Made by a program: the position numbers and the translations under genes. The notes beneath the pieces are model-generated. The model saw only the letters and a list, made by a program, of their open reading frames with translations, made no database searches and was not told where the DNA came from. 62,698 nucleotides of DNA. Source: an uncultured Candidatus Micrarchaeota archaeon (GTDB taxonomy: Archaea > Micrarchaeota > Micrarchaeia > Micrarchaeales > Micrarchaeaceae). Positions 1 through 62,698 of this stretch are shown one piece after another. The DNA is taken from the NCBI GenBank assembly GCA_963741095.1, contig CAVUGN010000006.1, positions 1 to 62,698 on the forward strand, in the 5' to 3' direction. Positions within the stretch are counted from its first letter, which is position 1. The number at the start of each line of letters is the position of its first letter.

Positions 1-31
1 TTTTTTTTCCTCTACTTCGTTCAGTGTTATG
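1..31 (+). other. Oxford Nanopore ligation-adapter remnant (technical sequence)
   Basis: TTTTTTTTCCTCTACTTCGTTCAGT matches the ONT adapter TTTTTTTTCCTGTACTTCGTTCAGTTACGTATTGCT at 24 of the first 25 nt, at the very start of the window. Confidence 0.85.
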
Positions 32-1028
32 TTATAGTCTTCTCATTTCTTCAGTACATCTGCTCTGTTCTGGGTTATATTTATTCATAAAAGTAATAGG
101 AACACCCATCAAACCATTATAATCACTCGGAATATTATTGGTTTTTGAAACTTCAATTGCGTCATAATTGTCGTAAGTAGAGTATTCTTTTGGATCATAT
201 CTTTTGTATAAAATGAGTTTTTCATGGCGATTTGAATTATCCAGATTTGTAAACCAACAGGTATTGTTAGAGGAAACTATTCTGTTTCCATTTTCATCAA
301 TACGTGCTTCTGTTCCATGTAAAGTATAATGCTTTGGTACGATAAAACCTGAAAAATTACGGTTACTATTTATACCCATCCATATTTTATTATTCTTTAT
401 TAGAGGAAAAACTTCTTTGTATGTAATCGCATTCCATGATCCCACAATCAAAAACTTTTTGTTGTATTTTATAAGTTGACCCATGTACTCTCTAAACAAT
501 GAAAAAGGGGGATTGGTAACAACAAGATCTGCCTGTTTTAGAATTCGATACATTCATTACTACGAAAAATGTCCCCCTTTATTTAAGAGGAGTTGATGTG
601 TTCGCATCACGTTCTAATAACAATTTAACATCAGATAAATCAATAGAACCATCCTCATTATAATCATTTACCTTATTTATTTCAATTTTAATTGGCTCTT
701 TACCATTTATTCCTTTTATATCCAACAATGGTAATTGACTACCAATTATGGGCGATCCACTATAAGATGTTACAATAAGTTTTTTTAATCCAAAATTAAT
801 AAAATTAGCAGCAAAAAACTTAAAGAAATTACTTTCATAGGGATCATCACAATTGCAATAAACTACTTTATTTTTGAAGTGATTTTTGTAGTGTTTCAGT
901 TCTTTTTCTATATCAGAAAGAACTGTGTAGAATTCATCGTTCTTATTGCTCTTTGCATTGTGTATGTATTTGACTGAACCTTTTCTTGCCGTTTTTATAT
1001 TTTTACTATTTACTTCCCTCCACCCCAT
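32..1028 (-). pseudogene. EcoRI-type adenine-specific DNA methyltransferase, split into two ORFs by indels near 540-580 and truncated at the contig end
   Basis: Motifs NDEFYT, VVYCNCDDPYESNF, ADLVVTNPPFSLFREY and GLMGVPITFMNKYNPEQ. The expected GDFRSNECIEIL linker is present out of frame. AT-rich. The breaks may be sequencing errors. Confidence 0.85.
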
Positions 1029-1177
1029 TTACTCACCAAAAAGTTGGGTTCTATACCCAACTCAAACATCTCTTGGACGACAACATACATATATGTTGTG
1101 CCGCAGAGCAGATGCGTCCCAACCTTAAAAACCTTGCTTAAGGCCGCCTACACGCCCTTTTATTCTTTCTCTTTCCA

Positions 1178-3331
1178 ATGCTTTCCGAGAGCATGGGTCT
1201 TCTCGGGGACTTTCTGCTGTTCATCGTCTACGTTCCGGTACTCTTCTTTCTCTCTGTCGCGCTGAAAAACAGCCGCAAGAGCGAGAAACGCGTGATAGAC
1301 GAGTTCTTCGATTACGCCAAGAAGGGCCATAAGAGGGTCGCGCAGCTCGCCGGCAGCTTCTGGTTCTTCGCGGTGCTGCAGCTGCTCTACCCGTTTGTCG
1401 CGATATCCGCTCTGTCCCTTACGGGTGCAAGTGCTTTACAGAGCTTCATCGTATGGTTCGCCGCTTCCGCTTTCCTGTTCTACCTGTTCGCGCTGTCAAA
1501 GGACAGGATAAAGAGGCACAGGCACAACGGCATACCGATAGGCTACGAGTACCCGCACCCGGTGTACATGACCTCGGACCCAAAGGGCGACCAATCCACG
1601 GGAAGGGCGGTGACGGCAGGCTCGAAAGGGATATACGACCTGCAGATAAAATCGGAGCCGAACCCGCACGTGATGGTGATAGGAGAGACCGGTTCGGGGA
1701 AGACTACGCTGATAAACACCTTCCTGGCCAGGGCATACCTGAGATTGGGGATACCCTTCCTGATAATAGACTGGTCGGGGCTGTACAAGAATTTAGGGGT
1801 CAACACGTGGAGCGTGCCGTACAGCCTGAAGATAAACCCCTTCGCGCTGAGGGGCATGAACATGGACAGGAGGGCAGGCGTAGCTTCGGAGTTGCTGCAG
1901 ATGGGGCTATCGCTGACGGAGATGCAGACGCAGAAGGTGAGAGAGGTGCTGACGGAATTCTACCGCCAGGGGAGGGAGCCTACGATAAGGATGATTCATG
2001 ACACATTGGCGAACGCGGTGGCGGGAGAGCGGTACAAGGAGACGAAGCTGCAGCTGACGTACATAACCAACAAGCTCAGGCAGGCCTTCGAGATATTCGG
2101 GCAGGAGCCGGTGGCCTTCTGGGACAACTACGACAAGACCTGCAGCGTCATAGAATTGGACGGACTGACTGATACCGAGAAGAAGATGGTGACCCATACG
2201 GTGATGCAGAGGATCACGGAGGAGTTCAAGGCGGAGCAAGGCATAAAATTATACATAGCCTTGGATGACGCTTACCAGGCATTGCTGAACTACTACGGGA
2301 AGGAGACGAACATCACGAGGGTGGTCAGGGAGGGCAGGAAGTACGGCTTTGGATTGCTGATTGCCACGCAGCTGCTGCAGGACATGCCTGATGCGGTGAT
2401 GGCCAACACTGCATTGAAGTTCGTGTTCTCGTACCACGAGCCGATGACGCTGAACAGGCTCTACGGCACGATGCGCGTAGGGGAGTTGGAAAAGGAGGTG
2501 CTGCACCGCATACCTGTAGGGAGCTGCATGCTCTTCGATTTGAATGCCATACAGAGCGGCAGGCCGAGCCCGGCGTACGTGGAGGTCGAGGAGATAAAGA
2601 AGGACGAGAGGGACAGGCTGGCCGATTCGATAAAGAGGATAGGCATAATGGAAGTCGCAAGGTCCGAGAACGAGAAGGCGATCGCGGAGGATGCGATGAA
2701 GAGCATGCCCACGCTGCCGGATATATTCAAGGGCGTGGACATGCCTTCGGTGAGCGTCTACCGCTTCCTCATCGCGCTGTCAAGGACGGGCAGCGAGAAA
2801 GGCGCGATAAAGTTCGTCAAGGACAAGAGATGGCTAACCTCAACTTCCACGCTGTACGGAGGGAAGGGGCAGCCCTCCATAGCCGGCAGGGCGAAGGACG
2901 GCGGCTACATGTATGATGGCGGGCTCAGCGCGGCGGCGAAGGCAGTGGTGAAAGACATGGAGATGATAGGCAGGCAGGGCATGAACAAGGGCGGCGCGGA
3001 GCACGTGGCGCTGATGAGGAAGGTCATAAAGATGATACAGGACAGGGGCAACTTCGCCTTCGTGCCCAGCGCGAGGGATTCCTTCGACGTCGGAGAGATA
3101 TGGCCGACGAAGGACAGGAAGGGGGTGTGGAACTACGCGAAGGTCACCGCTTACGAGGTGCAGACGAACGCGGTGAAGAGCAAGATAGAGCGGTGCATCG
3201 AGAGGCAGAAGCAGCTGGGTACGGAACTGGTGTTCGTGACGAACGGCGCAAGGACGAAGAAGGAGATAGAGAGGCTGACGGACGGCAAGTACAGATGCCT
3301 GAAGCTGCCGGCGTATTACTTAGAGCATTGA
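1178..3331 (+). CDS. Membrane-anchored HerA/VirB4/FtsK-superfamily (DUF87-like) ATPase with a C-terminal PD-(D/E)xK-like domain
   Basis: Three N-terminal hydrophobic helices, Walker A GETGSGKT, Walker B IALDDA, REGRKYGFGLLIATQ arginine-finger motif, C-terminal EH...FD...YEVQ. Confidence 0.85.
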   Translation: MLSESMGLLGDFLLFIVYVPVLFFLSVALKNSRKSEKRVIDEFFDYAKKGHKRVAQLAGSFWFFAVLQLLYPFVAISALSLTGASALQSFIVWFAASAFLFYLFALSKDRIKRHRHNGIPIGYEYPHPVYMTSDPKGDQSTGRAVTAGSKGIYDLQIKSEPNPHVMVIGETGSGKTTLINTFLARAYLRLGIPFLIIDWSGLYKNLGVNTWSVPYSLKINPFALRGMNMDRRAGVASELLQMGLSLTEMQTQKVREVLTEFYRQGREPTIRMIHDTLANAVAGERYKETKLQLTYITNKLRQAFEIFGQEPVAFWDNYDKTCSVIELDGLTDTEKKMVTHTVMQRITEEFKAEQGIKLYIALDDAYQALLNYYGKETNITRVVREGRKYGFGLLIATQLLQDMPDAVMANTALKFVFSYHEPMTLNRLYGTMRVGELEKEVLHRIPVGSCMLFDLNAIQSGRPSPAYVEVEEIKKDERDRLADSIKRIGIMEVARSENEKAIAEDAMKSMPTLPDIFKGVDMPSVSVYRFLIALSRTGSEKGAIKFVKDKRWLTSTSTLYGGKGQPSIAGRAKDGGYMYDGGLSAAAKAVVKDMEMIGRQGMNKGGAEHVALMRKVIKMIQDRGNFAFVPSARDSFDVGEIWPTKDRKGVWNYAKVTAYEVQTNAVKSKIERCIERQKQLGTELVFVTNGARTKKEIERLTDGKYRCLKLPAYYLEH
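3297..3314 (+). repeat. 18-bp direct repeat, copy 1 (GCCTGAAGCTGCCGGCGT), in the 3' end of the HerA-like gene
   Basis: Exact match to 11803-11820. Confidence 0.8.
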
Positions 3332-3588
3332 AGGTGTTTAGGAGTTGTGGTGGCGGGATATGGTTGTTAGAAAGGCTGCAGATTTAGATAGATATAGAGA
3401 TCTGGCAACTAAAGTAACAAAGGAGGGCAACAGAGAAAAGCTGTCTGAGTTGTTACTTCATCTGACAATGTCCTTTTATTTATTGGGCCGTGAATTCTGT
3501 TAGGGGGGACTTGTATAGTAATTAACTGCACAATACTGCATTCCAGTATACCACAGGTATAAAAAGCTTTACTGCAGATTAAGATAGC

Positions 3589-4185
3589 ATGGTGAACATC
3601 ACACTTATTGCGACATTCTATTCCGCAGGACCGCTGATGCCGGCAGCACTCGCATTCTCTCCGAAGAAGATAATACTCGTTGTTGATGTCATGAATCCGG
3701 AGGTGAGATCAAACATAAGCGCCGTCGAGAAGACCTTTGCAAACGTGGCAAAAGTAGAGGTGCTGAAGGTCAAGAAGGACGAGATCTACGATGTCGCAAA
3801 GGAGATAGTCGAGGTCATAGACAAGGAGGAAGTTGGTAAGAACAACAAGATAGTGGTCAACGTCAGCGGCGGCTGGAGGATACTCATAAACGGCGTGCTG
3901 TACGGCTGCTATGCCAGGGCAGGAAAGGTGCACCGGATAGTCATCAACAAGACAAACGGAACCGGCATCAGCGAGCTGCCGAAGCTCAGTTACAACCTCA
4001 CCCAAGCAAGGAGGGAGGTGCTCATGAAGGTATCTACCAAAACAGAGAAGTCGATATCGGATCTGGCGAAGGAGCTGCACAAGACAAGAGGTATGGTCTA
4101 CCAGCACCTGCGCGAGCTGAAGGACAGCGGATACGTCGATGAAGATTATGGAATTACGGATGCGGGAAGGTTGGCGCTGCTTTGA
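3589..4185 (+). CDS. csa3: Csa3-like CARF + winged-HTH transcriptional regulator
   Basis: N-terminal TLIAT strand, CARF motif VNVSGGWRIL, C-terminal HTH SISDLAKELHKTRGMVYQHLRELKDSGYV. Confidence 0.8.
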   Translation: MVNITLIATFYSAGPLMPAALAFSPKKIILVVDVMNPEVRSNISAVEKTFANVAKVEVLKVKKDEIYDVAKEIVEVIDKEEVGKNNKIVVNVSGGWRILINGVLYGCYARAGKVHRIVINKTNGTGISELPKLSYNLTQARREVLMKVSTKTEKSISDLAKELHKTRGMVYQHLRELKDSGYVDEDYGITDAGRLALL

Positions 4186-4207
4186 TATTAGCCTTGGGTG
4201 AATAGAT

Positions 4208-4876
4208 ATGTGCAAATATTGCGATGATGGCTTGGGTGCGTCCAAGAACTGTAGATGTTTGTGTGCGGATGATACCATCTATTATGATAAGTATGGTGGT
4301 GATCTTTTTTACTGTGAAGGCTGCGCACATCACATAAATACAAAATCTCCAAATCTGAGGAGGTATAATGAACAGGTGATGCCAGACAGGGTCTACCGAG
4401 CCCCATTGGGGTTTGTTTATTACTTCGCGTATGGCTCAAATTTGGATACCGAGCAGATGAAAACAAGGGTAGGCGAATGGAAAGAACTAAAGAAAGGAAG
4501 GCTAGACGGCTATAGACTAGCTTTTGATAAGCATTCCTCTACTTGGAAAGGTGGCGTAGCTGACATAGTAAAGGAGAGTAAAAGTGCAGTGTACGGCGCA
4601 GTCTATCTTCTTACATCTGACCAATTTAAAGAGCTAAGCAAATACGAAGTGGGATATGCACAGTTAGATGTTACAGTAGATACGCCAGCAAAAATAGCCG
4701 CAAAGACCTACGAAGTAGTTAGGAAAGAGGGGTTCGTGAAGCCGACTAAGTTCTATGTAGACAAGATAGTTAAAGGACTGATAAACATTGGTTACGCTGG
4801 TGGTTCAAACCAAATAGTAGTTAAAGAGATAATTAGAATCGCGCAGTTGGAAAGTGAATATGGACTGCTTCATTAA
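4208..4876 (+). CDS. Gamma-glutamylcyclotransferase (AIG2-like) with a Cys-rich N-terminal extension
   Basis: YYFAYGSNL, GGVADI, VYGAVY and catalytic-region LSKYE; AT-rich codon usage. Confidence 0.85.
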   Translation: MCKYCDDGLGASKNCRCLCADDTIYYDKYGGDLFYCEGCAHHINTKSPNLRRYNEQVMPDRVYRAPLGFVYYFAYGSNLDTEQMKTRVGEWKELKKGRLDGYRLAFDKHSSTWKGGVADIVKESKSAVYGAVYLLTSDQFKELSKYEVGYAQLDVTVDTPAKIAAKTYEVVRKEGFVKPTKFYVDKIVKGLINIGYAGGSNQIVVKEIIRIAQLESEYGLLH

Positions 4877-4960
4877 ATTTAGTGAAATTCATGAGGGAAT
4901 TCTTTCGCATTGTGCTTCTAGATTTTTTGTAATCTATTTTAGGATAATGTTCAGTGTAAC

Positions 4961-7690
4961 TCATTTGTTTTCCGCCGAGATCTGCGCCGCGATTCTCGTG
5001 TACAGCGGCTCGTTTGACCTTTCATCAAGCAATGCCTTGACGAATTCCTTCGGATCCTTCTTGTAAGTCACAAACTCGCCCAGATGCTCGGCAAAGGTCT
5101 TGAACTGCCTTGCCTCAGGTTGCTTCTCGTCCAGAAGGAAGTCCATCTTGCCCGTGTTTATGTTGCCCCTCAGGCCCACAAAACCAAGCGCCACTAGTAT
5201 GTCCTTCTCATCAATGCCCTTCTCCACAGCGTAGATTTTTCTGTAGACCGCAAGCTGCCTGCGATGCTCTGCTGCATACGAAGCGCTCTTATCCGTTTTG
5301 TAATCAAGAATCAGGTATTTCGGACCGTCCTTTGGGTCTGCGATCTCGTATATCGCGTCTATGTTCGCCTTGAAGGTGGCGCCGACTCCCAGATCTCCAA
5401 ACATGCTCTTTATGTCTTCGATGACCGAATGCTCGGCGTCGATCTGCTTCGCGTTGTACTTGCTTTTTATTGCGTTGTCTATGCTCCTGATGTTCTCCAC
5501 GAACTTCTTGTAATCATCTGGCACATCCTCGTCCTTCAGGCCAGTCTTGAACATCTTCTCTGCGAACTCGTGCACCTGCGTGCCGGTCTGCAGCGCTTCG
5601 GCTCTGTACTCGCGCAGTCTTAGTATATCGTTCTTCAGGAATTCATAGGGGCTCTGCGCGGCCTCTACCAGGGAGAACGAGAGCCTGTCCTTCTTCTGGA
5701 AATATCCGTTTATCACGTCCATGAGCCATTTCTCTTGTGTGACTAGGAGTTTCTTCGCGTCTTCATGCCTTCCGTTCACGAACAAGGCATAGGCCTCATC
5801 GTATTTCCATGATAATGGCTCTTTCTCATCATCTGCCTCGTAGGTCTCGCTATCGCACATGCCTTCTAATTGGTATTCAGGCGCCTGCCTGTCCTTCGCG
5901 GCTATGTATAATTCGCTCTTGGCCCTGGTGAAGGCGACGAAATCGACTCTCAGGTGCTCCTCTTCCAGTTCATCTCTTATGTCAATGCCTTTTGCCGCTT
6001 TTATTATCGAATAAACGACAGCGTCTATGAAACTGATCTTATCGCGCATGGTCTTGGGCGCGTATATCACGGTGTCGAACTCCAATCCCTTTGCCTTGTG
6101 CACAGTGGTCAGTGTGACCCTGTGCTTCTTCTCTATTGGCGCATAATCTTCTTCGGTTATGGCAAGGTAGTCAAAGAACGACCTAGCATTCGGCGCCTTC
6201 GCAAAGCCGAAGTACTCTACGGTGCTGTTGTAGATCGCAGTGGCCGTAAGATAATATTCCTTGCTTATGGACAGCGCTATGGGCATCATGCGTTCCTGGA
6301 ATAGTTTTGGTATCTTGTCTATGGTGAGGTTGTCCCTGTCCGCAAAGAAGCCCTTTGCATGCTTCTCTGCGTATTCCATATCCTTCTTTTCCATTTTTTC
6401 GGATATATCGAACGCCTCCTTGAGCGTGACTCCTGCAAATGGAGTGAAGAGTGCAGCCTGTATCGCTTCATGGTCGTTGTAAAGCAGGCCTCTTAGGTAA
6501 GAGATTATCTCGTTCTTCGCTACATCGCTCGTGTACCCTCCAACAGTGGTGGAGTAGTCTATGCCCTTGCTGTCCAATGACTTTGAGATGTCGATTATCT
6601 GCCCGTTGGTCCTTGTTATTATCGCATAGGTCTTTTCAGTGTCCTTCTTATCTCTGTTTAACAGATCCGTCAACTTCGCTATGGCTGCCTTCTCGGGATT
6701 CTTTGAGACTATGACGCAGACCTTGCCCTTGCCGGCCTTGCTGCTCTTCAGCCCCTTGAGCTCGTCCCCATAGCTCGTGTCCGTGGTGTTGGACAGGAAA
6801 TGCGTCTTGGAATAATCGAGTATCTCCTGATAACTTCGGTAATTCAGCACCTTCGTCTCTCTTGTCATGCCCTTGCGCTTCATGAATTCCTTGAAGTTCC
6901 TCACTCCGCCGCCCTGGAAGCCGAATATCGCCTGCTTCCTGTCTCCGACCAGGAATAATGAGTCTCCGGAATTGACCGCGATCTCCGCTTCAAGCTCGTT
7001 CACGTCCTGCAGCTCATCTACAAGCACAAACTTGTAGTGCTTTGCGCTTTTGTCGTATTTTTTGATGAAATGAAGGAGCATATCGTTGTAGTCTATGTAC
7101 TTGCCTTCCGTGTCCTTTTCGGTCTCATAATCCTTGAAGGCATCAACGAAGTATTCCATGAATTTGACTATCTCCTCTTCAGTCACGTTTGATATCTCCT
7201 CTTCTTTGTAGACCTGCGCGAGCACCTTCCCGGCTTCCTTCATGTTTATGTCCTTCGGGAGTATGCCGAAACTCTTCAGGTACCTTATCGCGTTCTCGCA
7301 CTTCGGCACTATCTCGCTGATGAGGTATTCCTTGCCGTAGTTGAACGCCTTGTTCTTCTCGAAGCTCTTGAATATCGAGTATCGTATGACATTGTTCCCG
7401 GCGAGGTCGCCCGGCTCGCCGTGATCTTGAAGATAGGAGTAAGCATAGCTGTGAAATGTGTGGACATCGATCTTGTGCGCCTTGGCGTGCGTCAGTTTCT
7501 TCTCCTTGACCACGTTCGCTATTTTGTTCTTCATCTCCTGGGCGGCCTTCTCGGTGAAGGTTATGCAGAGTATGTCCTCTTCCTTCGCGCCCTCTGCGAG
7601 CAGGTCCGCGACCCTGGCGGCAAGAGCAGTAGTCTTTCCAGTGCCAGGATTCGCAATGATCAAGACGTCATCGGTAAGGTCCGCTCTCAT
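4961..7690 (-). CDS. UvrD/AddA-like SF1A helicase fused to a C-terminal PD-(D/E)xK nuclease
   Basis: ANPGTGKT, CITFTEKAA, VLVDELQD, VGDRKQAIFGFQG, NYRS, TVHKAKGLEFD, VAFTRAK; nuclease ID..ILDYKT..QLAVY. Confidence 0.92.
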   Translation of the reverse strand: MRADLTDDVLIIANPGTGKTTALAARVADLLAEGAKEEDILCITFTEKAAQEMKNKIANVVKEKKLTHAKAHKIDVHTFHSYAYSYLQDHGEPGDLAGNNVIRYSIFKSFEKNKAFNYGKEYLISEIVPKCENAIRYLKSFGILPKDINMKEAGKVLAQVYKEEEISNVTEEEIVKFMEYFVDAFKDYETEKDTEGKYIDYNDMLLHFIKKYDKSAKHYKFVLVDELQDVNELEAEIAVNSGDSLFLVGDRKQAIFGFQGGGVRNFKEFMKRKGMTRETKVLNYRSYQEILDYSKTHFLSNTTDTSYGDELKGLKSSKAGKGKVCVIVSKNPEKAAIAKLTDLLNRDKKDTEKTYAIITRTNGQIIDISKSLDSKGIDYSTTVGGYTSDVAKNEIISYLRGLLYNDHEAIQAALFTPFAGVTLKEAFDISEKMEKKDMEYAEKHAKGFFADRDNLTIDKIPKLFQERMMPIALSISKEYYLTATAIYNSTVEYFGFAKAPNARSFFDYLAITEEDYAPIEKKHRVTLTTVHKAKGLEFDTVIYAPKTMRDKISFIDAVVYSIIKAAKGIDIRDELEEEHLRVDFVAFTRAKSELYIAAKDRQAPEYQLEGMCDSETYEADDEKEPLSWKYDEAYALFVNGRHEDAKKLLVTQEKWLMDVINGYFQKKDRLSFSLVEAAQSPYEFLKNDILRLREYRAEALQTGTQVHEFAEKMFKTGLKDEDVPDDYKKFVENIRSIDNAIKSKYNAKQIDAEHSVIEDIKSMFGDLGVGATFKANIDAIYEIADPKDGPKYLILDYKTDKSASYAAEHRRQLAVYRKIYAVEKGIDEKDILVALGFVGLRGNINTGKMDFLLDEKQPEARQFKTFAEHLGEFVTYKKDPKEFVKALLDERSNEPLYTRIAAQISAENK

Positions 7691-7812
7691 TCAATCAGGC
7701 GCGCGAAAATTACCGTATTTACCGCGCAATACTCCTTTCTTTAGTAAAGCATTTATATCTTATTGTCTAGAAGTATCCTTGCCTGTGCAGTAATGGGCTA
7801 TACATTATAGGG

Positions 7813-9279
7813 ATGAGTTGCATGGTATTCAAAATAACGAACGCGCTGGCTGTTGAGGACTACCGGAAGATCGTCAAGCTGCTCCTAGGCGAGAAGCGTC
7901 ACGGCGAAGAAGGCAGTGGGGATGATGAGAATGATGATGCCGGAGCGTTTTTCCATTGCGAAGATGAGGGAGCATGCATAAGGATACTGGACCGTAGTGA
8001 GCTTGAGCTACCTCTCGCATCTATCAATGAAGGATTTCCCGAAGGCCAGATCATCTCATTGGATTCGAAGACTTATGACATTTCAGTACAAATCGAGTAC
8101 GAATCAAGGGAAAACGACTTCGAAGAAGTGGTCAAGGCACTCAAAGAGTGCGGACTTCAGGGATATGCGGTGAGCACTGGCAAAAAGACAGCGGAGTTCT
8201 GCAAAAACGGCAATGGATACCGGATTGCATGCGTCGGCCGCGAGATCAACATAACTACGCTGCGAAGCAGGAAAATCGCGGCAAAGGCCCTGAAAGAGGA
8301 TATCGGATCCATCTTCTCCATTACAGAATGCACGATAAACACCATATACGAAGTCGAGAAGAGCGGTATAGAGCTGGAGCTCAGAGCAAAGCTAGGGCAC
8401 AGGGGAAGGCTATATCTTGGCAGGAATAGGAAAAAACAGTTGAAAAATACCATAGCAATGGAAAGGCCATCAATAACATTCGCTGAGATTGGCGGCTGTG
8501 ATGAGGCAAAGGCGGAACTCACCCTCTTAGGTCACGGCCTTCAGAAGCCGGAGGCATTCCAGAAATGGGGCATCAATTACCCCAGAGGAATACTGCTCCA
8601 CGGGCTGCCTGGAACCGGCAAGACCCTTCTTGCAAAAGCGATGGCCAATCTCGCAAATGCGTCGCTCTACTGCGTGAGCATCACGGACGTGCTCACCTGC
8701 TATTATGGCGAAAGCCCAAAACTGGTCGGGAGGGTCTTCGACATTGCGGAGAGGCATGCGCCGTCGATTATATTGTTCGACGAGATAGACAGCCTTGCGC
8801 AGCAGCGCGAAGGCGCTCATGAAGAGTCAGGAAGGATCGTAAGCGTGCTCCTCCAGAGGATGGACGGGATAAAGAAGATGAAAAACGTGACAGTGATAGG
8901 CACGACGAACTTCATAAGCAACATAGATTCCGCGCTCCTCAGGCCGGGACGCTTCGACAAGATCATAGAGGTGCCGCTGCCCGACAGGAAGGCAAGGGAG
9001 GACATCTTCAGGCTGCATGCGAAAGGCAAGAGAGTGGCGGAAGACATGGACTACGCGCTCCTTGCGGAGAGGAGCGACGGTTTCACTGGGGCGGACATAG
9101 AAAGCTTCATGCAGGCGTCCCTTGGTAAGAAGCTAAGGGATGAGCTGAACACGGGAAACGCGAACCTGCCGCCGCTGAACAGCGAGGATATCCTTGTCAG
9201 CATATCCGAGCAGAAGAAAAGGAAGGATTCCATGTCGCCTGGGGCAATGTCTCCGGAAAATTCGGTAATGTATGCATGA
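7813..9279 (+). CDS. Single-domain AAA+ ATPase (Cdc48/PAN-like) with an uncharacterised N-terminal half
   Basis: GILLHGLPGTGKT, ILFDEID, second region of homology IDSALLRPGRFD. Confidence 0.9.
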   Translation: MSCMVFKITNALAVEDYRKIVKLLLGEKRHGEEGSGDDENDDAGAFFHCEDEGACIRILDRSELELPLASINEGFPEGQIISLDSKTYDISVQIEYESRENDFEEVVKALKECGLQGYAVSTGKKTAEFCKNGNGYRIACVGREINITTLRSRKIAAKALKEDIGSIFSITECTINTIYEVEKSGIELELRAKLGHRGRLYLGRNRKKQLKNTIAMERPSITFAEIGGCDEAKAELTLLGHGLQKPEAFQKWGINYPRGILLHGLPGTGKTLLAKAMANLANASLYCVSITDVLTCYYGESPKLVGRVFDIAERHAPSIILFDEIDSLAQQREGAHEESGRIVSVLLQRMDGIKKMKNVTVIGTTNFISNIDSALLRPGRFDKIIEVPLPDRKAREDIFRLHAKGKRVAEDMDYALLAERSDGFTGADIESFMQASLGKKLRDELNTGNANLPPLNSEDILVSISEQKKRKDSMSPGAMSPENSVMYA

Positions 9280-9698
9280 GTTGGGGGATGTGCATGGCCA
9301 TGAAGCGCAAAAGAATCTACATAGCCGAGCTGTCTTGGGACTCGAGCGACAGATATCTCTTTTCTACTCGGAAGGCTGCAAAAACGTTCATGGCACGATA
9401 CACGCCCGCGCCAGGAAACGAATGGTGCAAGGTGAGTTCTTACATCCTGAACCCGAAGGCGATCAACTCTTTCGATTTGGGCTGGTTCTCCAATACGCCA
9501 GAAGGCAGGCCGCGATTGGAAAGAGACGAAAAGGAGAAGACCGGATGGAGGGCAAAGTGGGCGAAGAAAACGCCATTGGATGAGATAATGAAGCGGCTCA
9601 ACGCCCATATATCGGTTAATGCCAGCAATGCCAAGACCGATGGCGAAGTGCTTCGCAGTCTTAAAAAACAGATCAAAGAGCTTAAGATAGAAAAGTGA
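9276..9698 (+). CDS. Hypothetical protein
   Basis: 140-aa ORF overlapping the AAA stop (ATGA), operon-like. Confidence 0.6.
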   Translation: MSWGMCMAMKRKRIYIAELSWDSSDRYLFSTRKAAKTFMARYTPAPGNEWCKVSSYILNPKAINSFDLGWFSNTPEGRPRLERDEKEKTGWRAKWAKKTPLDEIMKRLNAHISVNASNAKTDGEVLRSLKKQIKELKIEK

Positions 9699-9702
9699 GC
9701 GA

Positions 9703-9846
9703 ATGGACGACAAGAAAATAGCAAGGGCAATAGCTGTGTACAGCGCGGTAAAGTTCATAGGATTGGACCTGACCTTCGTTCGAAGGGATAAGGAACACGT
9801 GGTAGAAGTGGCAGAATACTTCACCCAATTCATAGAAGGCAAGTGA
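9703..9846 (+). CDS. Small hypothetical protein (47 aa, MDDKKIARAIAVYSAVKF...)
   Basis: Read by hand; fills the gap between two co-oriented genes; below the ORF-track cutoff. Confidence 0.5.
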   Translation: MDDKKIARAIAVYSAVKFIGLDLTFVRRDKEHVVEVAEYFTQFIEGK

Positions 9847-9868
9847 TGATCGCGAAAAAAGTGGAATC

Positions 9869-10672
9869 GTGAATAAAATTCAGCTCGAGGAGATGCGGGC
9901 ACGGATGAAGGCTATGATGGTCTTCTATCTGGCCTGCCTTGCAGTCCTGGCATTCGTATGCATCTTCATGTACCGTACCACCAACTACTATGCTGTTGCA
10001 TACCCGTACAGCAGCATAACCGCATTGCCCCATAATTCAACCACTGTAATATTGAGCGTATTCAACGGCTATTCCGAGAAGGTACCACAGAACGCCAATC
10101 TTACAAACATAGGCAGCGTACGGCAGGGAGCCCTGCAGGGAGTCACTTCGACCGTTGAGGAGTTGCTGCTGGCCTTCGTTACGCTGATGATGTTCAGCGT
10201 TTTCAGTGTGATCCTGAAAAAGAGAAATGGAATCGGCGCACATCAAAGCAAAAGGCTTTACTTTATTCCAGTCATCTTCCTTGTTGCGCTCCTGGTTTCG
10301 CAGTATCTGATAGCGTTTGCATTTGTTCTCCAGCACAAGACTTCTAGCGGCATATCATTCTTCTTTGTCGACAGTCTGGCAACCATAATATGGTTCGGGA
10401 TTCTTGATGAACTGTTCTTGTATCAGTATATCAAAAAGGCATCTTCTGCCATTGCCTTCAAGGTTCTTGGCGTGCTCTGGCCCCTTACATTGATACTGAT
10501 AACGGTTATGCTCCTGCAGAACCTGGGACTTCTAGCATATAACGCAGGCTTCGCAGCCACATATATAGTGCATTTTGAGGGTATTGTAGAATTTGCAATC
10601 GCGTTTGGGGCGTTGTTTTACTATAAAGACTCGAGGATGTCGATAACAAGAATGCTTCACCTTAAAAAGTAA
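9869..10672 (+). CDS. Multi-pass membrane protein
   Basis: About six hydrophobic segments with an Asn/Thr-rich external loop. Confidence 0.7.
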   Translation: MNKIQLEEMRARMKAMMVFYLACLAVLAFVCIFMYRTTNYYAVAYPYSSITALPHNSTTVILSVFNGYSEKVPQNANLTNIGSVRQGALQGVTSTVEELLLAFVTLMMFSVFSVILKKRNGIGAHQSKRLYFIPVIFLVALLVSQYLIAFAFVLQHKTSSGISFFFVDSLATIIWFGILDELFLYQYIKKASSAIAFKVLGVLWPLTLILITVMLLQNLGLLAYNAGFAATYIVHFEGIVEFAIAFGALFYYKDSRMSITRMLHLKK

Positions 10673-10734
10673 CTAAAACGAACCCATTCCGCTAAACAGC
10701 ATTGGAAATGACAATCTTAAGCTTTATGCAATGA

Positions 10735-11376
10735 ATGTTTCAGGGCGATCGGATGTCTGGTGGAAAAGCTTCGAAGAACGTGGTAGTGGCAGGGATAGGC
10801 GATGCAGGCTGCAACATGCTTGTGCGGTTTGGCAGGAGAGCGGACAGAAGCATACGGCTCGTGGCTCTGAATACCGATGCGCACGCACTGAAAAGGATAA
10901 AGGACAGCGCGATAAAAAAGGTTCTCATAGGCGCAAAGACCCTGCATGGGCGTTCAGCGGCAGGCGATCCGGCTAAAGGAGCCATGGCCGCTGCCAAGGA
11001 TAGCACAGTCATATCAAGGGCGATGGGCAGGCCTGATGCAATGTTCCTGCTTGCAGGGCTCGGAGGAGGTACTGGTACAGGCGCCATCCCGATCATCGCC
11101 GACATGGCCAGGAAGAGGGGCGCAGTGGTCAATGCTGTTGTAGTATACCCATTCAGCCTCGAGAAGGCAAGGCGCTCCAAGGCGTATGCGGCAATCCCGC
11201 AGCTAGTGGAAAAATGCGACAGCCTGATGGTGGAGCACAACGATGCGCTCGTGAAACTCGTGCCGAACATGCCGATGAACAAGGCTTTTGGACTCATGGA
11301 CGGGCGCGTTTCGCGGCATATAAAGGCGCGGATTAAAGAAGCGGCGAGGTGGGGGTATGAGCGCTCCGGTGACTGA
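10735..11376 (+). CDS. ftsZ: FtsZ homologue consisting of the N-terminal GTP-binding domain only
   Basis: GIGDAGCN, ALNTD, tubulin signature GLGGGTGTG, PFSLE, ND.L; the ORF ends after helix H7. Confidence 0.85.
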   Translation: MFQGDRMSGGKASKNVVVAGIGDAGCNMLVRFGRRADRSIRLVALNTDAHALKRIKDSAIKKVLIGAKTLHGRSAAGDPAKGAMAAAKDSTVISRAMGRPDAMFLLAGLGGGTGTGAIPIIADMARKRGAVVNAVVVYPFSLEKARRSKAYAAIPQLVEKCDSLMVEHNDALVKLVPNMPMNKAFGLMDGRVSRHIKARIKEAARWGYERSGD

Positions 11377-11776
11377 GTCGTACTACGAAGGCAGGGAACG
11401 TAATCTAATTGAGGTCATCCGGAGCGGAAGCAAAGAAAGGCTCGTACGCATGGAATGGCTCATTATACGATCCAAATGGTGGGCATTCAATGTGGTAAAC
11501 AATCCCATCATTGCAACAAGCAGTGGCTCCAATGGCCGGCCACTCATCTTTCGCGCTGTGGAGAACCATGAAGAGATTGCAGAAATGGTCCTTTGCAGCA
11601 ACAAGTTGTTAAACATCCATGACGATTACGGCATTACGGTGGCCCATGCGATAGTAATCTTCCACAAGATGCTTGCCGAACGCATTGTGGCGGAGAAGCC
11701 CGAGGTATGTGCCATGAAGGTGGGCAAGGGTCTGACTGTCGAATTGTTCGCAAGGATCACGTGGTTTAAAGGTTAA
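11357..11776 (+). CDS. Divergent ankyrin-like repeat protein
   Basis: GRPLIFRAVENH, DDYGITVAHAIV and GKGLTVELFA units resemble ankyrin repeats. Confidence 0.55.
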   Translation: MSAPVTESYYEGRERNLIEVIRSGSKERLVRMEWLIIRSKWWAFNVVNNPIIATSSGSNGRPLIFRAVENHEEIAEMVLCSNKLLNIHDDYGITVAHAIVIFHKMLAERIVAEKPEVCAMKVGKGLTVELFARITWFKG

Positions 11777-11802
11777 TAGTTCCTAAGGCCTTTCCCGAGA
11801 GC

Positions 11803-11820
11803 GCCTGAAGCTGCCGGCGT
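11803..11820 (+). repeat. 18-bp direct repeat, copy 2, at the left edge of an AT-rich island
   Basis: Exact match to 3297-3314. Confidence 0.8.
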
Positions 11821-11839
11821 TTGAAACGGAAGCTTAATT

Positions 11840-12562
11840 TTATTTCTTTTGTTGAGTTCGTCTAAGTGTGCACGAGCTCGCCATTTTGTCTATCTGCTCT
11901 TGCATTATTGATTGGCATTTCATTCCTTCTATAAGAACGGGTGGAAGCCTCTTAAACCCAAATACTATTTCCGGTATCGAGCCTTCTTCGCCCTCTATGT
12001 GTATATCCACTACGGGCGTATTTGTGTTTTTTATCCGCACGACACTTTTCCGTTCTGCTGGAAGCAGACATATACGCGGGTCGTGTAAACCCACGTAAAA
12101 TCTTTTATTGAATAAGGACAACTTGTTAAGTGTGTCGCAGGCCTTTTGGGCCAGCTCCTCTGCCTGTTTTCCATTCTTCGTATGCAGTTGTATATCTACG
12201 TCCTGAGGTTTGCGTATTTTCTAACGCATAACCATCCTTACAACTGCACTTCCATGGGTTCCTGCCGATTTTGGCAGGTTTTGTTTTAAAAATTCTGATA
12301 GAATGTTATTCTCTTTTTCTGATAGCGCTTCTAACTCTAATAGGTATCGGGCGTTAGAATAATCCAGCTTTACATCTTTCTGAAGGTTGCGTAGCATGGT
12401 CGTTTGAGAATTGAGCATTTGAAATAATTGGGGGTTTGTTAATTTTAGTGCAGATAAAACCGCTTCTAAGTCTTTGTCTGTTCTGATTGGATTAGGCAGA
12501 TTTGTCGTGTTATCTTTTACAGTATAGTTGTTTATGACTTTCAGGGCTTCGCGTTCGTCCAT
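11840..12562 (-). pseudogene. Probable nucleotidyltransferase-fold protein interrupted by a single in-frame TAG (12221-12223)
   Basis: ORFs 12221..12562 and 11840..12121 are in one frame, joined by 33 sense codons, reading THGSAVVRMVMR*KIRKPQDVDIQL (hGS...DhD motif). Confidence 0.55.
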
Positions 12563-12600
12563 AAATTTGCTGGGTAAATGATGTTTATATTGGTTACTTT

Positions 12601-13402
12601 CAAGCTTCCAAGCTCCCTTTTATTCGTAAACCTTCTTTGTGTTAACTAATTGAATGCAGAGTTTGGTAAAAATTATTTGGCTTGATTACTCCAATTCAAT
12701 ATGGCGAATCCTTTCGTTTCAATGACGTATCTCTTTAAGAGTAATCCCTCTTTTCGTACATATCCCCCATTTATCAGTTTAATTACGATCTGGTCATTAA
12801 GATTATTTAACTCACGATTCCTTATATTTTTTAATGTTTCCATATCCGCCGTTGATAATTTTTTGCCCCCCGCATCAATAAACGCTTTCTTTTCTTCCGC
12901 TTCTTGTTTCTTTCTTTCCCTTATGTCATTTAATCTTTCCTTTTCCATTTCTTCGCGTCTCTTGGCCAGCCTTCAGGAATAGAAACTACGCCTTCTGCAA
13001 GTGTTTCCATTGCCCACCTTAAACATCGCAACTCCGCCTCTTACATTGAAAAATATCAATTTTCCTTTGATATTTTGTATAGTGATGGGACATTCGGATA
13101 TTTTATTTGGTTCAGAGTTGCACATTATTAACTGAGAAAAACAAACAAGGTTGACCACCCAAGGACGGCCTAAATGCAGGCATATTGGGTTTAAGTCCAT
13201 ATTTCCTTCCAAGTTCCGTTAGCCATAATTGTACGGGCAAGAAGGTGCGCCAACTCGTTCCAGATTCCGCCATAATTATATTGTGCTGGAAAAGCGTATA
13301 TTCGTTGCCATCAAGCCTTCTCCAAGCCCCCTTTTCTTCGTAAACCTTCTTTAGGCGTGTACTTTTATTGTTTGGGTCTTGGCTAAGGCCGGGATGACTG
13401 GT
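12601..13402 (+). repeat. Two AT-shifted variants of the cassette-boundary repeat (about 12601-12640 and 13311-13402)
   Basis: Shared CCAAGCYCCCTTTT(A/C)TTCGTAAACCTTCTTT; the second copy continues into GGCTAAGGCCGGGATGACTGG like the repeat right arm. Confidence 0.5.
12673..12948 (-). CDS. Small hypothetical protein, possible winged-helix C-terminus
   Basis: 91-aa ORF; LINGGYVRK...YVIETKG wHTH-like ending. Confidence 0.5.
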   Translation of the reverse strand: MEKERLNDIRERKKQEAEEKKAFIDAGGKKLSTADMETLKNIRNRELNNLNDQIVIKLINGGYVRKEGLLLKRYVIETKGFAILNWSNQAK

Positions 13403-13411
13403 GTTTTTTGT

Positions 13412-13597
13412 TTACGCGTATACGTTGCAGTATGATGCGGGCTTGAGCGTATGCTTGCAATTAGTGCAGACTGCTAAGATATCTTTTCCTCCGCCTATCC
13501 CTCCTCCTGGTTGTATATCTCTCTTTTCTTGTGTTATCTGTACATCGCTGTTACATTTGCAGGAACAATCAGAATGATCCACACACATTTTGCACAT
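13412..13597 (-). CDS. Small Cys-rich putative metal-binding protein
   Basis: MCKMC..CSCKC...CTNCKH; GTGGT RBS-like sequence upstream. Confidence 0.55.
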   Translation of the reverse strand: MCKMCVDHSDCSCKCNSDVQITQEKRDIQPGGGIGGGKDILAVCTNCKHTLKPASYCNVYA

Positions 13598-13665
13598 TTA
13601 ACCACAATTTTGCATATATCAATTTCATTATAAAAACCAGATTAATCTAAACCCAAAATGGTCTA

Positions 13666-14628
13666 TTATCCGCTGGCATCTATGTTACCGTTAGCATGAT
13701 GTACCTCTCTCACACCACCCGGTGGGCGTTCGGGATTTCCAGTACAATTATGCGTTTCAGGCACCCAATGCGTAGAACAAAAGTATTTTCCGCAATACCT
13801 GCATTGATGTAAGTCTGCCCAAGTCTTATATGAGCTTTTGCAGTAATAACAATAGTGTTTATTCCACTCAATTTCACATTTAGTGTTGTGTTCTTTGGGC
13901 TCTATATGCGTAGAACAAAAGTATTTTCCGCAATACCTGCACACTTTTTTATCCGCAGAACTTCCATACTTCTTTTCACATTTATAGCAATAGGTATCAT
14001 TAGTGTCTTCTTTCCATAATCCATAACATTTTTCATCATGGGTTTTAGGGTTTATATGCTCTGTACAGAAATATTTTCCACAGTATTTGCATTCCTTCTT
14101 ATCTTTAGAACTTCCATACTTCTTTTCACATTTATAGCAATAGGTATCATTAGTGTCTTCTTTCCATAATCCATAACATTTTTCATCATGGGTTTTAGGG
14201 TTTATATGCTCTGTACAGAAATATTTTCCACAGTATTTGCATTCCTTCTTATCTTTAGAACTTCCATACTTCTTTTCACATTTATAGCAATAGGTATCAT
14301 TAGTGTCTTCTTTCCATAATCCATAACATTTTTCATCATGGGTTTTAGGGTTTATATGCTCTGTACAGAAATATTTTCCACAGTATTTGCATTCCTTCTT
14401 ATCTTTAGAACTTCCATACTTCTTTTCACATTTATAGCAATAGGTATCATTAGTGTCTTCTTTCCATAATCCATAACATTTTTCATCATGGGTTTTAGGG
14501 TTTATATGCTCTGTACAGAAATATTTTCCACAGTATTTGCATTCCTCTCCAACACCAGTCTTTCTTGTGCATTTATGACAGCGGGGTTTCCCTTTTAATA
14601 TCTCTTTGATGGTATCCAAAATCCCCAT
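13666..14628 (-). CDS. Protein with six tandem AN1-type zinc fingers
   Basis: Repeated CxxC-x(9-12)-CxxC-x4-CxxH-x5-H-x(1-3)-C pattern. Confidence 0.85.
   Translation of the reverse strand: MGILDTIKEILKGKPRCHKCTRKTGVGEECKYCGKYFCTEHINPKTHDEKCYGLWKEDTNDTYCYKCEKKYGSSKDKKECKYCGKYFCTEHINPKTHDEKCYGLWKEDTNDTYCYKCEKKYGSSKDKKECKYCGKYFCTEHINPKTHDEKCYGLWKEDTNDTYCYKCEKKYGSSKDKKECKYCGKYFCTEHINPKTHDEKCYGLWKEDTNDTYCYKCEKKYGSSADKKVCRYCGKYFCSTHIEPKEHNTKCEIEWNKHYCYYCKSSYKTWADLHQCRYCGKYFCSTHWVPETHNCTGNPERPPGGVREVHHANGNIDASG
13957..14546. repeat. Perfect 150-bp tandem repeat, about 3.9 copies (50 codons each)
   Basis: Identical blocks starting at 13961, 14111, 14261 and 14411. Confidence 0.97.
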
Positions 14629-14960
14629 TTCATCCCTCTTTTCAACTTTGTATCTTTATCCCTTCTACACTAACTTAAATAAATTTATGCTTCATATTCC
14701 CTACCTGTTTTTTAAAATCCTTTTAGCACAAAACAGTCTGCCAACTCACTCACTACTTTTTCCCGCCAACACGCCCTCAAATACTATTCGGATAACCAAT
14801 CAAACACCCAAAAAATATTCGGGCAGGACCATGCGGGCGCCCCTTTCCATCGTTTTCCTTCGACGGAAGGGATGTTCGGATAACGTGCTGCTGGGGGATA
14901 GAAGCCGAATACTTCTGCCTGTTCTCCCAGTACCGAACGCCCTGCAACCAAAACGCCCGA

Positions 14961-15060
14961 GCCCAAGCCTGCCGCCATCCCCACCAAACCCTTAAACTCT
15001 TTTCTTTTCATAGCTTAGCGTGCTTCGATGCAGATCTCGGCTAAAGACCTCGGCTGGCTC
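14961..15060 (+). repeat. Reference copy of the cassette-boundary repeat: promoter plus first codons of the Cas4-like nuclease gene
   Basis: CCAAACCCTTAAACTCTTTTCTTTTCATAGCTTAGCGTGCTTCGATGCAGATCTCGGCTAAAGACCTCGGCTGGCT. Confidence 0.8.
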
Positions 15061-15726
15061 AATACAGCTGACTTCTGCCCAAGGTGCTTCTGGATAACCA
15101 GGCATGACCGCAAGCTGCCATACCAGACTCCCTTCGCAGGCATCTTCTCTTCCATCGATTCTTATACCAAAAGCGTGGTGGCCAAGCACTTCGAAAGGTT
15201 CAACAGGCTTCCGGACTGGCTTGCCGAGATCGGAGACGTGAAGAGACTGGTGAAGGTGGTCCCATCCGCGTTCAGGACGGAGAAGGACGGGACGGTGCTG
15301 ACAGGCATCCCGGACGAGCTCTTCCAGAGGCCGGACAGCAGCTACGGCATAATAGACTACAAGACCGCGAGGTACACGGGCAACCAGGACGCGCTCATGC
15401 CGGTCTACGAGGTGCAGCTCAACGGATACGCCTACATAGCAGAGGCCATCGGGGATAAGCCGGTCAACGACCTCTACCTCGCCTATTTCGAGCCTCCGAG
15501 CCACGAGCGCTTCGACGAGCTCACCGGCAAGCACACCACAAAAGAAGGATTTGAGATGCCCTTCACCCCCGTGATACACAAGGTAAGGAAGGACACGAGG
15601 CAGGTGGAGAGGCTGATGGCAAAGGCTGAAGGCATATATGAGATGAGCAAGCCTCCTGAAGGCTTGGAAGGGTGCGAGGACTGCGCCAGGATGGAGGAGT
15701 TGGCTAGGTTGATTGGGCTAGGCTAG
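15028..15726 (+). CDS. PD-(D/E)xK nuclease of the Cas4/AddB-like superfamily
   Basis: CPRCFW, GIPD, IIDYKT, QLNGYAY, C-terminal CEDC (four Cys ligands). Confidence 0.88.
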   Translation: MQISAKDLGWLNTADFCPRCFWITRHDRKLPYQTPFAGIFSSIDSYTKSVVAKHFERFNRLPDWLAEIGDVKRLVKVVPSAFRTEKDGTVLTGIPDELFQRPDSSYGIIDYKTARYTGNQDALMPVYEVQLNGYAYIAEAIGDKPVNDLYLAYFEPPSHERFDELTGKHTTKEGFEMPFTPVIHKVRKDTRQVERLMAKAEGIYEMSKPPEGLEGCEDCARMEELARLIGLG

Positions 15727-15770
15727 ATAAAGATTTAATCTTTGAAAGTTAGTAGGAAGCAGGTGGGTTT

Positions 15771-16184
15771 ATAAAAAAGACGAAGATCATTCGGGACGGG
15801 AAAATCACCGTAAAGGAGATAGAAGACATACGCCGTTCAGTGAACTGGAATCCGAATCTGGGCAGGTACAAGACGGCGATGAAACACACGAATTCGTGGT
15901 ACACGATTAGGCAGGATAAAAAGTTGATTGCCTTCGCCAGGGTCGTAAGCGATTGTTCGGTGGATGCGTTTATTGTTGACTTGAATGTAAGGCCCGAATT
16001 CCAGGACAAGGGCATGGGAAAGAGGTTGATGAGGTATATCATCAAGGAGCTAAAGCAGGAAGGTGTCAGAATGATCTGGTTGACCTTCTTGTCTAAGGAC
16101 CAGAAACTCAATCATTTCTACAAAAAACTCGGATTCGATACTAAAAAGTATAAGGCAGGCTGTATTGATTTTGTTCGTGGCTAA
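15771..16184 (+). CDS. GNAT acetyltransferase (frame open from an ATA at 15771 behind a GGTGG RBS; first canonical start is GTG 15840)
   Basis: LIAFARV, acetyl-CoA motif VRPEFQDKGMGKRL, FYKKLGF. Confidence 0.85.
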   Translation: MKKTKIIRDGKITVKEIEDIRRSVNWNPNLGRYKTAMKHTNSWYTIRQDKKLIAFARVVSDCSVDAFIVDLNVRPEFQDKGMGKRLMRYIIKELKQEGVRMIWLTFLSKDQKLNHFYKKLGFDTKKYKAGCIDFVRG

Positions 16185-16200
16185 AGACTAGGAGATTGAT

Positions 16201-16323
16201 AAGCCTCTAGCCTCGCCGCGCTCCTTTTTAACCCTCTAGCCCGTCGCCCCGCAACCCTTAAGCTCTTTTCTCTGGATGGCTTGCGTGCTTCCGTGAGGGG
16301 CTAAGGGGGCTTGGCTTGACAAG
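16201..16323 (+). repeat. Cassette-boundary repeat copy
   Basis: CTCTAGCC...CCCCGCAACCCTTAAGCTCTTTTCTCTGGATGGCTTGCGTGCTTCC...GGCTTGA. Confidence 0.8.
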
Positions 16324-16330
16324 TGGGTTG

Positions 16331-16594
16331 CTAATATGCCTTTTCCCTCCATCCGGCGAAATGCACAATTATCCTGCGCTCGTTCCACAGGACTTCGTAG
16401 ACCATCCTTATCTTGCCCAATCTTATCCTATAATGGCCATCGTATCCGCTCAGTTTCACGATATCGTAGGAATCCACCGGCACCGGCTCCCCTTTCAGGG
16501 CATCTATGGCTTCCCGGAGCTTACCTTTCTGCTTGCTGTCCAAGGATTCGATGAACTTCAGCGCCGATTTCTTTACCAGTATCTCGAACGGCAT
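16331..16594 (-). CDS. relE: RelE/ParE-family toxin
   Basis: 87 aa basic protein with KLSG..YRIRLGKIRMVY and GWREKAY. Confidence 0.88.
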   Translation of the reverse strand: MPFEILVKKSALKFIESLDSKQKGKLREAIDALKGEPVPVDSYDIVKLSGYDGHYRIRLGKIRMVYEVLWNERRIIVHFAGWREKAY

Positions 16595-16596
16595 TC

Positions 16597-16800
16597 CTAC
16601 GCCTTGAGAGCGTCAAAAAGAGCCTTTTCAGGCATAAGCTTCTCCCTTGATTTCAGGGCCCTTTTTTCGTCAGGCAGTATCCTTCCGCTCTTAACAAGTG
16701 CGTCGATGAGATTCTTGTATAGCGTGGTGAGGGTGTCCAGCCTGGCATTTATGCCGTCAAGGTCGTTCATCACTCTCTTTTCCATAATCTGCTCCTGCAT
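16597..16800 (-). CDS. Cognate antitoxin (start at ATG 16800)
   Basis: Small ORF directly upstream of the toxin; TATA-like TTAAATAA about 30 bp upstream. Confidence 0.7.
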   Translation of the reverse strand: MQEQIMEKRVMNDLDGINARLDTLTTLYKNLIDALVKSGRILPDEKRALKSREKLMPEKALFDALKA

Positions 16801-16860
16801 CGTAATCGCCAGTATAATAACCGCTGTACAGTTATTTAAGCTTTGGTGTGTGGCGATCGG

Positions 16861-16933
16861 CCCTCTGCCTCTAGCCCACCCCGCAACCCTCAACCTCTTT
16901 TATCCGGATGGCTTGGCGCGTCGCTTCTGCTAG
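16861..16933 (+). repeat. Cassette-boundary repeat copy
   Basis: CTCTAGCCCACCCCGCAACCCTCAACCTCTTTTATCCGGATGGCTTGGCGCG. Confidence 0.8.
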
Positions 16934-16934
16934 T

Positions 16935-17096
16935 TCATCTCTTGAAGTACCATGCCATCAGCACGAGCACCACGGCGACGAGGGCCAGCCAGGAATAGGC
17001 GTTCCAGCCGATCATGGCCGAGAACAACAGGATTGCAATCGATGCTGCAATGAGCGCCTGGTCCTTCGTGAGAGAGTTCTTGTTGCGCTTATCCAT
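16935..17096 (-). CDS. Small two-TM membrane protein (likely start MDKRNKNS)
   Basis: Two hydrophobic helices; sits alone between two repeat copies. Confidence 0.6.
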   Translation of the reverse strand: MDKRNKNSLTKDQALIAASIAILLFSAMIGWNAYSWLALVAVVLVLMAWYFKR

Positions 17097-17160
17097 GAAG
17101 GTAAGTCGCATTCCATCCTTAAAATAACTTGCCCATCGGCCACGTCCCGTCTTTCCATCT

Positions 17161-17255
17161 TCAGCCCTCCCCTTTTCCGCCCCCCAAACCATTTACCCGG
17201 ACAGCTTGGCGCGCTTCAATGCTAAACTAAGGCTGGGATGGCTGGGCTCGAAGCC
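17161..17255 (+). repeat. Cassette-boundary repeat copy
   Basis: CCGGACAGCTTGGCGCGCTTCAATG...AAGGCTGGGATGGCTGGGCT. Confidence 0.7.
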
Positions 17256-17320
17256 TGTCCGTTAGAAGGAGGATATTTAGGATTTCTGGTCGATATTGAG
17301 ATTGCTTTGTGTGATCTAGA

Positions 17321-18042
17321 ATGGCCTATTCGCTCTGGTTTGTAATGCGTGCGTATCTCATCTACATCGCAATCCCGCTTCTTGTAAGTGGAGTGGTGTT
17401 GATAGGGTCTGGCTACGCGTCGTTTGGGATTTATGGCGTGATTATGGGTGCGCTGTTCGCGGTAGGATGGGTCGCCCTGATAATACAGCAGATAACAAAG
17501 GCGACTGGCGCAGGCTCCATATTTGATGCGGTTTACTCCGGTGGCCTACATCCGATTGCCCCGGCGTTGGCCAGCCTGTTCTTTTATGCTTGACAGTTGC
17601 TACGTACCTTGGCAACGGCTTTTCGCTGGCTAGTACTGGGGGATTTTTCATGCTCTGGCTCGCACTGGCTTACAGCCTCATCGCAGTAGTCCTTATTCTG
17701 GTCAGGATTCGTTTCAAGGGAATATTCACCCAGATCTTCTCGCAGGATACTGGGAACGTGCATGTAATGGGCATGCTGCCATGGATTATAGACCAAAGTA
17801 GGGCGATGTCGGAGATTGCAGTAGTAGTCATCTTCATAATATGGGTATTCTCAAAGTACGTCATGCCACTCCTTTCAGGACCACTGCCGCCAGGAGTCGT
17901 ACCAGATAGCAAGCTCTGGCTTCTTGAACTTGGAATGCTGGTTCTCCTTCTTGCTTTCCTGCCAACAGAGATTATGCAACGCTGCATCTATGGCAAATGG
18001 AAGCTCGGGCTCGGGCACGAGGGCAGTTTTACTGAAAAATAA
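17321..18042 (+). CDS. Multi-pass membrane protein split by a 1-bp frameshift near 17582-17590
   Basis: Two hydrophobic ORFs join if one T is added to the T4 run (FFLCLTVATY); probable homopolymer error. Confidence 0.55.
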
Positions 18043-18091
18043 AGAGGATGATGAAGCATTACCTGTTTTCGAGCCTTTTCTATCCATCCCC

Positions 18092-18120
18092 AGCCTGCGC
18101 CATCGGCTTTCTGCCTTGGC
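18092..18120 (+). repeat. 29-bp exact direct repeat, copy 1 (AGCCTGCGCCATCGGCTTTCTGCCTTGGC)
   Basis: Identical to 20524-20552. Confidence 0.92.
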
Positions 18121-18167
18121 TTGAATGTTTGTTTGCTTTGAGATGTAGTTTAGAGGGTACTTATCAG

Positions 18168-18734
18168 TCACTCGCCGATCCTTCTCAGAGCATCTAGCCT
18201 TTTCGCAGCCGCTTGTGGGTTCTCTTTCACGGTGGCGTTCCTTGCGAGTACATCGCTTTCGCGGTCTGCCCACAGCCTCTGCGCTTCCTTTGCCGCGGCC
18301 TCGGGGCCGAAACTCTTTTCGAACATTTCCAAAGTGAGCTCGATCGCGCTATCGATTATCCTGCTCAATGGGACATCATTGTGGTTCGCCTTGTGTTCCA
18401 GATCGAGAAGCGCCTCGTTCGCCTGCCTGAGGTCAAATCCCTCCGGTACGTTTTTTGTGTTGTCGTACAGCACTATGGGGCTATGGCCCATTCCTACGTA
18501 CAGTGAAACGCTTCTTACCGCGCTTGTTTCGCTGAGGAACAGCTCGTTGGCATAGTCTCCTTTGCCCTTCACGGCCAGCCTATCGAACGGAGTTACACTC
18601 TTAAGTGTGCCTACAATGCGGTCTATGCTTCCGAAAGACACCGACTCCACCAAAACAGTCCTGCCAATGTAATTCGGCAGTTGGTTCATCTGCTCTACCC
18701 TTTGCTGAACGTCAGAGTTTTTTTCTATTGTCAT
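18168..18734 (-). CDS. Orphan protein, tandem paralogue A (start MTIEKNSD at 18734)
   Basis: Shares N-terminus and the motifs KSVTPF, VLYDNTKN.P.GFDL and EMFEKSFGP with the next gene. Confidence 0.75.
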   Translation of the reverse strand: MTIEKNSDVQQRVEQMNQLPNYIGRTVLVESVSFGSIDRIVGTLKSVTPFDRLAVKGKGDYANELFLSETSAVRSVSLYVGMGHSPIVLYDNTKNVPEGFDLRQANEALLDLEHKANHNDVPLSRIIDSAIELTLEMFEKSFGPEAAAKEAQRLWADRESDVLARNATVKENPQAAAKRLDALRRIGE

Positions 18735-18750
18735 ATGATCACGATTCGCA

Positions 18751-19365
18751 TTAATCTGGATGCTTTTCAGTAACTCGCTCGAGCTTTCTAATCGCATCAC
18801 TGTGCATTTGTGCATTCGTAAGCCTTCTAATACCTTCGAGCCTTTGCACAGTTATGTCTTCACTTGTTCGATCCGCGTCTTTGTGGTCTATCTTCAGCCT
18901 GAGCGCTTCATTCGCCGCAATATACGGGCCGAAACTCTTTTCGAACATTTCCACAGTAAGCTTGTCTAGGCTTTCAATCATCTTACTCAGTGGGACATCA
19001 TAGCGATCCATATCTGGAAGCTTATCGGTCGCGGTCACAAGGTCAAATCCCTTCGGTATGTTTTTCGTGTTGTCGTATAGTACAGTAGGGTTGTCTCCAT
19101 GGAGGTTTTTGTCCACCAGTAATATACTCCTTATCGCAGTGGATCCACCAAGGAATTGTATTTCCTCATATCCTTCCGGTTTGCCATCGATGACCAACCT
19201 TACGCTTAGTTCATGGAATGGAGTTACGCTCTTGATTATGCCTTTGTGCATGGTTGTTCTTCCGAAATCCGACCACTCCATTAAAACGGTCTTGCCTATG
19301 TAATTCGGCAGGTTGTTCATCTGCTCTACTCTTTGCTGAACGTCAGAGTTTTTTTCTATTGTCAT
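18751..19365 (-). CDS. Orphan protein, tandem paralogue B
   Basis: See paralogue A; GTGAT RBS upstream. Confidence 0.75.
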   Translation of the reverse strand: MTIEKNSDVQQRVEQMNNLPNYIGKTVLMEWSDFGRTTMHKGIIKSVTPFHELSVRLVIDGKPEGYEEIQFLGGSTAIRSILLVDKNLHGDNPTVLYDNTKNIPKGFDLVTATDKLPDMDRYDVPLSKMIESLDKLTVEMFEKSFGPYIAANEALRLKIDHKDADRTSEDITVQRLEGIRRLTNAQMHSDAIRKLERVTEKHPD

Positions 19366-19406
19366 GTAATCACGTTATTGTATTACGTTTAAGCCTTCCT
19401 GGGGAC

Positions 19407-19844
19407 TTATTTCCTCAGTATGCCCTTTATCGCTTCCATTTCCTGATGGGTGATAAGCAATGCGTTGGCGTCACGGATGTATTCGAGCACGCTCGTGCCA
19501 TACCCGTCCATGATCTTGTCGATGGTCTTTTCTGTTGATTTTTCTTGCGAGGCCGCCAGACTTGAGACTACCAGTTTGAGCGCGATCTCGTAATCCCTGA
19601 TAAAAACAGGGAGATGGAGCGCAGTCATCTTCACGCCCATGTACCTGATAGGTGTGTTCGCAAGAAATTCACGCCCCTCGCGCGTGGCCACCATTTGCAC
19701 TGCGTTGCGCCTGTCCTCTATGAGCGCGAGCACATTAGCCTTGTTTACAATTCTGTCGGTAGGCTGGATTTGCCCCCACGTTTCGTATCCTCTGATTGTT
19801 ACTGTGGCATTCGCGCTTGGTGCAGCTTTTTCTTGGTAAGTCAT
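19407..19844 (-). CDS. Orphan protein
   Basis: 145-aa ORF, GTGAT RBS, extended TATA motif at about 19879-19891. Confidence 0.65.
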   Translation of the reverse strand: MTYQEKAAPSANATVTIRGYETWGQIQPTDRIVNKANVLALIEDRRNAVQMVATREGREFLANTPIRYMGVKMTALHLPVFIRDYEIALKLVVSSLAASQEKSTEKTIDKIMDGYGTSVLEYIRDANALLITHQEMEAIKGILRK

Positions 19845-20008
19845 TCGATCACGTTATAGTATTATTATCGCAGTTTAGGAGATACTTAAACCTTGTTTTG
19901 ACCTTAGACGGTTGTCGTTTCAAGCTTATACATTGTTCCCGCTACGTCTCGCGTCTAATCCCTGAAAAGGCTTAAATATCTGGAAAGCCGCAATTATAGC
20001 GTGGTAAT

Positions 20009-20452
20009 ATGGCTGAAAAACAAGTTGAAGGCATGAAGAACTGCAACAGCATGGTTCTGGAGACTGAGCCGAGAGCGATTTCCGTCATGAAGTTGCCGAT
20101 ACCGTTGAAAGTCGAGTTCGCAGACAAGGATGGAGTCTGCTCGACGAAGGAGGGATTTGTCAATTACCTGAAAGGGGACGCCATAATGACCGGCACGAAG
20201 GGCGAGAGGTGGCCGATTGCCAAGGAGAAATTCGAAAAGACTTATGAGGCAGTCGATGCCGAAAAGGGCCTGTATTCGAAGAAGAGCCTGCCAGTACTGG
20301 CGCTCAAGATTGACGAGCCTTTCACAGTCAATGTGTCATGGAGCAAGGATCCGCTGGTCGGAAAGCCCGGAGACTGGCTACTGCAGTACGGAAAGGGGGA
20401 TTTTGGCATAGTCGATGCTGAGATCTTCAAGGAGACGTACAAGGCTCTGTAA
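20009..20452 (+). CDS. PGDYG-like protein
   Basis: Duplicated motifs GDAIMTGTKGERWPI..EKFEKTY and PGDWLLQYGKGDFGIVD.EIFKETY. Confidence 0.7.
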   Translation: MAEKQVEGMKNCNSMVLETEPRAISVMKLPIPLKVEFADKDGVCSTKEGFVNYLKGDAIMTGTKGERWPIAKEKFEKTYEAVDAEKGLYSKKSLPVLALKIDEPFTVNVSWSKDPLVGKPGDWLLQYGKGDFGIVDAEIFKETYKAL

Positions 20453-20520
20453 AGGCATAGCAGAGGTTTCAATGAAGTTTTGATGCCAGCGTGGAGCATC
20501 CACAAGGCTGATTTTTACGT

Positions 20521-20613
20521 CTTAGCCTGCGCCATCGGCTTTCTGCCTTGGCGTGCTTCCATGCGGATCTCGGCCAAGGCTGGAAGGGCTGAAGACTGGG
20601 CGTGGGGCTTGAT
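20521..20613 (+). repeat. Cassette-boundary repeat copy, containing copy 2 of the 29-bp direct repeat
   Basis: CTTGGCGTGCTTCCATGCGGATCTCGGCCAAGGCTGG...GGGCTTGA. Confidence 0.85.
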
Positions 20614-20615
20614 TG

Positions 20616-21569
20616 TTATGCTGCCTTAACATGCCCCGCAAGGAACTCCCTGACCTGTTTATAGTACTGTTTAAGTACAAATTCCGCCAGGACTCTGAAG
20701 CGATCCTTCTCCACCGAATATATGAGCGCCTCGAAATACTTTTCTTTCTCCATAGAGATATTCAACAGCGGAAAACCCTCATCGAGCAGGGTTTTATTGA
20801 ATACGAGCCTGCAGATCCTCTTGTTCCCGTCAAGGAAAGGGTGTATCCTGTACAGCCTGTAATGCGCCATGGTGGCTTTTTCTATCGGGTTTAAGCGGCT
20901 GCGCCCGTACCAGTCAATAAATCCATCAAGCAATTCACTTACCTTATCGGGGCTGGGCGGACGATAGCTCAGCTCAACGTCCACAGGGATATTCCCGGCT
21001 GTCTTATACAGGTACACCTGCCTGTCCCTGATTCGTCCTGGATTCTTGGTTTCGAAGCTGGCCATGATTGTCCTGTGCAGTCCTAGCAGGTACTTTCTGT
21101 CAAGCTCGTGCGGCTGCCTTATCGATTCTACAGCATTAAGCATGTTCCTGCTTATCCGCTCTTTCTGGGTGAAGGGGACCCCTTTTTTCAAGGCGTTCTT
21201 CACATCCACCAGGCTGACATCCACCTCTTCCGTTGTAAGGGTTGTCAATGTGAACAGAACGGTGCTGTCAATATCATATTTGCGCTTCTTTAACTCTGTC
21301 AATTTTTCATATCTCTTGTTGAATAAATCCCGAAACAGCAGGGACTTTATGACTTCCCCCTTTCCAATCGATTCCGCGTTGTATGATTTGCCCGATAGCC
21401 TCTCTATAACCTCTTCCTCGAAGCGACTTTCGATTTCGTTCAGGCTTTTCCCATCAGGCTTTCTGACCCCTATGTACTTGCTAAAGCTCCTTGACCTGTC
21501 AATCAAGAAATAGCTCAGGAAGGAGTAGTAATAATTATTTCCCTTGATCCTCTTTATGACAAGCGCCAT
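20616..21569 (-). CDS. Fic-domain protein with a basic N-terminal domain
   Basis: HPFLDGNKRICR; N-terminal KRIKGNNYYY...KYIG. Confidence 0.9.
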   Translation of the reverse strand: MALVIKRIKGNNYYYSFLSYFLIDRSRSFSKYIGVRKPDGKSLNEIESRFEEEVIERLSGKSYNAESIGKGEVIKSLLFRDLFNKRYEKLTELKKRKYDIDSTVLFTLTTLTTEEVDVSLVDVKNALKKGVPFTQKERISRNMLNAVESIRQPHELDRKYLLGLHRTIMASFETKNPGRIRDRQVYLYKTAGNIPVDVELSYRPPSPDKVSELLDGFIDWYGRSRLNPIEKATMAHYRLYRIHPFLDGNKRICRLVFNKTLLDEGFPLLNISMEKEKYFEALIYSVEKDRFRVLAEFVLKQYYKQVREFLAGHVKAA

Positions 21570-21576
21570 GGATGGG

Positions 21577-21660
21577 TTAGGTAGATGAAAATATTTAAAG
21601 CTATCTGCCTAACCGCCATGCTAATTAGGTAGATGGAAGATGTTGAGATAATCTACCTAA
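21577..21660. promoter_or_regulatory. Two tandem palindromic operators TTAGGTAGAT-N16-ATCT(A/G)CCTAA overlapping the Fic promoter
   Basis: Half-sites at 21577-21586, 21603-21612, 21625-21634 and 21651-21660; TATA-like TTTAAATA lies inside the first spacer. Confidence 0.75.
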
Positions 21661-21760
21661 CTGCAAAAAGCTATAGGAACTAACAAAACGGATAGGGCTG
21701 TAGCTTAGGGGTAGCTAATCTCAACCCCATCTGTGGATAAATATCCAGGTTAATCAATCG

Positions 21761-21883
21761 ACGCTCTAGCCTCCTTTTTCCACCCTCGCCCCGCCCCCTT
21801 AATCATCTTTCTTCGCATAGCCAAGCATGCGGATCTCCGCCAAAGATTTAGGATGGCTAGATGGCGTGGCTGGGCTTGAGCTT
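21761..21883 (+). repeat. Cassette-boundary repeat copy, still encoding MRISAKDLGWL
   Basis: ATGCGGATCTCCGCCAAAGATTTAGGATGGCTA versus the nuclease start MQISAKDLGWL. Confidence 0.88.
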
Positions 21884-21885
21884 AA

Positions 21886-22239
21886 TCACTCTGCTAGTAT
21901 CTCATCCTCTTCTGACCAAGGAGGAGAACACACAACAAGTATCTCTGCGCCTGTTTTTGATGTCTTCCAGGCCTTATGGTTTGTGTTTGGGAATATCATG
22001 ACCATCTGCCCTTTCTTCAGATGCTCGGTTTTCCCGTCCAGCTCCACGTTTATCGCTCCCTTCAGGACAAAGTAGACTTCTGTGAGCTTCTTGTGGAAGT
22101 GCCTTTTTGTTGGCTCTTTTATGGTAACGTACGCAAAATCCATGCTCTTAGAATCAGTATTACCAGTCAATTTCCGCATGAGCCCGCACGTTATCCGTTC
22201 TGGGCTTGCATCCTGGACCTTCCTTACTATATGTGGCAT
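21886..22239 (-). CDS. Cupin-domain protein
   Basis: HFHKKLTEVYFVLKG and GQMVMIFPNTNH. Confidence 0.88.
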   Translation of the reverse strand: MPHIVRKVQDASPERITCGLMRKLTGNTDSKSMDFAYVTIKEPTKRHFHKKLTEVYFVLKGAINVELDGKTEHLKKGQMVMIFPNTNHKAWKTSKTGAEILVVCSPPWSEEDEILAE

Positions 22240-22280
22240 AAACTATCCTTCCATCTTAAGCCTTAAAATATGTACGCTGC

Positions 22281-22335
22281 GCTCATCCTAGCCTCGCCCG
22301 CGCGCACGCCGCTCCGCCCTGCTTGGGGCGTGCTG
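22281..22335 (+). repeat. Short cassette-boundary repeat copy
   Basis: CATCCTAGCCTCGCCCGCGC...GCTTGGGGCGTGCT. Confidence 0.55.
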
Positions 22336-22366
22336 GAGTTATTTACGTCATGCTCGCAGATCGTGT

Positions 22367-22404
22367 ATGGCTACAATTAGTGTATTCGCGCAAGGTGTGG
22401 CCAT
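22367..22404. promoter_or_regulatory. Palindromic operator ATGGCTACA-N20-TGTGGCCAT
   Basis: Near-identical half-sites and the same spacing as 38003-38040. Confidence 0.6.
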
Positions 22405-22511
22405 ATTGATGCAGATGCCTTGTCTAATGTGTATTTAATGTGACGGATAATATCAAATATGATAATAGATGATACACAAAGTATATATATCTTGACGCGG
22501 CTTATATAAAC

Positions 22512-23090
22512 ATGAAAAGCGCTGACTTCAACGACTTTCTTGCGGGAAGGAACATCAGGGTGTTCAGGCTAGCGGATGCTGCAAGGATAATAGGGAAGAA
22601 CAGGCGCTACTCCGCGCTTTTCCTTTCGCGGAACAATAGAATAAAGAGCGCCGTGGGGGGAGTCTACTACACCAAGAACGCCACAGAATACGAGGTCGCA
22701 TCGAGGATAGTGTACCCGTCATACGTCAGCCTGGTCTCGGCGCTGCGCTTCCACAACCTCACGGAGCAGATGCCAAGGATAATTTACATCATGTCCCCCA
22801 AGAGGCACAGGCCGGTGCCCTCCCTGAACGGCTATAAGGTAGAGTTTAAAAGGATCAAAAAAGAAATGATGTACGGCTACAGCAAGGTCGACGACGTGTT
22901 TGTTGCATCCCCAGAGAAGGCTGTGATTGATATGCTTTACCTGAACGCGTTTGTGGAGTATGCGGAAGAGTCCATCGACTCAGGAAAATTGAACTACAAG
23001 CTTTTGGAGGACTACGCGGCAAGATCCGGGGTGAAGAGCTTAGAACGGAGGATTGAAAAACTAGTGGACCATAGGCCGCCGATCTGGTGA
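22512..23090 (+). CDS. abiEi: AbiEi-like type IV TA antitoxin / transcriptional regulator
   Basis: PSYVSLVSALRFHNLTEQMP and ASPEKAVIDMLY. Confidence 0.88.
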   Translation: MKSADFNDFLAGRNIRVFRLADAARIIGKNRRYSALFLSRNNRIKSAVGGVYYTKNATEYEVASRIVYPSYVSLVSALRFHNLTEQMPRIIYIMSPKRHRPVPSLNGYKVEFKRIKKEMMYGYSKVDDVFVASPEKAVIDMLYLNAFVEYAEESIDSGKLNYKLLEDYAARSGVKSLERRIEKLVDHRPPIW

Positions 23091-23094
23091 TCGC

Positions 23095-23883
23095 ATGATG
23101 AACAAAAAGGAGATTGAAGAATACAAAACGTACGGCGATCCTTATCAGGTAGAGAAGGATTACCTGCAGGACCTCATGCTCCATACGATATACTCGAAAA
23201 GCGACGCCCAGATGGTGTTCAAGGGAGGCACAGCACTGGCGAAGTTCTATTACTCCGGCCGTTTCTCCGAGGATCTTGATTTCACTCTGCGCCATGTGGA
23301 TGCCGAGCCGTTGGAGTACGTGAAGCGCCTGCTTGCGGATGTCATAAGGGACATGGAATACCCGGCAACGTACGGGGACGGACCAACGGAGAACAGATTC
23401 AACACGATAAGCGCGAGCCTTGCAGTGGAAGGACCGAGGTATGATGCTGGAAGGAAAAGCACTGTGCAGTATGTGAAGTTCGAGATAAACACCACCGGTT
23501 CTACCATCTTCCCACCCGTCAATCTGTCAAGGCAGCCCAAGTACCGTGATGCTGACTTGTACCTGACCCCGGTCATGGACATGCGCGACATACTGGCCGA
23601 GAAGGTAAGAGCACTGATGAGCAAGGGAAGAAGGCACAAGGAACGCGACCTGTACGACATGCGCTTCATGCTGGCCAAGGGAGGCGAGCTGAAGAAGGAG
23701 TACGCGCTGGCAAAGCTGAAAGAATCAGGAACGGAATACTCAAGCGAGCTGCTTTCGAAAAGCATAGACATGATTGGATCTTCTTGGGATCAGTTGAGGC
23801 CGCTCCTACCGAACCAGCTGATGGATTATAAGGAAGCAAGAGATGCGGTCAGGCAGGGACTCGAGAAAGCCGGCCTGCTGTGA
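23095..23883 (+). CDS. abiEii: AbiEii-like nucleotidyltransferase toxin
   Basis: EKDY, FKGGTAL, RFSEDLDF, AEKVRAL, RDLYD. Confidence 0.92.
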   Translation: MMNKKEIEEYKTYGDPYQVEKDYLQDLMLHTIYSKSDAQMVFKGGTALAKFYYSGRFSEDLDFTLRHVDAEPLEYVKRLLADVIRDMEYPATYGDGPTENRFNTISASLAVEGPRYDAGRKSTVQYVKFEINTTGSTIFPPVNLSRQPKYRDADLYLTPVMDMRDILAEKVRALMSKGRRHKERDLYDMRFMLAKGGELKKEYALAKLKESGTEYSSELLSKSIDMIGSSWDQLRPLLPNQLMDYKEARDAVRQGLEKAGLL

Positions 23884-23885
23884 TC

Positions 23886-24000
23886 GAGCCTAGCGTAGAC
23901 TTCCTCATCCCGCGCTCTCCCCGTACCCCCTAAACGCTTTTCTCCGGATGGCTTGGCGTGCTTCGGATCTCGGTTAAGGAGGGGATGGCATGCTGGGCTT
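23886..24000 (+). repeat. Cassette-boundary repeat copy
   Basis: CCCCCTAAACGCTTTTCTCCGGATGGCTTGGCGTGCTTCGGATCTCGGTTAAGG...GGATGGC..GCTGGGCTT. Confidence 0.85.
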
Positions 24001-24006
24001 TATTTA

Positions 24007-24360
24007 TTATTTTTCAGGACTAGTCCAATTTCTGATCGTCTTTTCCACTTCTTTTTTAGTGTACTTGCCGATCGCTATCTCGTAGACGAGTTTTTCAAAA
24101 GCCTCGTCGCTTATTCCAACTTTTATTCCATGCAGCTCGAGATAGGACTCCATTGCTATGACTGCGGTGCGCTTGTTCCCGTCCAGGAACGGATGAAGCG
24201 TTATTATATCGAACAATAGGGCGGTTGCCGCGGTTATGGGATCCGGGATTTTTAAGGTGGTTTCTACAATATAGTCGAGATTGCCAGGATTCACGACGGT
24301 GCCTTTCTCTCCTACGGACTTGTTTATGGTTATAAGCAGCCCGGTGCTTAATTCTTGCAA
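24007..24360 (-). CDS. doc: Doc-family (Fic fold) toxin
   Basis: 117 aa with HPFLDGNKRTA. Confidence 0.85.
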   Translation of the reverse strand: MQELSTGLLITINKSVGEKGTVVNPGNLDYIVETTLKIPDPITAATALLFDIITLHPFLDGNKRTAVIAMESYLELHGIKVGISDEAFEKLVYEIAIGKYTKKEVEKTIRNWTSPEK

Positions 24361-24364
24361 GCAA

Positions 24365-24478
24365 TTACCTGGCTCTTGCCGAAGCCCTTAGCCTTGCAGC
24401 GTACTGCTCTTCGGCCAGCCTCGCGAGTAGCTTCTTTCTGCGCGCTATTACCTCCTTGACTATGAGCTTTATGTCCAT
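24365..24478 (-). CDS. Putative 37-aa antitoxin (MDIKLIVKEVIARRKKLLARLAEEQ...)
   Basis: Read by hand; GTGAT RBS, TATA box upstream, directly before the Doc toxin. Confidence 0.6.
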   Translation of the reverse strand: MDIKLIVKEVIARRKKLLARLAEEQYAARLRASARAR

Positions 24479-24520
24479 CCGATCACTATTATTGGCACTC
24501 TCATCATATATAAACTTTAT

Positions 24521-24675
24521 CTAACTCTCATCCTGGTCTCGCCGCGCCCTCCTCTCTAGCCTCACTTTTTCCACTCTGGCCCCGCAACCCTTAACCATCT
24601 TCTTTCTCATAGCTTAGCACGCAGATCTCGGCCAAGGCTGAGATGGCTAGATGGGCTTGGGACTAGGCTTGAGGT
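24521..24675 (+). repeat. Cassette-boundary repeat copy (near full length)
   Basis: CCCCGCAACCCTTAACCATCTTCTTTCTCATAGCTTAGCACGCAGATCTCGGCCAAGGCTGAGATGGCTAGATGGGCTT. Confidence 0.88.
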
Positions 24676-24700
24676 ATCCGGGGTATGTGAAGCAGGGTAG

Positions 24701-25054
24701 TTATTTCCCCTTGTACCCGAATTTCCGGTTATAGTCGTTGTGGTCCATTATGTCCAGCACGAAGGCGATTATCTCGACCTCGGTCTCATCGTTGGTAAGC
24801 GTGTAGAGCATGCGCCAGAAGCTTGCGAGTTCGACATGGAACAGGTTTGTAACGCCATACCTGACTTTATATTCGTTCGGGATCAAATTCTTGGGTACCG
24901 GATCGCCGTAATGAGGATTCATCTTTATCAGTTCTACCTTCTTCTTTATCGAGTTGAATATGCTCCGCTCTATCTTTGTCTTGTCGGACTTGCCGTTGAG
25001 ATCATTGTACACCGCTTCGGCCTCGGGCGAAAGGATCACTCTGACCGGTTTCAT
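24701..25054 (-). CDS. RelE-like toxin (archaeal type)
   Basis: NPHYG..PK.LIP.EY, NLFHVEL..FWRMLYTL, DHNDYNRKFGY. Confidence 0.75.
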   Translation of the reverse strand: MKPVRVILSPEAEAVYNDLNGKSDKTKIERSIFNSIKKKVELIKMNPHYGDPVPKNLIPNEYKVRYGVTNLFHVELASFWRMLYTLTNDETEVEIIAFVLDIMDHNDYNRKFGYKGK

Positions 25055-25338
25055 ATTTCCAATCCCTTTGCAATCGCTTTCCTGAGGTTCGGATTGGCAT
25101 TGTGCACCCAGGTTATGCCCTTCAGCGTTACGGCTATCTTGCCGCTCTCTTCCAGATATTCGAGTATCACTTTCAGCGTGGTGTGGTTAACCTGTTTCGG
25201 GAGCCGCTTCTTTATCTCGGGGATTGTTATAATGGAATTAGGGGAGTTCTTTATGGCGTTCTCGACCATCAATACCGTGTTGAGGGTCGGGGAGGGCCTG
25301 AACTTCTGCACCATTACCATATTTGACGTCTGAATCAC
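25051..25338 (-). CDS. Putative winged-HTH antitoxin
   Basis: PTLNTVLMVE...LKVILEYLEESGKI; 4-bp overlap with the toxin. Confidence 0.7.
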   Translation of the reverse strand: MIQTSNMVMVQKFRPSPTLNTVLMVENAIKNSPNSIITIPEIKKRLPKQVNHTTLKVILEYLEESGKIAVTLKGITWVHNANPNLRKAIAKGLEI

Positions 25339-25410
25339 TTTTAGTTATTAATTAATACTTAATTATTATTGATTAATAACGTATATAAACCTTTCTACCT
25401 TCTTGCTATT

Positions 25411-25498
25411 CTCCATCCTAGCCACTCGTTCTCCTCGTTCTACCCACGCCCCGCAACCCTTAAACTCTTTTCTTCACATAGCATACCGTGCTTACGTG
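25411..25498 (+). repeat. Cassette-boundary repeat copy acting as the apparent promoter of the next gene
   Basis: CCCCGCAACCCTTAAACTCTTTTCTTCACATAGC..CCGTGCTTACGTG; the GTG lies where other copies have ATG. Confidence 0.8.
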
Positions 25499-26884
25499 CC
25501 CGGATACAACCCTGGAGTCTGCAACATAGGCAGGAACGAGATAAGGAAGCGGTACGCTTTGGCTTTGGTGGGTTTTGCCATTGCAGCCATCGTTTCTTAT
25601 GCCATCCTTGCATTCGGCCTGCCGCGTTGGGTTCTGCTCATTTCTTTGATACCGCTGCTGATGGGCTTCGAGGGCTTCTTTCAGGGATATCTGCATTTCT
25701 GCGCGGGCTTGGCAGCTGCAGGCGTGTATGATTTCACAGGTTCTGGGGGCACAAGACACAAGGTTACGGATGCCAGGTCGCACAGGACAGACATGGGAAA
25801 AGCCATGCATATCCACGCATACTCGATAATTTCAAGCGCGGCCGCGATGGCTGTTGCCTATTCTGTTTTATACCTTACAAAACCGCTCCTGGCGAACGCC
25901 GCGATGTTTTCTGAGCTGCACTGGATACCATCCGCGATTGCCGCAGTCCTGACCATCCTGATAGTGTTTGTGAAGAACAAGCGCTGGCACAAGGCCGTCG
26001 GATTCGGGATGGCCCTCTTTGCCCTTATCGGGCTCGCCGGCTATGTGCAGGAAGGCAATTTCTACCTGTCCCCGCTCAACTTCCACACGCTCCATTCGTG
26101 GATTGGGATAGCTGCATTGGCGGCATCGCTCTTAACGGTTGCAACTGCGGCATATCTCAAGAAGAAAAAGTCTTCAAAGCATCATATGATCGGTTACATC
26201 GCTGCTTTCCTGTCGTTCGCGGCCTTGCTGCTCGGCCTGCTGATGCTTCTGGGCGTAGCGAATCTTGCGCCTGCGGGATCGGCTTCAACCGCGGGGAACG
26301 TAACCCTGCAGGTTCCGGTATCCAACGTTCTCTCCGATGTCGAGGCGAGCACGTTCATGGGTGTGAACCTCACCCCGATGAGTAGGCAGCTCAACAACGC
26401 GATCAACGGCACCCAGTACATAAACAGGAGCACGTACAGGCTGCGCGTTACAGGTTTGGTTGAGAATAGCATGAACCTTTCCTATGACGATCTGCTTGGC
26501 CTGCCAGCCTATTCGGAAGTCGCAGTCCTGCCGTGCGTCGAGGGATGGAAATTCACCGCACAATGGACCGGCTTCAGGGTCATGGATCTCTTGAATCTTG
26601 CTAAGCTGAAGCCAGATGCGACGTACGTGGTCTTCCATTCATCGGACGGCTACACCACCGGGCTGCCCATCGATTACTTGAAGAACCAGAATACGCTAAT
26701 GGCCTACGGCATCAACAACGTTACCCTGCCGCCTGATCGTGGTTTTCCGTTCCAGCTTGTCGCGGTCAACAAGTACGGCTACAAATGGGCGAAGTGGATA
26801 ACGAGCATAGAGGTCGTGAACAAGACCGTGGCAGGTTATTGGGAATCGAGAGGCTACAGCAACTCCGCGAATGTCAGCGGTTGA
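25496..26884 (+). CDS. Fusion of a PGVCNIG membrane domain, a His-containing (b-heme-like) membrane domain and a sulfite-oxidase/MsrP-family molybdopterin domain
   Basis: N-terminus homologous to 51717..52106; FHTLHSWIG and HH motifs; LPCVEGW, LPPDRGFP, GYKWAKWI, GYWESRGY. Confidence 0.82.
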   Translation: MPGYNPGVCNIGRNEIRKRYALALVGFAIAAIVSYAILAFGLPRWVLLISLIPLLMGFEGFFQGYLHFCAGLAAAGVYDFTGSGGTRHKVTDARSHRTDMGKAMHIHAYSIISSAAAMAVAYSVLYLTKPLLANAAMFSELHWIPSAIAAVLTILIVFVKNKRWHKAVGFGMALFALIGLAGYVQEGNFYLSPLNFHTLHSWIGIAALAASLLTVATAAYLKKKKSSKHHMIGYIAAFLSFAALLLGLLMLLGVANLAPAGSASTAGNVTLQVPVSNVLSDVEASTFMGVNLTPMSRQLNNAINGTQYINRSTYRLRVTGLVENSMNLSYDDLLGLPAYSEVAVLPCVEGWKFTAQWTGFRVMDLLNLAKLKPDATYVVFHSSDGYTTGLPIDYLKNQNTLMAYGINNVTLPPDRGFPFQLVAVNKYGYKWAKWITSIEVVNKTVAGYWESRGYSNSANVSG

Positions 26885-26889
26885 GCACG

Positions 26890-26975
26890 CCTTTAGCCTC
26901 TCCTTTCTACCCCTAGCCCGCGCCGCGCTCTTCTTTTTCACCCTTAGCCCACGCAAACCCTCAAACTCCTTTCGA
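26890..26975 (+). repeat. Cassette-boundary repeat, left arm
   Basis: CTAGCCCGCGCCGCGCTCTTCTTTTTCACCCTTAGCCCACGCAAACCCTCAAACTC. Confidence 0.75.
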
Positions 26976-27088
26976 CAGTGAGCAATAATTATTAGGATTC
27001 AGCTGTTATTCATATTCGATGATGGCATGGCTGTTTTTCGTTCCTGACATTTTATCGCATTTGATTAGGCCAGCATGAACCCCCGAAG

Positions 27089-27652
27089 CTATTTCCGTAT
27101 CACCGGAGGCATTGGGAGCCTGTCAGTGGATATGAGTTTGCCGTGTTCGAATTCCTGCACCACGATGTTGTTGTCGGCTTCGTGGAGCGCGCCGGAGCGC
27201 AGCGACGATCCGATCGGTTTCACGTCCTGTTTTGCGAACAGCAGCTTCGCGACGCCCTTGCCCATCTCGGTGAATTGGATGACCCTCACATCCGCGGCCG
27301 ATTCTATGAGCCCGGAACGGCCGAGCGTCTGTATGCTGACGGGCACGCTGTCCGATCTTCTTTGCCAAGCCAGCATGCTGCCGCCGATGTTTATCTTGAG
27401 CATCACGTCCTTCATGTTTTTGCCCTCTTTTGTGTTGTCGTCTGCCAACATCTCAGCCATCCTGGCTATCGTAGATGACTTGTTGCCTTCGAGGGCTTCG
27501 TCACGCTTGCCTTGAAGATTGGTTACGCGGGCTTCATAACGCCAATTTATCGCGCGCACGCCCTCGATCTGCATCTGGTACATCTTCACGAGCGGATGCG
27601 AATCGATCGCCCTTTCAGCGGCATTGTTGTCCACAACGGTTTTGACTGCCAT
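27089..27652 (-). CDS. Orphan protein (likely start MAVKTVVD)
   Basis: Extended TATA motif at 27677-27689, about 30 bp upstream of ATG 27652. Confidence 0.7.
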   Translation of the reverse strand: MAVKTVVDNNAAERAIDSHPLVKMYQMQIEGVRAINWRYEARVTNLQGKRDEALEGNKSSTIARMAEMLADDNTKEGKNMKDVMLKINIGGSMLAWQRRSDSVPVSIQTLGRSGLIESAADVRVIQFTEMGKGVAKLLFAKQDVKPIGSSLRSGALHEADNNIVVQEFEHGKLISTDRLPMPPVIRK

Positions 27653-27683
27653 GAAATCATTTTTCAATCAATCCAAGAGATAT

Positions 27684-28373
27684 TTATGCGTTGCTTTCCG
27701 GTTTGGGCGCCTGTTTTCCAGCCTTCTCTTTCATGTGCGCTGTGATCAGGGGCTCCAGGCGCTGCGCCTGCTCCATGAGCCGTGATGCTTCCATCTCGGC
27801 AGGAGTGCCGCCCACCACAACCTTTTGCTCAATCTCCTTGCTTTGTGTCTTGTTGGCCGAGCGCAACGGCACTGCAACATCGTAATTCTTCTCTATCTCC
27901 TTCAGTATGGCCGCCATGCCCTCTATACTGATACCCGACGGGTAGGCCACAGTGACGCTCACTGTCGGATAAGAATCATTAGACAGGCACGAGCACTTGA
28001 CCTCTGATGGGCCCACCGTATTGCTGTCGATCTTCGATTGGATTGCGTCCTCAATCTCTCTTAAGCCAGACCTCGATGTGGTTATCATCACGATGCCGGT
28101 CACGCGGTGCTCCATGCTTCCCGTGCTCCAGTTGTATTCCTCTATGATGTGTTTCATGGGCAGGATGCCCCTGCTCTCCATCAATATGTCGTCCTTGCGC
28201 CCATCAAGCTTGTAGTAGTCCCGGTTGGAAGAGTGCCAGTCTGCCGCGACTTCGAGATACCTCTCGCCCGCGAACAACTTCTTGTCAGTCACCATAATGC
28301 CCGCATTTATGAGCATCGCCGCGTTCTGCATATTTGCGCTGTGCGCTATCGTATTCTTTTCCATCTCATTCAC
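27684..28373 (-). CDS. Orphan protein
   Basis: 229-aa ORF in a co-oriented run. Confidence 0.7.
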   Translation of the reverse strand: MNEMEKNTIAHSANMQNAAMLINAGIMVTDKKLFAGERYLEVAADWHSSNRDYYKLDGRKDDILMESRGILPMKHIIEEYNWSTGSMEHRVTGIVMITTSRSGLREIEDAIQSKIDSNTVGPSEVKCSCLSNDSYPTVSVTVAYPSGISIEGMAAILKEIEKNYDVAVPLRSANKTQSKEIEQKVVVGGTPAEMEASRLMEQAQRLEPLITAHMKEKAGKQAPKPESNA

Positions 28374-28945
28374 TTTTCTTTGATTATCATGTCATGCCTC
28401 CAATCCTGGTTGCCGCCTCCGGGGCCGACGATGAAGTTCGTCCTTTTCGCAACGCCCTGATTCGGGGGCTTTGACGGTTCGACTACGCCCGTCGGCGCCT
28501 GATCCTTGCGCAGGATGCCCGTCGCCTTTATCCTGTAGGCCTGTTCGCCGGCTCTCCTTTCATCGTGCGTCGCCTCGTAGAGCGCGATCAGCCTGCCCAC
28601 GTACTTTGACTTGATCACGTACCCGGGCTCGATCTCATTGATATCGCCTCTCAGTATGCCCCTCTCCCTGAAAAACGCGATGGTGCCCACGGGATCGGCA
28701 AGCTTCACCGGCGGCACGTGGTACAAGTACTTCTTGACCTCCTGGGAGGGTATCTCAGGAACAGACGAATCGGGCTTGTTTTCCGGACCGTATTCCAGCT
28801 TGCCCCTGTTTTCGTACAGGCCCCTCTCCAGTATGCCCATCAGTGTCTTCGCCACCTGCGGTTGCATCCGGTAGAACTCGTTCTTGACGTACTCGGTGCC
28901 TGCTATGACCAGGTTGCCGGTCGTCGCGGCGCTCTGTTTTTCCAT
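28370..28945 (-). CDS. Orphan protein (likely start MEKQSAAT)
   Basis: GGTGAT RBS before ATG 28945. Confidence 0.7.
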   Translation of the reverse strand: MEKQSAATTGNLVIAGTEYVKNEFYRMQPQVAKTLMGILERGLYENRGKLEYGPENKPDSSVPEIPSQEVKKYLYHVPPVKLADPVGTIAFFRERGILRGDINEIEPGYVIKSKYVGRLIALYEATHDERRAGEQAYRIKATGILRKDQAPTGVVEPSKPPNQGVAKRTNFIVGPGGGNQDWRHDMIIKEK

Positions 28946-28964
28946 TCGATCACCCTGCAACCAT

Positions 28965-29471
28965 TCATATTGCCGTTGCCCGTATTTCCGGCTGCGACTT
29001 GAAGAATTCCTCCTGCTCGGAGCTCATCTTGCTGATTCGGTCATTCACGAAGCTGACCGTGTACCATTTGCCGCTCAGGTCCATCTCCGGATCCGCGACA
29101 AGTGTCACTCGGTCCGGCTGCAACTTCTTCATCTCCCGGATAACCTCATCGCGGACCGGGGCGCTCGTCTTTCCGATGTAGGCTATGTCGCGGCGCTCCG
29201 GGTACAGTCGCCGCAGCGAGCCCAAGTACAGTTGACTCTTCCATTCGATGAACACGCTGGTTTCATTCGTGATGAAGCGCTTCTTGTCCTCGTTCAGGAT
29301 GATGGTCTTTGCGGCCTCCTCGCAATCCGAGGGGATTGAGCCGATCTGCTTGTCGTTGCGGATCCCGAAATGCAGTTGCACCTGCAGGTTATGATCGTGA
29401 TCCGTGACGAAGGGCACCAGCGCAATCACCTTGGCTATGCTGTTATCATCAAAATTGCTATTCCTTTGCAT
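28965..29471 (-). CDS. Orphan protein (likely start MQRNSN)
   Basis: Extended TATA motif at about 29501-29513. Confidence 0.65.
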   Translation of the reverse strand: MQRNSNFDDNSIAKVIALVPFVTDHDHNLQVQLHFGIRNDKQIGSIPSDCEEAAKTIILNEDKKRFITNETSVFIEWKSQLYLGSLRRLYPERRDIAYIGKTSAPVRDEVIREMKKLQPDRVTLVADPEMDLSGKWYTVSFVNDRISKMSSEQEEFFKSQPEIRATAI

Positions 29472-29518
29472 TCTATGCACCCGCACAATCGTTTTTATCG
29501 AAAATATTTATGCTTTCC

Positions 29519-30163
29519 TCATTTGTACTGCGGCCGCCTCGGATTGTGGAAATCGACGTACTTGAAGCCGCCTGTGACCGGGCTGCCGATATCCGTTTCT
29601 GGCGCGGACCGCTTATCAGACCTCAGCAGCGCTTCCGCAAGTTTTGAAAAGGCATCGTTCGCATCTTCCAGGAGGCGGTCCATGCACCTTATGCTCAGAT
29701 CGCACGTCCCGTCCGGGTTGAAAGGGTAGGCTATGTTCACGTACGCGTATTTGGCATTATCGCGCCCAAGCAGCACCGCGGGGCTGACCTCTATCCTGTT
29801 GTACTCTATCTTGAAGTTCTCCTTGAGGCCGTCGGTGATCGACTTGACCTGCTGAATGTCCACGCCCACGCTCGCCTTGGCCGCGGAGAATCCTATTATG
29901 CCGTGCTGCCCGGCCGGGAACTTGAGTATGGCCTGCATCGGCGTGTTCTCGTCGAACATCGGTATCGCGGTCTTGCTGTTGTTTGCGCGGTAGTAGTTAA
30001 CCTGCCCGGTGTCATCGTTCATCGCCTGCACGTACCTGTGCTTGCCGTTCTGCCCCCTCCCAAGCGGGAACTCGACGAAGTACGCCCCGGTCACGTCCTC
30101 GGCGAGCCCGGCTGTCCTGAGAACGTCTATCGCCCTCATGTGATTAGCGGTTCTTTCGGCCAT
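29519..30163 (-). CDS. Orphan protein
   Basis: Extended TATA motif at 30188-30200. Confidence 0.7.
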   Translation of the reverse strand: MAERTANHMRAIDVLRTAGLAEDVTGAYFVEFPLGRGQNGKHRYVQAMNDDTGQVNYYRANNSKTAIPMFDENTPMQAILKFPAGQHGIIGFSAAKASVGVDIQQVKSITDGLKENFKIEYNRIEVSPAVLLGRDNAKYAYVNIAYPFNPDGTCDLSIRCMDRLLEDANDAFSKLAEALLRSDKRSAPETDIGSPVTGGFKYVDFHNPRRPQYK

Positions 30164-30231
30164 TCGATCGCTTTGACTCAGCTCAAGGAAATACTTATGC
30201 GTTGCTCATGCCAAGAACGGGCGAAGCGGGC

Positions 30232-30774
30232 TCATTCCCGCTGCGACCTCAGGAACGCCGCGATGTCATTCATGTCCTCCGTGCTCAGTTTCGCCCTTTC
30301 GACAGAGCTCTCTGCGCCCCTGTCGAATGCTTCGATCATTTCCTCCGCAGACATGCGGTCCGAGTATATGGTAACGCGCCAGCTGTCCTCGTTCGGCGGC
30401 GCGAGTTTTGCGCAGTTGATCTCGACTATGGTGAAATGTGGGGAATCCCGCAGCATCTCGAGGGCCTTCTTCACCACTGCGTTCTTGTCGTCCTTGCAGG
30501 GCATCACCATGCCCGCTTCGGTGCGCCCGTTCGCGAACGTCCTTTGGGTCACGTAGCGCATCGGCAGATTATCGTCGTTCGACAACGGCATGAGAAGGCT
30601 CAGGCCGCCTCCGGCGCCTTTCCCGACCTCGACCGCATAATAGGTCTTGACGTGGTCGATCTTGTTCTCCACCCTAAGGTAGCTGTTGCCCGCCATCGAT
30701 GTCGAAAGCGAGCAGGAAGTGAAGTTCTCGAACAGTTTGGCGACCTGCTCGTGGTTTATGCTCTTATCCGACAT
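30232..30774 (-). CDS. Orphan protein
   Basis: 180-aa ORF overlapping the upstream gene. Confidence 0.65.
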   Translation of the reverse strand: MSDKSINHEQVAKLFENFTSCSLSTSMAGNSYLRVENKIDHVKTYYAVEVGKGAGGGLSLLMPLSNDDNLPMRYVTQRTFANGRTEAGMVMPCKDDKNAVVKKALEMLRDSPHFTIVEINCAKLAPPNEDSWRVTIYSDRMSAEEMIEAFDRGAESSVERAKLSTEDMNDIAAFLRSQRE

Positions 30775-31225
30775 GCAACCGTCTTATGCTCATGGGATGG
30801 AGCAGGTAGTGCTCGTCGAACGACGCTCCGCCCTTGGCCACGATGCTCGAGGTGAAATTGGATGTTTTCCTGAGCATGCTCGAAGGCGATGCCGGCGCCT
30901 TGCTCCCGGTGAGCGATTCTATGATAAGGTCGGTCATCTCGCTGACGTGCTTCTCCGCGGCCTTGTTCTCTTCCGTGGCTAGCGCCCGCATGTAGACGCG
31001 CACTTCTATGTCCACGAAATTGTCGAAGCAGCTCTGCGCGGATATCCTGCTCTCGAAACCAGGTGTCTCGTAGCCCCGGATGCCCTTCGCTATCGCCTCG
31101 AAGATCGAAGGCATTGAACGGTTATTGACGCTTATCGTCTCGTTGTAGTAGCTCCTCACGCCCTCTACGCCGCTGTCCACGCCGCTTCTCGCCGGCGCGA
31201 TGTCAGTTGTTTTTCCGATTGCCAT
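30764..31225 (-). CDS. Orphan protein, paralogue of the next gene
   Basis: Shared RSG...EG.R.Y.NETISV.NR....IF.AI..G. Confidence 0.72.
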   Translation of the reverse strand: MAIGKTTDIAPARSGVDSGVEGVRSYYNETISVNNRSMPSIFEAIAKGIRGYETPGFESRISAQSCFDNFVDIEVRVYMRALATEENKAAEKHVSEMTDLIIESLTGSKAPASPSSMLRKTSNFTSSIVAKGGASFDEHYLLHPMSIRRLHVG

Positions 31226-31247
31226 TGTCTCACTTGATGAGCATGAT

Positions 31248-31649
31248 TCACATGATCCGGTCCATGTAGGTCGAACATCCGCCGTGCCTCAATCCGACAG
31301 GCGTTGTCGGCTTTTCGGCTGATTCGGAAGCAGTCTTGCCGCCGAGCTGCTCCATGATCCGGTCCGCTATGACGCGCACCTGCGCCAGATCCGCATCGTT
31401 GAACCCCTTGCGTATGGTGTAGATGCGCAGGTCGATCGATGTCTTTCCGTTGGCTTCAGTCCTGACCGTGATCCTCCTGTCGAGCTTCTGGTCCTGGCCC
31501 TTCACCCCTTCGCTTATCGCATCGAATATCTTGGATAGCGGGCGGTTGCTGACCGATATCGTCTCGTTCGAATAGTACCTGATGCCCTCGTAATCGCAGT
31601 GCATGCCGCTCCTTGTCGGCGCCTCGCTTGCGGTTTTTCCGGTCGTCAT
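31248..31649 (-). CDS. Orphan protein (likely start MTTGKTASE)
   Basis: Paralogue of the previous gene; motif at 31677-31690. Confidence 0.72.
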   Translation of the reverse strand: MTTGKTASEAPTRSGMHCDYEGIRYYSNETISVSNRPLSKIFDAISEGVKGQDQKLDRRITVRTEANGKTSIDLRIYTIRKGFNDADLAQVRVIADRIMEQLGGKTASESAEKPTTPVGLRHGGCSTYMDRIM

Positions 31650-31755
31650 ATTCTCATCCATCAGGCTTGTCCAGAGGAAATATTTATGCCTTTTCTTCGG
31701 TTTTTCGGTAGAGCCGGGATTGCAGTTAAAGGCTGGCTCCGGGGTATGGCGCCGG

Positions 31756-32247
31756 TCAGAAGTCGTTGTAGGGCTTGCCCCTGTATATGACCCTGTTCTC
31801 GAAATTGTCGTTGAAGAACTTCCTGCTCTCGTTTATCGACTTTGCGATGTCCATGAGCGCCTTCTCATCCGAGAGGCTGATCAGGTCGGTCTTCCACATT
31901 ATGCACCAGTCGCTCTCGTGCGTGTATTTGACCAGCTTTGGCGGTTCCAAACGGATTATCTTGCTCTGCAGGAATTCGTCGAGCACCATGTTGATGTCCT
32001 CGAAGGTCCACCTGCTGGGCGCGTATATCTCTTCGTACAGGATGATGCCCTTGTTCTTCTTGTCGATGTACCTGTCTATGCCCATGAGGGCTATCTCATC
32101 GAGGACTTTGTGATTCGCCGTAGAATGGCGGTCCAATCTCAACAGTTCGCCGATCGCCGTTATGAGAGGTACGCTGTGCTTCACTGCAACTTCTTGCTGC
32201 TTCGCATTAGAACCGTTTGCCGCAGTTTCAGATTTGCTGGCAGACAT
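31756..32247 (-). CDS. Orphan protein
   Basis: Motif at 32274-32287, GTGAT RBS. Confidence 0.7.
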   Translation of the reverse strand: MSASKSETAANGSNAKQQEVAVKHSVPLITAIGELLRLDRHSTANHKVLDEIALMGIDRYIDKKNKGIILYEEIYAPSRWTFEDINMVLDEFLQSKIIRLEPPKLVKYTHESDWCIMWKTDLISLSDEKALMDIAKSINESRKFFNDNFENRVIYRGKPYNDF

Positions 32248-32327
32248 CTCATCACGATTAGCATGAATTCCATGAGATACTTATGCCTTTCCCATGGTCG
32301 GGGATTGCCGTTTTGAACTGGTCGGAA

Positions 32328-33083
32328 TCACGTGAATTGCGTCGGGTCCACCCAGTCCCTGGTCCCGCTCGCCCAATCTATAAGCCTGTGCAGCGATTTC
32401 GGCAGGAGATACCTGAGCCTCTCCAGCCCGTCTGAGACCCCCTTCTCGGTCTTCGCGTTTGATATCCTCATCTTCGTTATCGCGACTATGGTCCTGGTTA
32501 TGAAATCCCTGTCGAACGATTCTGCGAACTTCTCGCCGAAGTCAGAGAAATCCTTGCGCAGGAACGCGTATGCGACAACGAAGTCGCTGTGCACCTTGTC
32601 GCGCCTGAATGCGCCGTCCTTGTCCATGATGTCGGCCTTTATCTCCTTGAAGTTCCCGCAGTGCCGCATTATGATGAGCTTGCCCTCGTCCAGCCCGGGC
32701 CAGTACATCCGCCTGACCGACGCTATCTCGCCGAGATAGAGGGGCTCCCTTATGCCGGTTGTGTGTCCCACCCCTTCGAAGCCGTTCACTGCGGTGTACG
32801 CCGTAGCGTCCATTATCGCAAGCGTCTGGCTTATCGCGTTGTCCTTCTGCCTCCTGTTCAGCGTCGGGTAAACACTGCCGATCGCGTTGTAGAGGCCCCA
32901 CGTGATGCCCTCCGGCGCGCCTCCCGCGAGGTTCTTTATGAAGTCGTCGCCCTTGAAGTACTGGTTCTCCATGAACCTGAAAGTGGCCGCCAGCTGGCCT
33001 ATGCCTATGTCCGGCTCGCATCTCACCAGCGCACCGAACTTCTCTATCGCATTAGGGGCCAAAGAGGTCTGTCTCATTGCCAT
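32328..33083 (-). CDS. Hypothetical protein
   Basis: 251-aa ORF with host-like codon usage; motif at 33111-33124. Confidence 0.72.
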   Translation of the reverse strand: MAMRQTSLAPNAIEKFGALVRCEPDIGIGQLAATFRFMENQYFKGDDFIKNLAGGAPEGITWGLYNAIGSVYPTLNRRQKDNAISQTLAIMDATAYTAVNGFEGVGHTTGIREPLYLGEIASVRRMYWPGLDEGKLIIMRHCGNFKEIKADIMDKDGAFRRDKVHSDFVVAYAFLRKDFSDFGEKFAESFDRDFITRTIVAITKMRISNAKTEKGVSDGLERLRYLLPKSLHRLIDWASGTRDWVDPTQFT

Positions 33084-33139
33084 CCCATCACGCTACAGCA
33101 TCAACCCGGTGAGATATATACGCCTTTCGGAAGAGCCGA

Positions 33140-33514
33140 CTAAGGGTAGGTCGCACGTCCATCGATGGCGGTCCTCATGAACTGCCTTATCGGGCTTGCC
33201 CCCTTTACGCCTATCGAATCGAAGTACTTTTCCATTTGTTCGTTGTGCAGCACGCGCGCAATGTCCACCGCATTGTCGCCGCGCACATCTCTAGTCTTTG
33301 GGTCTGCGCCTTTGTTCAGCTGGGCCTTCGCCTCTTCGAGATTGTTCTTTTCCACGGCACGGATGAAAGAGAAATCCAGATATGTCCTCTGGTTTTCCGT
33401 GAGCGTCGCGCGCGTCGCGGCCCCGAGAGACAGGTCAACTTTCGTCTCAACCGTGCTTATGGTCATGGTTGTCGCATTGGTTGCCTGGATTCCGGTTTGA
33501 TTGTGTGTTGCCAT
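33140..33514 (-). CDS. Ankyrin-repeat protein with a Thr-rich N-terminus
   Basis: AVEKNNLEEAKAQLNKGADPKTRDVRGDNAVDIA. Confidence 0.75.
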   Translation of the reverse strand: MATHNQTGIQATNATTMTISTVETKVDLSLGAATRATLTENQRTYLDFSFIRAVEKNNLEEAKAQLNKGADPKTRDVRGDNAVDIARVLHNEQMEKYFDSIGVKGASPIRQFMRTAIDGRATYP

Positions 33515-33681
33515 TCTATCACCTGATAAAATACGCGGTGCAGGAGATATTTACGTATTGCTTCGGCATTAGACGTTTGACGTTATGAACTTATTGTGCG
33601 ATCGGTGCGCAGATTCGATGATTAACGGAGACAACCGGCAGGCATAAATATTTCCAAAATCGGAACTTATGCAGTGAGAAC

Positions 33682-34077
33682 ATGCAGCAAACTGCAGTGC
33701 ATTACAACCTCCGCGAAGCCGATGTCGCATCGATAAACAAGATGATAGTGCAGTCTTTGGCGCTGGCAAATTCCCATGGGGGATCGTTCACGATGAACGG
33801 CGGTGCTTTCACTCTTGATAAGGTGGAGATACGCTACAATGGGAAGAACAGGTTGACAGTAAACGAGATTGCAGAACCAAAGCGCCCCATACACTTTATC
33901 CTCAGGCCGAGCACTGCCCCGCACGCAGAATGCGTCTTTGACGCACTGATTGGCGAGGACGGCGTCAGCCTGCTCTGCCTCAAGCGCAGCGGATTGTCCG
34001 CAGAAGGCGGTTGGGAGAGCGTTATCGAAAGGGAGTTCAAGAAGTTTCTCACCACACCTCGGGGCATGCACATCTGA
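33682..34077 (+). CDS. Orphan protein
   Basis: GGCATAAATATTTCC at 33641-33655, about 30 bp upstream. Confidence 0.65.
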   Translation: MQQTAVHYNLREADVASINKMIVQSLALANSHGGSFTMNGGAFTLDKVEIRYNGKNRLTVNEIAEPKRPIHFILRPSTAPHAECVFDALIGEDGVSLLCLKRSGLSAEGGWESVIEREFKKFLTTPRGMHI

Positions 34078-34086
34078 TTGCGCGGA

Positions 34087-34779
34087 TCAAACATTTTGAT
34101 CGACTTTTCTGCTTTTCCTTACGTCGTTCAGAAAATAGGCGACGCCCTTCCTTATGCCGATTTCGCCCAGCGCCTTTGTCACTGCGCCTATCGTCCTGCC
34201 GCTCTCGAGCGCATCGTCGACCACCAGGATGGGCTCGCTCCGGTGCTTCCACAGGTTCTGCGCGTCCCATTCCGATATGTGCACCTCTCCAGGTCTGTAA
34301 TAGCGGGGTTCCGAAGACCGCTTTCTTGCGTAGCCGACGAACGCGACGTCGATCAGCATGTCCCTGTTCTTCAGGCAATCGCACACGAACGCGCCCGGTA
34401 TGATGCCGCCGGTCATGATGGGGACCACAAGCCTCCTCTCCGTGCCGATCTTCGAGAGCGTGAGATGCACATCCTCGATCTTGAATTCTAGGCTCTTGGA
34501 CACGCCGGTCGATTCCAACACGATCATCGGGTCGTTCCTGCCGTAGATCTCCAGTATGTTCTTTATGACGCTGTGGTGCTCCCGCCTTTCCGCCACGCCC
34601 TTTTTCGGATCGAAGAGGCCGTACCAGGTCTGCTTCACCAACTCGGGGTACATGTCCGGCGTCATGCTCTCGAACAGTCTGGTGTCCTCTTTCCTGACGA
34701 GCCTTGAGAGCTCTGCCTTTACTTGGAGGTTTACCTGCGCCAGTTTTTCATTCAGAGCAAGAGAATTGACGGTTGCCAA
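34087..34779 (-). CDS. Type I phosphoribosyltransferase-fold protein
   Basis: VVPIMTGG and PRPP-binding ILVVDDALESGRTI. Confidence 0.8.
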   Translation of the reverse strand: MATVNSLALNEKLAQVNLQVKAELSRLVRKEDTRLFESMTPDMYPELVKQTWYGLFDPKKGVAERREHHSVIKNILEIYGRNDPMIVLESTGVSKSLEFKIEDVHLTLSKIGTERRLVVPIMTGGIIPGAFVCDCLKNRDMLIDVAFVGYARKRSSEPRYYRPGEVHISEWDAQNLWKHRSEPILVVDDALESGRTIGAVTKALGEIGIRKGVAYFLNDVRKSRKVDQNV

Positions 34780-34888
34780 AGTAACACAGATACCTTCAGC
34801 TTTTCCCTAATACTTATACTTTTCTGGAGAGGGATCAGCGCTTACTCTGCCACTTTGGCATCATTCTAAATGCTGTTTCGGGTCCGGA

Positions 34889-35647
34889 CTATTTGGGCAT
34901 GCTGCTTATGTTTTTCAGGTCGTCGAGCGCCGCAGTCTCGTTCCTGCTCGCGATGGCCTGCTTGAGGCCAGAGTAGGCCTGCGCTATCCCCGTGGGCAGG
35001 TTCGACGCGGGTATGTGCGTGAACAGCCCTTCTATCGCGTTTATCTCAGTCGTGGCATTGGCCCAGTTCTGCTGGCGCACGTTGTAGTAGATCTGCAGCG
35101 ATATGTCGTAGACGTAAGCGTAGGCGATGCTGATCGACTGGTTCGCGGATATCTGCGGCGTGGCTACGGTCATGCCCATGCCCGCCGTGGAATTTGCCAT
35201 GGTGTTCAGAAGGCTATAAACTCCGGTCTGATTCTTGTTCTGGATGTCCAGCTTTAGGGCCGCGTAGCCCTGCGTTAGCTCAGAAGGCAGCTGCGAGGAG
35301 GATACGTTGGCGAGAATACCGCCTATTGTGTTCATCTCACCCGTGGCTGCGGTCCAGTTCTCGTTGAACACGTTCGTGTAGATCTCCATTGAGAGAAGGT
35401 AAGCGTATTCCTCTGTTGCATTGACTGATTGGTTCGCCCCAACTTGCAGCACTGTGGTTGGCACAGTGGTGGTTATTGAAGTTGACTGAGCTGTGTTTAC
35501 CTGCCCGCCTGATGGCACAGTTGTCGAGCTTGATGTTGCTGCCGATGGATGGTACAGAAAGACGGCGCCCAGTATGATGATCACCAATACCGCTATTCCC
35601 GCAATAGCGATGTTCTTGTTTCCCTTTGAAGCTTGCGAATCGGCCAT
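34889..35647 (-). CDS. N-terminally anchored surface protein with a Ser/Thr linker and two internal helical repeats
   Basis: TM helix, T/S-rich stalk, repeats IY.NV...NW..AT.E.N.I, many N-X-S/T sites. Confidence 0.75.
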   Translation of the reverse strand: MADSQASKGNKNIAIAGIAVLVIIILGAVFLYHPSAATSSSTTVPSGGQVNTAQSTSITTTVPTTVLQVGANQSVNATEEYAYLLSMEIYTNVFNENWTAATGEMNTIGGILANVSSSQLPSELTQGYAALKLDIQNKNQTGVYSLLNTMANSTAGMGMTVATPQISANQSISIAYAYVYDISLQIYYNVRQQNWANATTEINAIEGLFTHIPASNLPTGIAQAYSGLKQAIASRNETAALDDLKNISSMPK

Positions 35648-35835
35648 TCAATCCCAAAGATGTTATTTTTGGATAGGTTATTATGTCTTGCCAGAGGGCA
35701 GCGGATTCCAAGAATGCGGAGTTTATTCGGTTGCCTTCAACACAATCCCCGATGCGCCCAAAACCACACACCGAAACTCGTATATATCTGATACCGGTTC
35801 AATGATGGTAAAGTTCAGGTATGCGGCGAAGTGAA

Positions 35836-36369
35836 ATGGAAACCCACGGCAACAGGGACGGGAAGATGACCGCTCAGAGGGCGGACGCGATAAAAGCGTT
35901 TGTAAGGCAGAGGGAAAGCTCATCGGACGATGCGGTCAGCAAGAGTGTTGTTGGTTTGAAGCGCATCGTCAGCGATGATAAGGCGAAGGTGCTGGGCATG
36001 GAGCTGATAGAGGAGATACGGAAGGATCGGATCGACCTAAAAAGGGTCGAGGAACTGATACTCGGCGGCGCGGACACGAACCTAAAGCACGATGGGGATA
36101 TGACTCCGCTGATGTGGGCTTCATACCTCGGCAGGGATGAGGCCGTCGAGGCATTGACGTCCGGCTGCGCGGACCTGGATTTTAGCAACAAATGGGGCCA
36201 CACCGCGCTGATGTACGCGTCAATTCACGGCGCGGACAAGTCCGTCAAAATACTGCTGGATCATGGCGCCAATCCGAATTGCAAGAACTATGACGGAAAG
36301 AGGGCTATTGATTACGCAAAGAGCGATGTCACAAGGAAATTGCTTGCGGATGCAGTGAGGGGTAAGTGA
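35836..36369 (+). CDS. Ankyrin-repeat protein with the conserved leader
   Basis: TPLMWAS, GHTALMYAS, LLDHGANPN. Confidence 0.9.
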   Translation: METHGNRDGKMTAQRADAIKAFVRQRESSSDDAVSKSVVGLKRIVSDDKAKVLGMELIEEIRKDRIDLKRVEELILGGADTNLKHDGDMTPLMWASYLGRDEAVEALTSGCADLDFSNKWGHTALMYASIHGADKSVKILLDHGANPNCKNYDGKRAIDYAKSDVTRKLLADAVRGK

Positions 36370-36370
36370 G

Positions 36371-36814
36371 ATGGAACGCAGCGCGAACAATGGCGGCAGG
36401 ATGACCGTGCAGCGTGCAGACGCGATAAAGGCGTTCGTAAGGCAGTCGGAGGATATGGCCAACGGGATGACTGCACGGGCAAAAGACGATTCTATGAGGA
36501 TGGAAATGAGCGCGGCAGAGAGAAAATGGTTCGGAATGGCGCTCATCGAGGAAACGATCAAGGGCGATGGGAGCGTCGATAAGATCAGAGAGATTTTGGA
36601 CAAGGGCGCAGACGTCAATGCTGCGGACAGCCTTGGCAGAACGGCGCTTATGTGGGCTGCGCGTCGGAGCCATGCAAATGTCATCGAGACACTGGTGAAC
36701 AGCGGCGCCAGAATAGATATTAGGACCAACGACGGCAGTACGGTTTTTGACTACATAGTCGACGAGGACATAGAGAAGCTGCTCGAGGACCTGACGGAGG
36801 GTAGATCGAGATGA
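36371..36814 (+). CDS. Ankyrin-repeat protein with the conserved leader
   Basis: GADVNAADSLGRTALMWAA. Confidence 0.9.
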   Translation: MERSANNGGRMTVQRADAIKAFVRQSEDMANGMTARAKDDSMRMEMSAAERKWFGMALIEETIKGDGSVDKIREILDKGADVNAADSLGRTALMWAARRSHANVIETLVNSGARIDIRTNDGSTVFDYIVDEDIEKLLEDLTEGRSR

Positions 36815-37450
36815 AAACCGATGCAAACAAGGACGGAAAAATGACCACAGACCGAGTGGAAGCGATAAGGGCCTTTGTCCAGCGGTCCGAAGGCGCGATC
36901 GAAAACGGAATCAGAGGAATGATGGCCATGAAGCCTGCTGCCATCAGCAAGGAAGAGGCGAACAAGTTTGGAATAGAGCTTGCCGTAGAATCACACAAGG
37001 GCAATCCGGACATGGACAGGGTGAACAGGCTGATAAGCCAGGGGGCGGACTTGAACGCGACTGATCCATTCGGGCAGACGGCGCTGATGAACCGCCACGA
37101 TAAGAGACAACAGCGATCTGGTCGCGATGCTGATACGCAGCGGCGCCGATGTGAACGCGGAGGCGCACGAACAGGGCAGGATGACCGCGCTGCTTTTCGC
37201 CTCACAATTGGGCAACTGCGCGATCATAAAGATACTGCTGGACGGCGGGGCGCGCATGGCCGCGGAACGCAATATGGACCGGACGCCGCTGATGCTGGCC
37301 GCAGCGAACGGTAAGGGTGATGCCGTCAGGCTGCTGCTGGACCGCGGCGCAGACCCGGCACAGAAGGACCATTACGGCCTTACCGCGGAGCAGATCGCAT
37401 ACGCTGAAAGCATAAAGAACATGCTCAGGAATGCCGTGGGGGCGAAGTGA
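36811..37450 (+). CDS. Ankyrin-repeat protein with the conserved leader, 1-bp frameshift near 37090
   Basis: Removing one base after GQTALM restores ..ATIRDNSDLVAMLIRSGADVN into ORF 37127..37450. Confidence 0.8.
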
Positions 37451-37451
37451 G

Positions 37452-37928
37452 GTGGAGACGAGCGCGAACCGGGACGGAAGGATGACCACGGACAGGGTGG
37501 AGGCGATAAGGACATTCATGGCCGGCTTCGGCCCGCTGCTCGTGCTCATAGCGTCTTTTGCAACCAAGAAAGCGTACTGGAAGCTTGAGGGGATAGATTA
37601 CCTTTGCGGGTTCTTCTCTGTGCTTGCCTTGGTACTTTGGGCGGTGACTAAGGATCCCTCGATCGCAATCATTTTCGCCATAGCGACTGACGCGCTCGCT
37701 TCGATTCCGACAATCGCCAAGAGTTGGAGGCATCCGGAAACCGAATCTAGCTACTCATACGCCCCCAGCATAATAAGCGCCCTCACCGCGTTCACTGTGA
37801 TCACCGCTTGGACCTTCCCGGAGTACGCGTTCCCAGCGTATCTGGTCGTTATTAACATCATCTTGACGCTACCATGGTTTTGGAGGAAGGACACGTGGCT
37901 TGCGAAGAAACGGTCTCATAAATTATAA
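37452..37928 (+). CDS. Chimeric ORF: ankyrin-type leader fused to an N-terminally truncated multi-pass membrane protein
   Basis: VETSANRDGRMTTDRVEAIRTF followed directly by MAGFGPLL...PT..KSW.HPETE hydrophobic domain. Confidence 0.7.
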   Translation: METSANRDGRMTTDRVEAIRTFMAGFGPLLVLIASFATKKAYWKLEGIDYLCGFFSVLALVLWAVTKDPSIAIIFAIATDALASIPTIAKSWRHPETESSYSYAPSIISALTAFTVITAWTFPEYAFPAYLVVINIILTLPWFWRKDTWLAKKRSHKL

Positions 37929-37934
37929 TCCAAA

Positions 37935-37992
37935 TCTGGCCTCACTATAGCCGCGTCCTCGCCTTTCCGGCCTGGCTTGGGCGCGGCAGCTT
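37935..37992 (+). repeat. Short cassette-boundary repeat variant
   Basis: TAGCCGCGTCCTCGCCTTTCCGGCCTGGCTTGGGCGCG. Confidence 0.55.
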
Positions 37993-38002
37993 ATTCCCTT
38001 AT

Positions 38003-38079
38003 ATGGCTACAATCCATATGTTTGTAGATAATGTAGCCATTATGTCCACAAGTTATATATATCTTGATGTTGTAGCCAT
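38003..38079. promoter_or_regulatory. Operator ATGGCTACA-N20-TGTAGCCAT plus a third half-site, and a TATA box
   Basis: Half-sites at 38003-38011, 38032-38040 and 38071-38079; TTATATA near 38052. Confidence 0.7.
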
Positions 38080-38082
38080 ATC

Positions 38083-38991
38083 ATGTCGTTCATAGAGAAG
38101 CAGAGCCATGGAGGCCACACCTACTACTACCTGGTCAAGAACGTCAGGGTGACGCCGACGAAAGCAAAGAAGCTGAGGATATTTCTTGGCAGGAAGCTTC
38201 CTGAGCATGATGAGCTGCAGAAGCGCTTCCTTGAGCTCGAGAAGAGGTCCATGGAACTGCACGGGGCAAGATGGCTGCCCAAGCTCCTCGCGGAGAGGGT
38301 CGACGACCTCAGCGCATCGATCATAGTGTTCCGCAAGACCGCTTCGGACGTGCTGCCGAAGGATTTCATGGTGCGCTACACCTATAACACGAACGCGATA
38401 GAGGGGAACCGCCTGACGCTCAGGCAGACCGCGCTGGTCATAAGCGACAGGGTCGCACCTGAAGGCGCCAGGACGAACGATGTGGTCGAAGCGCTCAACG
38501 CCCTCGATGCTTGGGAGTACGTGAAGGCGTACAAGGGAGCGCTGAACAAGAAGTTTGTCTGCAGGATACAGTATGAGGTGACAAAGAACACCTCTTGCAG
38601 AATTCAGGGCGATTACAGGGACAGCGAGGTCAGGATAGTGGGTTCGGAGCTGATACCGCCGAAACCCGGAGAGGTTCCGGGATTGCTGGACAGCCTTTTC
38701 GGCAGCTTCCGCACGGAGAGGAAGGCGCTGCATCCAGTGGAACTTGCCTCGTTCCTTCACAACGGATTGGTCAAGATCCACCCGTTCACCGACGGGAACG
38801 GGAGAACCGCCAGGCTGCTGATGGACTGGGTGCTGCTGAGGAACCGTTTTCCCCCAGCCATAATAGAGGTCACGAACAAGGAGAGATACTACAAGGCTAT
38901 CGAAAATGCGGATAGGGGCGACCAGAAGCCCTTTGCTGAATTCCTGGCAAACCAGCTGCTCGCGCAGTACACGGTGGCTCTTCCTGATTAG
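38083..38991 (+). CDS. Fic-family protein (canonical AMPylase motif)
   Basis: Inhibitory-type TNAIEGN and HPFTDGNGRTAR. Confidence 0.92.
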   Translation: MSFIEKQSHGGHTYYYLVKNVRVTPTKAKKLRIFLGRKLPEHDELQKRFLELEKRSMELHGARWLPKLLAERVDDLSASIIVFRKTASDVLPKDFMVRYTYNTNAIEGNRLTLRQTALVISDRVAPEGARTNDVVEALNALDAWEYVKAYKGALNKKFVCRIQYEVTKNTSCRIQGDYRDSEVRIVGSELIPPKPGEVPGLLDSLFGSFRTERKALHPVELASFLHNGLVKIHPFTDGNGRTARLLMDWVLLRNRFPPAIIEVTNKERYYKAIENADRGDQKPFAEFLANQLLAQYTVALPD

Positions 38992-39000
38992 GTATCTTGG

Positions 39001-39070
39001 ATCGCCCTCGCCGTCTACCAAACCTTTAAACGCTTATCTTCGGTTAGCTTAGTGTGGTTGGATGGCAGGG
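39001..39070 (+). repeat. Cassette-boundary repeat variant providing the promoter and start of the next gene
   Basis: CCAAACCTTTAAACGCTTATCTTCGGTTAGCTTAGTGTGG..GGATGGC. Confidence 0.6.
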
Positions 39071-39409
39071 AATGGGAGCATAATCGTGGGTACGGTCGCG
39101 GGTGCAGTGGTACTGGTGCTGCTCGGCTGGCTGCCGGTGCTGGGCGCGCTCATAGCGGGCATCGTCGCGGGGCATCTGGCCAAAGGCTGGCTCAGGGGCG
39201 CTTTCGCGGGGCTTCTCGCAGGGATTCTCGGCTTTTTCGTGCTGGAGTTCGTGCTCACGGGGATAGGCGGCGCCCTGGCCGGAAGCATTGGAGCCCTGGG
39301 CGGCGGGGTCCTGGGCGGGATCATCGGGATATTGGAGATCGGGAACGTGCCCTTGGCCGCGATCGGCGGTCTGATCGGGGGCATACTGACCTCCCGGAGC
39401 TCCAAGTAA
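39062..39409 (+). CDS. Gly-rich small membrane protein (DUF5518-like)
   Basis: GxxxG-rich hydrophobic helices. Confidence 0.75.
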   Translation: MAGNGSIIVGTVAGAVVLVLLGWLPVLGALIAGIVAGHLAKGWLRGAFAGLLAGILGFFVLEFVLTGIGGALAGSIGALGGGVLGGIIGILEIGNVPLAAIGGLIGGILTSRSSK

Positions 39410-39440
39410 ATGCGGTTGTAGGGCCAAGACTAATCTTTCC

Positions 39441-39495
39441 GTCTTAGCCCTCGCCTTTCCTGCTTGGCTTGGAGGTTGGGTTCATTTGGCTTAAT
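39441..39495 (+). repeat. Short cassette-boundary repeat variant
   Basis: TTAGCCCTCGCCTTTCCTGCTTGGCTTGG; related copy at 40105-40132. Confidence 0.55.
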
Positions 39496-39546
39496 GTTAT
39501 AGAAAGGTTTTTATATCTATTAATACGTTATTAATATGGTGTTAAT

Positions 39547-39792
39547 GTGGTAAAGGCCATTATAGACATAAGCGAGGATGCGAATACCATCCTGAACATA
39601 ATCAAGGCGGAGTACGGTCTGAGAGACAAGTCCCAGGCAATAGACAGGATGGCGGAGGATTACAAGGAGATGGTTTTTGAGCCCAAAGTCAAGGCTTCGT
39701 ATCTAAAGAAATTGAAAAGGATATCCAAAGAAAAGACCGTGCGCATAGGCACGATGGAGGACTTCGACAAGATGTACCACATCAAAGGGTAG
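39547..39792 (+). CDS. DUF2683-like antitoxin
   Basis: MVKAIIDISE.AN.ILNIIKA.YGLRDKSQAI. Confidence 0.8.
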   Translation: MVKAIIDISEDANTILNIIKAEYGLRDKSQAIDRMAEDYKEMVFEPKVKASYLKKLKRISKEKTVRIGTMEDFDKMYHIKG

Positions 39793-39801
39793 GCTGGTGC
39801 G

Positions 39802-40074
39802 ATGGCCGTCTACACTTATGACGTTAAGGATCATGTAAAGAGGCTATTCCAAAAAATGGAAAAGAGAAGCCCTATGCAACTGTTAATCATCAGGAAAAAG
39901 TTGATTCAGATACTGGATGATCCCTATAGATTCAAGCCGCTAAGTGGCCAGATGAAAGGGATAAGGGCAGTTCACATAGACAAAAGCTTTGTTCTGACCT
40001 ATTCGATAGACGAAACCAGAAAGGTTGTAACCATTGAGGATTACGACCATCACGATAATATCTACGAGAGTTAG
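39802..40074 (+). CDS. RelE/YafQ-family mRNA interferase toxin
   Basis: FKPLSGQMKG.R.VHI..SFVLTY...DHHDNIY. Confidence 0.85.
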   Translation: MAVYTYDVKDHVKRLFQKMEKRSPMQLLIIRKKLIQILDDPYRFKPLSGQMKGIRAVHIDKSFVLTYSIDETRKVVTIEDYDHHDNIYES

Positions 40075-40165
40075 ATTTTAGCTTCCTCTTTCGCTTTTTG
40101 GTCCACGCCCTCGTTTTTCCGGCTTGGCTTAATGCGCCGTCCGAAGAATTTCGCAACTCTTTGGA

Positions 40166-40378
40166 CTATGGTTTTGGAGTTTGTCCATCCGTTTTATTCT
40201 TAACCAAAAACCGCAACGATTGAAAAATGAACAAAACCACTATGCCCAATACGGTGATTACAACCCCTATTATGTACAATTTCAATACGGCTGCGAATAT
40301 CCAGGCAAAAACGATAGCAAGAACTACAATAACGAACATCCCTTCGGCATCGTTTTTGACAAACCCCATGATGAACAT
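40166..40378 (-). CDS. Small two-TM membrane protein
   Basis: Hydrophobic hairpin. Confidence 0.55.
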   Translation of the reverse strand: MFIMGFVKNDAEGMFVIVVLAIVFAWIFAAVLKLYIIGVVITVLGIVVLFIFQSLRFLVKNKTDGQTPKP

Positions 40379-40570
40379 TGGGGAACCATGCTTAAAACCT
40401 CTCCTGACGGCGCGGAACCTTATAAGGGGCCTTAGTAGGGGCACACGGACAAGCGCGCATCAAGGGCATAAGCTCAGCAGAGCAACAGAGGGGGGGCGGA
40501 ACAGGAGCCGACGCAACAGGCAGAAAACCGCGCCTCCCAGTGAGGTGCGTATGCCTGATTTTGTCAAGCG

Positions 40571-40846
40571 CTATTCTATCGGGAAGTCTAGCTGCTCGGC
40601 GGGGATACCCAAAGACAGACCGTAATCGACGGCGGGCTTCCATGTCTCTTTCTTGTCATGGTTGAACTTGAAGATCCTGTCCTTGAACGCGACAACCACT
40701 TCGCGATCGTTCCAAAAATGAGCGTACCATTTCTCCTTCAGGCTGCGGGAAATTCTTTCTATGTCGAGCTCTGTGGCTTCGACAGCATAAAAGTGCCAAT
40801 GGAGCTCGGATGAGATGCTTGAATCGGTCACTTTGATTCCTGCCAT
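40571..40846 (-). CDS. Hypothetical protein
   Basis: WYAHFW...F.D.IF...W....YG..LGIP.EQLDF. Confidence 0.65.
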   Translation of the reverse strand: MAGIKVTDSSISSELHWHFYAVEATELDIERISRSLKEKWYAHFWNDREVVVAFKDRIFKFNHDKKETWKPAVDYGLSLGIPAEQLDFPIE

Positions 40847-40911
40847 TACCTTTCATCGATCAGGCTCTCGCCGATCACGGTGCCCCTGTAGATTTTCCGC
40901 ATGCAATCGCA

Positions 40912-41403
40912 TCATTTCAGCAGTTTCACGAAAGCTTCGGGATTCGACGGCGTTATCAGGTAATGCTTTCCGTTCTTGTCGGTTATCAGCACGCCATCGG
41001 TGAAGTTGGATATTATGGACCTCGTCCAGCCCGCTCCGGCTATGTAGAACAAGCCGCAGTAGCCCCCAGCGCCGACCCTCATGTGAATGGGCACCCTCGT
41101 CCGCTCCACCTTCCTTATGTCGCCCAGTTTCAGCCGTATGACCATGAACGGAGACCAGGAATAGAGAGCGCCGTTTTCGATGGTGTAGGAAGTCCTGTAG
41201 AAGCAATACGCAGTGAGGCCCAGTATGGCGAACACCAGCGCGCCTATGCCAAGGAAGATGGCCGGCCTGCCGGTCAGGAAAGATATTGAAGCAAAGAGAA
41301 GCGCGATGAAGATTGCCATGCCGAGGTATAACCCGCCGATCCAGTTGCTGATCCTTGGCCTGTTGATTGTCTTTTTTGCTGAGGTTTTGGTTGGCATATT
41401 CAC
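40912..41403 (-). CDS. Membrane protein with a bacterial-type PH domain
   Basis: Two TM helices then Y.IENG.L, I.L.DI.KV, LITPSNPEAF. Confidence 0.75.
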   Translation of the reverse strand: MNMPTKTSAKKTINRPRISNWIGGLYLGMAIFIALLFASISFLTGRPAIFLGIGALVFAILGLTAYCFYRTSYTIENGALYSWSPFMVIRLKLGDIRKVERTRVPIHMRVGAGGYCGLFYIAGAGWTRSIISNFTDGVLITDKNGKHYLITPSNPEAFVKLLK

Positions 41404-41508
41404 ACCCTAGGCGCGTCATTTAGGATTGGCAGCAAGGTTATAATTAAGCTTCTGGCTTCTGGTGAAGATTTATTAAGGGCATTTATGATATATTGGCGAA
41501 GTGCGGAC

Positions 41509-42672
41509 ATGGAGGCAAAGCGTAGGATAATATCGCAGGGGACGATGCTGATAATAATCCTGGGAGTCGTCAGCCTCTTCGGCGACTTCGTCTATGAGGG
41601 AGGCAGGAGCATAATACCGCAGTTCTTCACAACGGGCCTGGGAGGTTCGGTCTTTCTCCTTGGCGTTGTTCTTGGGGTTGGAGACTTCATCGGATATTCG
41701 ATAAGGCTGGTCAGCGGCAGGCTGGCGGACAAGACTCATGACTACTGGGCGATAACCTTCATCGGCTACATAATAAACATGCTTGCGCTTCCGCTGCTGG
41801 CCTTCACGGGCAGCTACATAATCGCTGCGATACTCATAGTCGCGGAGCGCGCAGGAAAGGGGATACGCTCGCCGCCGAAGGATTACATAATATCCACGGC
41901 GGCGAAGGAGGGCAAGGTGGGCAGGGCCTTCGCGATAAACGAGGCTCTCGACCAGACTGGCGCGATAATAGGTCCGATAGTCATGTCGCTGATAATACTC
42001 TACAGGAACGATTACAGATTGGCTTTTGAGTTCCTCTTCCTGCCAGCTGTTGTCTCGCTAGCGACGCTCGCCATCGCCTACTGGTACCACAAGAAGGTGC
42101 CGAAGAAGAAGCACGTGATGGACAAGAGCAAGATCATGACCTTCAGGCGCTTCATACTCTACTCGCTTGCAGTGGCGGTCAGCGCTGCCGGCCTTTACAA
42201 TGTATCGTTCATGCTGGTCAGCGCCCAGGGGGTACTGAGCACCTACCTGATACCGCTCATCTTCCTCACAGCCATGGTAGGAGAGGGATTCTTCGGCGTT
42301 GTCTTTGGGATCCTGTACGACAAGGTAGGCAAGGGCCTTGTGTACATCGGGCTCATAACCGCAGCGGTATTGCCGTTCGTGCTGATGAAATCGCTGCCGC
42401 TCTTCCTGTTCAGCGCTGCGCTGCTCTTCGGCGCGGTGACAGGCATACAGGACACGGTCATGAGATCGGTAGTGGGCAGCATGATACCCGAAAAGAAGAG
42501 GGGGCACGCCTACGGCATATTCAACAGCTTCTACGGCTTCGGCCTTATGGCGTCGAGCATAGTCATCGGCTATCTTTATTATTCGCTGGGGATAGCGACG
42601 ATGTACATACTTGCTACACAGGCAATAGCGCTAGTTCTGCTGTATCTCTCTTTCAGGAAGGCTGGCGCATGA
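41509..42672 (+). CDS. MFS transporter
   Basis: About 12 TM helices; SGRLAD, ERAGKGIRSPP, GILYDKVG. Confidence 0.92.
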   Translation: MEAKRRIISQGTMLIIILGVVSLFGDFVYEGGRSIIPQFFTTGLGGSVFLLGVVLGVGDFIGYSIRLVSGRLADKTHDYWAITFIGYIINMLALPLLAFTGSYIIAAILIVAERAGKGIRSPPKDYIISTAAKEGKVGRAFAINEALDQTGAIIGPIVMSLIILYRNDYRLAFEFLFLPAVVSLATLAIAYWYHKKVPKKKHVMDKSKIMTFRRFILYSLAVAVSAAGLYNVSFMLVSAQGVLSTYLIPLIFLTAMVGEGFFGVVFGILYDKVGKGLVYIGLITAAVLPFVLMKSLPLFLFSAALLFGAVTGIQDTVMRSVVGSMIPEKKRGHAYGIFNSFYGFGLMASSIVIGYLYYSLGIATMYILATQAIALVLLYLSFRKAGA

Positions 42673-42730
42673 TCTGATACAGGGCTGTGTGCGCACACGT
42701 GGCTATATACCCGGAGATGCTAATACTATC

Positions 42731-43003
42731 ATGTCGAAATCGAAAAAGGCGCCCGAATGGCCGAGCCTATCGAGATTCATGATGATCAGGAGGCGCAGCA
42801 AGCTGCAGGCCGCAAGAGGAGCAGCTGACGTCCAGGTCAGGGAACTGACCAGGGAGAGGGACAGCATAAGGGAGAATGCGAAGCTTTCGGGCAGGGGCAG
42901 CAACCGCGAGGATAAGGCTCTTTACGTCGCGGAGGGCGCACTCAGGTCCATAAACAGGAAGATAGCGAGCAACGAGAGGGAGCTGGGTCATCCGCAAGGA
43001 TGA
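42731..43003 (+). CDS. Small basic coiled-coil hypothetical protein
   Basis: TATA at about 42704, ATG 42731. Confidence 0.5.
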   Translation: MSKSKKAPEWPSLSRFMMIRRRSKLQAARGAADVQVRELTRERDSIRENAKLSGRGSNREDKALYVAEGALRSINRKIASNERELGHPQG

Positions 43004-43050
43004 TGCGAATAAGGCATAGCGCAGGAAATGGGGCGCGGAGCTTTACCGCA

Positions 43051-43425
43051 TCAGTCTTTCCTAAGTAGTTGCGCGGTCTGGTACACGCCGGCGACGATCT
43101 CGTTCGTGATCGAATCGACAAACTTTGCTATCAGCTGCCGGTCTGGCCCGTCGCGCGGAGAGGACACCTCGATGCTTATGGTCTGGTTCATCAGGTTCAT
43201 GTCGAAAGTCAGGGTTAGGTCATTCTGCACGCACTTCGGCAGCTTTTCTTTGGCGGCATCAAAGACCCTCTTGTTTATCGCGTTAAGGTCTATGTTGGCA
43301 GGCATGCGATTTTTTATATTGCCAGGTATAATGGCCCACTCGCAATCGCCACCTGAACAGCCGCCCCAGCCGCGCGCAGAAAAGGAATTGACGGCACTTT
43401 CTGACAAGGGCATATTCTTGTTCAT
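43051..43425 (-). CDS. Orphan protein
   Basis: GGTGA RBS; motif at 43453-43466. Confidence 0.65.
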   Translation of the reverse strand: MNKNMPLSESAVNSFSARGWGGCSGGDCEWAIIPGNIKNRMPANIDLNAINKRVFDAAKEKLPKCVQNDLTLTFDMNLMNQTISIEVSSPRDGPDRQLIAKFVDSITNEIVAGVYQTAQLLRKD

Positions 43426-43514
43426 TCACCCACCGATAGCCCTCTATTTTTTAAGATATTTATTCCTTTCGCGAGGCGTTTTTGCCGATCGAACCCGCAA
43501 GACGCAAGGGGGAT

Positions 43515-43727
43515 TTATTTGCCCTTCGGCGCGACCAAAACTATTATTATCAGCGCGGCAAGCCAGGTGTAGAAGTTGAAGGGTATCCTCAGGCTGAACA
43601 GCTCGTTCAACGCCCAGATGAACACGTACGGTATGACAATGGCGGCAACGATCGCGGCGATTATCCCGAAAACAATCACCACTGGCGACCACGCGCCGAA
43701 TTTTTTCAAGAATCCTTTTTTGGCCAT
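43515..43727 (-). CDS. Small membrane protein
   Basis: Two hydrophobic helices; TATA upstream. Confidence 0.65.
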   Translation of the reverse strand: MAKKGFLKKFGAWSPVVIVFGIIAAIVAAIVIPYVFIWALNELFSLRIPFNFYTWLAALIIIVLVAPKGK

Positions 43728-43807
43728 GCGCTCACAATATCACTAACCCACAAAAGATATTTAAAATTTTTGCAGGCTGTTTTTCGGCTTGCTGGTGAAA
43801 ATTTCCA

Positions 43808-44155
43808 TCAGGCCTTGGGATGCCTCGCCACGTACCATCCGAACTCTGCGCCGAGGACCGCGCCGCCTATCGCTGCGGCCATGTAGCCAATGGTCATAAG
43901 GCCAGTCATTGCGCCCAAGAAAGTGGTTAAGGTCATCAGGCCGACGGTCTGGATTGCCGACGTTCCTGGTTCTCCTAAGAAGAATCCGTGCAACTTCTGC
44001 CCGAAATTTGACGAAGGAGTACCGGTTGTGCGTTCGACGTTTTGCATTTTCATGTTGTCCTTGCTCTCCGCATCGTTGCGCAGCTCTACCGGCTTGGCGC
44101 CGGAGACCCCTGCGGTCCGGCCTTCTTGTTTATTGGAAATTGTTACAGTTTCCAT
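43808..44155 (-). CDS. Orphan protein: disordered N-terminus plus C-terminal glycine-zipper TM hairpin
   Basis: GAMTG..IGG.VLG pattern; motif at 44175-44187. Confidence 0.65.
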   Translation of the reverse strand: METVTISNKQEGRTAGVSGAKPVELRNDAESKDNMKMQNVERTTGTPSSNFGQKLHGFFLGEPGTSAIQTVGLMTLTTFLGAMTGLMTIGYMAAAIGGAVLGAEFGWYVARHPKA

Positions 44156-44220
44156 GATGATTCCTTTTTTTCTTGAGATGTTTATGCTTTTTGATTTTCA
44201 TCGTGTTTTTGATTGTGCGC

Positions 44221-44628
44221 TCAGTAGTCTATGGAAAAAACATTGACTCTGGCATTTTCAGCGGCGTTGTAGAGCGTTATATCCAGGGCGTTGTTGGGCG
44301 ATTTCATTATTGCAATTTCCTTGTCGACGCTCTTCCGGATTATGGCTCTTGTGAACTTCTGCTCTTGGCGGGTGGTAGCATCAATGCCGTCGATCAGGGC
44401 GACGCTCGGGTATGGCCCCCAGATGCCGCTAGGGCTTTTAACCTCAACCTTTCTGAGTAGATCCACCTTGCCCTTCAGTTCTTTGTCATAATCACAGCTG
44501 CAGGGCAGCCTTATCACATCGTTCGGGTTGAAGCGTATAGTAACCTTGCTGATGTTTAACCGCATGGAGTCTGTTATGGTGATCTCTTTCATGCCGGTCA
44601 TGGTCGCTGTTTTCGATTCGGTTGCCAT
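44221..44628 (-). CDS. Orphan protein (likely start MATESKT)
   Basis: Motif at 44658-44670. Confidence 0.65.
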   Translation of the reverse strand: MATESKTATMTGMKEITITDSMRLNISKVTIRFNPNDVIRLPCSCDYDKELKGKVDLLRKVEVKSPSGIWGPYPSVALIDGIDATTRQEQKFTRAIIRKSVDKEIAIMKSPNNALDITLYNAAENARVNVFSIDY

Positions 44629-44664
44629 CGTAACACTCACTATTCCATGAATTCTATGAGATAT

Positions 44665-45321
44665 TTAGGCTTTTCGGACGTGCAAGGGAGTTTTCCTCAG
44701 CAGCTCGAACTCCAGCTGCTTTGCTCGCTCCTTTGCGGGAACGGTCCTGGGGAATTCGCCGTTTTCCTGGTGCGTTTTCGCCACCTTGAGAAATTCGAGA
44801 TACGCGGTGTGGAACGAGTTGAAGTAGGGGTATATCTTTGGTATCCCTCTGATCAGCTTCTGCGCAGTATCCGTTGAGATTATTATCGCCCTCCCGTTTT
44901 CGCGCGTGTTTATCTGGAGCTCAGGTGGCTTGGACTCCTGGTAGAACACCTGCAATGTGGCGGTCGGTGGCTTCTTGCCCTCAAGATCGAACGAGTACAC
45001 ATACTCTATCGGGAATTTTCGCGCGGCCATCAGGCCCCCGAACCATACTGCGCTGTCATGGAATTCGTCCTTGTACATCTGCGCTGGCTCCTTGACCAAT
45101 GGTATCTGGTAGCCGTTCATGTAAAGGAAGTTCATGAGCCCGGTGAAGAAGCATATGCCTGGGTTGCTGTAATGCGACAGGTAGGCCTTGTTTTCGCCTC
45201 TCGCTTGTTCGATGACCAGGTCGAGGTCCTGCACCTTGTAGGCCTTCGTGACGAGATCACCCTCCTTGATGGTGAGTATGTTCGCCTGGAAGACGCTGCC
45301 GCCCTTCGACAATGTTGCCAT
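44665..45321 (-). CDS. Orphan protein (likely start MATLSKGG)
   Basis: TATA upstream at about 45343-45352. Confidence 0.65.
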   Translation of the reverse strand: MATLSKGGSVFQANILTIKEGDLVTKAYKVQDLDLVIEQARGENKAYLSHYSNPGICFFTGLMNFLYMNGYQIPLVKEPAQMYKDEFHDSAVWFGGLMAARKFPIEYVYSFDLEGKKPPTATLQVFYQESKPPELQINTRENGRAIIISTDTAQKLIRGIPKIYPYFNSFHTAYLEFLKVAKTHQENGEFPRTVPAKERAKQLEFELLRKTPLHVRKA

Positions 45322-45365
45322 GGAAGCCTTCAACTTTATCAGATATATATAACCTGCGAAAAGAG

Positions 45366-45920
45366 TCAGGACGCCCTCCTCAGCAGCATCTCGAGGCGCG
45401 AATGCACGGTCTCTTTGACCTCCTGCATGCAGAGCCAACCGGTATCATCCTGCCATATGTGCGGGACCTCCCAATACTCGTCCGCGAACTTCGAGACCGG
45501 CTTCCTGGAGCGGTAGTGGATGGTCTCATCGCAGAGGTCGGAAGCGAGCACGAAGTAGAACCTCTGGCCGAACTTAGACTTGAACCTTTCGAATTTCACG
45601 ATGTCGTTGTAGATGCGATGGTGCCTGCTGAGCCGCAACGGATGGGGCTCCAGAAGGACCTGGCGGCCGTTTATCGTCAAATCCGTGAGGAAATCGGGGG
45701 TGTAGGTGAGATCCCTTCCGTGGAAAGGCCCGACCCAGAGGCTGAACGGTTCGTAATAAGACTTCACGCCCATGTCGAGGAGGCATTCCTTGAAGGCCTT
45801 CTCATAGTCGCTCTTGACCAGGGTTTCGGCGCGGAGCAATGCTTCTGCACGAGTTCCGTTAGCACCCACCACTGACTGCAATCCGCTTTGGCTCGCGCCA
45901 ACGGATTTGTCTGCAATCAT
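45366..45920 (-). CDS. PD-(D/E)xK endonuclease-like protein (T7 endonuclease I/TnsA-type core)
   Basis: S.YE..F, YEP, YTPDF, LLEPH. Confidence 0.65.
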   Translation of the reverse strand: MIADKSVGASQSGLQSVVGANGTRAEALLRAETLVKSDYEKAFKECLLDMGVKSYYEPFSLWVGPFHGRDLTYTPDFLTDLTINGRQVLLEPHPLRLSRHHRIYNDIVKFERFKSKFGQRFYFVLASDLCDETIHYRSRKPVSKFADEYWEVPHIWQDDTGWLCMQEVKETVHSRLEMLLRRAS

Positions 45921-46134
45921 CCCACACCTTGCTCACTGATGAGCGCAATAACTTATTTATTTCTTTGCAGAAGCGGTACGTCACCAGTAATAGTGGGCTA
46001 CGTCATTCTGGCGGCGCTGCCGCGCGCCGGATCAGAAGCGCTGCAATGCCTATTGCAGCGTCGTTATTCGTCAATGGACGTGCTTTGTCGCAACGCTTAT
46101 ATATCTGGCAGAACGCAGTAGTGTCAGTGAGCAG

Positions 46135-46755
46135 ATGAGCAAAGTCATGGATGTCGCGCAGAGGGCAACCGGGGATTACACCTCCAACCAGTACGCGCTG
46201 ATGAGAAGGAACGTGGACATGGGCATGCCGACCTATTATAACCTTGGCATTATGGATTACGCGCTGAAATTCGTGAACCTCGCCGATCCGATAGTCTACG
46301 GGGCGGCAGTGGCCGGCACAATCGGGCTTTTTCAGAAGGGCGACATCGGCTTGGGAGCCGCTTTGGGCGCGATCACAGCCGCAGAATACGTGAGCGGCAA
46401 GGCAATCAGCACATGGCATTTTCTTCAGCATAAAAACAAGCCCGCGGAGCAGGTTTACGAAGAGACGGTGGCCCATCCGGGAAGAATAATGCTCGGAGTG
46501 AGCGGCATGCTTGCCATGGCCGTGGGCATGATGGGCCTGGAGATAGCAAGCACCGTGAAGCTTCTGCAGATTGGGGAGATCGGCTTCGGAGCCGCGCTTA
46601 TTGCCTCCATTGTCATCAACGCACCCGTGAAGATACACGGTCATTCCGTCCTGGAACTGCTTCGGCTGCCCAACAGGCAGAGGGAGTTGTACGAAAGCGA
46701 GGTTAACGAGAAGACCAAGGAGTTCGCGGTGAAGTTCCCTGCGTTCAAGCACTGA
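46135..46755 (+). CDS. Membrane-associated orphan protein
   Basis: Two Gly/Ala-rich hydrophobic hairpins. Confidence 0.65.
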   Translation: MSKVMDVAQRATGDYTSNQYALMRRNVDMGMPTYYNLGIMDYALKFVNLADPIVYGAAVAGTIGLFQKGDIGLGAALGAITAAEYVSGKAISTWHFLQHKNKPAEQVYEETVAHPGRIMLGVSGMLAMAVGMMGLEIASTVKLLQIGEIGFGAALIASIVINAPVKIHGHSVLELLRLPNRQRELYESEVNEKTKEFAVKFPAFKH

Positions 46756-46810
46756 TGTTTTGCGCTTTTTCAAGGCAGGCCGGTGAAATACGAAAAGTGT
46801 GCATGAGAGT

Positions 46811-47578
46811 ATGGCCACACAGCTAACAAAGGGGCATGAACGCGTCGATGGCGTTGGCGGCGCGGCAGGCACTGGTATCGTAGAGAATCACACCTCAACC
46901 GCGACCCAGAAGGCTTTCATCTTCCTTTACCCGCAAACGGACATAATGGACTGCGAGCTCAGGAAAGGATCCATATCCATTAAGGTCTGGCCGCGAGAGA
47001 AGGAGTTCGCAAAGAGGTCGGCAATGATAAAGTCCGAGGAGGAGCTGCAAATGCTGAGGAAGGAGGCCACGGAAGACATGACCAAAGAATTCAAAAAGAT
47101 CTACGGGCCATTGCTGAATGCCAGCATAGACGCCAGGTACAGGCAGAGGGGCTTCGAGGTCTTCTTTGCGCTGCTGGACGGCACCAACATCTCGGATATC
47201 ATTGATGTGCGCCCGGCTGACCGGATAATATACGTCGGAATGGACGAGAAGACGCACAGGACAATGGGCGAGAACGGCAAGTTCCCCTACCCTAAGCAGA
47301 GTCGCATACTCGACCAACTGGGCCCGATTTCAACATTAAGAATTGGCGGCTTCCACATGTGGGACTGCGTGACAAGGCTGGCAAAATATGCGCATAGGCA
47401 GAACCTGGATGTCCTGGTCGACGAGGATCTCACAGAATTTTTCGGCTGGAGGATCAAGGATGCTTATTTCAAGGTTGACAGGTACCCCAACTATGAACCA
47501 AGAAGCTTGGGCTCTTGGAAGTTCGAGCAGTTCATGGACGCCCGGAAGGGCAAGCCATGGCTGTGGCAGGATTATTGA
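46811..47578 (+). CDS. Divergent isochorismatase/cysteine-hydrolase-like protein
   Basis: LRIGGFHMWDCV..LAKYAH...LDVLVDEDLT resembles the G..T..CV...A....V..D core. Confidence 0.5.
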   Translation: MATQLTKGHERVDGVGGAAGTGIVENHTSTATQKAFIFLYPQTDIMDCELRKGSISIKVWPREKEFAKRSAMIKSEEELQMLRKEATEDMTKEFKKIYGPLLNASIDARYRQRGFEVFFALLDGTNISDIIDVRPADRIIYVGMDEKTHRTMGENGKFPYPKQSRILDQLGPISTLRIGGFHMWDCVTRLAKYAHRQNLDVLVDEDLTEFFGWRIKDAYFKVDRYPNYEPRSLGSWKFEQFMDARKGKPWLWQDY

Positions 47579-47595
47579 TCCGCTTTTGAAGATCG

Positions 47596-47988
47596 TCAGG
47601 ACAGGGTGGTTTTCAAGAGTATCGCATTGAGCATGTTCGTGCCGACCATCATTGCACCGGAGAGATCCGCATAGGACAAGTTGATGTAAGAAAGGTTCGC
47701 GTTGGAGAAGTTCGCGTTGTGCAGATTCGCATTAAACAGGATCGCGTTTGACATGTTCGTGTTGGACAGGTTCGCATTGGAGAGGTCCGCCCTTCCAAGG
47801 CTCAGCCCGCTCAGGTCCAGGTTGTGAAGGTCCCTTCCGTTCAGGTCCACGTTCCTGTTCTTCAGCAGCGCTTCTTTTATCAGTGCAACTACGTCGCCGC
47901 GCGTGAGCCTTCCGCTCTTGAGTATTGCAATGAACTTGCCGCCCTCTTTGAATTTTGATTTGATTGCGATTGATGCGTTGTTGATCAT
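47596..47988 (-). CDS. Pentapeptide-repeat protein
   Basis: A(D/N)LSN repeats. Confidence 0.88.
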   Translation of the reverse strand: MINNASIAIKSKFKEGGKFIAILKSGRLTRGDVVALIKEALLKNRNVDLNGRDLHNLDLSGLSLGRADLSNANLSNTNMSNAILFNANLHNANFSNANLSYINLSYADLSGAMMVGTNMLNAILLKTTLS

Positions 47989-48123
47989 TTTAACACTAGT
48001 ATATTAGGGCGCCCGAAGTATATAGCACCGCCTACGGCATACGTCGTCTGGCGGCGGAGAGATTTTCTTCGAAAGTGCGGTTTGGAAAAGTTATTAGCAG
48101 TTTTCAGAGATTGCTAACCGGGG

Positions 48124-48846
48124 ATGAACATGGAAGACATAATTACGCTGATAGTGGAGCGCTGCTCGACCCGAGCACCTTTTGATCCGAGCAGGCCAGT
48201 TTCAATCGAAGACATGAAGAGGATCGTCGAGGCTGCCAGGTGGGCGCCGACCGCGCACAACATGCAGAACTTCGAGATACTGTTCGTGGATGACAGGAAG
48301 GTTCTTGAGAAACTGGCAGCGATAAAATCCACGCCGCAGGAATCTTTCATCAGGGAGAACTTCCTGCAGATGTCGAAATCCGAGGAGGAGCTGAAAAAGA
48401 AGAAGGTTGGCGTGCTCGGCAGGCAGTTCCCGCCGGCGTGGCAGGACGCGTCGAAGCTTGATGCGGCAGTGAAGGACGCGAAGCCGACGCCGCTAGGCTA
48501 CACGATAAAGGACAGCCCCTCAGTCGTCATAGTGACTTACGACACAAGGAAGCGCGCTCCTGGCTCGGAGAACGACATGCTCGGCTTCCTGGGCCTGGGC
48601 TGCGTCATGGAGAACATGTGGCTGATGGCCAATTCGCTGGGCATAGGATTCCAGATAATGAGCGTCTTCTCGAGCAAGGAGATAGCCGGAGAGCTGAAGC
48701 AGCTGCTCGGGATACCGAAGCATATGGAGGTTGGGTTCGCAGTGAGGACGGGATACCCCGTGGCGAAGGTTGATTATCTCAGGGTGAGGCGCGATGCCGA
48801 AGATTTCACGCACCACAACGCCTTCGGCAACAGAGGTTTTGATTGA
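48124..48846 (+). CDS. Nitroreductase-family protein
   Basis: RCSTR, AARWAPTAHNMQ, ENMWLMANSLGIG. Confidence 0.9.
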   Translation: MNMEDIITLIVERCSTRAPFDPSRPVSIEDMKRIVEAARWAPTAHNMQNFEILFVDDRKVLEKLAAIKSTPQESFIRENFLQMSKSEEELKKKKVGVLGRQFPPAWQDASKLDAAVKDAKPTPLGYTIKDSPSVVIVTYDTRKRAPGSENDMLGFLGLGCVMENMWLMANSLGIGFQIMSVFSSKEIAGELKQLLGIPKHMEVGFAVRTGYPVAKVDYLRVRRDAEDFTHHNAFGNRGFD

Positions 48847-48857
48847 TCGGTGATTGG

Positions 48858-49157
48858 ATGGCTCTCGAACTATTCTTGATCTGGTATTTCCTAATCGGAG
48901 GCCTGCTGGGCAACGGCGTGCCGCATTTCGTGTTCGGCGCGGCCGGAAAGATTTTCCGGAGCCCGTTCGGCCAGAAGTCCAAACCCAGGGTCAACATCGC
49001 CTGGGGCCTCTCGAACTTCGTTCTTGCGACGATGATCTCTGCTGGATTGATACTGTCCAACCTTTACAGTAGCTATTCGCTGATCGCGCTGCTGCTTGGA
49101 TTCTAGCTGATGATGCTGACGTTCGGCCTGCAGATCAAGAAATTCCTGAACGAATGA
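48858..49157 (+). pseudogene. Small membrane protein with an in-frame TAG at 49104-49106
   Basis: NGVPHFV.G..G..F.SPFG; the hydrophobic helix continues LLGF*LMMLTFGLQIKKFLNE. Confidence 0.55.
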
Positions 49158-49187
49158 CGAGCATTACAAGGTAATCGATAGGAGGAG

Positions 49188-49991
49188 ATGATGATAACCA
49201 AACTTTCCGGAAAGAAGGTATTCCCCATAGGCTTCGGGACCTGGGGGTTCGGCGGCTGGCTCTTCACTGACAAGAGCGATGACCGGATCGAGCTTGAAGC
49301 GATCAAGTTCGCGCTCGACAGCGGCATCAACGTGATAGACACCGCGGAGCTCTACGGCAAGGGCCATTCTGAGGAGCTTGTCGGAAGGGCGATTGCGGGG
49401 CGAGACCGCGAAGAGCTGGTCGTGATAACCAAGGCGTGGATGACGCACCTGAGCAGAGATAGGATAATGAAGGCCGCGAAGGCGAGCCTGAAGAGGCTCA
49501 ACACTGATTACATCGACCTTTACCTGATACACTGGCCAAGACCTTTGATGAACATGAAGGAGACGATAGGCGCGATGGAGGAGCTGGTGGACAAAGGACT
49601 GGTGCGCAGCATCGGCGTGAGCAACTTCGGCGTCGACAATCTCAAGAGGGCGATCGAGGCGACAAAACGCTACGACATAGCAGCCGACGAGATAAAGTAC
49701 AGCCTTGCGGAAAAGGCGTGCGAGAAAGACGTGGTGCCCTTCTGCGAGAAGAACGGGATAGATGTCATAGCTTACACTCCGCTGGCAAAGGGGAGGATAT
49801 CGGAAGTGGCTGGGATAGGCGAGATTGCGAAGGCATATGGGAAGACTCCTGTGCAGGTCGCATTGAACTACCTGGCAAGAAGGTCGCTGCCCATACCAAA
49901 ATCGAGCAACAAGGACCACATAAGGGAGATGATCGGCAGCGTGGGCTGGCAGCTCAAGAAAAAGGACTACGGGAAACTGGGAGCGGATTGA
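49188..49991 (+). CDS. Aldo/keto reductase
   Basis: IGFGTW, IDTAELYG, DLYLIHWP, IGVSNF, IPKS. Confidence 0.95.
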   Translation: MMITKLSGKKVFPIGFGTWGFGGWLFTDKSDDRIELEAIKFALDSGINVIDTAELYGKGHSEELVGRAIAGRDREELVVITKAWMTHLSRDRIMKAAKASLKRLNTDYIDLYLIHWPRPLMNMKETIGAMEELVDKGLVRSIGVSNFGVDNLKRAIEATKRYDIAADEIKYSLAEKACEKDVVPFCEKNGIDVIAYTPLAKGRISEVAGIGEIAKAYGKTPVQVALNYLARRSLPIPKSSNKDHIREMIGSVGWQLKKKDYGKLGAD

Positions 49992-50081
49992 GGATTGAAA
50001 GGCCTCATCATAAAAATTCCAGCCGGAAGAGCCATAGGGAAGGCATAAGTATTTCCTGGACCGCTTTTATTGCGTGGAACG

Positions 50082-50669
50082 ATGTCTGAAAGGAGCATGA
50101 ACGATCCGATGAATGACGGCGCGGGCAAGAACAGAACGCCCTACTTCGTATCGGTTCTTGGCGGATTGATCAACGAGTTCAGGCTGAACCTCCATGGATC
50201 CTATCTGGCGGGGGAATTCTCTTCCGACCCAAAGAGGCTGGAGGCACAGATGCAGATAATGGGCGAATACGCGGCAGTACTCTATGGAAGCCTAAGGGCT
50301 TTTGCAACGGATGTCGAAAGGAGGGATGAGTCGGGGATCGGGAAGCAGTATGATGCGCGCTTGATGTTCAGGGACATGATCGTGCTTGTGCTCGGGGGCG
50401 ACGACCTCAGCAAGACCATGCTGATCACTACCATCGCCTTAGCCGCACAGTACGCGATAGACGAAAAGAAGAACTACGAGGAAAGATATGTGGACATCGG
50501 AATCGATGAGCTAATCTCATTCACGTTCGAGAAGGTCGACAAGAGGGCTGCGGGATATCTGCTTGAAAAATTCAGGCGGGAGTGCCCGCCGCTGCGTCTG
50601 GCAAGATCCAGACGCATGATATCACGCAAGAACTGGGAGGACCAGATGGAGCGCCTGTTCAGGAAATGA
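50082..50669 (+). CDS. Orphan helical protein
   Basis: GGCATAAGTATTTCC at 50042-50056. Confidence 0.65.
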   Translation: MSERSMNDPMNDGAGKNRTPYFVSVLGGLINEFRLNLHGSYLAGEFSSDPKRLEAQMQIMGEYAAVLYGSLRAFATDVERRDESGIGKQYDARLMFRDMIVLVLGGDDLSKTMLITTIALAAQYAIDEKKNYEERYVDIGIDELISFTFEKVDKRAAGYLLEKFRRECPPLRLARSRRMISRKNWEDQMERLFRK

Positions 50670-50676
50670 CTTGGGT

Positions 50677-51492
50677 TTACATCGCCTCCATGATCCTCTC
50701 GTCGCCGTCGTCAGGTTCCGTTTCTGCCTGCCTCAGCATCAGCTCGTGCCGATCGTCGTCGTACGGTTTGACGAGGTTGTTTATGCCTTCTATCGCGGTC
50801 TCGTACATGCCTGCATCCGCATAGGCGCAGATGGATAGGCACAGAGTGCTGTAGATTATGCATCTCCCCAGTGCGTTGGTGACCGTCAGGTCAAGATTGG
50901 CCAGCCTGAGTTCCCACACCTCTGCACTTTTGCTCGGGTGCTCCATCTCGTCGAGCGAACTGTTGTAGAGCGCTCTGGCGGACTGGAAATCGAATTGGTC
51001 TTTTTCCCTTTCCGCGGACCAGACTTTCAGATAAGCAAGTTCTTTCTCATCCATCAGGTGGTTGGACGCACATCCCTTTTCGATCAAGTTTATGGCCGTG
51101 TTGAGATAGCCTATGCACAGCGAGTTTATGCGCTTCGCCGTGTTCTCCACGGATTCCGTTATCCCGCTCCTGCGCGTCATCGGATCCGCTTCGTAGGCAT
51201 AAGCGCCCAGAGAGGAGAGGTACGCGTCGAGATGGTTGCCCAGCAACTCGGGCAGCACGCTCTTCTCGTCCGCATCCTTGTCTTCCAGCATCATCTTTTG
51301 CTGCTCCTCCATGTGCATCAGTATGACTCTGGCGGCCGACGGCGATGCCCCCCTCGTTTTCATCTGCTCGAAGATGCCGCTCATGAGCTCCGAGTTTGAG
51401 AGCGAGAGGCAGTCCATCAGTGCGTCAATCCCCCGATTGATGTACTGCTGGGGATCATTGTGCATGTCATGATTGCGTTCGTTTGAGATCAT
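50677..51492 (-). CDS. Orphan helical protein, paralogue of 58184..59779
   Basis: Shared GYLN.A...W..ER..D.FDF.S. Confidence 0.7.
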   Translation of the reverse strand: MISNERNHDMHNDPQQYINRGIDALMDCLSLSNSELMSGIFEQMKTRGASPSAARVILMHMEEQQKMMLEDKDADEKSVLPELLGNHLDAYLSSLGAYAYEADPMTRRSGITESVENTAKRINSLCIGYLNTAINLIEKGCASNHLMDEKELAYLKVWSAEREKDQFDFQSARALYNSSLDEMEHPSKSAEVWELRLANLDLTVTNALGRCIIYSTLCLSICAYADAGMYETAIEGINNLVKPYDDDRHELMLRQAETEPDDGDERIMEAM

Positions 51493-51570
51493 CTTTTCAC
51501 ACCGGCGCACTTCCCCATTTTCATAGAGACGGTTCTACCCCATGAAATATTTATAACATGCGATTAGCGC

Positions 51571-51656
51571 GGCTTTGCACAAAAAAACACGTTTGCACTT
51601 TTAATCGGAAATTTGCACATTTAATAGGCACTTTTACCTATTTTATGTGCAAAGCC
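51571..51656. mobile_element. 86-bp MITE with 16-bp TIRs and a 9-bp target-site duplication
   Basis: TIR GGCTTTGCACAAAAAA / TTTTATGTGCAAAGCC (15/16); flanking GATTAGCGC at 51562-51570 and 51657-51665. Confidence 0.88.
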
Positions 51657-51716
51657 GATTAGCGCGCTGACGATGGATTTTAATGCTTGCGCTGTAATTC
51701 TAGATCAAGTGCTCGA

Positions 51717-52106
51717 ATGGCCAAATACCAACCAGGTGTCTGCAACATAGGCAAGAACGAGATAAGGAAGAGGTACGCACTGGCTGCAGCAGGCTTCGCG
51801 GTGTCCGCGATTTTTGTCTGCCTTGCGCTGCTGTACGGCCTGCCTAAATGGGCACTGTTCATAACGTTCGTACCGTTGGTGATGGGCTTCGAGGGCTTCT
51901 TTCAAGGATACCTGAGGTTCTGCGCGGGCTTCGCTGCTGCTGGCATCTACGATTTCGCCGGCTCCGGAGGGTCAAGGAACAAAGTGGCGGACATGGAATC
52001 GCACAGAGAGGACCTGAAGAAGGCGATGAAGATCCACGCGTATTCGGTGTTCTCCAGCATTGTCGTGGTTGCGGTGATCTATCTTGCGCTGTGGGCGTAC
52101 CTCTGA
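51717..52106 (+). CDS. Small membrane protein (PGVCNIG family)
   Basis: High similarity to the N-terminal domain of 25496..26884. Confidence 0.8.
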   Translation: MAKYQPGVCNIGKNEIRKRYALAAAGFAVSAIFVCLALLYGLPKWALFITFVPLVMGFEGFFQGYLRFCAGFAAAGIYDFAGSGGSRNKVADMESHREDLKKAMKIHAYSVFSSIVVVAVIYLALWAYL

Positions 52107-52181
52107 CGACTTCCCTTGATCATTCCCGAGTTGCAACAGAATTTTATATCTTGGCACCCACATATATCCAGAAGTGGGAAC

Positions 52182-52838
52182 ATGGTGGGAAAAACCAATT
52201 CGAGAAGTAGCTCGATATTCGTAGGCGCTCATCCTGATGACATAGAAGCGGGATGCCTTGGCACGATAATGTACCTGATAAAGCAGAGGAACGAAGATGT
52301 TTATTGCATAGTCGCGACCGACGGCGAGGCCGGAGTCGACAACAGCGTCAGGCTCAGCAGGCTGGAGAGGAGCATGAAGGCGCTCGGGGGGGCGGGGGTC
52401 AAAAAGGAGAACATAACGTTCATGCACCTGCCGGACACGCTGCTGGATGCGAACAGGATATCCTTGTTCAGCAAGATAGAGGTGCTCTGCATCAAGAATC
52501 CGGTAAAGAGGGTGTTCCTGCAATCGAACAAGGACGCACACCAGGACCACCGTGCGGTGTACGATGCCGGGATCAGCGCGGCGCGCAATGTCGGAATGGT
52601 GCTCGCCTACGAGTCCAACGCCAGCACGACGACCGAGTTTTCGCCCACATACTTCGTGGGCATAGACCCTTACATCAAGAGCAAGCTGAAATTGCTGGAG
52701 CACAACGGCAAAACGCAGAATGACGCGCGTTACAAGTCCATGGACTGCCTGGAAGCGCTTGCCAGGCACAGGGGGATGCAATCCAAGGTGGCCAGCCACG
52801 CGGAGGCTTTTGAGGTATTGAGGATGGGCGAGGCATGA
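52182..52838 (+). CDS. PIG-L/LmbE-family deacetylase
   Basis: AHPDD, TDGEAG, HQDH, AEAF. Confidence 0.92.
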   Translation: MVGKTNSRSSSIFVGAHPDDIEAGCLGTIMYLIKQRNEDVYCIVATDGEAGVDNSVRLSRLERSMKALGGAGVKKENITFMHLPDTLLDANRISLFSKIEVLCIKNPVKRVFLQSNKDAHQDHRAVYDAGISAARNVGMVLAYESNASTTTEFSPTYFVGIDPYIKSKLKLLEHNGKTQNDARYKSMDCLEALARHRGMQSKVASHAEAFEVLRMGEA

Positions 52839-52969
52839 GGATTTGCCCCGTTCCGGCGCGGAAGCGCCTTTTTTGCCCGCACCTGGCACAGCCACATAAC
52901 GCTTTAATAACCTCCCAGCGAGTTATAGTCTAAAGTAAACTGTGGGTGTTTTGATTGAGCATTTTTTCG

Positions 52970-54601
52970 ATGTCACAGACCAAGCAGGATATCAACCGCG
53001 TAGGGGAGATAATGGGCCTGCTGGCCAGGTACGAGTGGGGCGAGTTCGCAGACCGCATAAGGAAAAAGGAGAAGATACCGATACGTCTCCCGAAGGGCAA
53101 GCCGATCATAGAGATCGGCAGGATAAGCTCGCAGGAGAGGCTGCGCCTGATGCTTGAAGAGCTTGGCCCGACCTTCGTGAAGTTCGGCCAGATGCTCAGC
53201 ACGCGCGCCGACATAATAGGGGAGGACTACGCCGAGGAGCTGGCCAAGCTGCAGGACAACATGAAGCCCTTCCCCTCCGACCAGGCAAAGCAGATAATTG
53301 CGGACGAGCTTGGAAGCAAGGTGGGCTCCCTGTTCGCGAGTTTCGAGACTGAGCCGCTGGCATCGGCCTCGATAGGCCAGGTTCACAGGGCGGTCCTGAA
53401 GAACGGCAAGAAGGTCGTCGTGAAGGTGCAGCGTCCGGGCATATTTGAAAAGGTCAAGGAGGACCTGCGCATAATGCGCTACCTGGCGCTGCAGGCCGAC
53501 AAGCACATACCGGAGGTGAAGGAGTACGATCCCATCTATCTTGTTGATGAGTTCGAGAGGTCCATAATGAAGGAGCTGGATTTCTCCAGGGAGGCGAAGA
53601 GCGCTGTGCGCCTCAAGAACAACCTGAAGGAGGACAAGGGAGTCTATGTCCCCGCGGTGTACGAGGAGCTGTGCACCAAGAAGGTCATGGTGATGGAGGA
53701 GATCCGGGGAGAGAAGCTTTCGAGCATAATAAGCTCCGGATCGGAAAAGTACGACAGGAGCCTGATCGCGAAGAGGTGCGTCCGGGCATTCTTCAAGATG
53801 GTGCTCGTCGACGGCTTTTACCATGCGGACATGCATCCCGGCAACATAATGATACTCAAGAACAGCGTCGTCTGCTTCCTCGACTTCGGCCGCGTAGGCA
53901 CGATAGACAGCAATGTTGCAGAGAGCATATTCAGGCTCGCGCTCTTCGCGGTCGAGGATGACACCGCCGGCCTCGTGGCCCACATGCTCAGGACGGGCAT
54001 GATAAGCGACGGCGCCAACACGGACACCTTCAAGGCGGATATCGCCGACGTGCTCGATGCCTACTACAGCAAGGACATAGTGAAGGTCAAGATGGGCCAG
54101 ATGCTCTCCGACCTGATGTCAGTGATAAGCAAGTACGAGTTCAAGCGCCCCAGGGAGGTGGCCGAGCTGACGAGATCGCTGCTCATACTGGAGGGGGTCT
54201 GCTACAGCCTGGACCCGCAGTTCAACATAGCCGAGGAGTTCGAACCGTACGTGAAGGACCTACTTCCAAAAGGGGTTGACACGCGCAAGCTGTTCGATGT
54301 GGTGTTCAACGAAGTCATTGACTTTGAGTACATTGCAAGGTCCCTGCCCTCCGCGCTTAGGAGCTTCATAAGGAAGTTCGAGGAAGGCAAATTGAAGATA
54401 GAGCTCGAGCACAAGGATCTGATGGAGTTCTCCGCGGACCTTGACAGGATAAGCGATAAGATGTCGATCGCGCTGCTCGTATCGGCGCTGATCGTTGCAT
54501 CCGCAATCATCGTGCAGGTGAGCAGGAACATAGGCATAGCCGGCTTCGTGTTCAGCGGCCTGCTCGGCCTCTGGCTGGTGCTGAAGATTCTGCTGGAATG
54601 A
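52970..54601 (+). CDS. ubiB: AarF/ABC1/UbiB-family kinase-like protein
   Basis: LGPTFVKFGQ, ASASIGQVH, VKVQRP, HADMHPGN, LDFG. Confidence 0.92.
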   Translation: MSQTKQDINRVGEIMGLLARYEWGEFADRIRKKEKIPIRLPKGKPIIEIGRISSQERLRLMLEELGPTFVKFGQMLSTRADIIGEDYAEELAKLQDNMKPFPSDQAKQIIADELGSKVGSLFASFETEPLASASIGQVHRAVLKNGKKVVVKVQRPGIFEKVKEDLRIMRYLALQADKHIPEVKEYDPIYLVDEFERSIMKELDFSREAKSAVRLKNNLKEDKGVYVPAVYEELCTKKVMVMEEIRGEKLSSIISSGSEKYDRSLIAKRCVRAFFKMVLVDGFYHADMHPGNIMILKNSVVCFLDFGRVGTIDSNVAESIFRLALFAVEDDTAGLVAHMLRTGMISDGANTDTFKADIADVLDAYYSKDIVKVKMGQMLSDLMSVISKYEFKRPREVAELTRSLLILEGVCYSLDPQFNIAEEFEPYVKDLLPKGVDTRKLFDVVFNEVIDFEYIARSLPSALRSFIRKFEEGKLKIELEHKDLMEFSADLDRISDKMSIALLVSALIVASAIIVQVSRNIGIAGFVFSGLLGLWLVLKILLE

Positions 54602-54618
54602 CGCTTAGGAGTGAGAAT

Positions 54619-54951
54619 ATGAAAAAATCGGACCAAGACATGGACAAGTTTGTCAAGAAGGGGATGGATTTCGGCGTGGGGGTCGCATACATCGCAGTCA
54701 AGGCCATGACCGGAGCACTGGACAAGCTGGAGAAAGAGGGCAAGATAAACAGGAAGGACAGCGAGAGGTTCGTCAGGGAGACGGTAAAGAAGTACGAATC
54801 CCAGGGGGAGCAGTACGCCAAGACCGTCAAGAGCCAGATGGACACGCTCACGAAGTCCGCGCCTTTCGTCACCAAGAAGGAGATGAAGGAGCTCAATGCG
54901 AGGATAGACAGCATAAGCAAGCTGCTCAACCAGCGCAAGGGCAAGAAGTGA
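54619..54951 (+). CDS. Phasin-like coiled-coil protein
   Basis: FGVG..., L.KEGKI...S, TK.E..EL..RI; typical neighbour of UbiB-like genes. Confidence 0.7.
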   Translation: MKKSDQDMDKFVKKGMDFGVGVAYIAVKAMTGALDKLEKEGKINRKDSERFVRETVKKYESQGEQYAKTVKSQMDTLTKSAPFVTKKEMKELNARIDSISKLLNQRKGKK

Positions 54952-55011
54952 TGTTGGGATGAACCGTGCGGGCCTGCGCTCGCACGGTCTTCATTCTGGC
55001 AACAAAGCGCA

Positions 55012-55416
55012 TCACTTTTTCTCGAAGTACTTTTGCAGAAGGTTCCAATAGTAGTCCCTCCAGCCATCGGCGTAGTCCTTCATCTGCGACTTCGGCACCC
55101 TCGTGTGCAGCATCGTCAGTTCAGTCTTTGCACCGACCTTTTTGAGCGTTATCGTTAGTATGGATGGCGGATATCCTTCTGGCCATTCGGTCGTGCTCCA
55201 CTCCTGCACTATCCTCTTTCCCTTGACAAGCTCGATGAACTTGCCGGTTATGTAATCGTCCCATGCGGCCATCCTGCCGCCGACCTTTGGCACTATTTTT
55301 GCCCCGCTGCCGGTGAACTTCGAATGTATCTTCGAATCCAGGTAGGCTTCGTACACCTCTTCGGGTGCCGCGTCTATGAGGATCCTCTGCTTTATTGTGC
55401 CCGTCACGATCGCCAT
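55012..55416 (-). CDS. SRPBCC/AHSA1-domain protein
   Basis: APEEVYEA, RIVQEW, GWRDYYW. Confidence 0.88.
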   Translation of the reverse strand: MAIVTGTIKQRILIDAAPEEVYEAYLDSKIHSKFTGSGAKIVPKVGGRMAAWDDYITGKFIELVKGKRIVQEWSTTEWPEGYPPSILTITLKKVGAKTELTMLHTRVPKSQMKDYADGWRDYYWNLLQKYFEKK

Positions 55417-55420
55417 AGGA

Positions 55421-55816
55421 TCACATTATGATACCGCTCCGAACAGATATAAGATTGCGTATGGCTAACGCTGAAGCGCATAAAAAAAGAAAAAGACAGA
55501 AATGCGCAGTACGCATCATGCGTGACTGCTTCGCGAAATCGGTCACGCCCGGTATCGCCACATCGGCGTTCGTCGAGGCCATGTACCCTATGTAAAGGCC
55601 GTACAGCCATGTAAGCAGCCCGAGAATCCCGCCTATGATTGGAACGTAGAACAGTATTGTCCCTATCACCCCAAGCAATAGTATCGACTGTATCGCATGC
55701 TGCTTCTTCCTCTTGTCTGTTCCGCTGATCAGGAAGAAAAGTATGCCCGTTAGCCATCCCAGAAAGTATATCAGTATGTAGCTGAAGTCTCCCTGCTTAG
55801 TTTTTGCGGTTGCCAT
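55421..55816 (-). CDS. DUF4870-like small membrane protein
   Basis: YFLGWLTGILFF...HAIQS; the C-terminal tail may be a read-through extension. Confidence 0.7.
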   Translation of the reverse strand: MATAKTKQGDFSYILIYFLGWLTGILFFLISGTDKRKKQHAIQSILLLGVIGTILFYVPIIGGILGLLTWLYGLYIGYMASTNADVAIPGVTDFAKQSRMMRTAHFCLFLFLCASALAIRNLISVRSGIIM

Positions 55817-55867
55817 AGCATCGTTTACACTGGCTCAGTGCAGGTTTTTAATGGTTGCGCAGAGCCG

Positions 55868-56332
55868 TTATTCGAGCTCCGCAGCAAGCCGGTCCAAAGA
55901 TTCATTCCAGCCCTGCTTCATGCCGGGCAGGTACAGGTAAGCCTCGAGCGCGTGCACCTTGGTGACTCTCGCCCTGGCGGTGACCTTTGTCTTCTTGCCG
56001 CGCTCGGCGAAGATGAAGGTCTGGAGCACCTCGAAGATGGGTTTCTTGTTCCGGTCCAGCGCGGCAGCGGAGATCACAAGCCTTTCGGGTTTCACGATCT
56101 CCCGATAGACCCCGCTTATCGGGTATTTTGCCCCGTCCGGGGCGCGCATGTCAATCTTGATTGAGCATCCGGTCTTGAGATTTATCCTGCAGGATGGACT
56201 TGTGAAATCCTTCGGCCCCCACCATCGCACCAGCTTTTTCGGGTTGGTGAATGCCTCCCAGACGGCTGAGCGCGGCGCATCGAATACGCGCGTCACTACC
56301 ATATCTTTTTTGCCTTCGCCCTTGGTCGCCAC
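55868..56332 (-). CDS. SRPBCC/AHSA1-domain protein
   Basis: TRVFDAPR..VW.AFT.P....WWGP, GWNESLDRL. Confidence 0.9.
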   Translation of the reverse strand: MATKGEGKKDMVVTRVFDAPRSAVWEAFTNPKKLVRWWGPKDFTSPSCRINLKTGCSIKIDMRAPDGAKYPISGVYREIVKPERLVISAAALDRNKKPIFEVLQTFIFAERGKKTKVTARARVTKVHALEAYLYLPGMKQGWNESLDRLAAELE

Positions 56333-56442
56333 TTTTCCACCGATTTTATATCGAAAGTTTAAATTGACTGCCCCGCGTTACAGTTCCGTACATGGTAATT
56401 GCAGGGAATGTTTATATAGCAATCAGAACTTAACCGATAAAT

Positions 56443-56889
56443 GTGACAACCGCGTCGAAAAGTGGGGAAAATTCCGTATCCACGTACAAATTGATACTTT
56501 ACACTGCTCCGATAATGCCCGGAGTGCCAGCCAGTTACGGCAGCATAACCAGCTCAGAGGAAGGGAAAACCGGTTCTGGAAGCTTGTGCATAAGGATAAA
56601 GATGTCGCCGCGCGAGTTCGATGCTACCCGGCCTGAGATGAAAGAATTGATGCAGGAAGCCAAGAATAATATAGACAGATTTGAATCGGGTATGCTTGGA
56701 TCGGTAAAATTGAGGTCAGAGGGGCAGGAGAAAGGCAGGGTCGAATGGAACTTGAGGTACGATGGGAAAGGCTATGCGGAGCTTTTCATTAATTCATGGA
56801 ATCCGATTTCCAGATGGATTGTGGACAGCAGCCTCGTCAGGATTGGGGGGGTCATAAAAGGCAGGGTCATAATGAATCCCCAACCGTAA
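56443..56889 (+). CDS. Orphan protein
   Basis: TTTATATA about 30 bp upstream of the GTG start. Confidence 0.6.
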   Translation: MTTASKSGENSVSTYKLILYTAPIMPGVPASYGSITSSEEGKTGSGSLCIRIKMSPREFDATRPEMKELMQEAKNNIDRFESGMLGSVKLRSEGQEKGRVEWNLRYDGKGYAELFINSWNPISRWIVDSSLVRIGGVIKGRVIMNPQP

Positions 56890-56975
56890 AGTTAAGTTGT
56901 TTATCTGTAAAAAATTAGGGCGCTAGGCGAAACACTGGCTCCGCCCGCGCCACAGGAATTTAGACGGCTTAGAGC

Positions 56976-57233
56976 TTACTTGCCGCTGTCGCAGTTGCAC
57001 GAGCCGTCTTTGCAGCAATCGCAGTTGCAATCGCTGCCGCATCCGCAACTACCGCTGCAGCCGCATCCGCAGCCGGAATCCGAGCTCATTGCCTTCAACA
57101 TCTTCGATTCGGCCATCATGTAGCCGTTGATGAATGCACGGAGCTCCTTCTCGCCCATCGAATCCAGCATCTCCTTTTTCATCTTCCACATCTTCATCTT
57201 TCCCTCCATCTTCTCATTTTTTCCTTGTTCCAT
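56976..57233 (-). CDS. Small protein with a metallothionein-like Cys/Gly/Ser C-terminus
   Basis: CGCGCSGSCGCGSDCNCDCCKDGSCNC. Confidence 0.7.
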   Translation of the reverse strand: MEQGKNEKMEGKMKMWKMKKEMLDSMGEKELRAFINGYMMAESKMLKAMSSDSGCGCGCSGSCGCGSDCNCDCCKDGSCNCDSGK

Positions 57234-57327
57234 CCAATCACAAGGATACTGCTCTTGCTAAGGCTAAAAAGCTTTCGCAGGCGTTCCGCTAATCCGGATT
57301 TTTTGACTGAAAATCGGCCCCTTCGCA

Positions 57328-58116
57328 TCATATTTCCAGTATCTCCCCGTTCCCTTTTGACTCGTCGCCCCTGCGCAGCATGGCGCACACATAGGGCGTG
57401 CTCATCTCCCCAGCCACGGCTTCAGGCTGCGCGGTGCCGATGAAGACGTATCCCTTCTTGAACAATTCCCACATGGCCCTCACGGGGCGGGCATATATCT
57501 CCCATTCGCTGAACCGGCGGCCTGCCAGATGCCAGAGCACGCCGAAGTACTTTACATAAAGAGCAGCCGAATAGGACATGGCCATCATCGCTTTTTCTGC
57601 GGCCTCGGCCTCGTTCAGCAGAACTATCCCGTTGACGGGCATGTCGATGAGCGCCCTGACCAGGTCCATGTCGAGCTTGGGCCTTGATTCCGCTTCGTGC
57701 ATCACCTTTGCGACACTGGGATTGCTCCTTGACACTGCCTCGATCACCGCATAGTCCACTGCAGAGGCGACATTCTTGAGACCGGCATTCTCTGCAGCAT
57801 TCGAAGCGACGGTGAAGGCCTTTATCTCCGTCATTCCCGTCGCTATCGCGGACGAAGCTTTTTTGGCATCGGCATGCCCGAGCAGCGATTCGATCTGGGC
57901 GAATGAATCCTTGTCTTCCTTCATTAACGCCTCTGATGCTATCATCGCGCCCGCAAGTTTGCGCCCGTAAAATCCCCGCAGCGCGGTTCCCGGATTCGGA
58001 TCAGGATTAGACAGGTTTACCTCTCTGATATCATGGCGGAAGAAATTGCCAATCCAACGCTGCTGGTACTGTGGCAGGACCGACACGACTTTCTGCAGGT
58101 CAATATCCTTCGACAT
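57328..58116 (-). CDS. Orphan Ala-rich helical protein (likely start MSKDID)
   Basis: GCATAAATA motif at about 58149-58157. Confidence 0.65.
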   Translation of the reverse strand: MSKDIDLQKVVSVLPQYQQRWIGNFFRHDIREVNLSNPDPNPGTALRGFYGRKLAGAMIASEALMKEDKDSFAQIESLLGHADAKKASSAIATGMTEIKAFTVASNAAENAGLKNVASAVDYAVIEAVSRSNPSVAKVMHEAESRPKLDMDLVRALIDMPVNGIVLLNEAEAAEKAMMAMSYSAALYVKYFGVLWHLAGRRFSEWEIYARPVRAMWELFKKGYVFIGTAQPEAVAGEMSTPYVCAMLRRGDESKGNGEILEI

Positions 58117-58183
58117 CGGATTACTGCTGTTTAAGTTGTCCAATCGGGTATTTATGCGTTCTGAACGAACCTCGCTTTTCGGC

Positions 58184-59779
58184 TCAGTTCTGCTCTGCCT
58201 TGCCGATGCCCACGTACTCCGCGTAGAACAGGGCGTCCTCCTTGTCGAGCTTCCTGAGCCCCACTAGGTTCTTGACCGCCGCATCGTCGTAACCGGCCGC
58301 CGCGTTGCTGCTCGCCGAGAGGCTGAGCAGGTATGACGAGAGGCACCCGGACACCTCTTTCGCTATGATCTTGACATGGTTTTTTATGGTGCCAGCTGCC
58401 AGTATCCCGTCAAGTGCGGCTTCGCGCTTATCGAAACGGAAGCGATCGCTGCTTCTTTTCGCGAACCACGAGGCAATTCCGGGCAGCTCGTCGTTCTTGG
58501 CCCTGCCGTCGAGCATTTCAAGTGCGCCCCTTGCGTCTTTTATCGTGTTCTCAGTCACGATACTCCTTATCTCGTCAATGCCGCGTATGATCCGAGTGTT
58601 CTCCTCCTCGATGCTGGAGTATCTTCCCGTGGTGACCAAGGATCTAAGCGATGCGGCCATGCGCATGGAATCGATTTTGACCAGTTCGTTCAGCAATGCG
58701 TTAAGCGTAGCCGACCCTTCCGGGCGTGAGATTGCGGTTTTTATGGCGCTCGTCATTCTCCGTTCTTCCTCTGGGGGGTAGTTGTACATCGCTTTTGCCT
58801 TTATTGTTTCGATGAATGCATTGTCCACCCCGGCATCCGCCAACTTCTTGCGGTAGTCGTCTTCGGTGTTGCTTATTTCATCAGACATGAGCTTCCTTAT
58901 GCGGTCTATTCCCTGCAGCATGCCACGGGCGAATGCCCCCCATTGTTTGTCAGAAGACTCTTCATTGTCAGGACTCTCCAGCGGAGCAACCCTTAACAAG
59001 GATCGGACAGCGGCCTCGCCGTGATACTTGATCAGGGTGTCGATCTCTTTGATTGACTGGATGTTCAGCGTAGCGCTCGTGTTCTCATTGCCGAAGAGCG
59101 CCGCGCTGGAGTCGGCATAAGCGGCAAGCGACATCAGGTGCCTCGCTACGCCATCGTTGATTATGTCGGCAATCGCCTTGCTAATTACGCTGATTTTCTG
59201 CTCCCACAAATCATCAAGGGGAGATAGCTCCTTTATTCTCACGAGCTCCTTCCGCACGTAGTTGTTGTTCGATTCGAAATCGAACTTGTCGTTCTGCCTC
59301 TCTTCGATCCAACGGCAGATTGCAGCTAGGTCTGGGATGCCTTGCTCGCCGAGCATCGAAGCGGCCTTATTCAGGTATCCCAGACTTCCGTAGTTGATGG
59401 CCTCCACCGTTCTCTCGAATGTTTTTGACATTTCGAGCGCGTGTAATTCGCGCATCGGGCCTTCCCCCATCATGCCGATGTAGGCGACCATTCGCATTGC
59501 ATAGTATTCGGCATCCGCGAAGATCAGGGCGCCCACCGCGACGCTGTTTGAATAGTCCAGATTTTTGCGGGAATCGGAAACGAGTGCGTTGTGCTCTTTC
59601 ACAATGCTTTCAAACTCCTTGATGCCGTCGTTCAGATTAGCCCTTTTCAGCGAATAGATTATCCTGTCCTCGATTTTGTTGGTCTCCGAGAGCAGGTAGG
59701 ACATGAGTGCATCCGTGCCGCTCTGCAGGTGCTGGTAACGGACTTCCAATGCCTTGTCTTGATTCTTGCCTGTTGTCAT
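58184..59779 (-). CDS. Orphan helical protein with an internal duplication
   Basis: L..I..W...R..D.F.F and L.SL.A....A each occur twice. Confidence 0.75.
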   Translation of the reverse strand: MTTGKNQDKALEVRYQHLQSGTDALMSYLLSETNKIEDRIIYSLKRANLNDGIKEFESIVKEHNALVSDSRKNLDYSNSVAVGALIFADAEYYAMRMVAYIGMMGEGPMRELHALEMSKTFERTVEAINYGSLGYLNKAASMLGEQGIPDLAAICRWIEERQNDKFDFESNNNYVRKELVRIKELSPLDDLWEQKISVISKAIADIINDGVARHLMSLAAYADSSAALFGNENTSATLNIQSIKEIDTLIKYHGEAAVRSLLRVAPLESPDNEESSDKQWGAFARGMLQGIDRIRKLMSDEISNTEDDYRKKLADAGVDNAFIETIKAKAMYNYPPEEERRMTSAIKTAISRPEGSATLNALLNELVKIDSMRMAASLRSLVTTGRYSSIEEENTRIIRGIDEIRSIVTENTIKDARGALEMLDGRAKNDELPGIASWFAKRSSDRFRFDKREAALDGILAAGTIKNHVKIIAKEVSGCLSSYLLSLSASSNAAAGYDDAAVKNLVGLRKLDKEDALFYAEYVGIGKAEQN

Positions 59780-59816
59780 CTTTTCACTCTAAAACATCAC
59801 TCGCTGATCTGGCATT

Positions 59817-60452
59817 TTACTTGCTCCTCATCTTTTCTTCGATCAATTCTTTTACTTCTTCATTTTTGACGTAAGTCAAAGCGGTGTATCCAAAACAATT
59901 CTCTGCTCCGGCATCCACATTCATGTTCAACATCATTTTGACGATCTCGTTGTTGCCGCCCTGTGCTGCATGGATCAGCAACGTGTTGTCGTCTTTGTCT
60001 TTTAGGCTTGCATCCGCCCCAAAATCCAGCAGGATCTTTGTAATTTTCATATTTCCGTGTATCGAAGCGTACATCAGTGCAGTTATGCCCCCGTGGTTTT
60101 TCATATTGGGATCGGCTCCGGCGTTGAGCAACGCTTCCACAATCTTGTAATGGCCTTTCAATGAAGCGCACATCAGCGCGGTCGCACCGCAGAAAGCGAA
60201 GTCGACATCGGCGCCTTTGCTTATCAGTTCCCTGATCTTGTTCGAGTTCGCGCTCATCTTATCCGATTCCGTGACAAGCTGCATCCCGAGCTGGGCTGAC
60301 TGCTCTTTGCTCACGATGGGCGGTCTTCTTAGTTCTATGGCGCTCTTGATGGTTTGATTGTCAACATCCGTGCCGAATTCTCTGACGAACGCTTTTATCG
60401 CGTCGGCTCGCTCCGGCGTCATCTTTCCATTGTTGTTCGCGCTCTGCTCCAT
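59817..60452 (-). CDS. Ankyrin-repeat protein with the conserved leader
   Basis: GATALMCAS, GITALMYAS, GADPN. Confidence 0.92.
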   Translation of the reverse strand: MEQSANNNGKMTPERADAIKAFVREFGTDVDNQTIKSAIELRRPPIVSKEQSAQLGMQLVTESDKMSANSNKIRELISKGADVDFAFCGATALMCASLKGHYKIVEALLNAGADPNMKNHGGITALMYASIHGNMKITKILLDFGADASLKDKDDNTLLIHAAQGGNNEIVKMMLNMNVDAGAENCFGYTALTYVKNEEVKELIEEKMRSK

Positions 60453-60453
60453 C

Positions 60454-61209
60454 TCACTTCGCCGCGTTTTTGAGTAGCTTCTTTATCTCTTTGTTTTTTG
60501 CGTAATCCATTGCCGTCCATCCTTCGTTGTCCTTCAGGTTTACGTTCGCATGTTTTTGCCCGGGGGCGCACACCATGGCGGATACAACGTCCGCCTTGCC
60601 TTCCAACGAGGCGCGCATCAGCGCAGTCCTGCCTTCATTGTCGGCCAGATCGGGGTCGGCTCCGTTGAGCATCAATTCCTTGACAATCCATTCGCAGCCG
60701 CGCGCCGCTGCCCTCATGAGGGCGGTCCTGCCTTCATTGTCCTGCGTGTCCAGGTTCGCGTGAGCGTTCATTAAAATTTCGAATATCTCCTCATGATTGT
60801 ACCATGAAGCGTACATCAGCGCCGTCTTTCCACCGTTGGTTTTGACATCCACGTCGGCGCCCAGACCAAGCAGCGTATCAACAGTGCTCTTTCGGTCTTT
60901 GCAAGCGGCGTACATCAGAGGAGCCAGGTCGTCATTGCTGTCCTTCGCATCTATCTCTGCCCCTTCGGATACGAGTTCCTTTATCTTTTTGTTGGAGGGA
61001 TGGTCTTGCTTGACCTCGTGGATCAGTTTCCCGTTAAGTCCTGCCACATCCTCCACCTTCGTCGTGTGCTTTCTTTCCTTTCCATTCAGATCAGCAATTT
61101 CCTTGCCGATCGGAGTGCCAGGAATTTCAGTTTCACGTCTTACGTACGCTTTCAATGCATCGGCTATCTCAGGAGTCATCCTTCCGTCCTTCTGGGCGTT
61201 GTTTTCCAT
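60454..61209 (-). CDS. Ankyrin-repeat protein with the conserved leader
   Basis: GKTALMYAS and DNEGRTALMRA (twice). Confidence 0.92.
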   Translation of the reverse strand: MENNAQKDGRMTPEIADALKAYVRRETEIPGTPIGKEIADLNGKERKHTTKVEDVAGLNGKLIHEVKQDHPSNKKIKELVSEGAEIDAKDSNDDLAPLMYAACKDRKSTVDTLLGLGADVDVKTNGGKTALMYASWYNHEEIFEILMNAHANLDTQDNEGRTALMRAAARGCEWIVKELMLNGADPDLADNEGRTALMRASLEGKADVVSAMVCAPGQKHANVNLKDNEGWTAMDYAKNKEIKKLLKNAAK

Positions 61210-61253
61210 ATTATTTGCCTTTTTGTTCGGATTTTTCTAGTTGCGCAGGCACG

Positions 61254-61745
61254 TTATGGGGCGTCCTCAATCTTGTGTAGCGAATACCGTGCCATTTCCA
61301 TTGCCCTTCCATGCATCTTGAATACGTCTCTCACTTTCAGTGTTACGTAAGCGGCACAGACGCCCCCCATCACGACAGAGCCGATTATGGTAACGGCATC
61401 GGCATTTCTATGGAACAGGCCGCTGATTGCCGAACTCATTATGGTTGTGGACACGCCAGTGTACGCGGCCGCCAAAGTTGACGTCGAAGCGATGTCGAGC
61501 TTCATCTTTGCCTTTTTGTGGACGTTATCGTTGAGATCCTTGAAGGCGTTTATCAGGAACGTTGCGCTGACCGCGGAGGCGAACAGCGCCCAGCCGTATC
61601 GGGTGACGGGATCATTAAGATTGAACGAGGCTATGGTTTTTGGGTCAAGATGAATCGGCGCAAAATCCTGCCTTAGTAAGGCCTGGGCGCCGTATGCTGC
61701 AGCTGAGCCCAGAGCGCCCTCTAGAATGGCCATTTTTGTTCCCAT
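61254..61745 (-). CDS. Membrane-associated orphan protein
   Basis: Ala/Ser-rich hydrophobic segments, GGTGA RBS. Confidence 0.6.
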   Translation of the reverse strand: MGTKMAILEGALGSAAAYGAQALLRQDFAPIHLDPKTIASFNLNDPVTRYGWALFASAVSATFLINAFKDLNDNVHKKAKMKLDIASTSTLAAAYTGVSTTIMSSAISGLFHRNADAVTIIGSVVMGGVCAAYVTLKVRDVFKMHGRAMEMARYSLHKIEDAP

Positions 61746-61830
61746 GTAGTCACCAATTATTGGGTTTTAAGAGATATTTATAGACGGATTTGCCCTTCGT
61801 CTATTGACGACTTATGGGCGTAAGGCAGGA

Positions 61831-62574
61831 TTAGCGGTTTATGTGCTTGAATGCCTGTTCCGGATCGTTTCTCGAATCGGCTATTAGGCTCTTTGAGGTA
61901 CCGGCCGTTATTTCGTACTCATCTTTTGCCATCGCACCTATCATCGCGTCTGCGACTTCCGCTGACGAGATGCTCCAGTCGTTCTTCTCCTGGACTTTTC
62001 CCTTCAGTTCCGTATCGTAAACGGTAGGCGGTATAAGCTCGAAGACCTTTATCGGAGTGCCCTTCAACTGGTAACGCAATGAGGTTGTGAAGGAGTGCAT
62101 CGCCGCCTTCGTCGCGCAATAAACGGGAAACCTTGCGAGCGGCACGAAGCCAAGGCCCGATGAGACGTTTATTATCGCGGCCTCGCTCTGCCGCAAAAAC
62201 ATGGGTATGAAGAGCGCTGAAAGGTAGATCTGCGCCTTGAAGTTGGTCTCTATCTCGCCTGGATTCTTAAGCAAGTCCTCCGCACCCTTGCGGAAGTCGA
62301 TCGATCTCTGTATACCGGCATTGTTGAGCAGAACGTTCGTGTTCTTGAAATTCACGCTTATCCAATCAAAAAGCTCGTTGCAGTCGCGCTCCTTCGAGAT
62401 GTCGCACCCGTGGATGTTGACCGTCGGCAGCTTCGCCTTGGCTTCCTTCAGTTTGTCTTCCCTCCTGCCGCAGATTATGACCTCGTTGCCGCTCTTGATG
62501 AACGATTCTGCCAGCGCAAACCCTATGCCCGTGGCGCCACCCGTTATCAGCACAGTGTTGTCTCCGGTTTTCAT
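61831..62574 (-). CDS. Short-chain dehydrogenase/reductase (DltE-like)
   Basis: TGGATGIG, NNAG, YCATKAA. Confidence 0.95.
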   Translation of the reverse strand: MKTGDNTVLITGGATGIGFALAESFIKSGNEVIICGRREDKLKEAKAKLPTVNIHGCDISKERDCNELFDWISVNFKNTNVLLNNAGIQRSIDFRKGAEDLLKNPGEIETNFKAQIYLSALFIPMFLRQSEAAIINVSSGLGFVPLARFPVYCATKAAMHSFTTSLRYQLKGTPIKVFELIPPTVYDTELKGKVQEKNDWSISSAEVADAMIGAMAKDEYEITAGTSKSLIADSRNDPEQAFKHINR

Positions 62575-62592
62575 TCCCTCGCGATTTATTTC

Positions 62593-62698
62593 TTAGGATC
62601 GTATCTTTATCCCTTCTTCCTTCTCCTTGATCGGATGGCTGCTGAATTGCGGCGTGAAATTGAGCTTACTGTAGTCGCCGTCAACGCAGGACGGACAG
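62593..62698 (-). CDS. 3' end of a gene running off the window (..CPSCVDGDYSKL...IKIRS*)
   Basis: Open frame to the window edge; CxxCxxGxY is reminiscent of the PurF C-terminus but too short to assign. Confidence 0.4.
   Translation of the reverse strand, partial: CPSCVDGDYSKLNFTPQFSSHPIKEKEEGIKIRS

What the first reader, a model, noticed from the sequence alone, without database searches (positions are those of the whole stretch)
12601..40135. Integron-like cassette array punctuated by a novel, non-attC, promoter-containing repeat
About 16-18 co-oriented degenerate copies lie near 12601, 13311, 14961, 16201, 16861, 17161, 18071, 20521, 21761, 22281, 23886, 24521, 25411, 26890, 37935, 39001, 39441 and 40100. 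They share parts of CTAGCC-(pyrimidine tract)-CCCCGCAACCCTTAA-CTCTTTTCT-CGGATGGCTTGGCGTGCTTC-ATGCGGATCTCGGCCAAGGCTGGGATGGCT-GGGCTTGA. Most intervals hold only one gene or one TA pair (3 RelE-type, Doc, AbiE, 2 Fic, GNAT, cupin, small membrane proteins, Mo-oxidoreductase). This is the cargo profile of integrons, but cassettes face both ways, RYYYAAC/GTTRRRY boxes are absent and no integrase is in the window. The arms (AGCC/TAGCC left, GGCT/GGCTAG right) could fold into an imperfect hairpin. Best candidate for an undescribed archaeal gene-capture and shuffling system.
Basis: partly seen in the sequence, partly recalled or inferred. Interest (0 to 1): 0.88.

Follow-up and report, generated by a model that had tools for sequence, protein, structure and literature searches.

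The report
Gene-cassette island punctuated by pseudo-gene-start repeats
A tiny archaeal genome holds one stretch where single genes or toxin-antitoxin pairs are separated by same-direction copies of a roughly 100-base repeat derived from the promoter and start of a nuclease gene, which resembles an integron in layout but lacks its recombination sites and enzyme.

Summary
A degenerate, modular repeat of 40-150 nt occurs 17 times (an 18th copy is marginal). All copies lie on the + strand, and they occur only at 12.6-27.0 kb and 37.9-40.1 kb of this contig in a 1.08-Mb archaeal genome. The repeats delimit 1-2-gene units: ParE/RelE-type toxins, Doc, AbiE, Fic, GNAT, cupin and a Mo-oxidoreductase.

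It is not an integron. There are no RYYYAAC/GTTRRRY pairs, folding is no better than shuffled sequence, and the genome has no IntI, serine recombinase, Y1 transposase, Cas1 or TnpB.

The repeat is a decayed copy of the upstream region, promoter, start codon and first ~12 codons of a Cas4-like PD-(D/E)XK gene (15028-15726). Three copies still supply a promoter and start codon to downstream genes.

Related copies flank the same or different cassettes in a same-genus genome and on two metagenome contigs. Two adjacent copies look like the hybrid products of a crossover, so cassettes seem to be exchanged by recombination inside the repeats. The enzyme is unknown, and general homologous recombination is my best guess.

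I rate it a new variant of cassette and accretion islands. No dedicated system is shown.

The parts
12600..12685 (+). repeat copy 1 (diverged, AT-rich; ends TCAAGCT ... GGCTTGA)
   Evidence: terminal boxes; aligns to copy 2 with score 56 against shuffle maximum 27
13308..13448 (+). repeat copy 2 (ends TCAAGCC ... GGCTTGA)
   Evidence: model R1 E 2.4e-8; boxes
14957..15062 (+). repeat copy 3, the 'native' copy: promoter-like core, ATG at 15028, and the first ~12 codons of the PD-(D/E)XK gene
   Evidence: R1 E 1.3e-16; promoter PWM 8.8 bits at 14983; N-terminus conserved in homologs
15028..15726 (+). Cas4-like PD-(D/E)XK nuclease gene whose upstream region and 5' end gave rise to the repeat
   Evidence: Pfam PF12705 E 1.1e-8; weak TIGR00372 cas4 match; 578 homologs; 12 of 13 fetched homologs carry an ISAKDLG-type motif within the first 14 residues
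16198..16325 (+). repeat copy 4 (full length; two CTAGCC left modules; ends GGCTTGGCTTGA)
   Evidence: R1 E 3.0e-17; boxes
16857..16924 (+). repeat copy 5 (right half missing)
   Evidence: R1 E 9.7e-11
17146..17252 (+). repeat copy 6
   Evidence: R1 E 2.4e-16
18069..18124 (+). repeat copy 7: long-type left part, a 29-nt core identical to copy 8, and a short right end TTGA
   Evidence: short-type HMM E 8.9e-8; family D9, 97% identity to copy 8
20519..20612 (+). repeat copy 8: short-type left end, the same 29-nt core, and a long-type right half
   Evidence: R1 E 5.0e-9; short-type HMM E 4.5e-7
21765..21881 (+). repeat copy 9
   Evidence: R1 E 3.2e-15; a near-identical stretch 21796-21876 occurs with other flanks in runs X5 and X6
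22282..22303 (+). marginal copy 10 (left module only)
   Evidence: score 27 against shuffle maximum 26
23884..24002 (+). repeat copy 11
   Evidence: R1 E 2.4e-23
24527..24672 (+). repeat copy 12 (full length)
   Evidence: R1 E 8.0e-19; boxes
25417..25506 (+). repeat copy 13: supplies the TATA-like core and the GTG start (25496) of the Mo-oxidoreductase gene
   Evidence: R1 E 6.0e-14; PWM 9.1 bits; the paralog at 51709-51785 aligns from this start (D14)
26892..26975 (+). repeat copy 14 (left modules and core only)
   Evidence: aligns to copy 4 with score 49 against shuffle maximum 24
37943..37981 (+). repeat copy 15 (short type)
   Evidence: short-type HMM E 4.5e-6
38995..39068 (+). repeat copy 16: supplies the TATA-like core and the ATG (39062) of the DUF5518 gene
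   Evidence: R1 E 1.2e-9; PWM 7.8 bits
39439..39494 (+). repeat copy 17 (short type, ends GGCTTAA)
   Evidence: short-type HMM E 1.5e-5; homology of the cassette to L031 starts a few nt after this end
40077..40133 (+). repeat copy 18 (short type, ends GGCTTAA)
   Evidence: short-type HMM E 3.1e-6
18125..20518 (.). four-gene cassette flanked by the two hybrid copies 7 and 8; parts of it lie in a different context in the same-genus genome G001
   Evidence: D9; G001:C62 matches at 86-90% identity next to homologs of the 34-kb genes
39495..40076 (+). DUF2683 / YafQ-ParE-like toxin-antitoxin cassette, also found between repeat copies on metagenome contig L031 with other neighbours
   Evidence: Pfam; BLAST 84% identity over 220 nt; alignment

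Best explanation
This is a flexible gene-cassette island in a small (DPANN-type, probably Micrarchaeota) archaeal genome. The units are self-contained genes or gene pairs. They are separated by co-oriented direct repeats that are decayed copies of one sequence: the upstream region, promoter, start codon and first ~12 codons of a Cas4-like PD-(D/E)XK nuclease gene. I propose that cassettes are gained, lost and moved by recombination inside these repeats. Two direct repeats recombine and release a circle carrying one cassette and one repeat. That circle, or transferred DNA carrying a repeat, re-enters at any repeat by a single crossover (Campbell type). This keeps all repeats in one direction whatever the direction of the cargo gene. 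The enzyme is most likely the general homologous-recombination machinery, because no dedicated recombinase is present. Where a cassette gene happens to start at the repeat's start codon, the repeat also serves as its promoter. Shown here: the repeats, their restriction to one locus and one strand, their origin from the gene's 5' end, their promoter-like core, and differing cassette contexts in relatives. Inferred: the crossover mechanism, the circular intermediates, and the use of homologous recombination.
For: (1) Copies occur only here and all lie on the + strand, while cargo points both ways: by my ORF calls, 7 units are +, 8 are - and 1 is mixed. (2) Origin: repeat module D reads ATG-CGG-ATC-TCG-GCC-AAG, i.e. 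M-R-I-S-A-K. Of 13 fetched homologs of the PD-(D/E)XK protein, 12 carry an ISAKDLG-type motif within the first 14 residues, most of them starting M(Q/R)ISAKDLG. Homology of the repeats to the gene stops at GGCTCAA, 15056-15062. (3) Sharp common ends: 8 of the 9 GGCTTGA heptamers in the window are repeat ends, 7 of them + strand right ends within 12.7-24.7 kb. (4) Crossover footprint: copies 7 and 8 flank one cassette and share a 29-nt identical core. Copy 7 has a long-type left part and a short right end; copy 8 has a short left end and a long-type right half. (5) Mosaicism: copy 4 is nearest copy 13 in the core (0.90) but nearest copy 11 in the next module (0.91). (6) Different contexts. Contig L031 has the homologous DUF2683/YafQ cassette between repeat copies but with other neighbours and another repeat type downstream. 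Contig L038 has a full copy (68 bits) beside a gene with no DNA match in this genome. G001:C13 has the Mo-oxidoreductase cassette between diverged copies of other module make-up. G001:C62 has the 18.7-20.0 kb genes next to homologs of the 34-kb genes. Contigs of runs X5 and X6 carry stretch 21796-21876 with different flanks on both sides. (7) Two cassettes (Fic 38.0-39.0 kb and the DUF2683 antitoxin) match other genera at 68-75% DNA identity, whereas the 40-60 kb flank matched none of the 4 other genera tested. (8) No dedicated recombinase: one tyrosine recombinase in the genome, beside tRNA-Arg on another contig, below the XerA and IntI cut-offs; no resolvase, Y1 transposase or Cas1; TnpB only at 15.8 bits. 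(9) Promoter: PWM scores of 8.8, 9.1 and 7.8 bits (99.9th percentile of the window 8.0) fall in exactly the three copies followed by + genes that start 33.5-34.5 nt after the TATA centre.
Against: The copies are only about 50-90% alike over short modules, which makes them poor substrates for homologous recombination today. Only one pair (copies 7 and 8) looks recent. No excision or circle junction was seen: run X1, with the closest contigs, showed no joints, and all four runs were contigs, which drop rare forms. The joints seen in X5 and X6 have short sides (22-74 nt, apart from one 134-nt joint that is merely a diverged stretch of equal length) and can be other repeat copies from other strains. 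The sharply conserved, inverted end boxes (TYNAGCC ... GGCTNRA) are easier to explain by a site-specific enzyme. The genome is 94% complete, so a recombinase could lie in the missing part or act in trans. The contig is from a metagenome bin, and Logan contigs break at most repeats, so the cassette order itself is only partly verified (table 8). The same-genus genome G001 gave no model hit genome-wide; its two copies were found by eye and by alignment.
Confidence: 0.42

Rival explanations
1. Site-specific accretion. The repeat is an attachment site covering the promoter and 5' end of the PD-(D/E)XK gene, recognised by an integrase supplied in trans. Candidates are the missing 6% of the genome, a virus or plasmid, or the host of this symbiont. 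Small integrase-less cassettes have piled up there, as in tRNA-linked islands (tycheposons) or accretion of cis-mobilisable elements.
For: The repeats are partial copies of a gene end, which is the hallmark of att-site duplication. Both outer ends are sharp and conserved, with inverted 7-nt boxes. The core GCTTGGC is shared by long and short types. In another genus of the family (G004), two Fic genes sit next to a tRNA-like 3' end, the second flanked by 149-nt direct repeats (93% identity) that end in the same 3'-end motif. The tycheposon preprint describes successive integrations at one site and scattered partial tRNAs (passages only).
Against: No integrase lies in the window, and the only one in the genome is at tRNA-Arg on another contig. 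The intact target gene lies third from the left rather than at an end of the array. Crossover points appear to differ between copies. There is no similarity to any of the 28 tRNAs (best E 0.2). Three other genera that have the gene show no repeats of its 5' end nearby.
Confidence: 0.22
2. Regulatory spacer only. The repeat is a terminator-plus-promoter module that was duplicated locally. It matters for expression or insulation of neighbouring genes, and cassette differences between genomes come from ordinary gain and loss unrelated to the repeat.
For: A promoter-like core with a start codon at the usual distance is used by three genes. T-rich tracts lie in the left half. The local promoters of the 27-35 kb genes share a similar GCAAC..TAAA motif.
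Against: All copies point one way although 8 of 16 units are on the other strand. In copies not followed by a + gene the TATA-like core scores at most 6.8 bits, and mostly 3.9 or less. Seven units have strong promoters of their own at 10.9-20.5 bits. The repeats include a useless pseudo-coding stretch. Homology between genomes breaks at the repeat ends.
Confidence: 0.17
3. Non-autonomous transposon (MITE-like) with short terminal inverted repeats that inserted many times between genes.
For: Inverted 7-nt ends TCAAGCC/GGCTTGA, size 55-150 nt, intergenic position.
Against: All copies share one orientation and one locus. I saw no consistent target-site duplication by inspecting flanks. No transposase families were found. 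The sequence derives from a gene's 5' end.
Confidence: 0.05
4. A divergent integron or CALIN whose attC sites have drifted (core YYAAG/CTTRR instead of YYYAAC/GTTRRR), served by an IntI in trans.
For: Array layout and cargo (toxin-antitoxin systems, acetyltransferase) match what is reported for archaeal integrons, most of which lack IntI nearby (results section read in part). The end boxes differ from the canonical cores by one central base pair (direct reading).
Against: There are 0 canonical R''/R' pairs. Folding is no better than shuffles on either strand. A candidate stem shows no covariation: 0 compensatory pairs, 68.2% paired against 68.8% in shuffles. IntI model score is 25.7 bits against a cut-off of 265. 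ORFs point both ways and many have their own promoters. The repeat is a gene-start pseudo-copy.
Confidence: 0.03

Closest known systems
Integron cassette arrays / CALINs, including the archaeal ones of Ghaly et al. 2022 (PMC9668308)
   Same: Tandem one- or two-gene units separated by co-oriented repeats of 55-150 nt with inverted end boxes. Cargo is rich in toxin-antitoxin pairs and acetyltransferases. There is no integrase beside the array, as in CALINs.
   Different: No RYYYAAC/GTTRRRY cores, no hairpin signal and no IntI. ORFs lie on both strands and many have their own promoter. The repeat is a pseudo-copy of a gene's promoter and 5' end and itself carries a promoter and start codon.
Accretion islands at attachment sites: tycheposon islands of Prochlorococcus (bioRxiv 10.1101/2020.12.28.424599) and tandem cis-mobilisable elements (the latter recalled, not read)
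   Same: Direct repeats that are partial copies of the target gene separate successive insertions within a flexible island.
   Different: The target is the 5' end of a protein gene, not a tRNA. The units are 0.3-2.4 kb without any integrase. The intact gene is not at the end of the array. No integrase was found.
Orphan toxin/immunity cassette arrays of polymorphic toxin loci (CdiA, Rhs; recalled from general knowledge, no call)
   Same: Co-oriented repeats that are fragments of one gene provide homology for swapping cassettes by homologous recombination.
   Different: There the repeat is an in-frame coding segment and the cassettes are alternative ends of the same protein. Here the cargo genes are unrelated and mostly independent of the repeat.
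pdif modules on Acinetobacter plasmids (recalled, no call)
   Same: Small modules, often toxin-antitoxin pairs, bounded by short recombination sites and found in different contexts.
   Different: pdif sites are 28-bp Xer sites in alternating orientation. Here the repeats are long and co-oriented, and the only tyrosine recombinase scores 48.6 bits against the XerA cut-off of 220.

Membership tests
Integron / CALIN | IntI tyrosine recombinase with the IntI-specific domain | tested here: not met
   TIGR02249 best 25.7 bits against a cut-off of 265, on another contig. CALINs lack it by definition, so this alone does not exclude a CALIN.
Integron / CALIN | attC core sites R'' RYYYAAC and R' GTTRRRY, complementary, 40-160 nt apart (motifs recalled) | tested here: not met
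   0 pairs with at least 6 of 7 complementary bases on either strand of the 62.7-kb window
Integron / CALIN | attC folds as a single-stranded hairpin | tested here: not met
   12 copies folded as DNA on both strands: z from -2.63 to +2.07, and only 1 of 12 at z <= -2 on each strand. No covariation in the one conserved stem.
Integron / CALIN | clusters of at least 2 sites less than 4 kb apart separating short ORFs, generally in one orientation | tested here: inconclusive
   The spacing criterion is met for 16 of 17 intervals. ORF orientation is mixed: 7 units +, 8 units -, 1 mixed.
Attachment-site accretion island (tycheposon / CIME type) | direct repeats are partial copies of the target gene's end | tested here: met
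   The repeat carries the promoter, ATG and decayed first ~12 codons of the PD-(D/E)XK gene, whose N-terminus is conserved in 12 of 13 fetched homologs.
Attachment-site accretion island (tycheposon / CIME type) | an integrase in at least one element or beside the island | tested here: not met
   No PF00589, PF00239, PF01797 or PF01867 hit in the window. The single PF00589 hit is on contig C9 beside tRNA-Arg.
Attachment-site accretion island (tycheposon / CIME type) | the intact target gene sits at one end of the array | tested here: not met
   The intact gene at 15028 has 2 copies to its left and 15 to its right.
MITE | terminal inverted repeats plus target-site duplication, with copies dispersed in both orientations | tested here: not met
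   7-nt inverted ends are present. All copies lie on the + strand at one locus. No consistent duplication was seen by inspecting flanks.
Xer/dif-type modules | 28-bp dif-like sites and a Xer recombinase | tested here: not met
   The only tyrosine recombinase scores 48.6 bits against the XerA cut-off of 220. dif-like sites were not searched for.

The most novel reading that the evidence does not exclude
The repeats are the sites of a dedicated, so far undescribed archaeal cassette-capture system, an integron analogue without attC or IntI. Its site would have inverted TYNAGCC/GGCTNRA ends and a GCTTGGC core, would derive from the 5' end of a Cas4-like nuclease gene, would carry its own promoter and start codon for captured genes, and would be cut and joined by an unrecognised enzyme (perhaps the Cas4-like nuclease itself, or a trans-acting recombinase of the host or a virus). 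G004's Fic cassettes with 149-nt direct repeats would then be a sister form in the same archaeal family.
Probability: 0.2. Interest if true: 0.85.

Novelty: new variant of a known kind. Interest (0 to 1): 0.6.

Why it matters
DPANN-type archaea have tiny genomes and few recognisable mobile elements, so how they acquire accessory and defence genes is an open question. This locus shows one concrete route: a single island where unrelated one- or two-gene units, many of them toxin-antitoxin and Fic genes, are bounded by copies of one gene's promoter and 5' end. The same units sit in other contexts in related genomes. If the repeats are indeed the exchange points, the integron-like layout has arisen independently, without attC sites or an integron integrase, and possibly without any dedicated enzyme. 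That would also mean integron surveys built on attC and IntI models miss such arrays. The claim is directly testable with long-read metagenomes and outward-facing PCR.

Tried and rejected
- Canonical attC search: none found.
- Hairpin folding with DNA parameters, first ad hoc and then with shuffles: no signal.
- Covariation of the CTTGGC/GCCAAG stem: none.
- Rfam scan and tRNA scan of the window: nothing.
- Similarity of the repeats to the genome's 28 tRNAs: only 9-10-nt chance hits.
- Model R1 in 60 relatives: one weak hit, G052 at E 0.004.
- R1 in 150 genomes of the order: none. These runs use strict filters that also miss G001's diverged copies.
- R1 on G001 alone at E <= 1: nothing, although two diverged copies are visible on its contig C13.
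- Metagenome and species-genome pattern scans: of 27 loci, only L031 and L038 carry real copies; the rest match the 22-nt pattern only.
- Viral contig scans: one chance hit on the same contig as L028, and none for the second pattern.
- PHROGs and NCBIfam scans of 9-10 unannotated ORFs in or near the array: no recombinase.
- Regions around Fic or antitoxin homologs in G002: no comparable repeats.
- Read laying: parts of the stretch without cover in X5, X6 and X7 (for example 25.6-34.2 kb) carry no weight. No joints were seen in X1. The 'goes back' joints 16272>15030 (X5) and 23915>21796 (X6) have short sides (46 and 74 nt) plus extra letters between. I read them as other repeat copies of other strains, not as circle junctions.
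- Literature: searches with integrons/archaea/attC/cassette, with DPANN/genomic island/toxin-antitoxin/direct repeats, and with Micrarchaeota/mobile genetic elements/gene cassettes listed nothing describing such an array. This rests on listings only and is not exhaustive.
- Papers read. Ghaly et al. (PMC9668308): outline, part 1 of 3 of the results section, and find passages. Its data S1-S3, the lists of genomes with integrons, are supplements I could not see, and they may bear on whether this lineage was scored. Tycheposon preprint: find passages only.
- No structure prediction, complex prediction or atlas search was run.

Full report
**Context.** The window is the whole contig C6 of a 1,078,454-base, 11-contig genome estimated 94% complete. 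The best Rfam match of its small-subunit rRNA is the archaeal model at 1314 bits. Relatives in the same family have genomes of 0.6-1.1 Mb. One homolog of a window protein is labelled by its source as Candidatus Micrarchaeaceae archaeon. I therefore treat it as a DPANN-type, probably Micrarchaeota, archaeon; the phylum name is an inference.

**Is the repeat there?** Yes.
- The repeat finder returned overlapping families at the listed places: D2 (8 copies), D4 (6), D9 (5) and D12 (4).
- An nhmmer profile from 9 copies found 11 matches on C6, all on the + strand. Two were non-seeds (39010-39064 at E 3.7e-4; 13322-13401 at E 0.065). Nothing better than E 2.4 turned up on the other ten contigs.
- A sequence-only covariance model (R1) built from 11 copies scores them at E 2.4e-23 to 2.4e-8.
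- Five copies form a short type, with E 8.9e-8 to 1.5e-5 for the seeds and the next hit elsewhere at E 1.2. Copy 20521 carries the short-type left part and the long-type right part, which links the two types.
- Copy 12601 aligns to 13311 (score 56, shuffle maximum 27) and 26890 aligns to 16201 (49 against 24). Copy 22281 is marginal (27 against 26).
- In total, 17 of 18 listed positions hold.

**Cargo and spacing.** Pfam confirms the cargo:
- two ParE-type toxins and one YafQ/ParE-like toxin;
- a 117-aa Fic/Doc protein and two ~300-aa Fic proteins;
- AbiEii, GNAT, cupin, PGDYG, DUF5518 and a molybdopterin oxidoreductase;
- a zinc-finger repeat protein and a PD-(D/E)XK nuclease.

Fifteen of the 17 intervals hold one or two ORFs, by my own ORF choice.

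**Anatomy.** A full copy reads, left to right:
- one to three CTAGCC units, each followed by a GC-rich and then a T-rich tract;
- a core CCCCGCAACCCTTAAAC-TCTTTTCT;
- CCGGATGGCTTGGCGTGCTTC (or the variant CATAGCTTAGC);
- ATGCGGATCTCGGCCAAGGCTGGGATGGCT;
- one to three GGCTNRR boxes ending in GGCTTGA.

Left boxes (YYNAGCY) occur only in the left part and right boxes (RGCTNRR) only in the right part. The outer ends are sharp. GGCTTGA occurs 9 times in the window, no more than the 10.9 expected. However, 7 of those are + strand right ends of repeats within 12.7-24.7 kb, and one is the inverted left end of copy 2.

**Not an integron.**
- There is no RYYYAAC...GTTRRRY pair with at least 6 of 7 complementary bases anywhere in the window.
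- Twelve copies, folded from outer box to outer box as single-stranded DNA on both strands, give z-scores from -2.63 to +2.07. Only copy 20519-20614 is below -2.
- That copy owes its score to a perfect 8-bp inverted repeat (GCCTTGGC/GCCAAGGC). Across the 11 aligned copies this stem shows no compensatory change and no more pairing than shuffled columns (68.2% against 68.8%).
- The genome has one tyrosine recombinase, on contig C9 directly after a tRNA-Arg gene. It scores far below the NCBIfam cut-offs for XerA (48.6 against 220) and IntI (25.3-25.7 against 265).
- No serine recombinase, Y1 transposase or Cas1 was found, and TnpB scored only 15.8 bits.
- None of the ORFs scanned in or near the array has a recombinase domain.

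**What the repeat is.**
- The gene at 15028-15726 starts inside copy 3, at the ATG column of the alignment. It encodes a 232-aa PD-(D/E)XK protein with a weak Cas4 match.
- It has 578 homologs at E <= 1e-5. Twelve of the 13 I fetched carry an ISAKDLG-type motif within the first 14 residues, most of them starting M(Q/R)ISAKDLG, followed by FCPRCFW.
- The repeat's ATG-CGG-ATC-TCG-GCC-AAG reads M-R-I-S-A-K. In copy 9 the similarity to the gene runs on to the GGC-TGG-CTC (G-W-L) codons. The shared right end GGCT(T/C)(G/A)A corresponds to GGCTCAA at 15056-15062.
- So every copy is a decayed duplicate of this gene's upstream region, promoter, start codon and first ~12 codons.
- The gene itself is patchy. 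It was found in 3 of 40 relatives (once with two in-frame TGA) and not in the same-genus genome G001. In those three genomes its 5' region is not repeated nearby.

**Promoter.**
- I built a 22-nt weight matrix from 190 upstream regions of the other contigs. It has a BRE/TATA-like consensus centred mostly 25-40 nt before the start codon. I then scanned the repeats. The 99.9th percentile of the window is 8.0 bits.
- The core scores 8.8, 9.1 and 7.8 bits in copies 3, 13 and 16, 6.8 in copy 12, and 3.9 or less in the others.
- Copies 3, 13 and 16 are exactly those followed by a + strand gene starting at the repeat's start-codon column, 33.5-34.5 nt after the TATA centre. The genes are PD-(D/E)XK at 15028, the Mo-oxidoreductase at GTG 25496 (the paralog at 51.7 kb aligns from there, D14), and DUF5518 at 39062.
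- Seven other units have strong promoters of their own at 10.9-20.5 bits.
- The repeat therefore carries a usable but weak promoter, which seems kept only where a gene depends on it.

**Are the repeats cassette boundaries elsewhere?** One metagenome scan with a 22-letter pattern gave 21 loci, and the species-genome scan gave 6. Only two carry real copies.
- L038 (1156 nt) ends with a full copy (68 bits) beside a gene that has no DNA match in this genome.
- L031 (3234 nt) has a DUF2683 + YafQ/RelE pair homologous to window 39.5-40.1 kb (84% over 220 nt), lying between two copies. Homology to the window starts a few bases after the GGCTTG/GGCTTA end box and ends at the stop codon, where the next copy's left boxes begin. 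The upstream neighbour and the downstream repeat type differ from the window.
- In the same-genus genome G001 (84% complete, 140 contigs), contig C13 holds the Mo-oxidoreductase gene between two diverged copies. Alignment scores are 30-45 against shuffle maxima of 23-27. Its downstream copy is of the copy-8 type, whereas the window has a left-half-only copy there.
- G001 contig C62 places homologs of 18.7-20.0 kb directly after homologs of the 34-kb genes, without repeats.
- The right flank, 41.5-58 kb, is conserved in G001 at 67-87% identity (mostly 75-87%). For the array, only three stretches match.
- Against four other genera, the only DNA matches in 20-60 kb are the Fic gene at 38.0-39.0 kb (72% and 68%) and the DUF2683 antitoxin (75%). 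This suggests these two units move between genera.
- Logan contigs of four coded runs show stretch 21796-21876 in X5 and X6 with different sequence on both sides, diverging right after GGGCT. A 34-nt piece of copy 8 also appears with other flanks in X5. These are contigs from mixed communities, so they show other contexts, not excision.

**Footprints of recombination.**
- Copies 7 and 8 flank the four-gene unit 18125-20518 and share a 29-nt identical core (D9, 97% over 32 nt).
- Copy 7 has a long-type left part and then ends at once with TTGA. Copy 8 begins abruptly with TCTT and continues into the long-type right half.
- That is the pattern expected if a circle carrying a short-type site recombined with a long-type site in the array.
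- Module-wise nearest neighbours also disagree. Copy 4 is closest to copy 13 in the core (0.90) but closest to copy 11 in the next module (0.91). Copies 9 and 12 stay sisters throughout.

**Reading.** The evidence fits an island in which dispersed direct repeats, descended from one gene's 5' region, act as the places where units are inserted, lost and exchanged. The uniform direction of the repeats, regardless of cargo direction, is the strongest argument that array-building sets their polarity rather than gene expression.

I favour general homologous recombination (confidence 0.42). No dedicated enzyme is present, and crossover points seem to vary. The main rival is a trans-acting site-specific integrase using the repeat as an attachment site (0.22). 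The sharp, inverted end boxes, and the G004 locus with two Fic genes beside a tRNA-like 3' end bounded by 149-nt direct repeats, speak for it. A purely regulatory spacer (0.17), a MITE (0.05) and a drifted integron (0.03) fit less well.

**Limits.**
- The contig comes from a metagenome bin, and independent contigs break at most repeats.
- No raw reads or RNA runs were available.

**Verdict.** The integron-like layout is real, but it is not an integron, and a new dedicated capture system is not shown. I rate it a new variant of cassette/accretion islands, with interest 0.6.

Noticed in passing
window 13666-14628 (-), repeats at 13768-14643: A 320-aa ORF in a low-GC stretch (38-40%) is built of 150-nt tandem repeats (6 units). 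It scores as repeated FYVE/AN1-type zinc fingers.
   Followed up: no
window 27089-35647 (-): A block of about 14 minus-strand genes has no Pfam match except one phosphoribosyltransferase-like and one weak ankyrin hit. Each gene is preceded by nearly the same promoter-like motif (GAGATATTTATGC on the + strand), and several share N-terminal similarity. Homologs occur in G001 and on L031, where they are interleaved with repeat left modules.
   Followed up: partly
window 35821-37928 (+): Four tandem paralogous genes have an 87-nt conserved 5' part. The first two score as ankyrin-repeat proteins; the other two had no Pfam hit.
   Followed up: no
window 10735-11776 (+): A tubulin/FtsZ GTPase-domain ORF of 213 aa is followed by an overlapping 139-aa ORF without a Pfam hit. 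This may be a frameshifted or split FtsZ/TubZ-like gene at the left edge of the array.
   Followed up: no
window 1178-9279: The left flank carries a HerA/FtsK-like ATPase, a Csa3/ArsR-type regulator, a UvrD helicase fused to PD-(D/E)XK, and an AAA ATPase. Almost none of 1-12 kb matches the same-genus genome, and the first 1 kb has 30% GC. The whole 1-41 kb may therefore be one flexible or integrated region.
   Followed up: partly
L050 (G004:C3) 4900-7530: Two Fic genes (5213-6118 +, 6369-7319 -) lie beside a tRNA-like 3' end that ARAGORN did not call. The second is flanked by 149-nt direct repeats (93% identity) that end in the same 3'-end motif. This is a second, unrelated cassette-plus-direct-repeat arrangement in the family.
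   Followed up: partly
L005 (G000:C9) 1066-2085: The genome's only tyrosine recombinase lies directly downstream of tRNA-Arg(TCT), and its longest ORF reads through the tRNA. It is probably the integrase of an integrated element.
   Followed up: partly
L052 (G000:C1:98605-100598): The 16S rRNA match spans 1994 nt for a 1478-position model, so the gene seems to carry an insertion of about 500 nt.
   Followed up: no
window 25488-25770 and 51709-51991: The 5' part of the Mo-oxidoreductase cassette gene has a 76-81% identical paralog in the conserved right flank. The paralog starts with ATG where the cassette copy starts with the repeat's GTG (D6 and D14).
   Followed up: partly
window 21577-21664 and 38000-38070: Both Fic genes are preceded by palindromic, operator-like sequences close to strong TATA-like boxes. 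A similar palindrome precedes the G004 Fic gene (D20, 18, 62, 99).
   Followed up: no

Follow-up and report, generated by a model that had tools for sequence, protein, structure and literature searches.

The window examined here, 62,698 nucleotides of contig CAVUGN010000006.1 from an uncultured Candidatus Micrarchaeota archaeon (assembly GCA_963741095.1), contains six ORFs that a first-pass annotation described as two clusters of ankyrin genes with a common N-terminal leader of about 25 residues, a candidate export signal. The question raised by this locus is whether the leader is a separate, selected module and, if so, what it might do. The Micrarchaeota group has a symbiotic lifestyle. Little is known about the means by which DPANN archaea influence their hosts, or about the proteins that pass through the cell–cell contact. 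A single leader peptide would be an experimental handle on where such proteins go and what recognises them.

The leader defines a genome-wide family

All six ORFs are present at the starts first reported, and their first 26 residues can be aligned without gaps to give the consensus ME.SAN.DG[KR]MT..R.DAIKAFVRQ, in which M1, G9, M11, T12 and A18 are invariant. The first-pass annotation had proposed scanning the genome with a profile of the leader. The six-ORF profile matches 34 places in the 1.08 Mb genome (94% complete), with E-values from 4.7e-18 to 4.1e-4. In the six-frame hmmsearch 34 frames were found at E≤1e-3 and the next frame drops to an E-value of 2.7, so the 34 copies are far beyond chance. 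The leader ORFs had been placed in two clusters; the family is in fact genome-wide and arranged mostly in head-to-tail arrays. The observation of a leader is real and was understated: the six window ORFs are part of a lineage-specific multigene family with 34 members in this Micrarchaeota (DPANN) archaeon. Assuming roughly 1,200 genes, we estimate that about 3% of its genes are tagged.

The leader core is inside the first ~30 residues in all 34 copies, 28 of 33 alignment rows have methionine at profile position 1, and the core peptide is kept in five genes despite differing N-terminal extensions. Ankyrin repeats (Ank_2, PF12796; Ank, PF00023) score above the Pfam gathering thresholds in 26 of the 34 leader ORFs, leaving eight non-ankyrin carriers. 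Conversely, of the 27 ORFs that encode ankyrin repeats in this genome, 26 have the leader; the exception is an ankyrin-AAA ATPase on contig 7.

Of the eight non-ankyrin carriers, seven lie at the ends of arrays or close to them, and the eighth is solitary. A Pfam scan of seven non-ankyrin carriers and of the membrane-protein ORF in the window gave no family, and a word-based search with the C-terminal domain of the contig 5 protein 18642 returned only its own 99% variant. The C-terminal domains of two carriers also occur elsewhere in the genome without the leader. The one carrier whose origin could be traced is a leader stub joined to a truncated gene next door; at least one of the eight is an accidental fusion. 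Because of this, and because seven of the eight are near array ends, the support for free modular use is less than the count implies; recombination at array edges could make such fusions without any function.

Organization of the genes in the window

The plus-strand cluster opens with the remnant of an array-gene 3′ tail, a stop codon and a junction (35812–35835), with the motif GGCGAAGTGAAATGGA at 35825–35840. There is no ankyrin gene upstream of this junction. The frame that ends there reads ...YAAK*, resembling the ...GAK* and ...AAK* tails of array genes, and there is a TATA-like sequence, TATATATC, at 35781–35788. Gene 1 (35836–36369, 177 aa) has its leader codons at 35836–35910, followed by a linker and about four ankyrin repeats from residue 47. 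Gene 2 (36371–36814, 147 aa; leader codons 36371–36445) starts 1 nt past the stop of gene 1, and a 4-nt overlap joins the stop of gene 2 to the start of gene 3 (36811–37450; leader codons 36811–36885). Gene 3 is frameshifted: one base at 37088–37091 divides it into the ORFs 36811–37314 and 37091/37127–37450.

The run ends with a chimeric ORF (37452–37928, plus strand; GTG start, alternative ATG at 37431) that has no ankyrin repeats. Here about 22 leader codons (37452–37517) are joined in frame to a 5′-truncated polytopic membrane protein. In three relatives the alignment of the membrane-protein homologues begins at residue 23–32 of this ORF, and the two homologues inspected (in G003 and G007) are about 200 aa long and have extra N-terminal sequence.

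On the minus strand there is a pair of genes, 60454–61209 (251 aa; leader codons 61135–61209) and 59817–60452 (211 aa; leader codons 60378–60452). The second starts 1 nt past the stop of the first and encodes five ankyrin repeats from residue 49. The description of all six ORFs as ankyrin genes is right for five of them, which match Ank_2 with E-values from 1.8e-9 to 3.2e-39 (gene 3 via its second, post-frameshift ORF), and wrong for 37452, in which the leader stub precedes a membrane gene that has lost its 5′ end. The minus-strand pair is in a fast-evolving setting. Two orphans beside it have 36% and 57% identity to their same-genus orthologues; a nearby UbiB-like protein has 88%.

Junctions and turnover of the arrays

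The junction motif GGCGAAGTGARRTGGA, with up to two mismatches, occurs four times in the window (35825, 36360 and 37441 on the plus strand; 60448–60463 on the minus strand), where shuffled sequence is expected to give 0.13 and none of 100 shuffles reached four. Conserved gene junctions had been claimed, including one at 35825 with its upstream partner missing, and both points are borne out. Across the genome 14 of 19 intra-array junctions consist of stop, 1 nt and ATG, and the GTGAG of the motif resembles the complement of the 16S rRNA 3′ end (...GATCACCT). The stop–start junction probably serves translational coupling.

The C-terminal tail of the family is also conserved (...[IM]K.LL..A.KGK), and tail remnants were found ahead of array-first genes. 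On contig 5 there is a chimeric gene whose 5′ part is 97.7% identical to one neighbour and whose 3′ part is 99.5% identical to the other, and at the syntenic spot in a same-genus genome the array is absent. Together with the leader stub on the truncated membrane gene, these observations support the expansion and contraction that had been suggested. The paralogues are old (median pairwise identity 37%), so conservation of the leader reflects more than recent duplication.

Selection acts on the leader peptide

Over codons 7–25 of 28 copies the mean pS is 0.62 against a mean pN of 0.26, and the synonymous sites of the leader are near saturation. Arg15 (26 of 28 copies) is encoded from both codon families (CGA, CGT and CGG; AGA and AGG), Thr12 (27 of 28) uses all four codons, and Ala5, Ala18 and Thr12 each use three to four within the leader. 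Selection maintains the leader at the protein level. Mean top-residue frequency is 0.65 in the leader, 0.36 in the linker, 0.47 in the ankyrin part and 0.38 in the tail, making the leader the most conserved segment, above even the structurally constrained repeats.

The leader is outside the ankyrin stack

Both AlphaFold models show the leader as a helix of low confidence, at residues 13–25 in one and 13–28 in the other. By 10-residue blocks the pLDDT over residues 1–40 is 54/77/60/50 and 43/56/51/43, compared with 97–99 in the stack. The linker is also of low confidence (43–60) and varies widely in length and sequence between members, and the stack has its own N-cap. Structural alignment with DARPins, caps included (Z 24–25, rmsd 1.1–1.4 Å, 153–160 residues), spans only model residues 46–54 to 206–211. 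We rejected the leader as the ankyrin N-cap, since an alignment that contains an N-cap begins at residues 46–54 and the helix (13–25/28) is upstream of the linker. The case named in advance as fatal to the idea, an ordinary N-cap that never occurs on other domains, fails both ways: the leader is outside the stack and is found on eight non-ankyrin proteins. The description of a separate module, followed by a linker and a set of repeats that both vary between members, the repeats in number, is upheld, with conservation at the protein level.

Residue class is kept at nearly every helix position, whichever face it lies on. Complex prediction of residues 1–48 with residues 49–211 gave ipSAE values of 0.02 and 0.01 (mark, 0.32), which in a run without controls count neither for nor against an interaction. 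Because the confidence of the helix is only moderate to low, it may still pack loosely on the stack.

The leader is not a classical signal, and no secretion genes adjoin the arrays inspected

Sec, Tat and class III (pilin-type) signals were rejected, as the leader has no hydrophobic core and no RR motif. None of the 34 proteins has more than four consecutive hydrophobic residues among its first 30, where an h-region would have seven or more, and the highest 10-residue Kyte–Doolittle mean in the leaders is 1.05 (membrane fusion excluded). At E≤10, a Pfam search of ten N-termini (60–66 residues) gave just two chance-level rows. A PDB sequence search with the leader gave nothing meaningful (best E 0.13), and an ESM Atlas search by features gave no usable leader match. 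F-box, PRANC and SOCS-box adaptors were discarded by sequence, no such Pfam family being found in the scanned full-length proteins or N-termini, although the leader may be analogous to them in function. A cargo tag for a microcompartment or encapsulin was also rejected, with no match to PF00936 or PF04454 in the 94%-complete genome.

Co-occurring secretion genes had been proposed as a check, and none adjoins any of the ten array loci inspected. The genome has three T2SSE-type and five HerA/DUF87-type (HerA/VirB4-like) ATPase genes, all away from the arrays; the nearest to an array is at 1178–3331 in the window, 32 kb off. Pfam and NCBIfam searches of the array neighbours gave no recurring partner. 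PADLOC assigned the family to no defence system; its matches were generic similarities to ankyrin, AAA, HerA and Fic proteins.

Distribution outside this genome

A scan of DPANN genomes had also been proposed. A sample of 400 other genomes of the phylum has no copy of the leader, nor was it found in the 40 relatives searched or in the three nearest genomes by marker protein. Beyond the phylum sample, a profile search of 1.84 billion protein representatives gave only four foreign carriers (E 7e-11 to 6e-7 in that library), which are 40–45% identical to the nearest paralogue in this genome over the tblastn-aligned part. Two of these, P0014 and P0030, are encoded on one 195,762-bp contig; the other two are P0025 and P0027.

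Other searches added no relatives. In word-based searches the leader region of the 60452 protein returned itself only, among four candidates, and the family alignment gave seven matches among 8000 crowded candidates, all of them matched to this genome at 97–100% identity. A search of metagenome contigs based on the foreign carrier P0025 gave 191 pattern matches, none of which is a relative. A degenerate DNA pattern of the leader core had no match in genome, metagenome or viral contigs; since at the protein level it covers no more than 14 of the 34 copies of this genome and one of the four foreign ones, these negatives carry little weight.

Ankyrin genes as such are present in 19 of the 40 relatives and are in some cases tandem (G018, G019, G020 and G033), but none has this leader. 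The array genes of G019 begin directly at the N-cap and have a common C-terminal tail of about 35 residues instead. Full-text literature searches turned up no publication that deals with families of ankyrins, or with leaders, in Micrarchaeota or DPANN. With so narrow a distribution, the function of the leader is not general to DPANN, and any result will be of limited generality.

Possible roles of the leader

A typical member can be pictured as a tag of about 25 residues, in which a short coil would lead to the invariant G-[KR]-M-T and a helix of 13 residues (R-[AV]-[DE]-A-[IL]-[KR]-A-F-[VI]-R-Q), then a variable and probably flexible linker of about 20–35 residues, a complete ankyrin stack of three to more than ten repeats with its own N- and C-caps, and the conserved C-terminal tail, followed at most array junctions by a stop 1 nt before the next ATG. 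We tentatively prefer, as somewhat short of an even chance, the reading that the leader is a lineage-specific tethered docking or targeting tag. One common partner would recognise the tag, and the variable ankyrin surfaces and few orphan domains would give differing binding specificities. In a group of symbionts, the tag would most likely route proteins to, or hold them at, a machinery or site of host contact. This is consistent with 34 copies separated by a clean gap from noise, with protein-level selection, with a separate low-confidence helix outside the stack, with retention of the tag by the foreign proteins and on non-ankyrin cargo, and with the fast-evolving setting of the minus-strand pair. 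Set against this are the lack of secretion genes by the arrays, the very narrow distribution, and the near confinement of the tag to one paralogous family, so that common descent explains most of the co-occurrence with ankyrins; moreover, the non-ankyrin carriers are near array ends. In its boldest version, transfer out of the cell, the leader would be the recognition signal of a hitherto undescribed, Sec-independent route that delivers a diversified set of ankyrin and orphan effectors into or onto the archaeal host. We regard this as doubtful; if it is true, the 34 genes would be the first sequence-defined effector repertoire with a common translocation tag in DPANN archaea.

Much of the same evidence bears on other readings. 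That the tag is nearly exclusive to ankyrin proteins, that its helix is conserved on all faces, as expected if it is buried in a groove, and that the pLDDT of residues 11–20 reaches 77 in one model would all suit a role within the family, in which the helix is a regulatory pseudo-ligand that folds onto its own ankyrin groove (autoinhibition) or, in head-to-tail assemblies, onto that of a paralogue; eukaryotic ankyrins offer examples of autoinhibition by a tethered segment. With a leader-helix pLDDT of 43–56 in the second model, a highly variable linker and eight carriers without an ankyrin domain, we consider this a serious alternative that is nonetheless unlikely. The arrangement in tandem, in which head, tail and junction are all conserved, the contig 5 chimera, the tail remnants, the stub on the membrane gene and the non-ankyrin carriers at array ends could also be read as a leader with no separate function, the best-conserved stretch of one tandemly duplicated ancestral gene, its non-ankyrin carriers being by-products of unequal recombination. 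This too is improbable, though it deserves attention: the leader stays the most conserved part of paralogues whose synonymous sites are nearly saturated, which requires purifying selection on the peptide itself, and it is kept in foreign homologues. The conserved junction and its GTGAG might instead point to conservation of the DNA or RNA, as a tract of recombination or gene conversion or as an element of translation initiation or coupling over the junction and first codons. For the leader this is largely refuted by the codon variation, as synonymous positions vary freely while amino acids are kept, and the core persists behind five differing N-terminal extensions; it is the least credible of the readings. 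Only slightly more credible, and still very improbable, is a degenerate PG_binding_1-like or helicase-associated (HA-like) domain formed by leader and linker and binding an envelope polymer or a nucleic-acid enzyme. Among PG_binding_1 proteins the leader profile matches P0033 alone (E 1.4e-6 in the 1.84-billion library), and it also matches the HA-domain repeat proteins P0031 and P0032. In a PG_binding_1 repeat, hhalign gives 91% probability over 24 columns that take in the loop and helix 2 and have the same spacing, DG-5-x-2-A[IV]..F. However, none of ten leader N-termini matches PF01471, PF03457 or a related family at E≤10, the motif is in one atypical PG_binding_1 protein of 39 library matches, and the pattern in common is that of a generic helix N-cap and amphipathic helix. 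PG_binding_1 (PF01471) is a three-helix domain of about 57 residues, of which the leader has just the 24-column local likeness to P0033, and the first helix is missing because there are only seven residues before DG. The likeness to the HA domain (PF03457, about 64 residues) is confined to some 11–12 residues (G-K-M-T-P-E-R-x-x-A-L) of P0031 and P0032.

If the leader is a docking or translocation signal, it would define a candidate effector set; if it is an internal regulatory helix, the family would be a clean natural case of tethered-helix ankyrin proteins.

Comparison with known systems

The encapsulation peptides of microcompartments and the cargo-loading peptides of encapsulins are short terminal amphipathic helices, and like the leader they are joined by a poorly conserved flexible linker to unrelated cargo; here no shell gene was found in the 94%-complete genome. 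The sequence-variable mosaic (SVM) proteins of phytoplasmas combine a conserved N-terminal signal with variable mature effectors. They resemble the present family in that conservation is highest in an N-terminal segment, in being lineage-specific and in belonging to a reduced genome, but their segment is a hydrophobic Sec signal peptide, in contrast with the hydrophobicity values of the leader given above.

The poxvirus ANK/PRANC (F-box-like) proteins and the metazoan ASB proteins (ankyrin and SOCS box) combine a constant module with a variable ankyrin array. As here, an invariant terminal module, which in those proteins is for docking, is found on a diversified ankyrin domain in many paralogues. 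Their modules are C-terminal, are 40–50 residues long and dock Skp1 or Elongin B/C, whereas the leader is N-terminal, is about 25 residues long and gives no Pfam match to the F-box, PRANC or SOCS families.

Finally, ankyrin effector repertoires are found in intracellular bacteria, namely the Ank proteins of Legionella and Coxiella, the ANK genes of Wolbachia and the Anks of Orientia tsutsugamushi. The bacterial proteins depend on identified type IV or type I systems and use C-terminal signals. The present family belongs to an archaeon, its common element is N-terminal, no secretion system dedicated to it was found next to its genes, and its export is putative. The two have in common large lineage-specific families of short ankyrin proteins, variable in repeat number and partly tandem, in a host-dependent microbe with a small genome and fast-evolving orphans.

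Leader ORFs in the window

The six ORFs reported to begin with a common leader of about 25 residues, a candidate export signal in the first-pass annotation, are all present in the ORF listing. Four lie head-to-tail on the plus strand (starts 35836, 36371, 36811 and 37452) and two form a pair on the minus strand (starts 61209 and 60452); their first 26 residues align without gaps and M1, G9, M11, T12 and A18 are invariant. Ankyrin repeats had been claimed for all six, which Pfam bears out for five. A one-base frameshift at 37088-37091, right after a ...TALM motif, breaks the 36811 gene in two, and the repeats carry on in the next frame up to 37450. The 37452 ORF has no ankyrin repeats according to Pfam; it has GTG where Met1 would be, and about 22 leader residues followed by a polytopic membrane protein. 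Homologues of the membrane protein in three relatives (G003, G007 and G032) align from query residue 23-32, and the two that were read (G003 and G007) are about 200 aa long with additional N-terminal sequence. The 37452 ORF is thus a leader stub joined to a neighbouring gene that has lost its 5' part.

The plus-strand array is immediately preceded by a minus-strand gene (34889-35647) whose 252-aa product, probably a surface protein, has a membrane anchor at its N-terminus, two internal repeats and a stretch rich in Ser and Thr. Pfam assigns it to no family. The window also holds three genes or gene fragments with a Fic/DOC domain (38083-38991, plus; 20616-21569, minus; about 24139-24288), for which PADLOC gives SoFic-like and PDC-S04-like rows; one of them immediately follows the plus-strand ankyrin array (Pfam Fic, E 4.9e-20). 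At 1178-3331 (plus) lies a 717-aa ATPase of HerA/FtsK/VirB4-like type, one of the genome's five DUF87-type ATPases (Pfam DUF87, 2.3e-9); it scores 66.8 bits against the CedB DNA-import model, far under the cut-off of 700.

Anatomy of the family and its junctions

Residues 1-12 of the leader are coil, ending G-[KR]-M-T, and residues 13-25 are a helix, R-[AV]-[DE]-A-[IL]-[KR]-A-F-[VI]-R-Q. The linker that follows differs between members in both length and sequence and shows a weak [DE]G..G..I.K motif; after it come an ankyrin stack that opens with its own N-cap (...LG.ELI.E......D.DKI.ELI..GADVN) and a family tail (...[IM]K.LL..A.KGK). The gene junctions are conserved, as had been noticed: the junction motif is the tail-stop-start junction, the window holds four matches against 0.13 expected, and 14 of 19 intra-array junctions consist of a stop, one base and the next ATG. 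The GTGAG of the motif is similar to the complementary sequence of the 16S rRNA 3' end, which suggests that the junction may serve in translational coupling. Five genes that stand first in an array or alone, 35836 and 61209 among them, likewise have a stop 1 nt upstream, and for one of these five (contig 5) the preceding remnant is clearly tail-like.

A genome-wide family

The profile built from the six leaders matched 34 places in the window's own genome (1,078,454 bases, 11 contigs, 94% complete). Six-frame hmmsearch with three different profiles returned the identical 34 frames at E<=1e-3, the next frame having E 2.7-4. The copies are spread over six contigs, mostly as arrays of two to seven genes, with the 16S rRNA gene 3.4 kb away from one of them; the family is therefore not a binning artefact. 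That rRNA gene (contig 1, 98605-100598) is archaeal (1314 bits) and carries an insertion of about 500 nt (1994 nt against a 1478-position model). Ankyrin repeats are present in 26 of the 34 carriers, and all Ank_2 matches in the genome fall inside leader ORFs except three in one contig-7 ORF (3165-4883, minus strand; 572 aa), the only ankyrin gene without a leader. Its N-terminal repeats are fused to an AAA+ ATPase, which was considered as a candidate receptor for the leader.

The remaining eight carriers lack ankyrin repeats. Seven occupy positions at an array end or close to one, and the eighth stands alone. No two share a C-terminal part, and Pfam assigns none of these parts to a family. 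The eight include the truncated membrane gene at 37452, a gene with no relative among 5.8 billion proteins except its own 99% variant, and two with further paralogues in the genome that lack the tag. The tag can thus head other domains, but array-edge recombination may lie behind at least some of these genes. The C-terminal domain of the leader protein at contig 9, 108723 has three paralogues that lack the tag (contig 2, 150262-150858, plus; contig 9, 114919-115554, minus; contig 5, 180501-181274, minus); they form a small orphan family with the motifs PDG[KR]PNPEWKVFYG and KGYG...D..G.LYVY. Pfam scans of two members, the contig-2 paralogue, whose N-terminus is loosely like the leader helix, and the one that carries the leader, gave no match.

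The arrays lie in fast-changing regions, to judge from the following. On contig 5 (13012-15830, minus strand) a chimeric middle gene lies between its two source neighbours: identity is 97.7% to the downstream one over its first 341 nt and 99.5% to the upstream one over its last 546 nt; either unequal crossing-over or assembly collapse could have produced it. At the spot syntenic to the minus-strand pair, the same-genus relative G001 has an unrelated 295-aa ORF. Just downstream of that pair (57328-59779, minus strand) are two orphans of 271 and 531 aa with no Pfam or NCBIfam family, which are 57% and 36% identical to their G001 orthologues as against 88% for the nearby UbiB-like protein, and so evolve very fast.

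Distribution

The leader was not found in 40 relatives searched, including G001 (84% complete), nor in 400 other genomes sampled across the phylum (93 from the same family), nor in the three genomes whose UbiB-like protein is closest to that of the window (88, 65 and 63% identity; all Candidatus Micrarchaeota). Ankyrin genes occur in 19 of the 40 relatives with different N-termini. In G019 (contig 2, 266932-270210), four tandem ankyrin genes without the leader have a common C-terminal tail of about 35 residues (...ELLRP.TE.II..ID..GG.RGVKLR.GF...), which may represent a terminal module of analogous kind in a different genus or may just reflect recent duplication. Among 1.84 billion protein representatives, 39 matched the leader profile at E<=1e-3: 27 that match the own genome (94.6-100% identity over the aligned part), four foreign leader proteins (40-45% identity) and eight unrelated proteins with internal matches (three of the eight examined). 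P0014, P0025 and P0030 among the foreign proteins have ankyrin repeats and P0027 does not; the longest contig recorded for each of P0014 and P0030 is 195,762 bp.

Possible role of the leader

Lacking a hydrophobic core, the leader is not a signal of the Sec, Tat or pilin type. Genes for a microcompartment or encapsulin shell were not found in the genome (94% complete). Nor is the leader an ordinary N-cap that never occurs on other domains, the case that would have spoken against a separate module: eight carriers lack ankyrin repeats, and AlphaFold models of two window proteins (211 and 177 aa, 28-row alignments) predict that it lies outside the ankyrin fold. The stack has pLDDT 97-99, while block means for leader helix and linker are low (54/77/60/50 and 43/56/51/43), and structural alignment with DARPins, N- and C-caps included, covers model residues 46-54 to 206-211 (Z about 25). 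Loose packing on the stack is possible in these models, and a regulatory helix binding in cis or to paralogues is a conceivable, if rather unlikely, role.

A nucleic-acid element is the least credible explanation. Over codons 7-25 of 28 copies mean pS is 0.62, near saturation, and pN 0.26; Arg15 is retained in 26 of 28 by CGN as well as AGR codons and Thr12 is encoded by all four codons, which shows conservation of the protein and not of the nucleic acid. We also think it very improbable that the leader is a degenerate form of a known helical domain. Pfam offers no family for it, even with the threshold relaxed to E<=10, and searches of the PDB and the Atlas gave no relative and no match, respectively. 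Outside the family its profile matches only short internal stretches, in helicase-associated (HA) repeats and in a single PG_binding_1 protein of atypical kind (91% over 24 columns by hhalign); these were read as a common helix-cap pattern instead of homology. Plain inheritance with no separate function is unlikely; the paralogues are old (median identity 37%), and the leader has the highest top-residue frequency (0.65, against 0.47 in the ankyrin part, 0.38 in the tail and 0.36 in the linker). The most likely function, which we put forward tentatively, is a common docking or targeting tag. The leader stands at the very N-terminus, is conserved all round and is joined by a flexible linker to cargo that varies, which is what a tethered recognition helix would show. 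Routing towards the host would be the most plausible use of such a tag; no partner, secretion machine or co-occurring secretion genes were found near the leader genes.

No account of such a leader, or of ankyrin families in Micrarchaeota or DPANN, came up in a full-text literature search. Symbiont ankyrin multigene families with a constant terminal module are of a familiar kind, and this family is alike; what is new here is the module itself, its N-terminal position and the archaeal setting.
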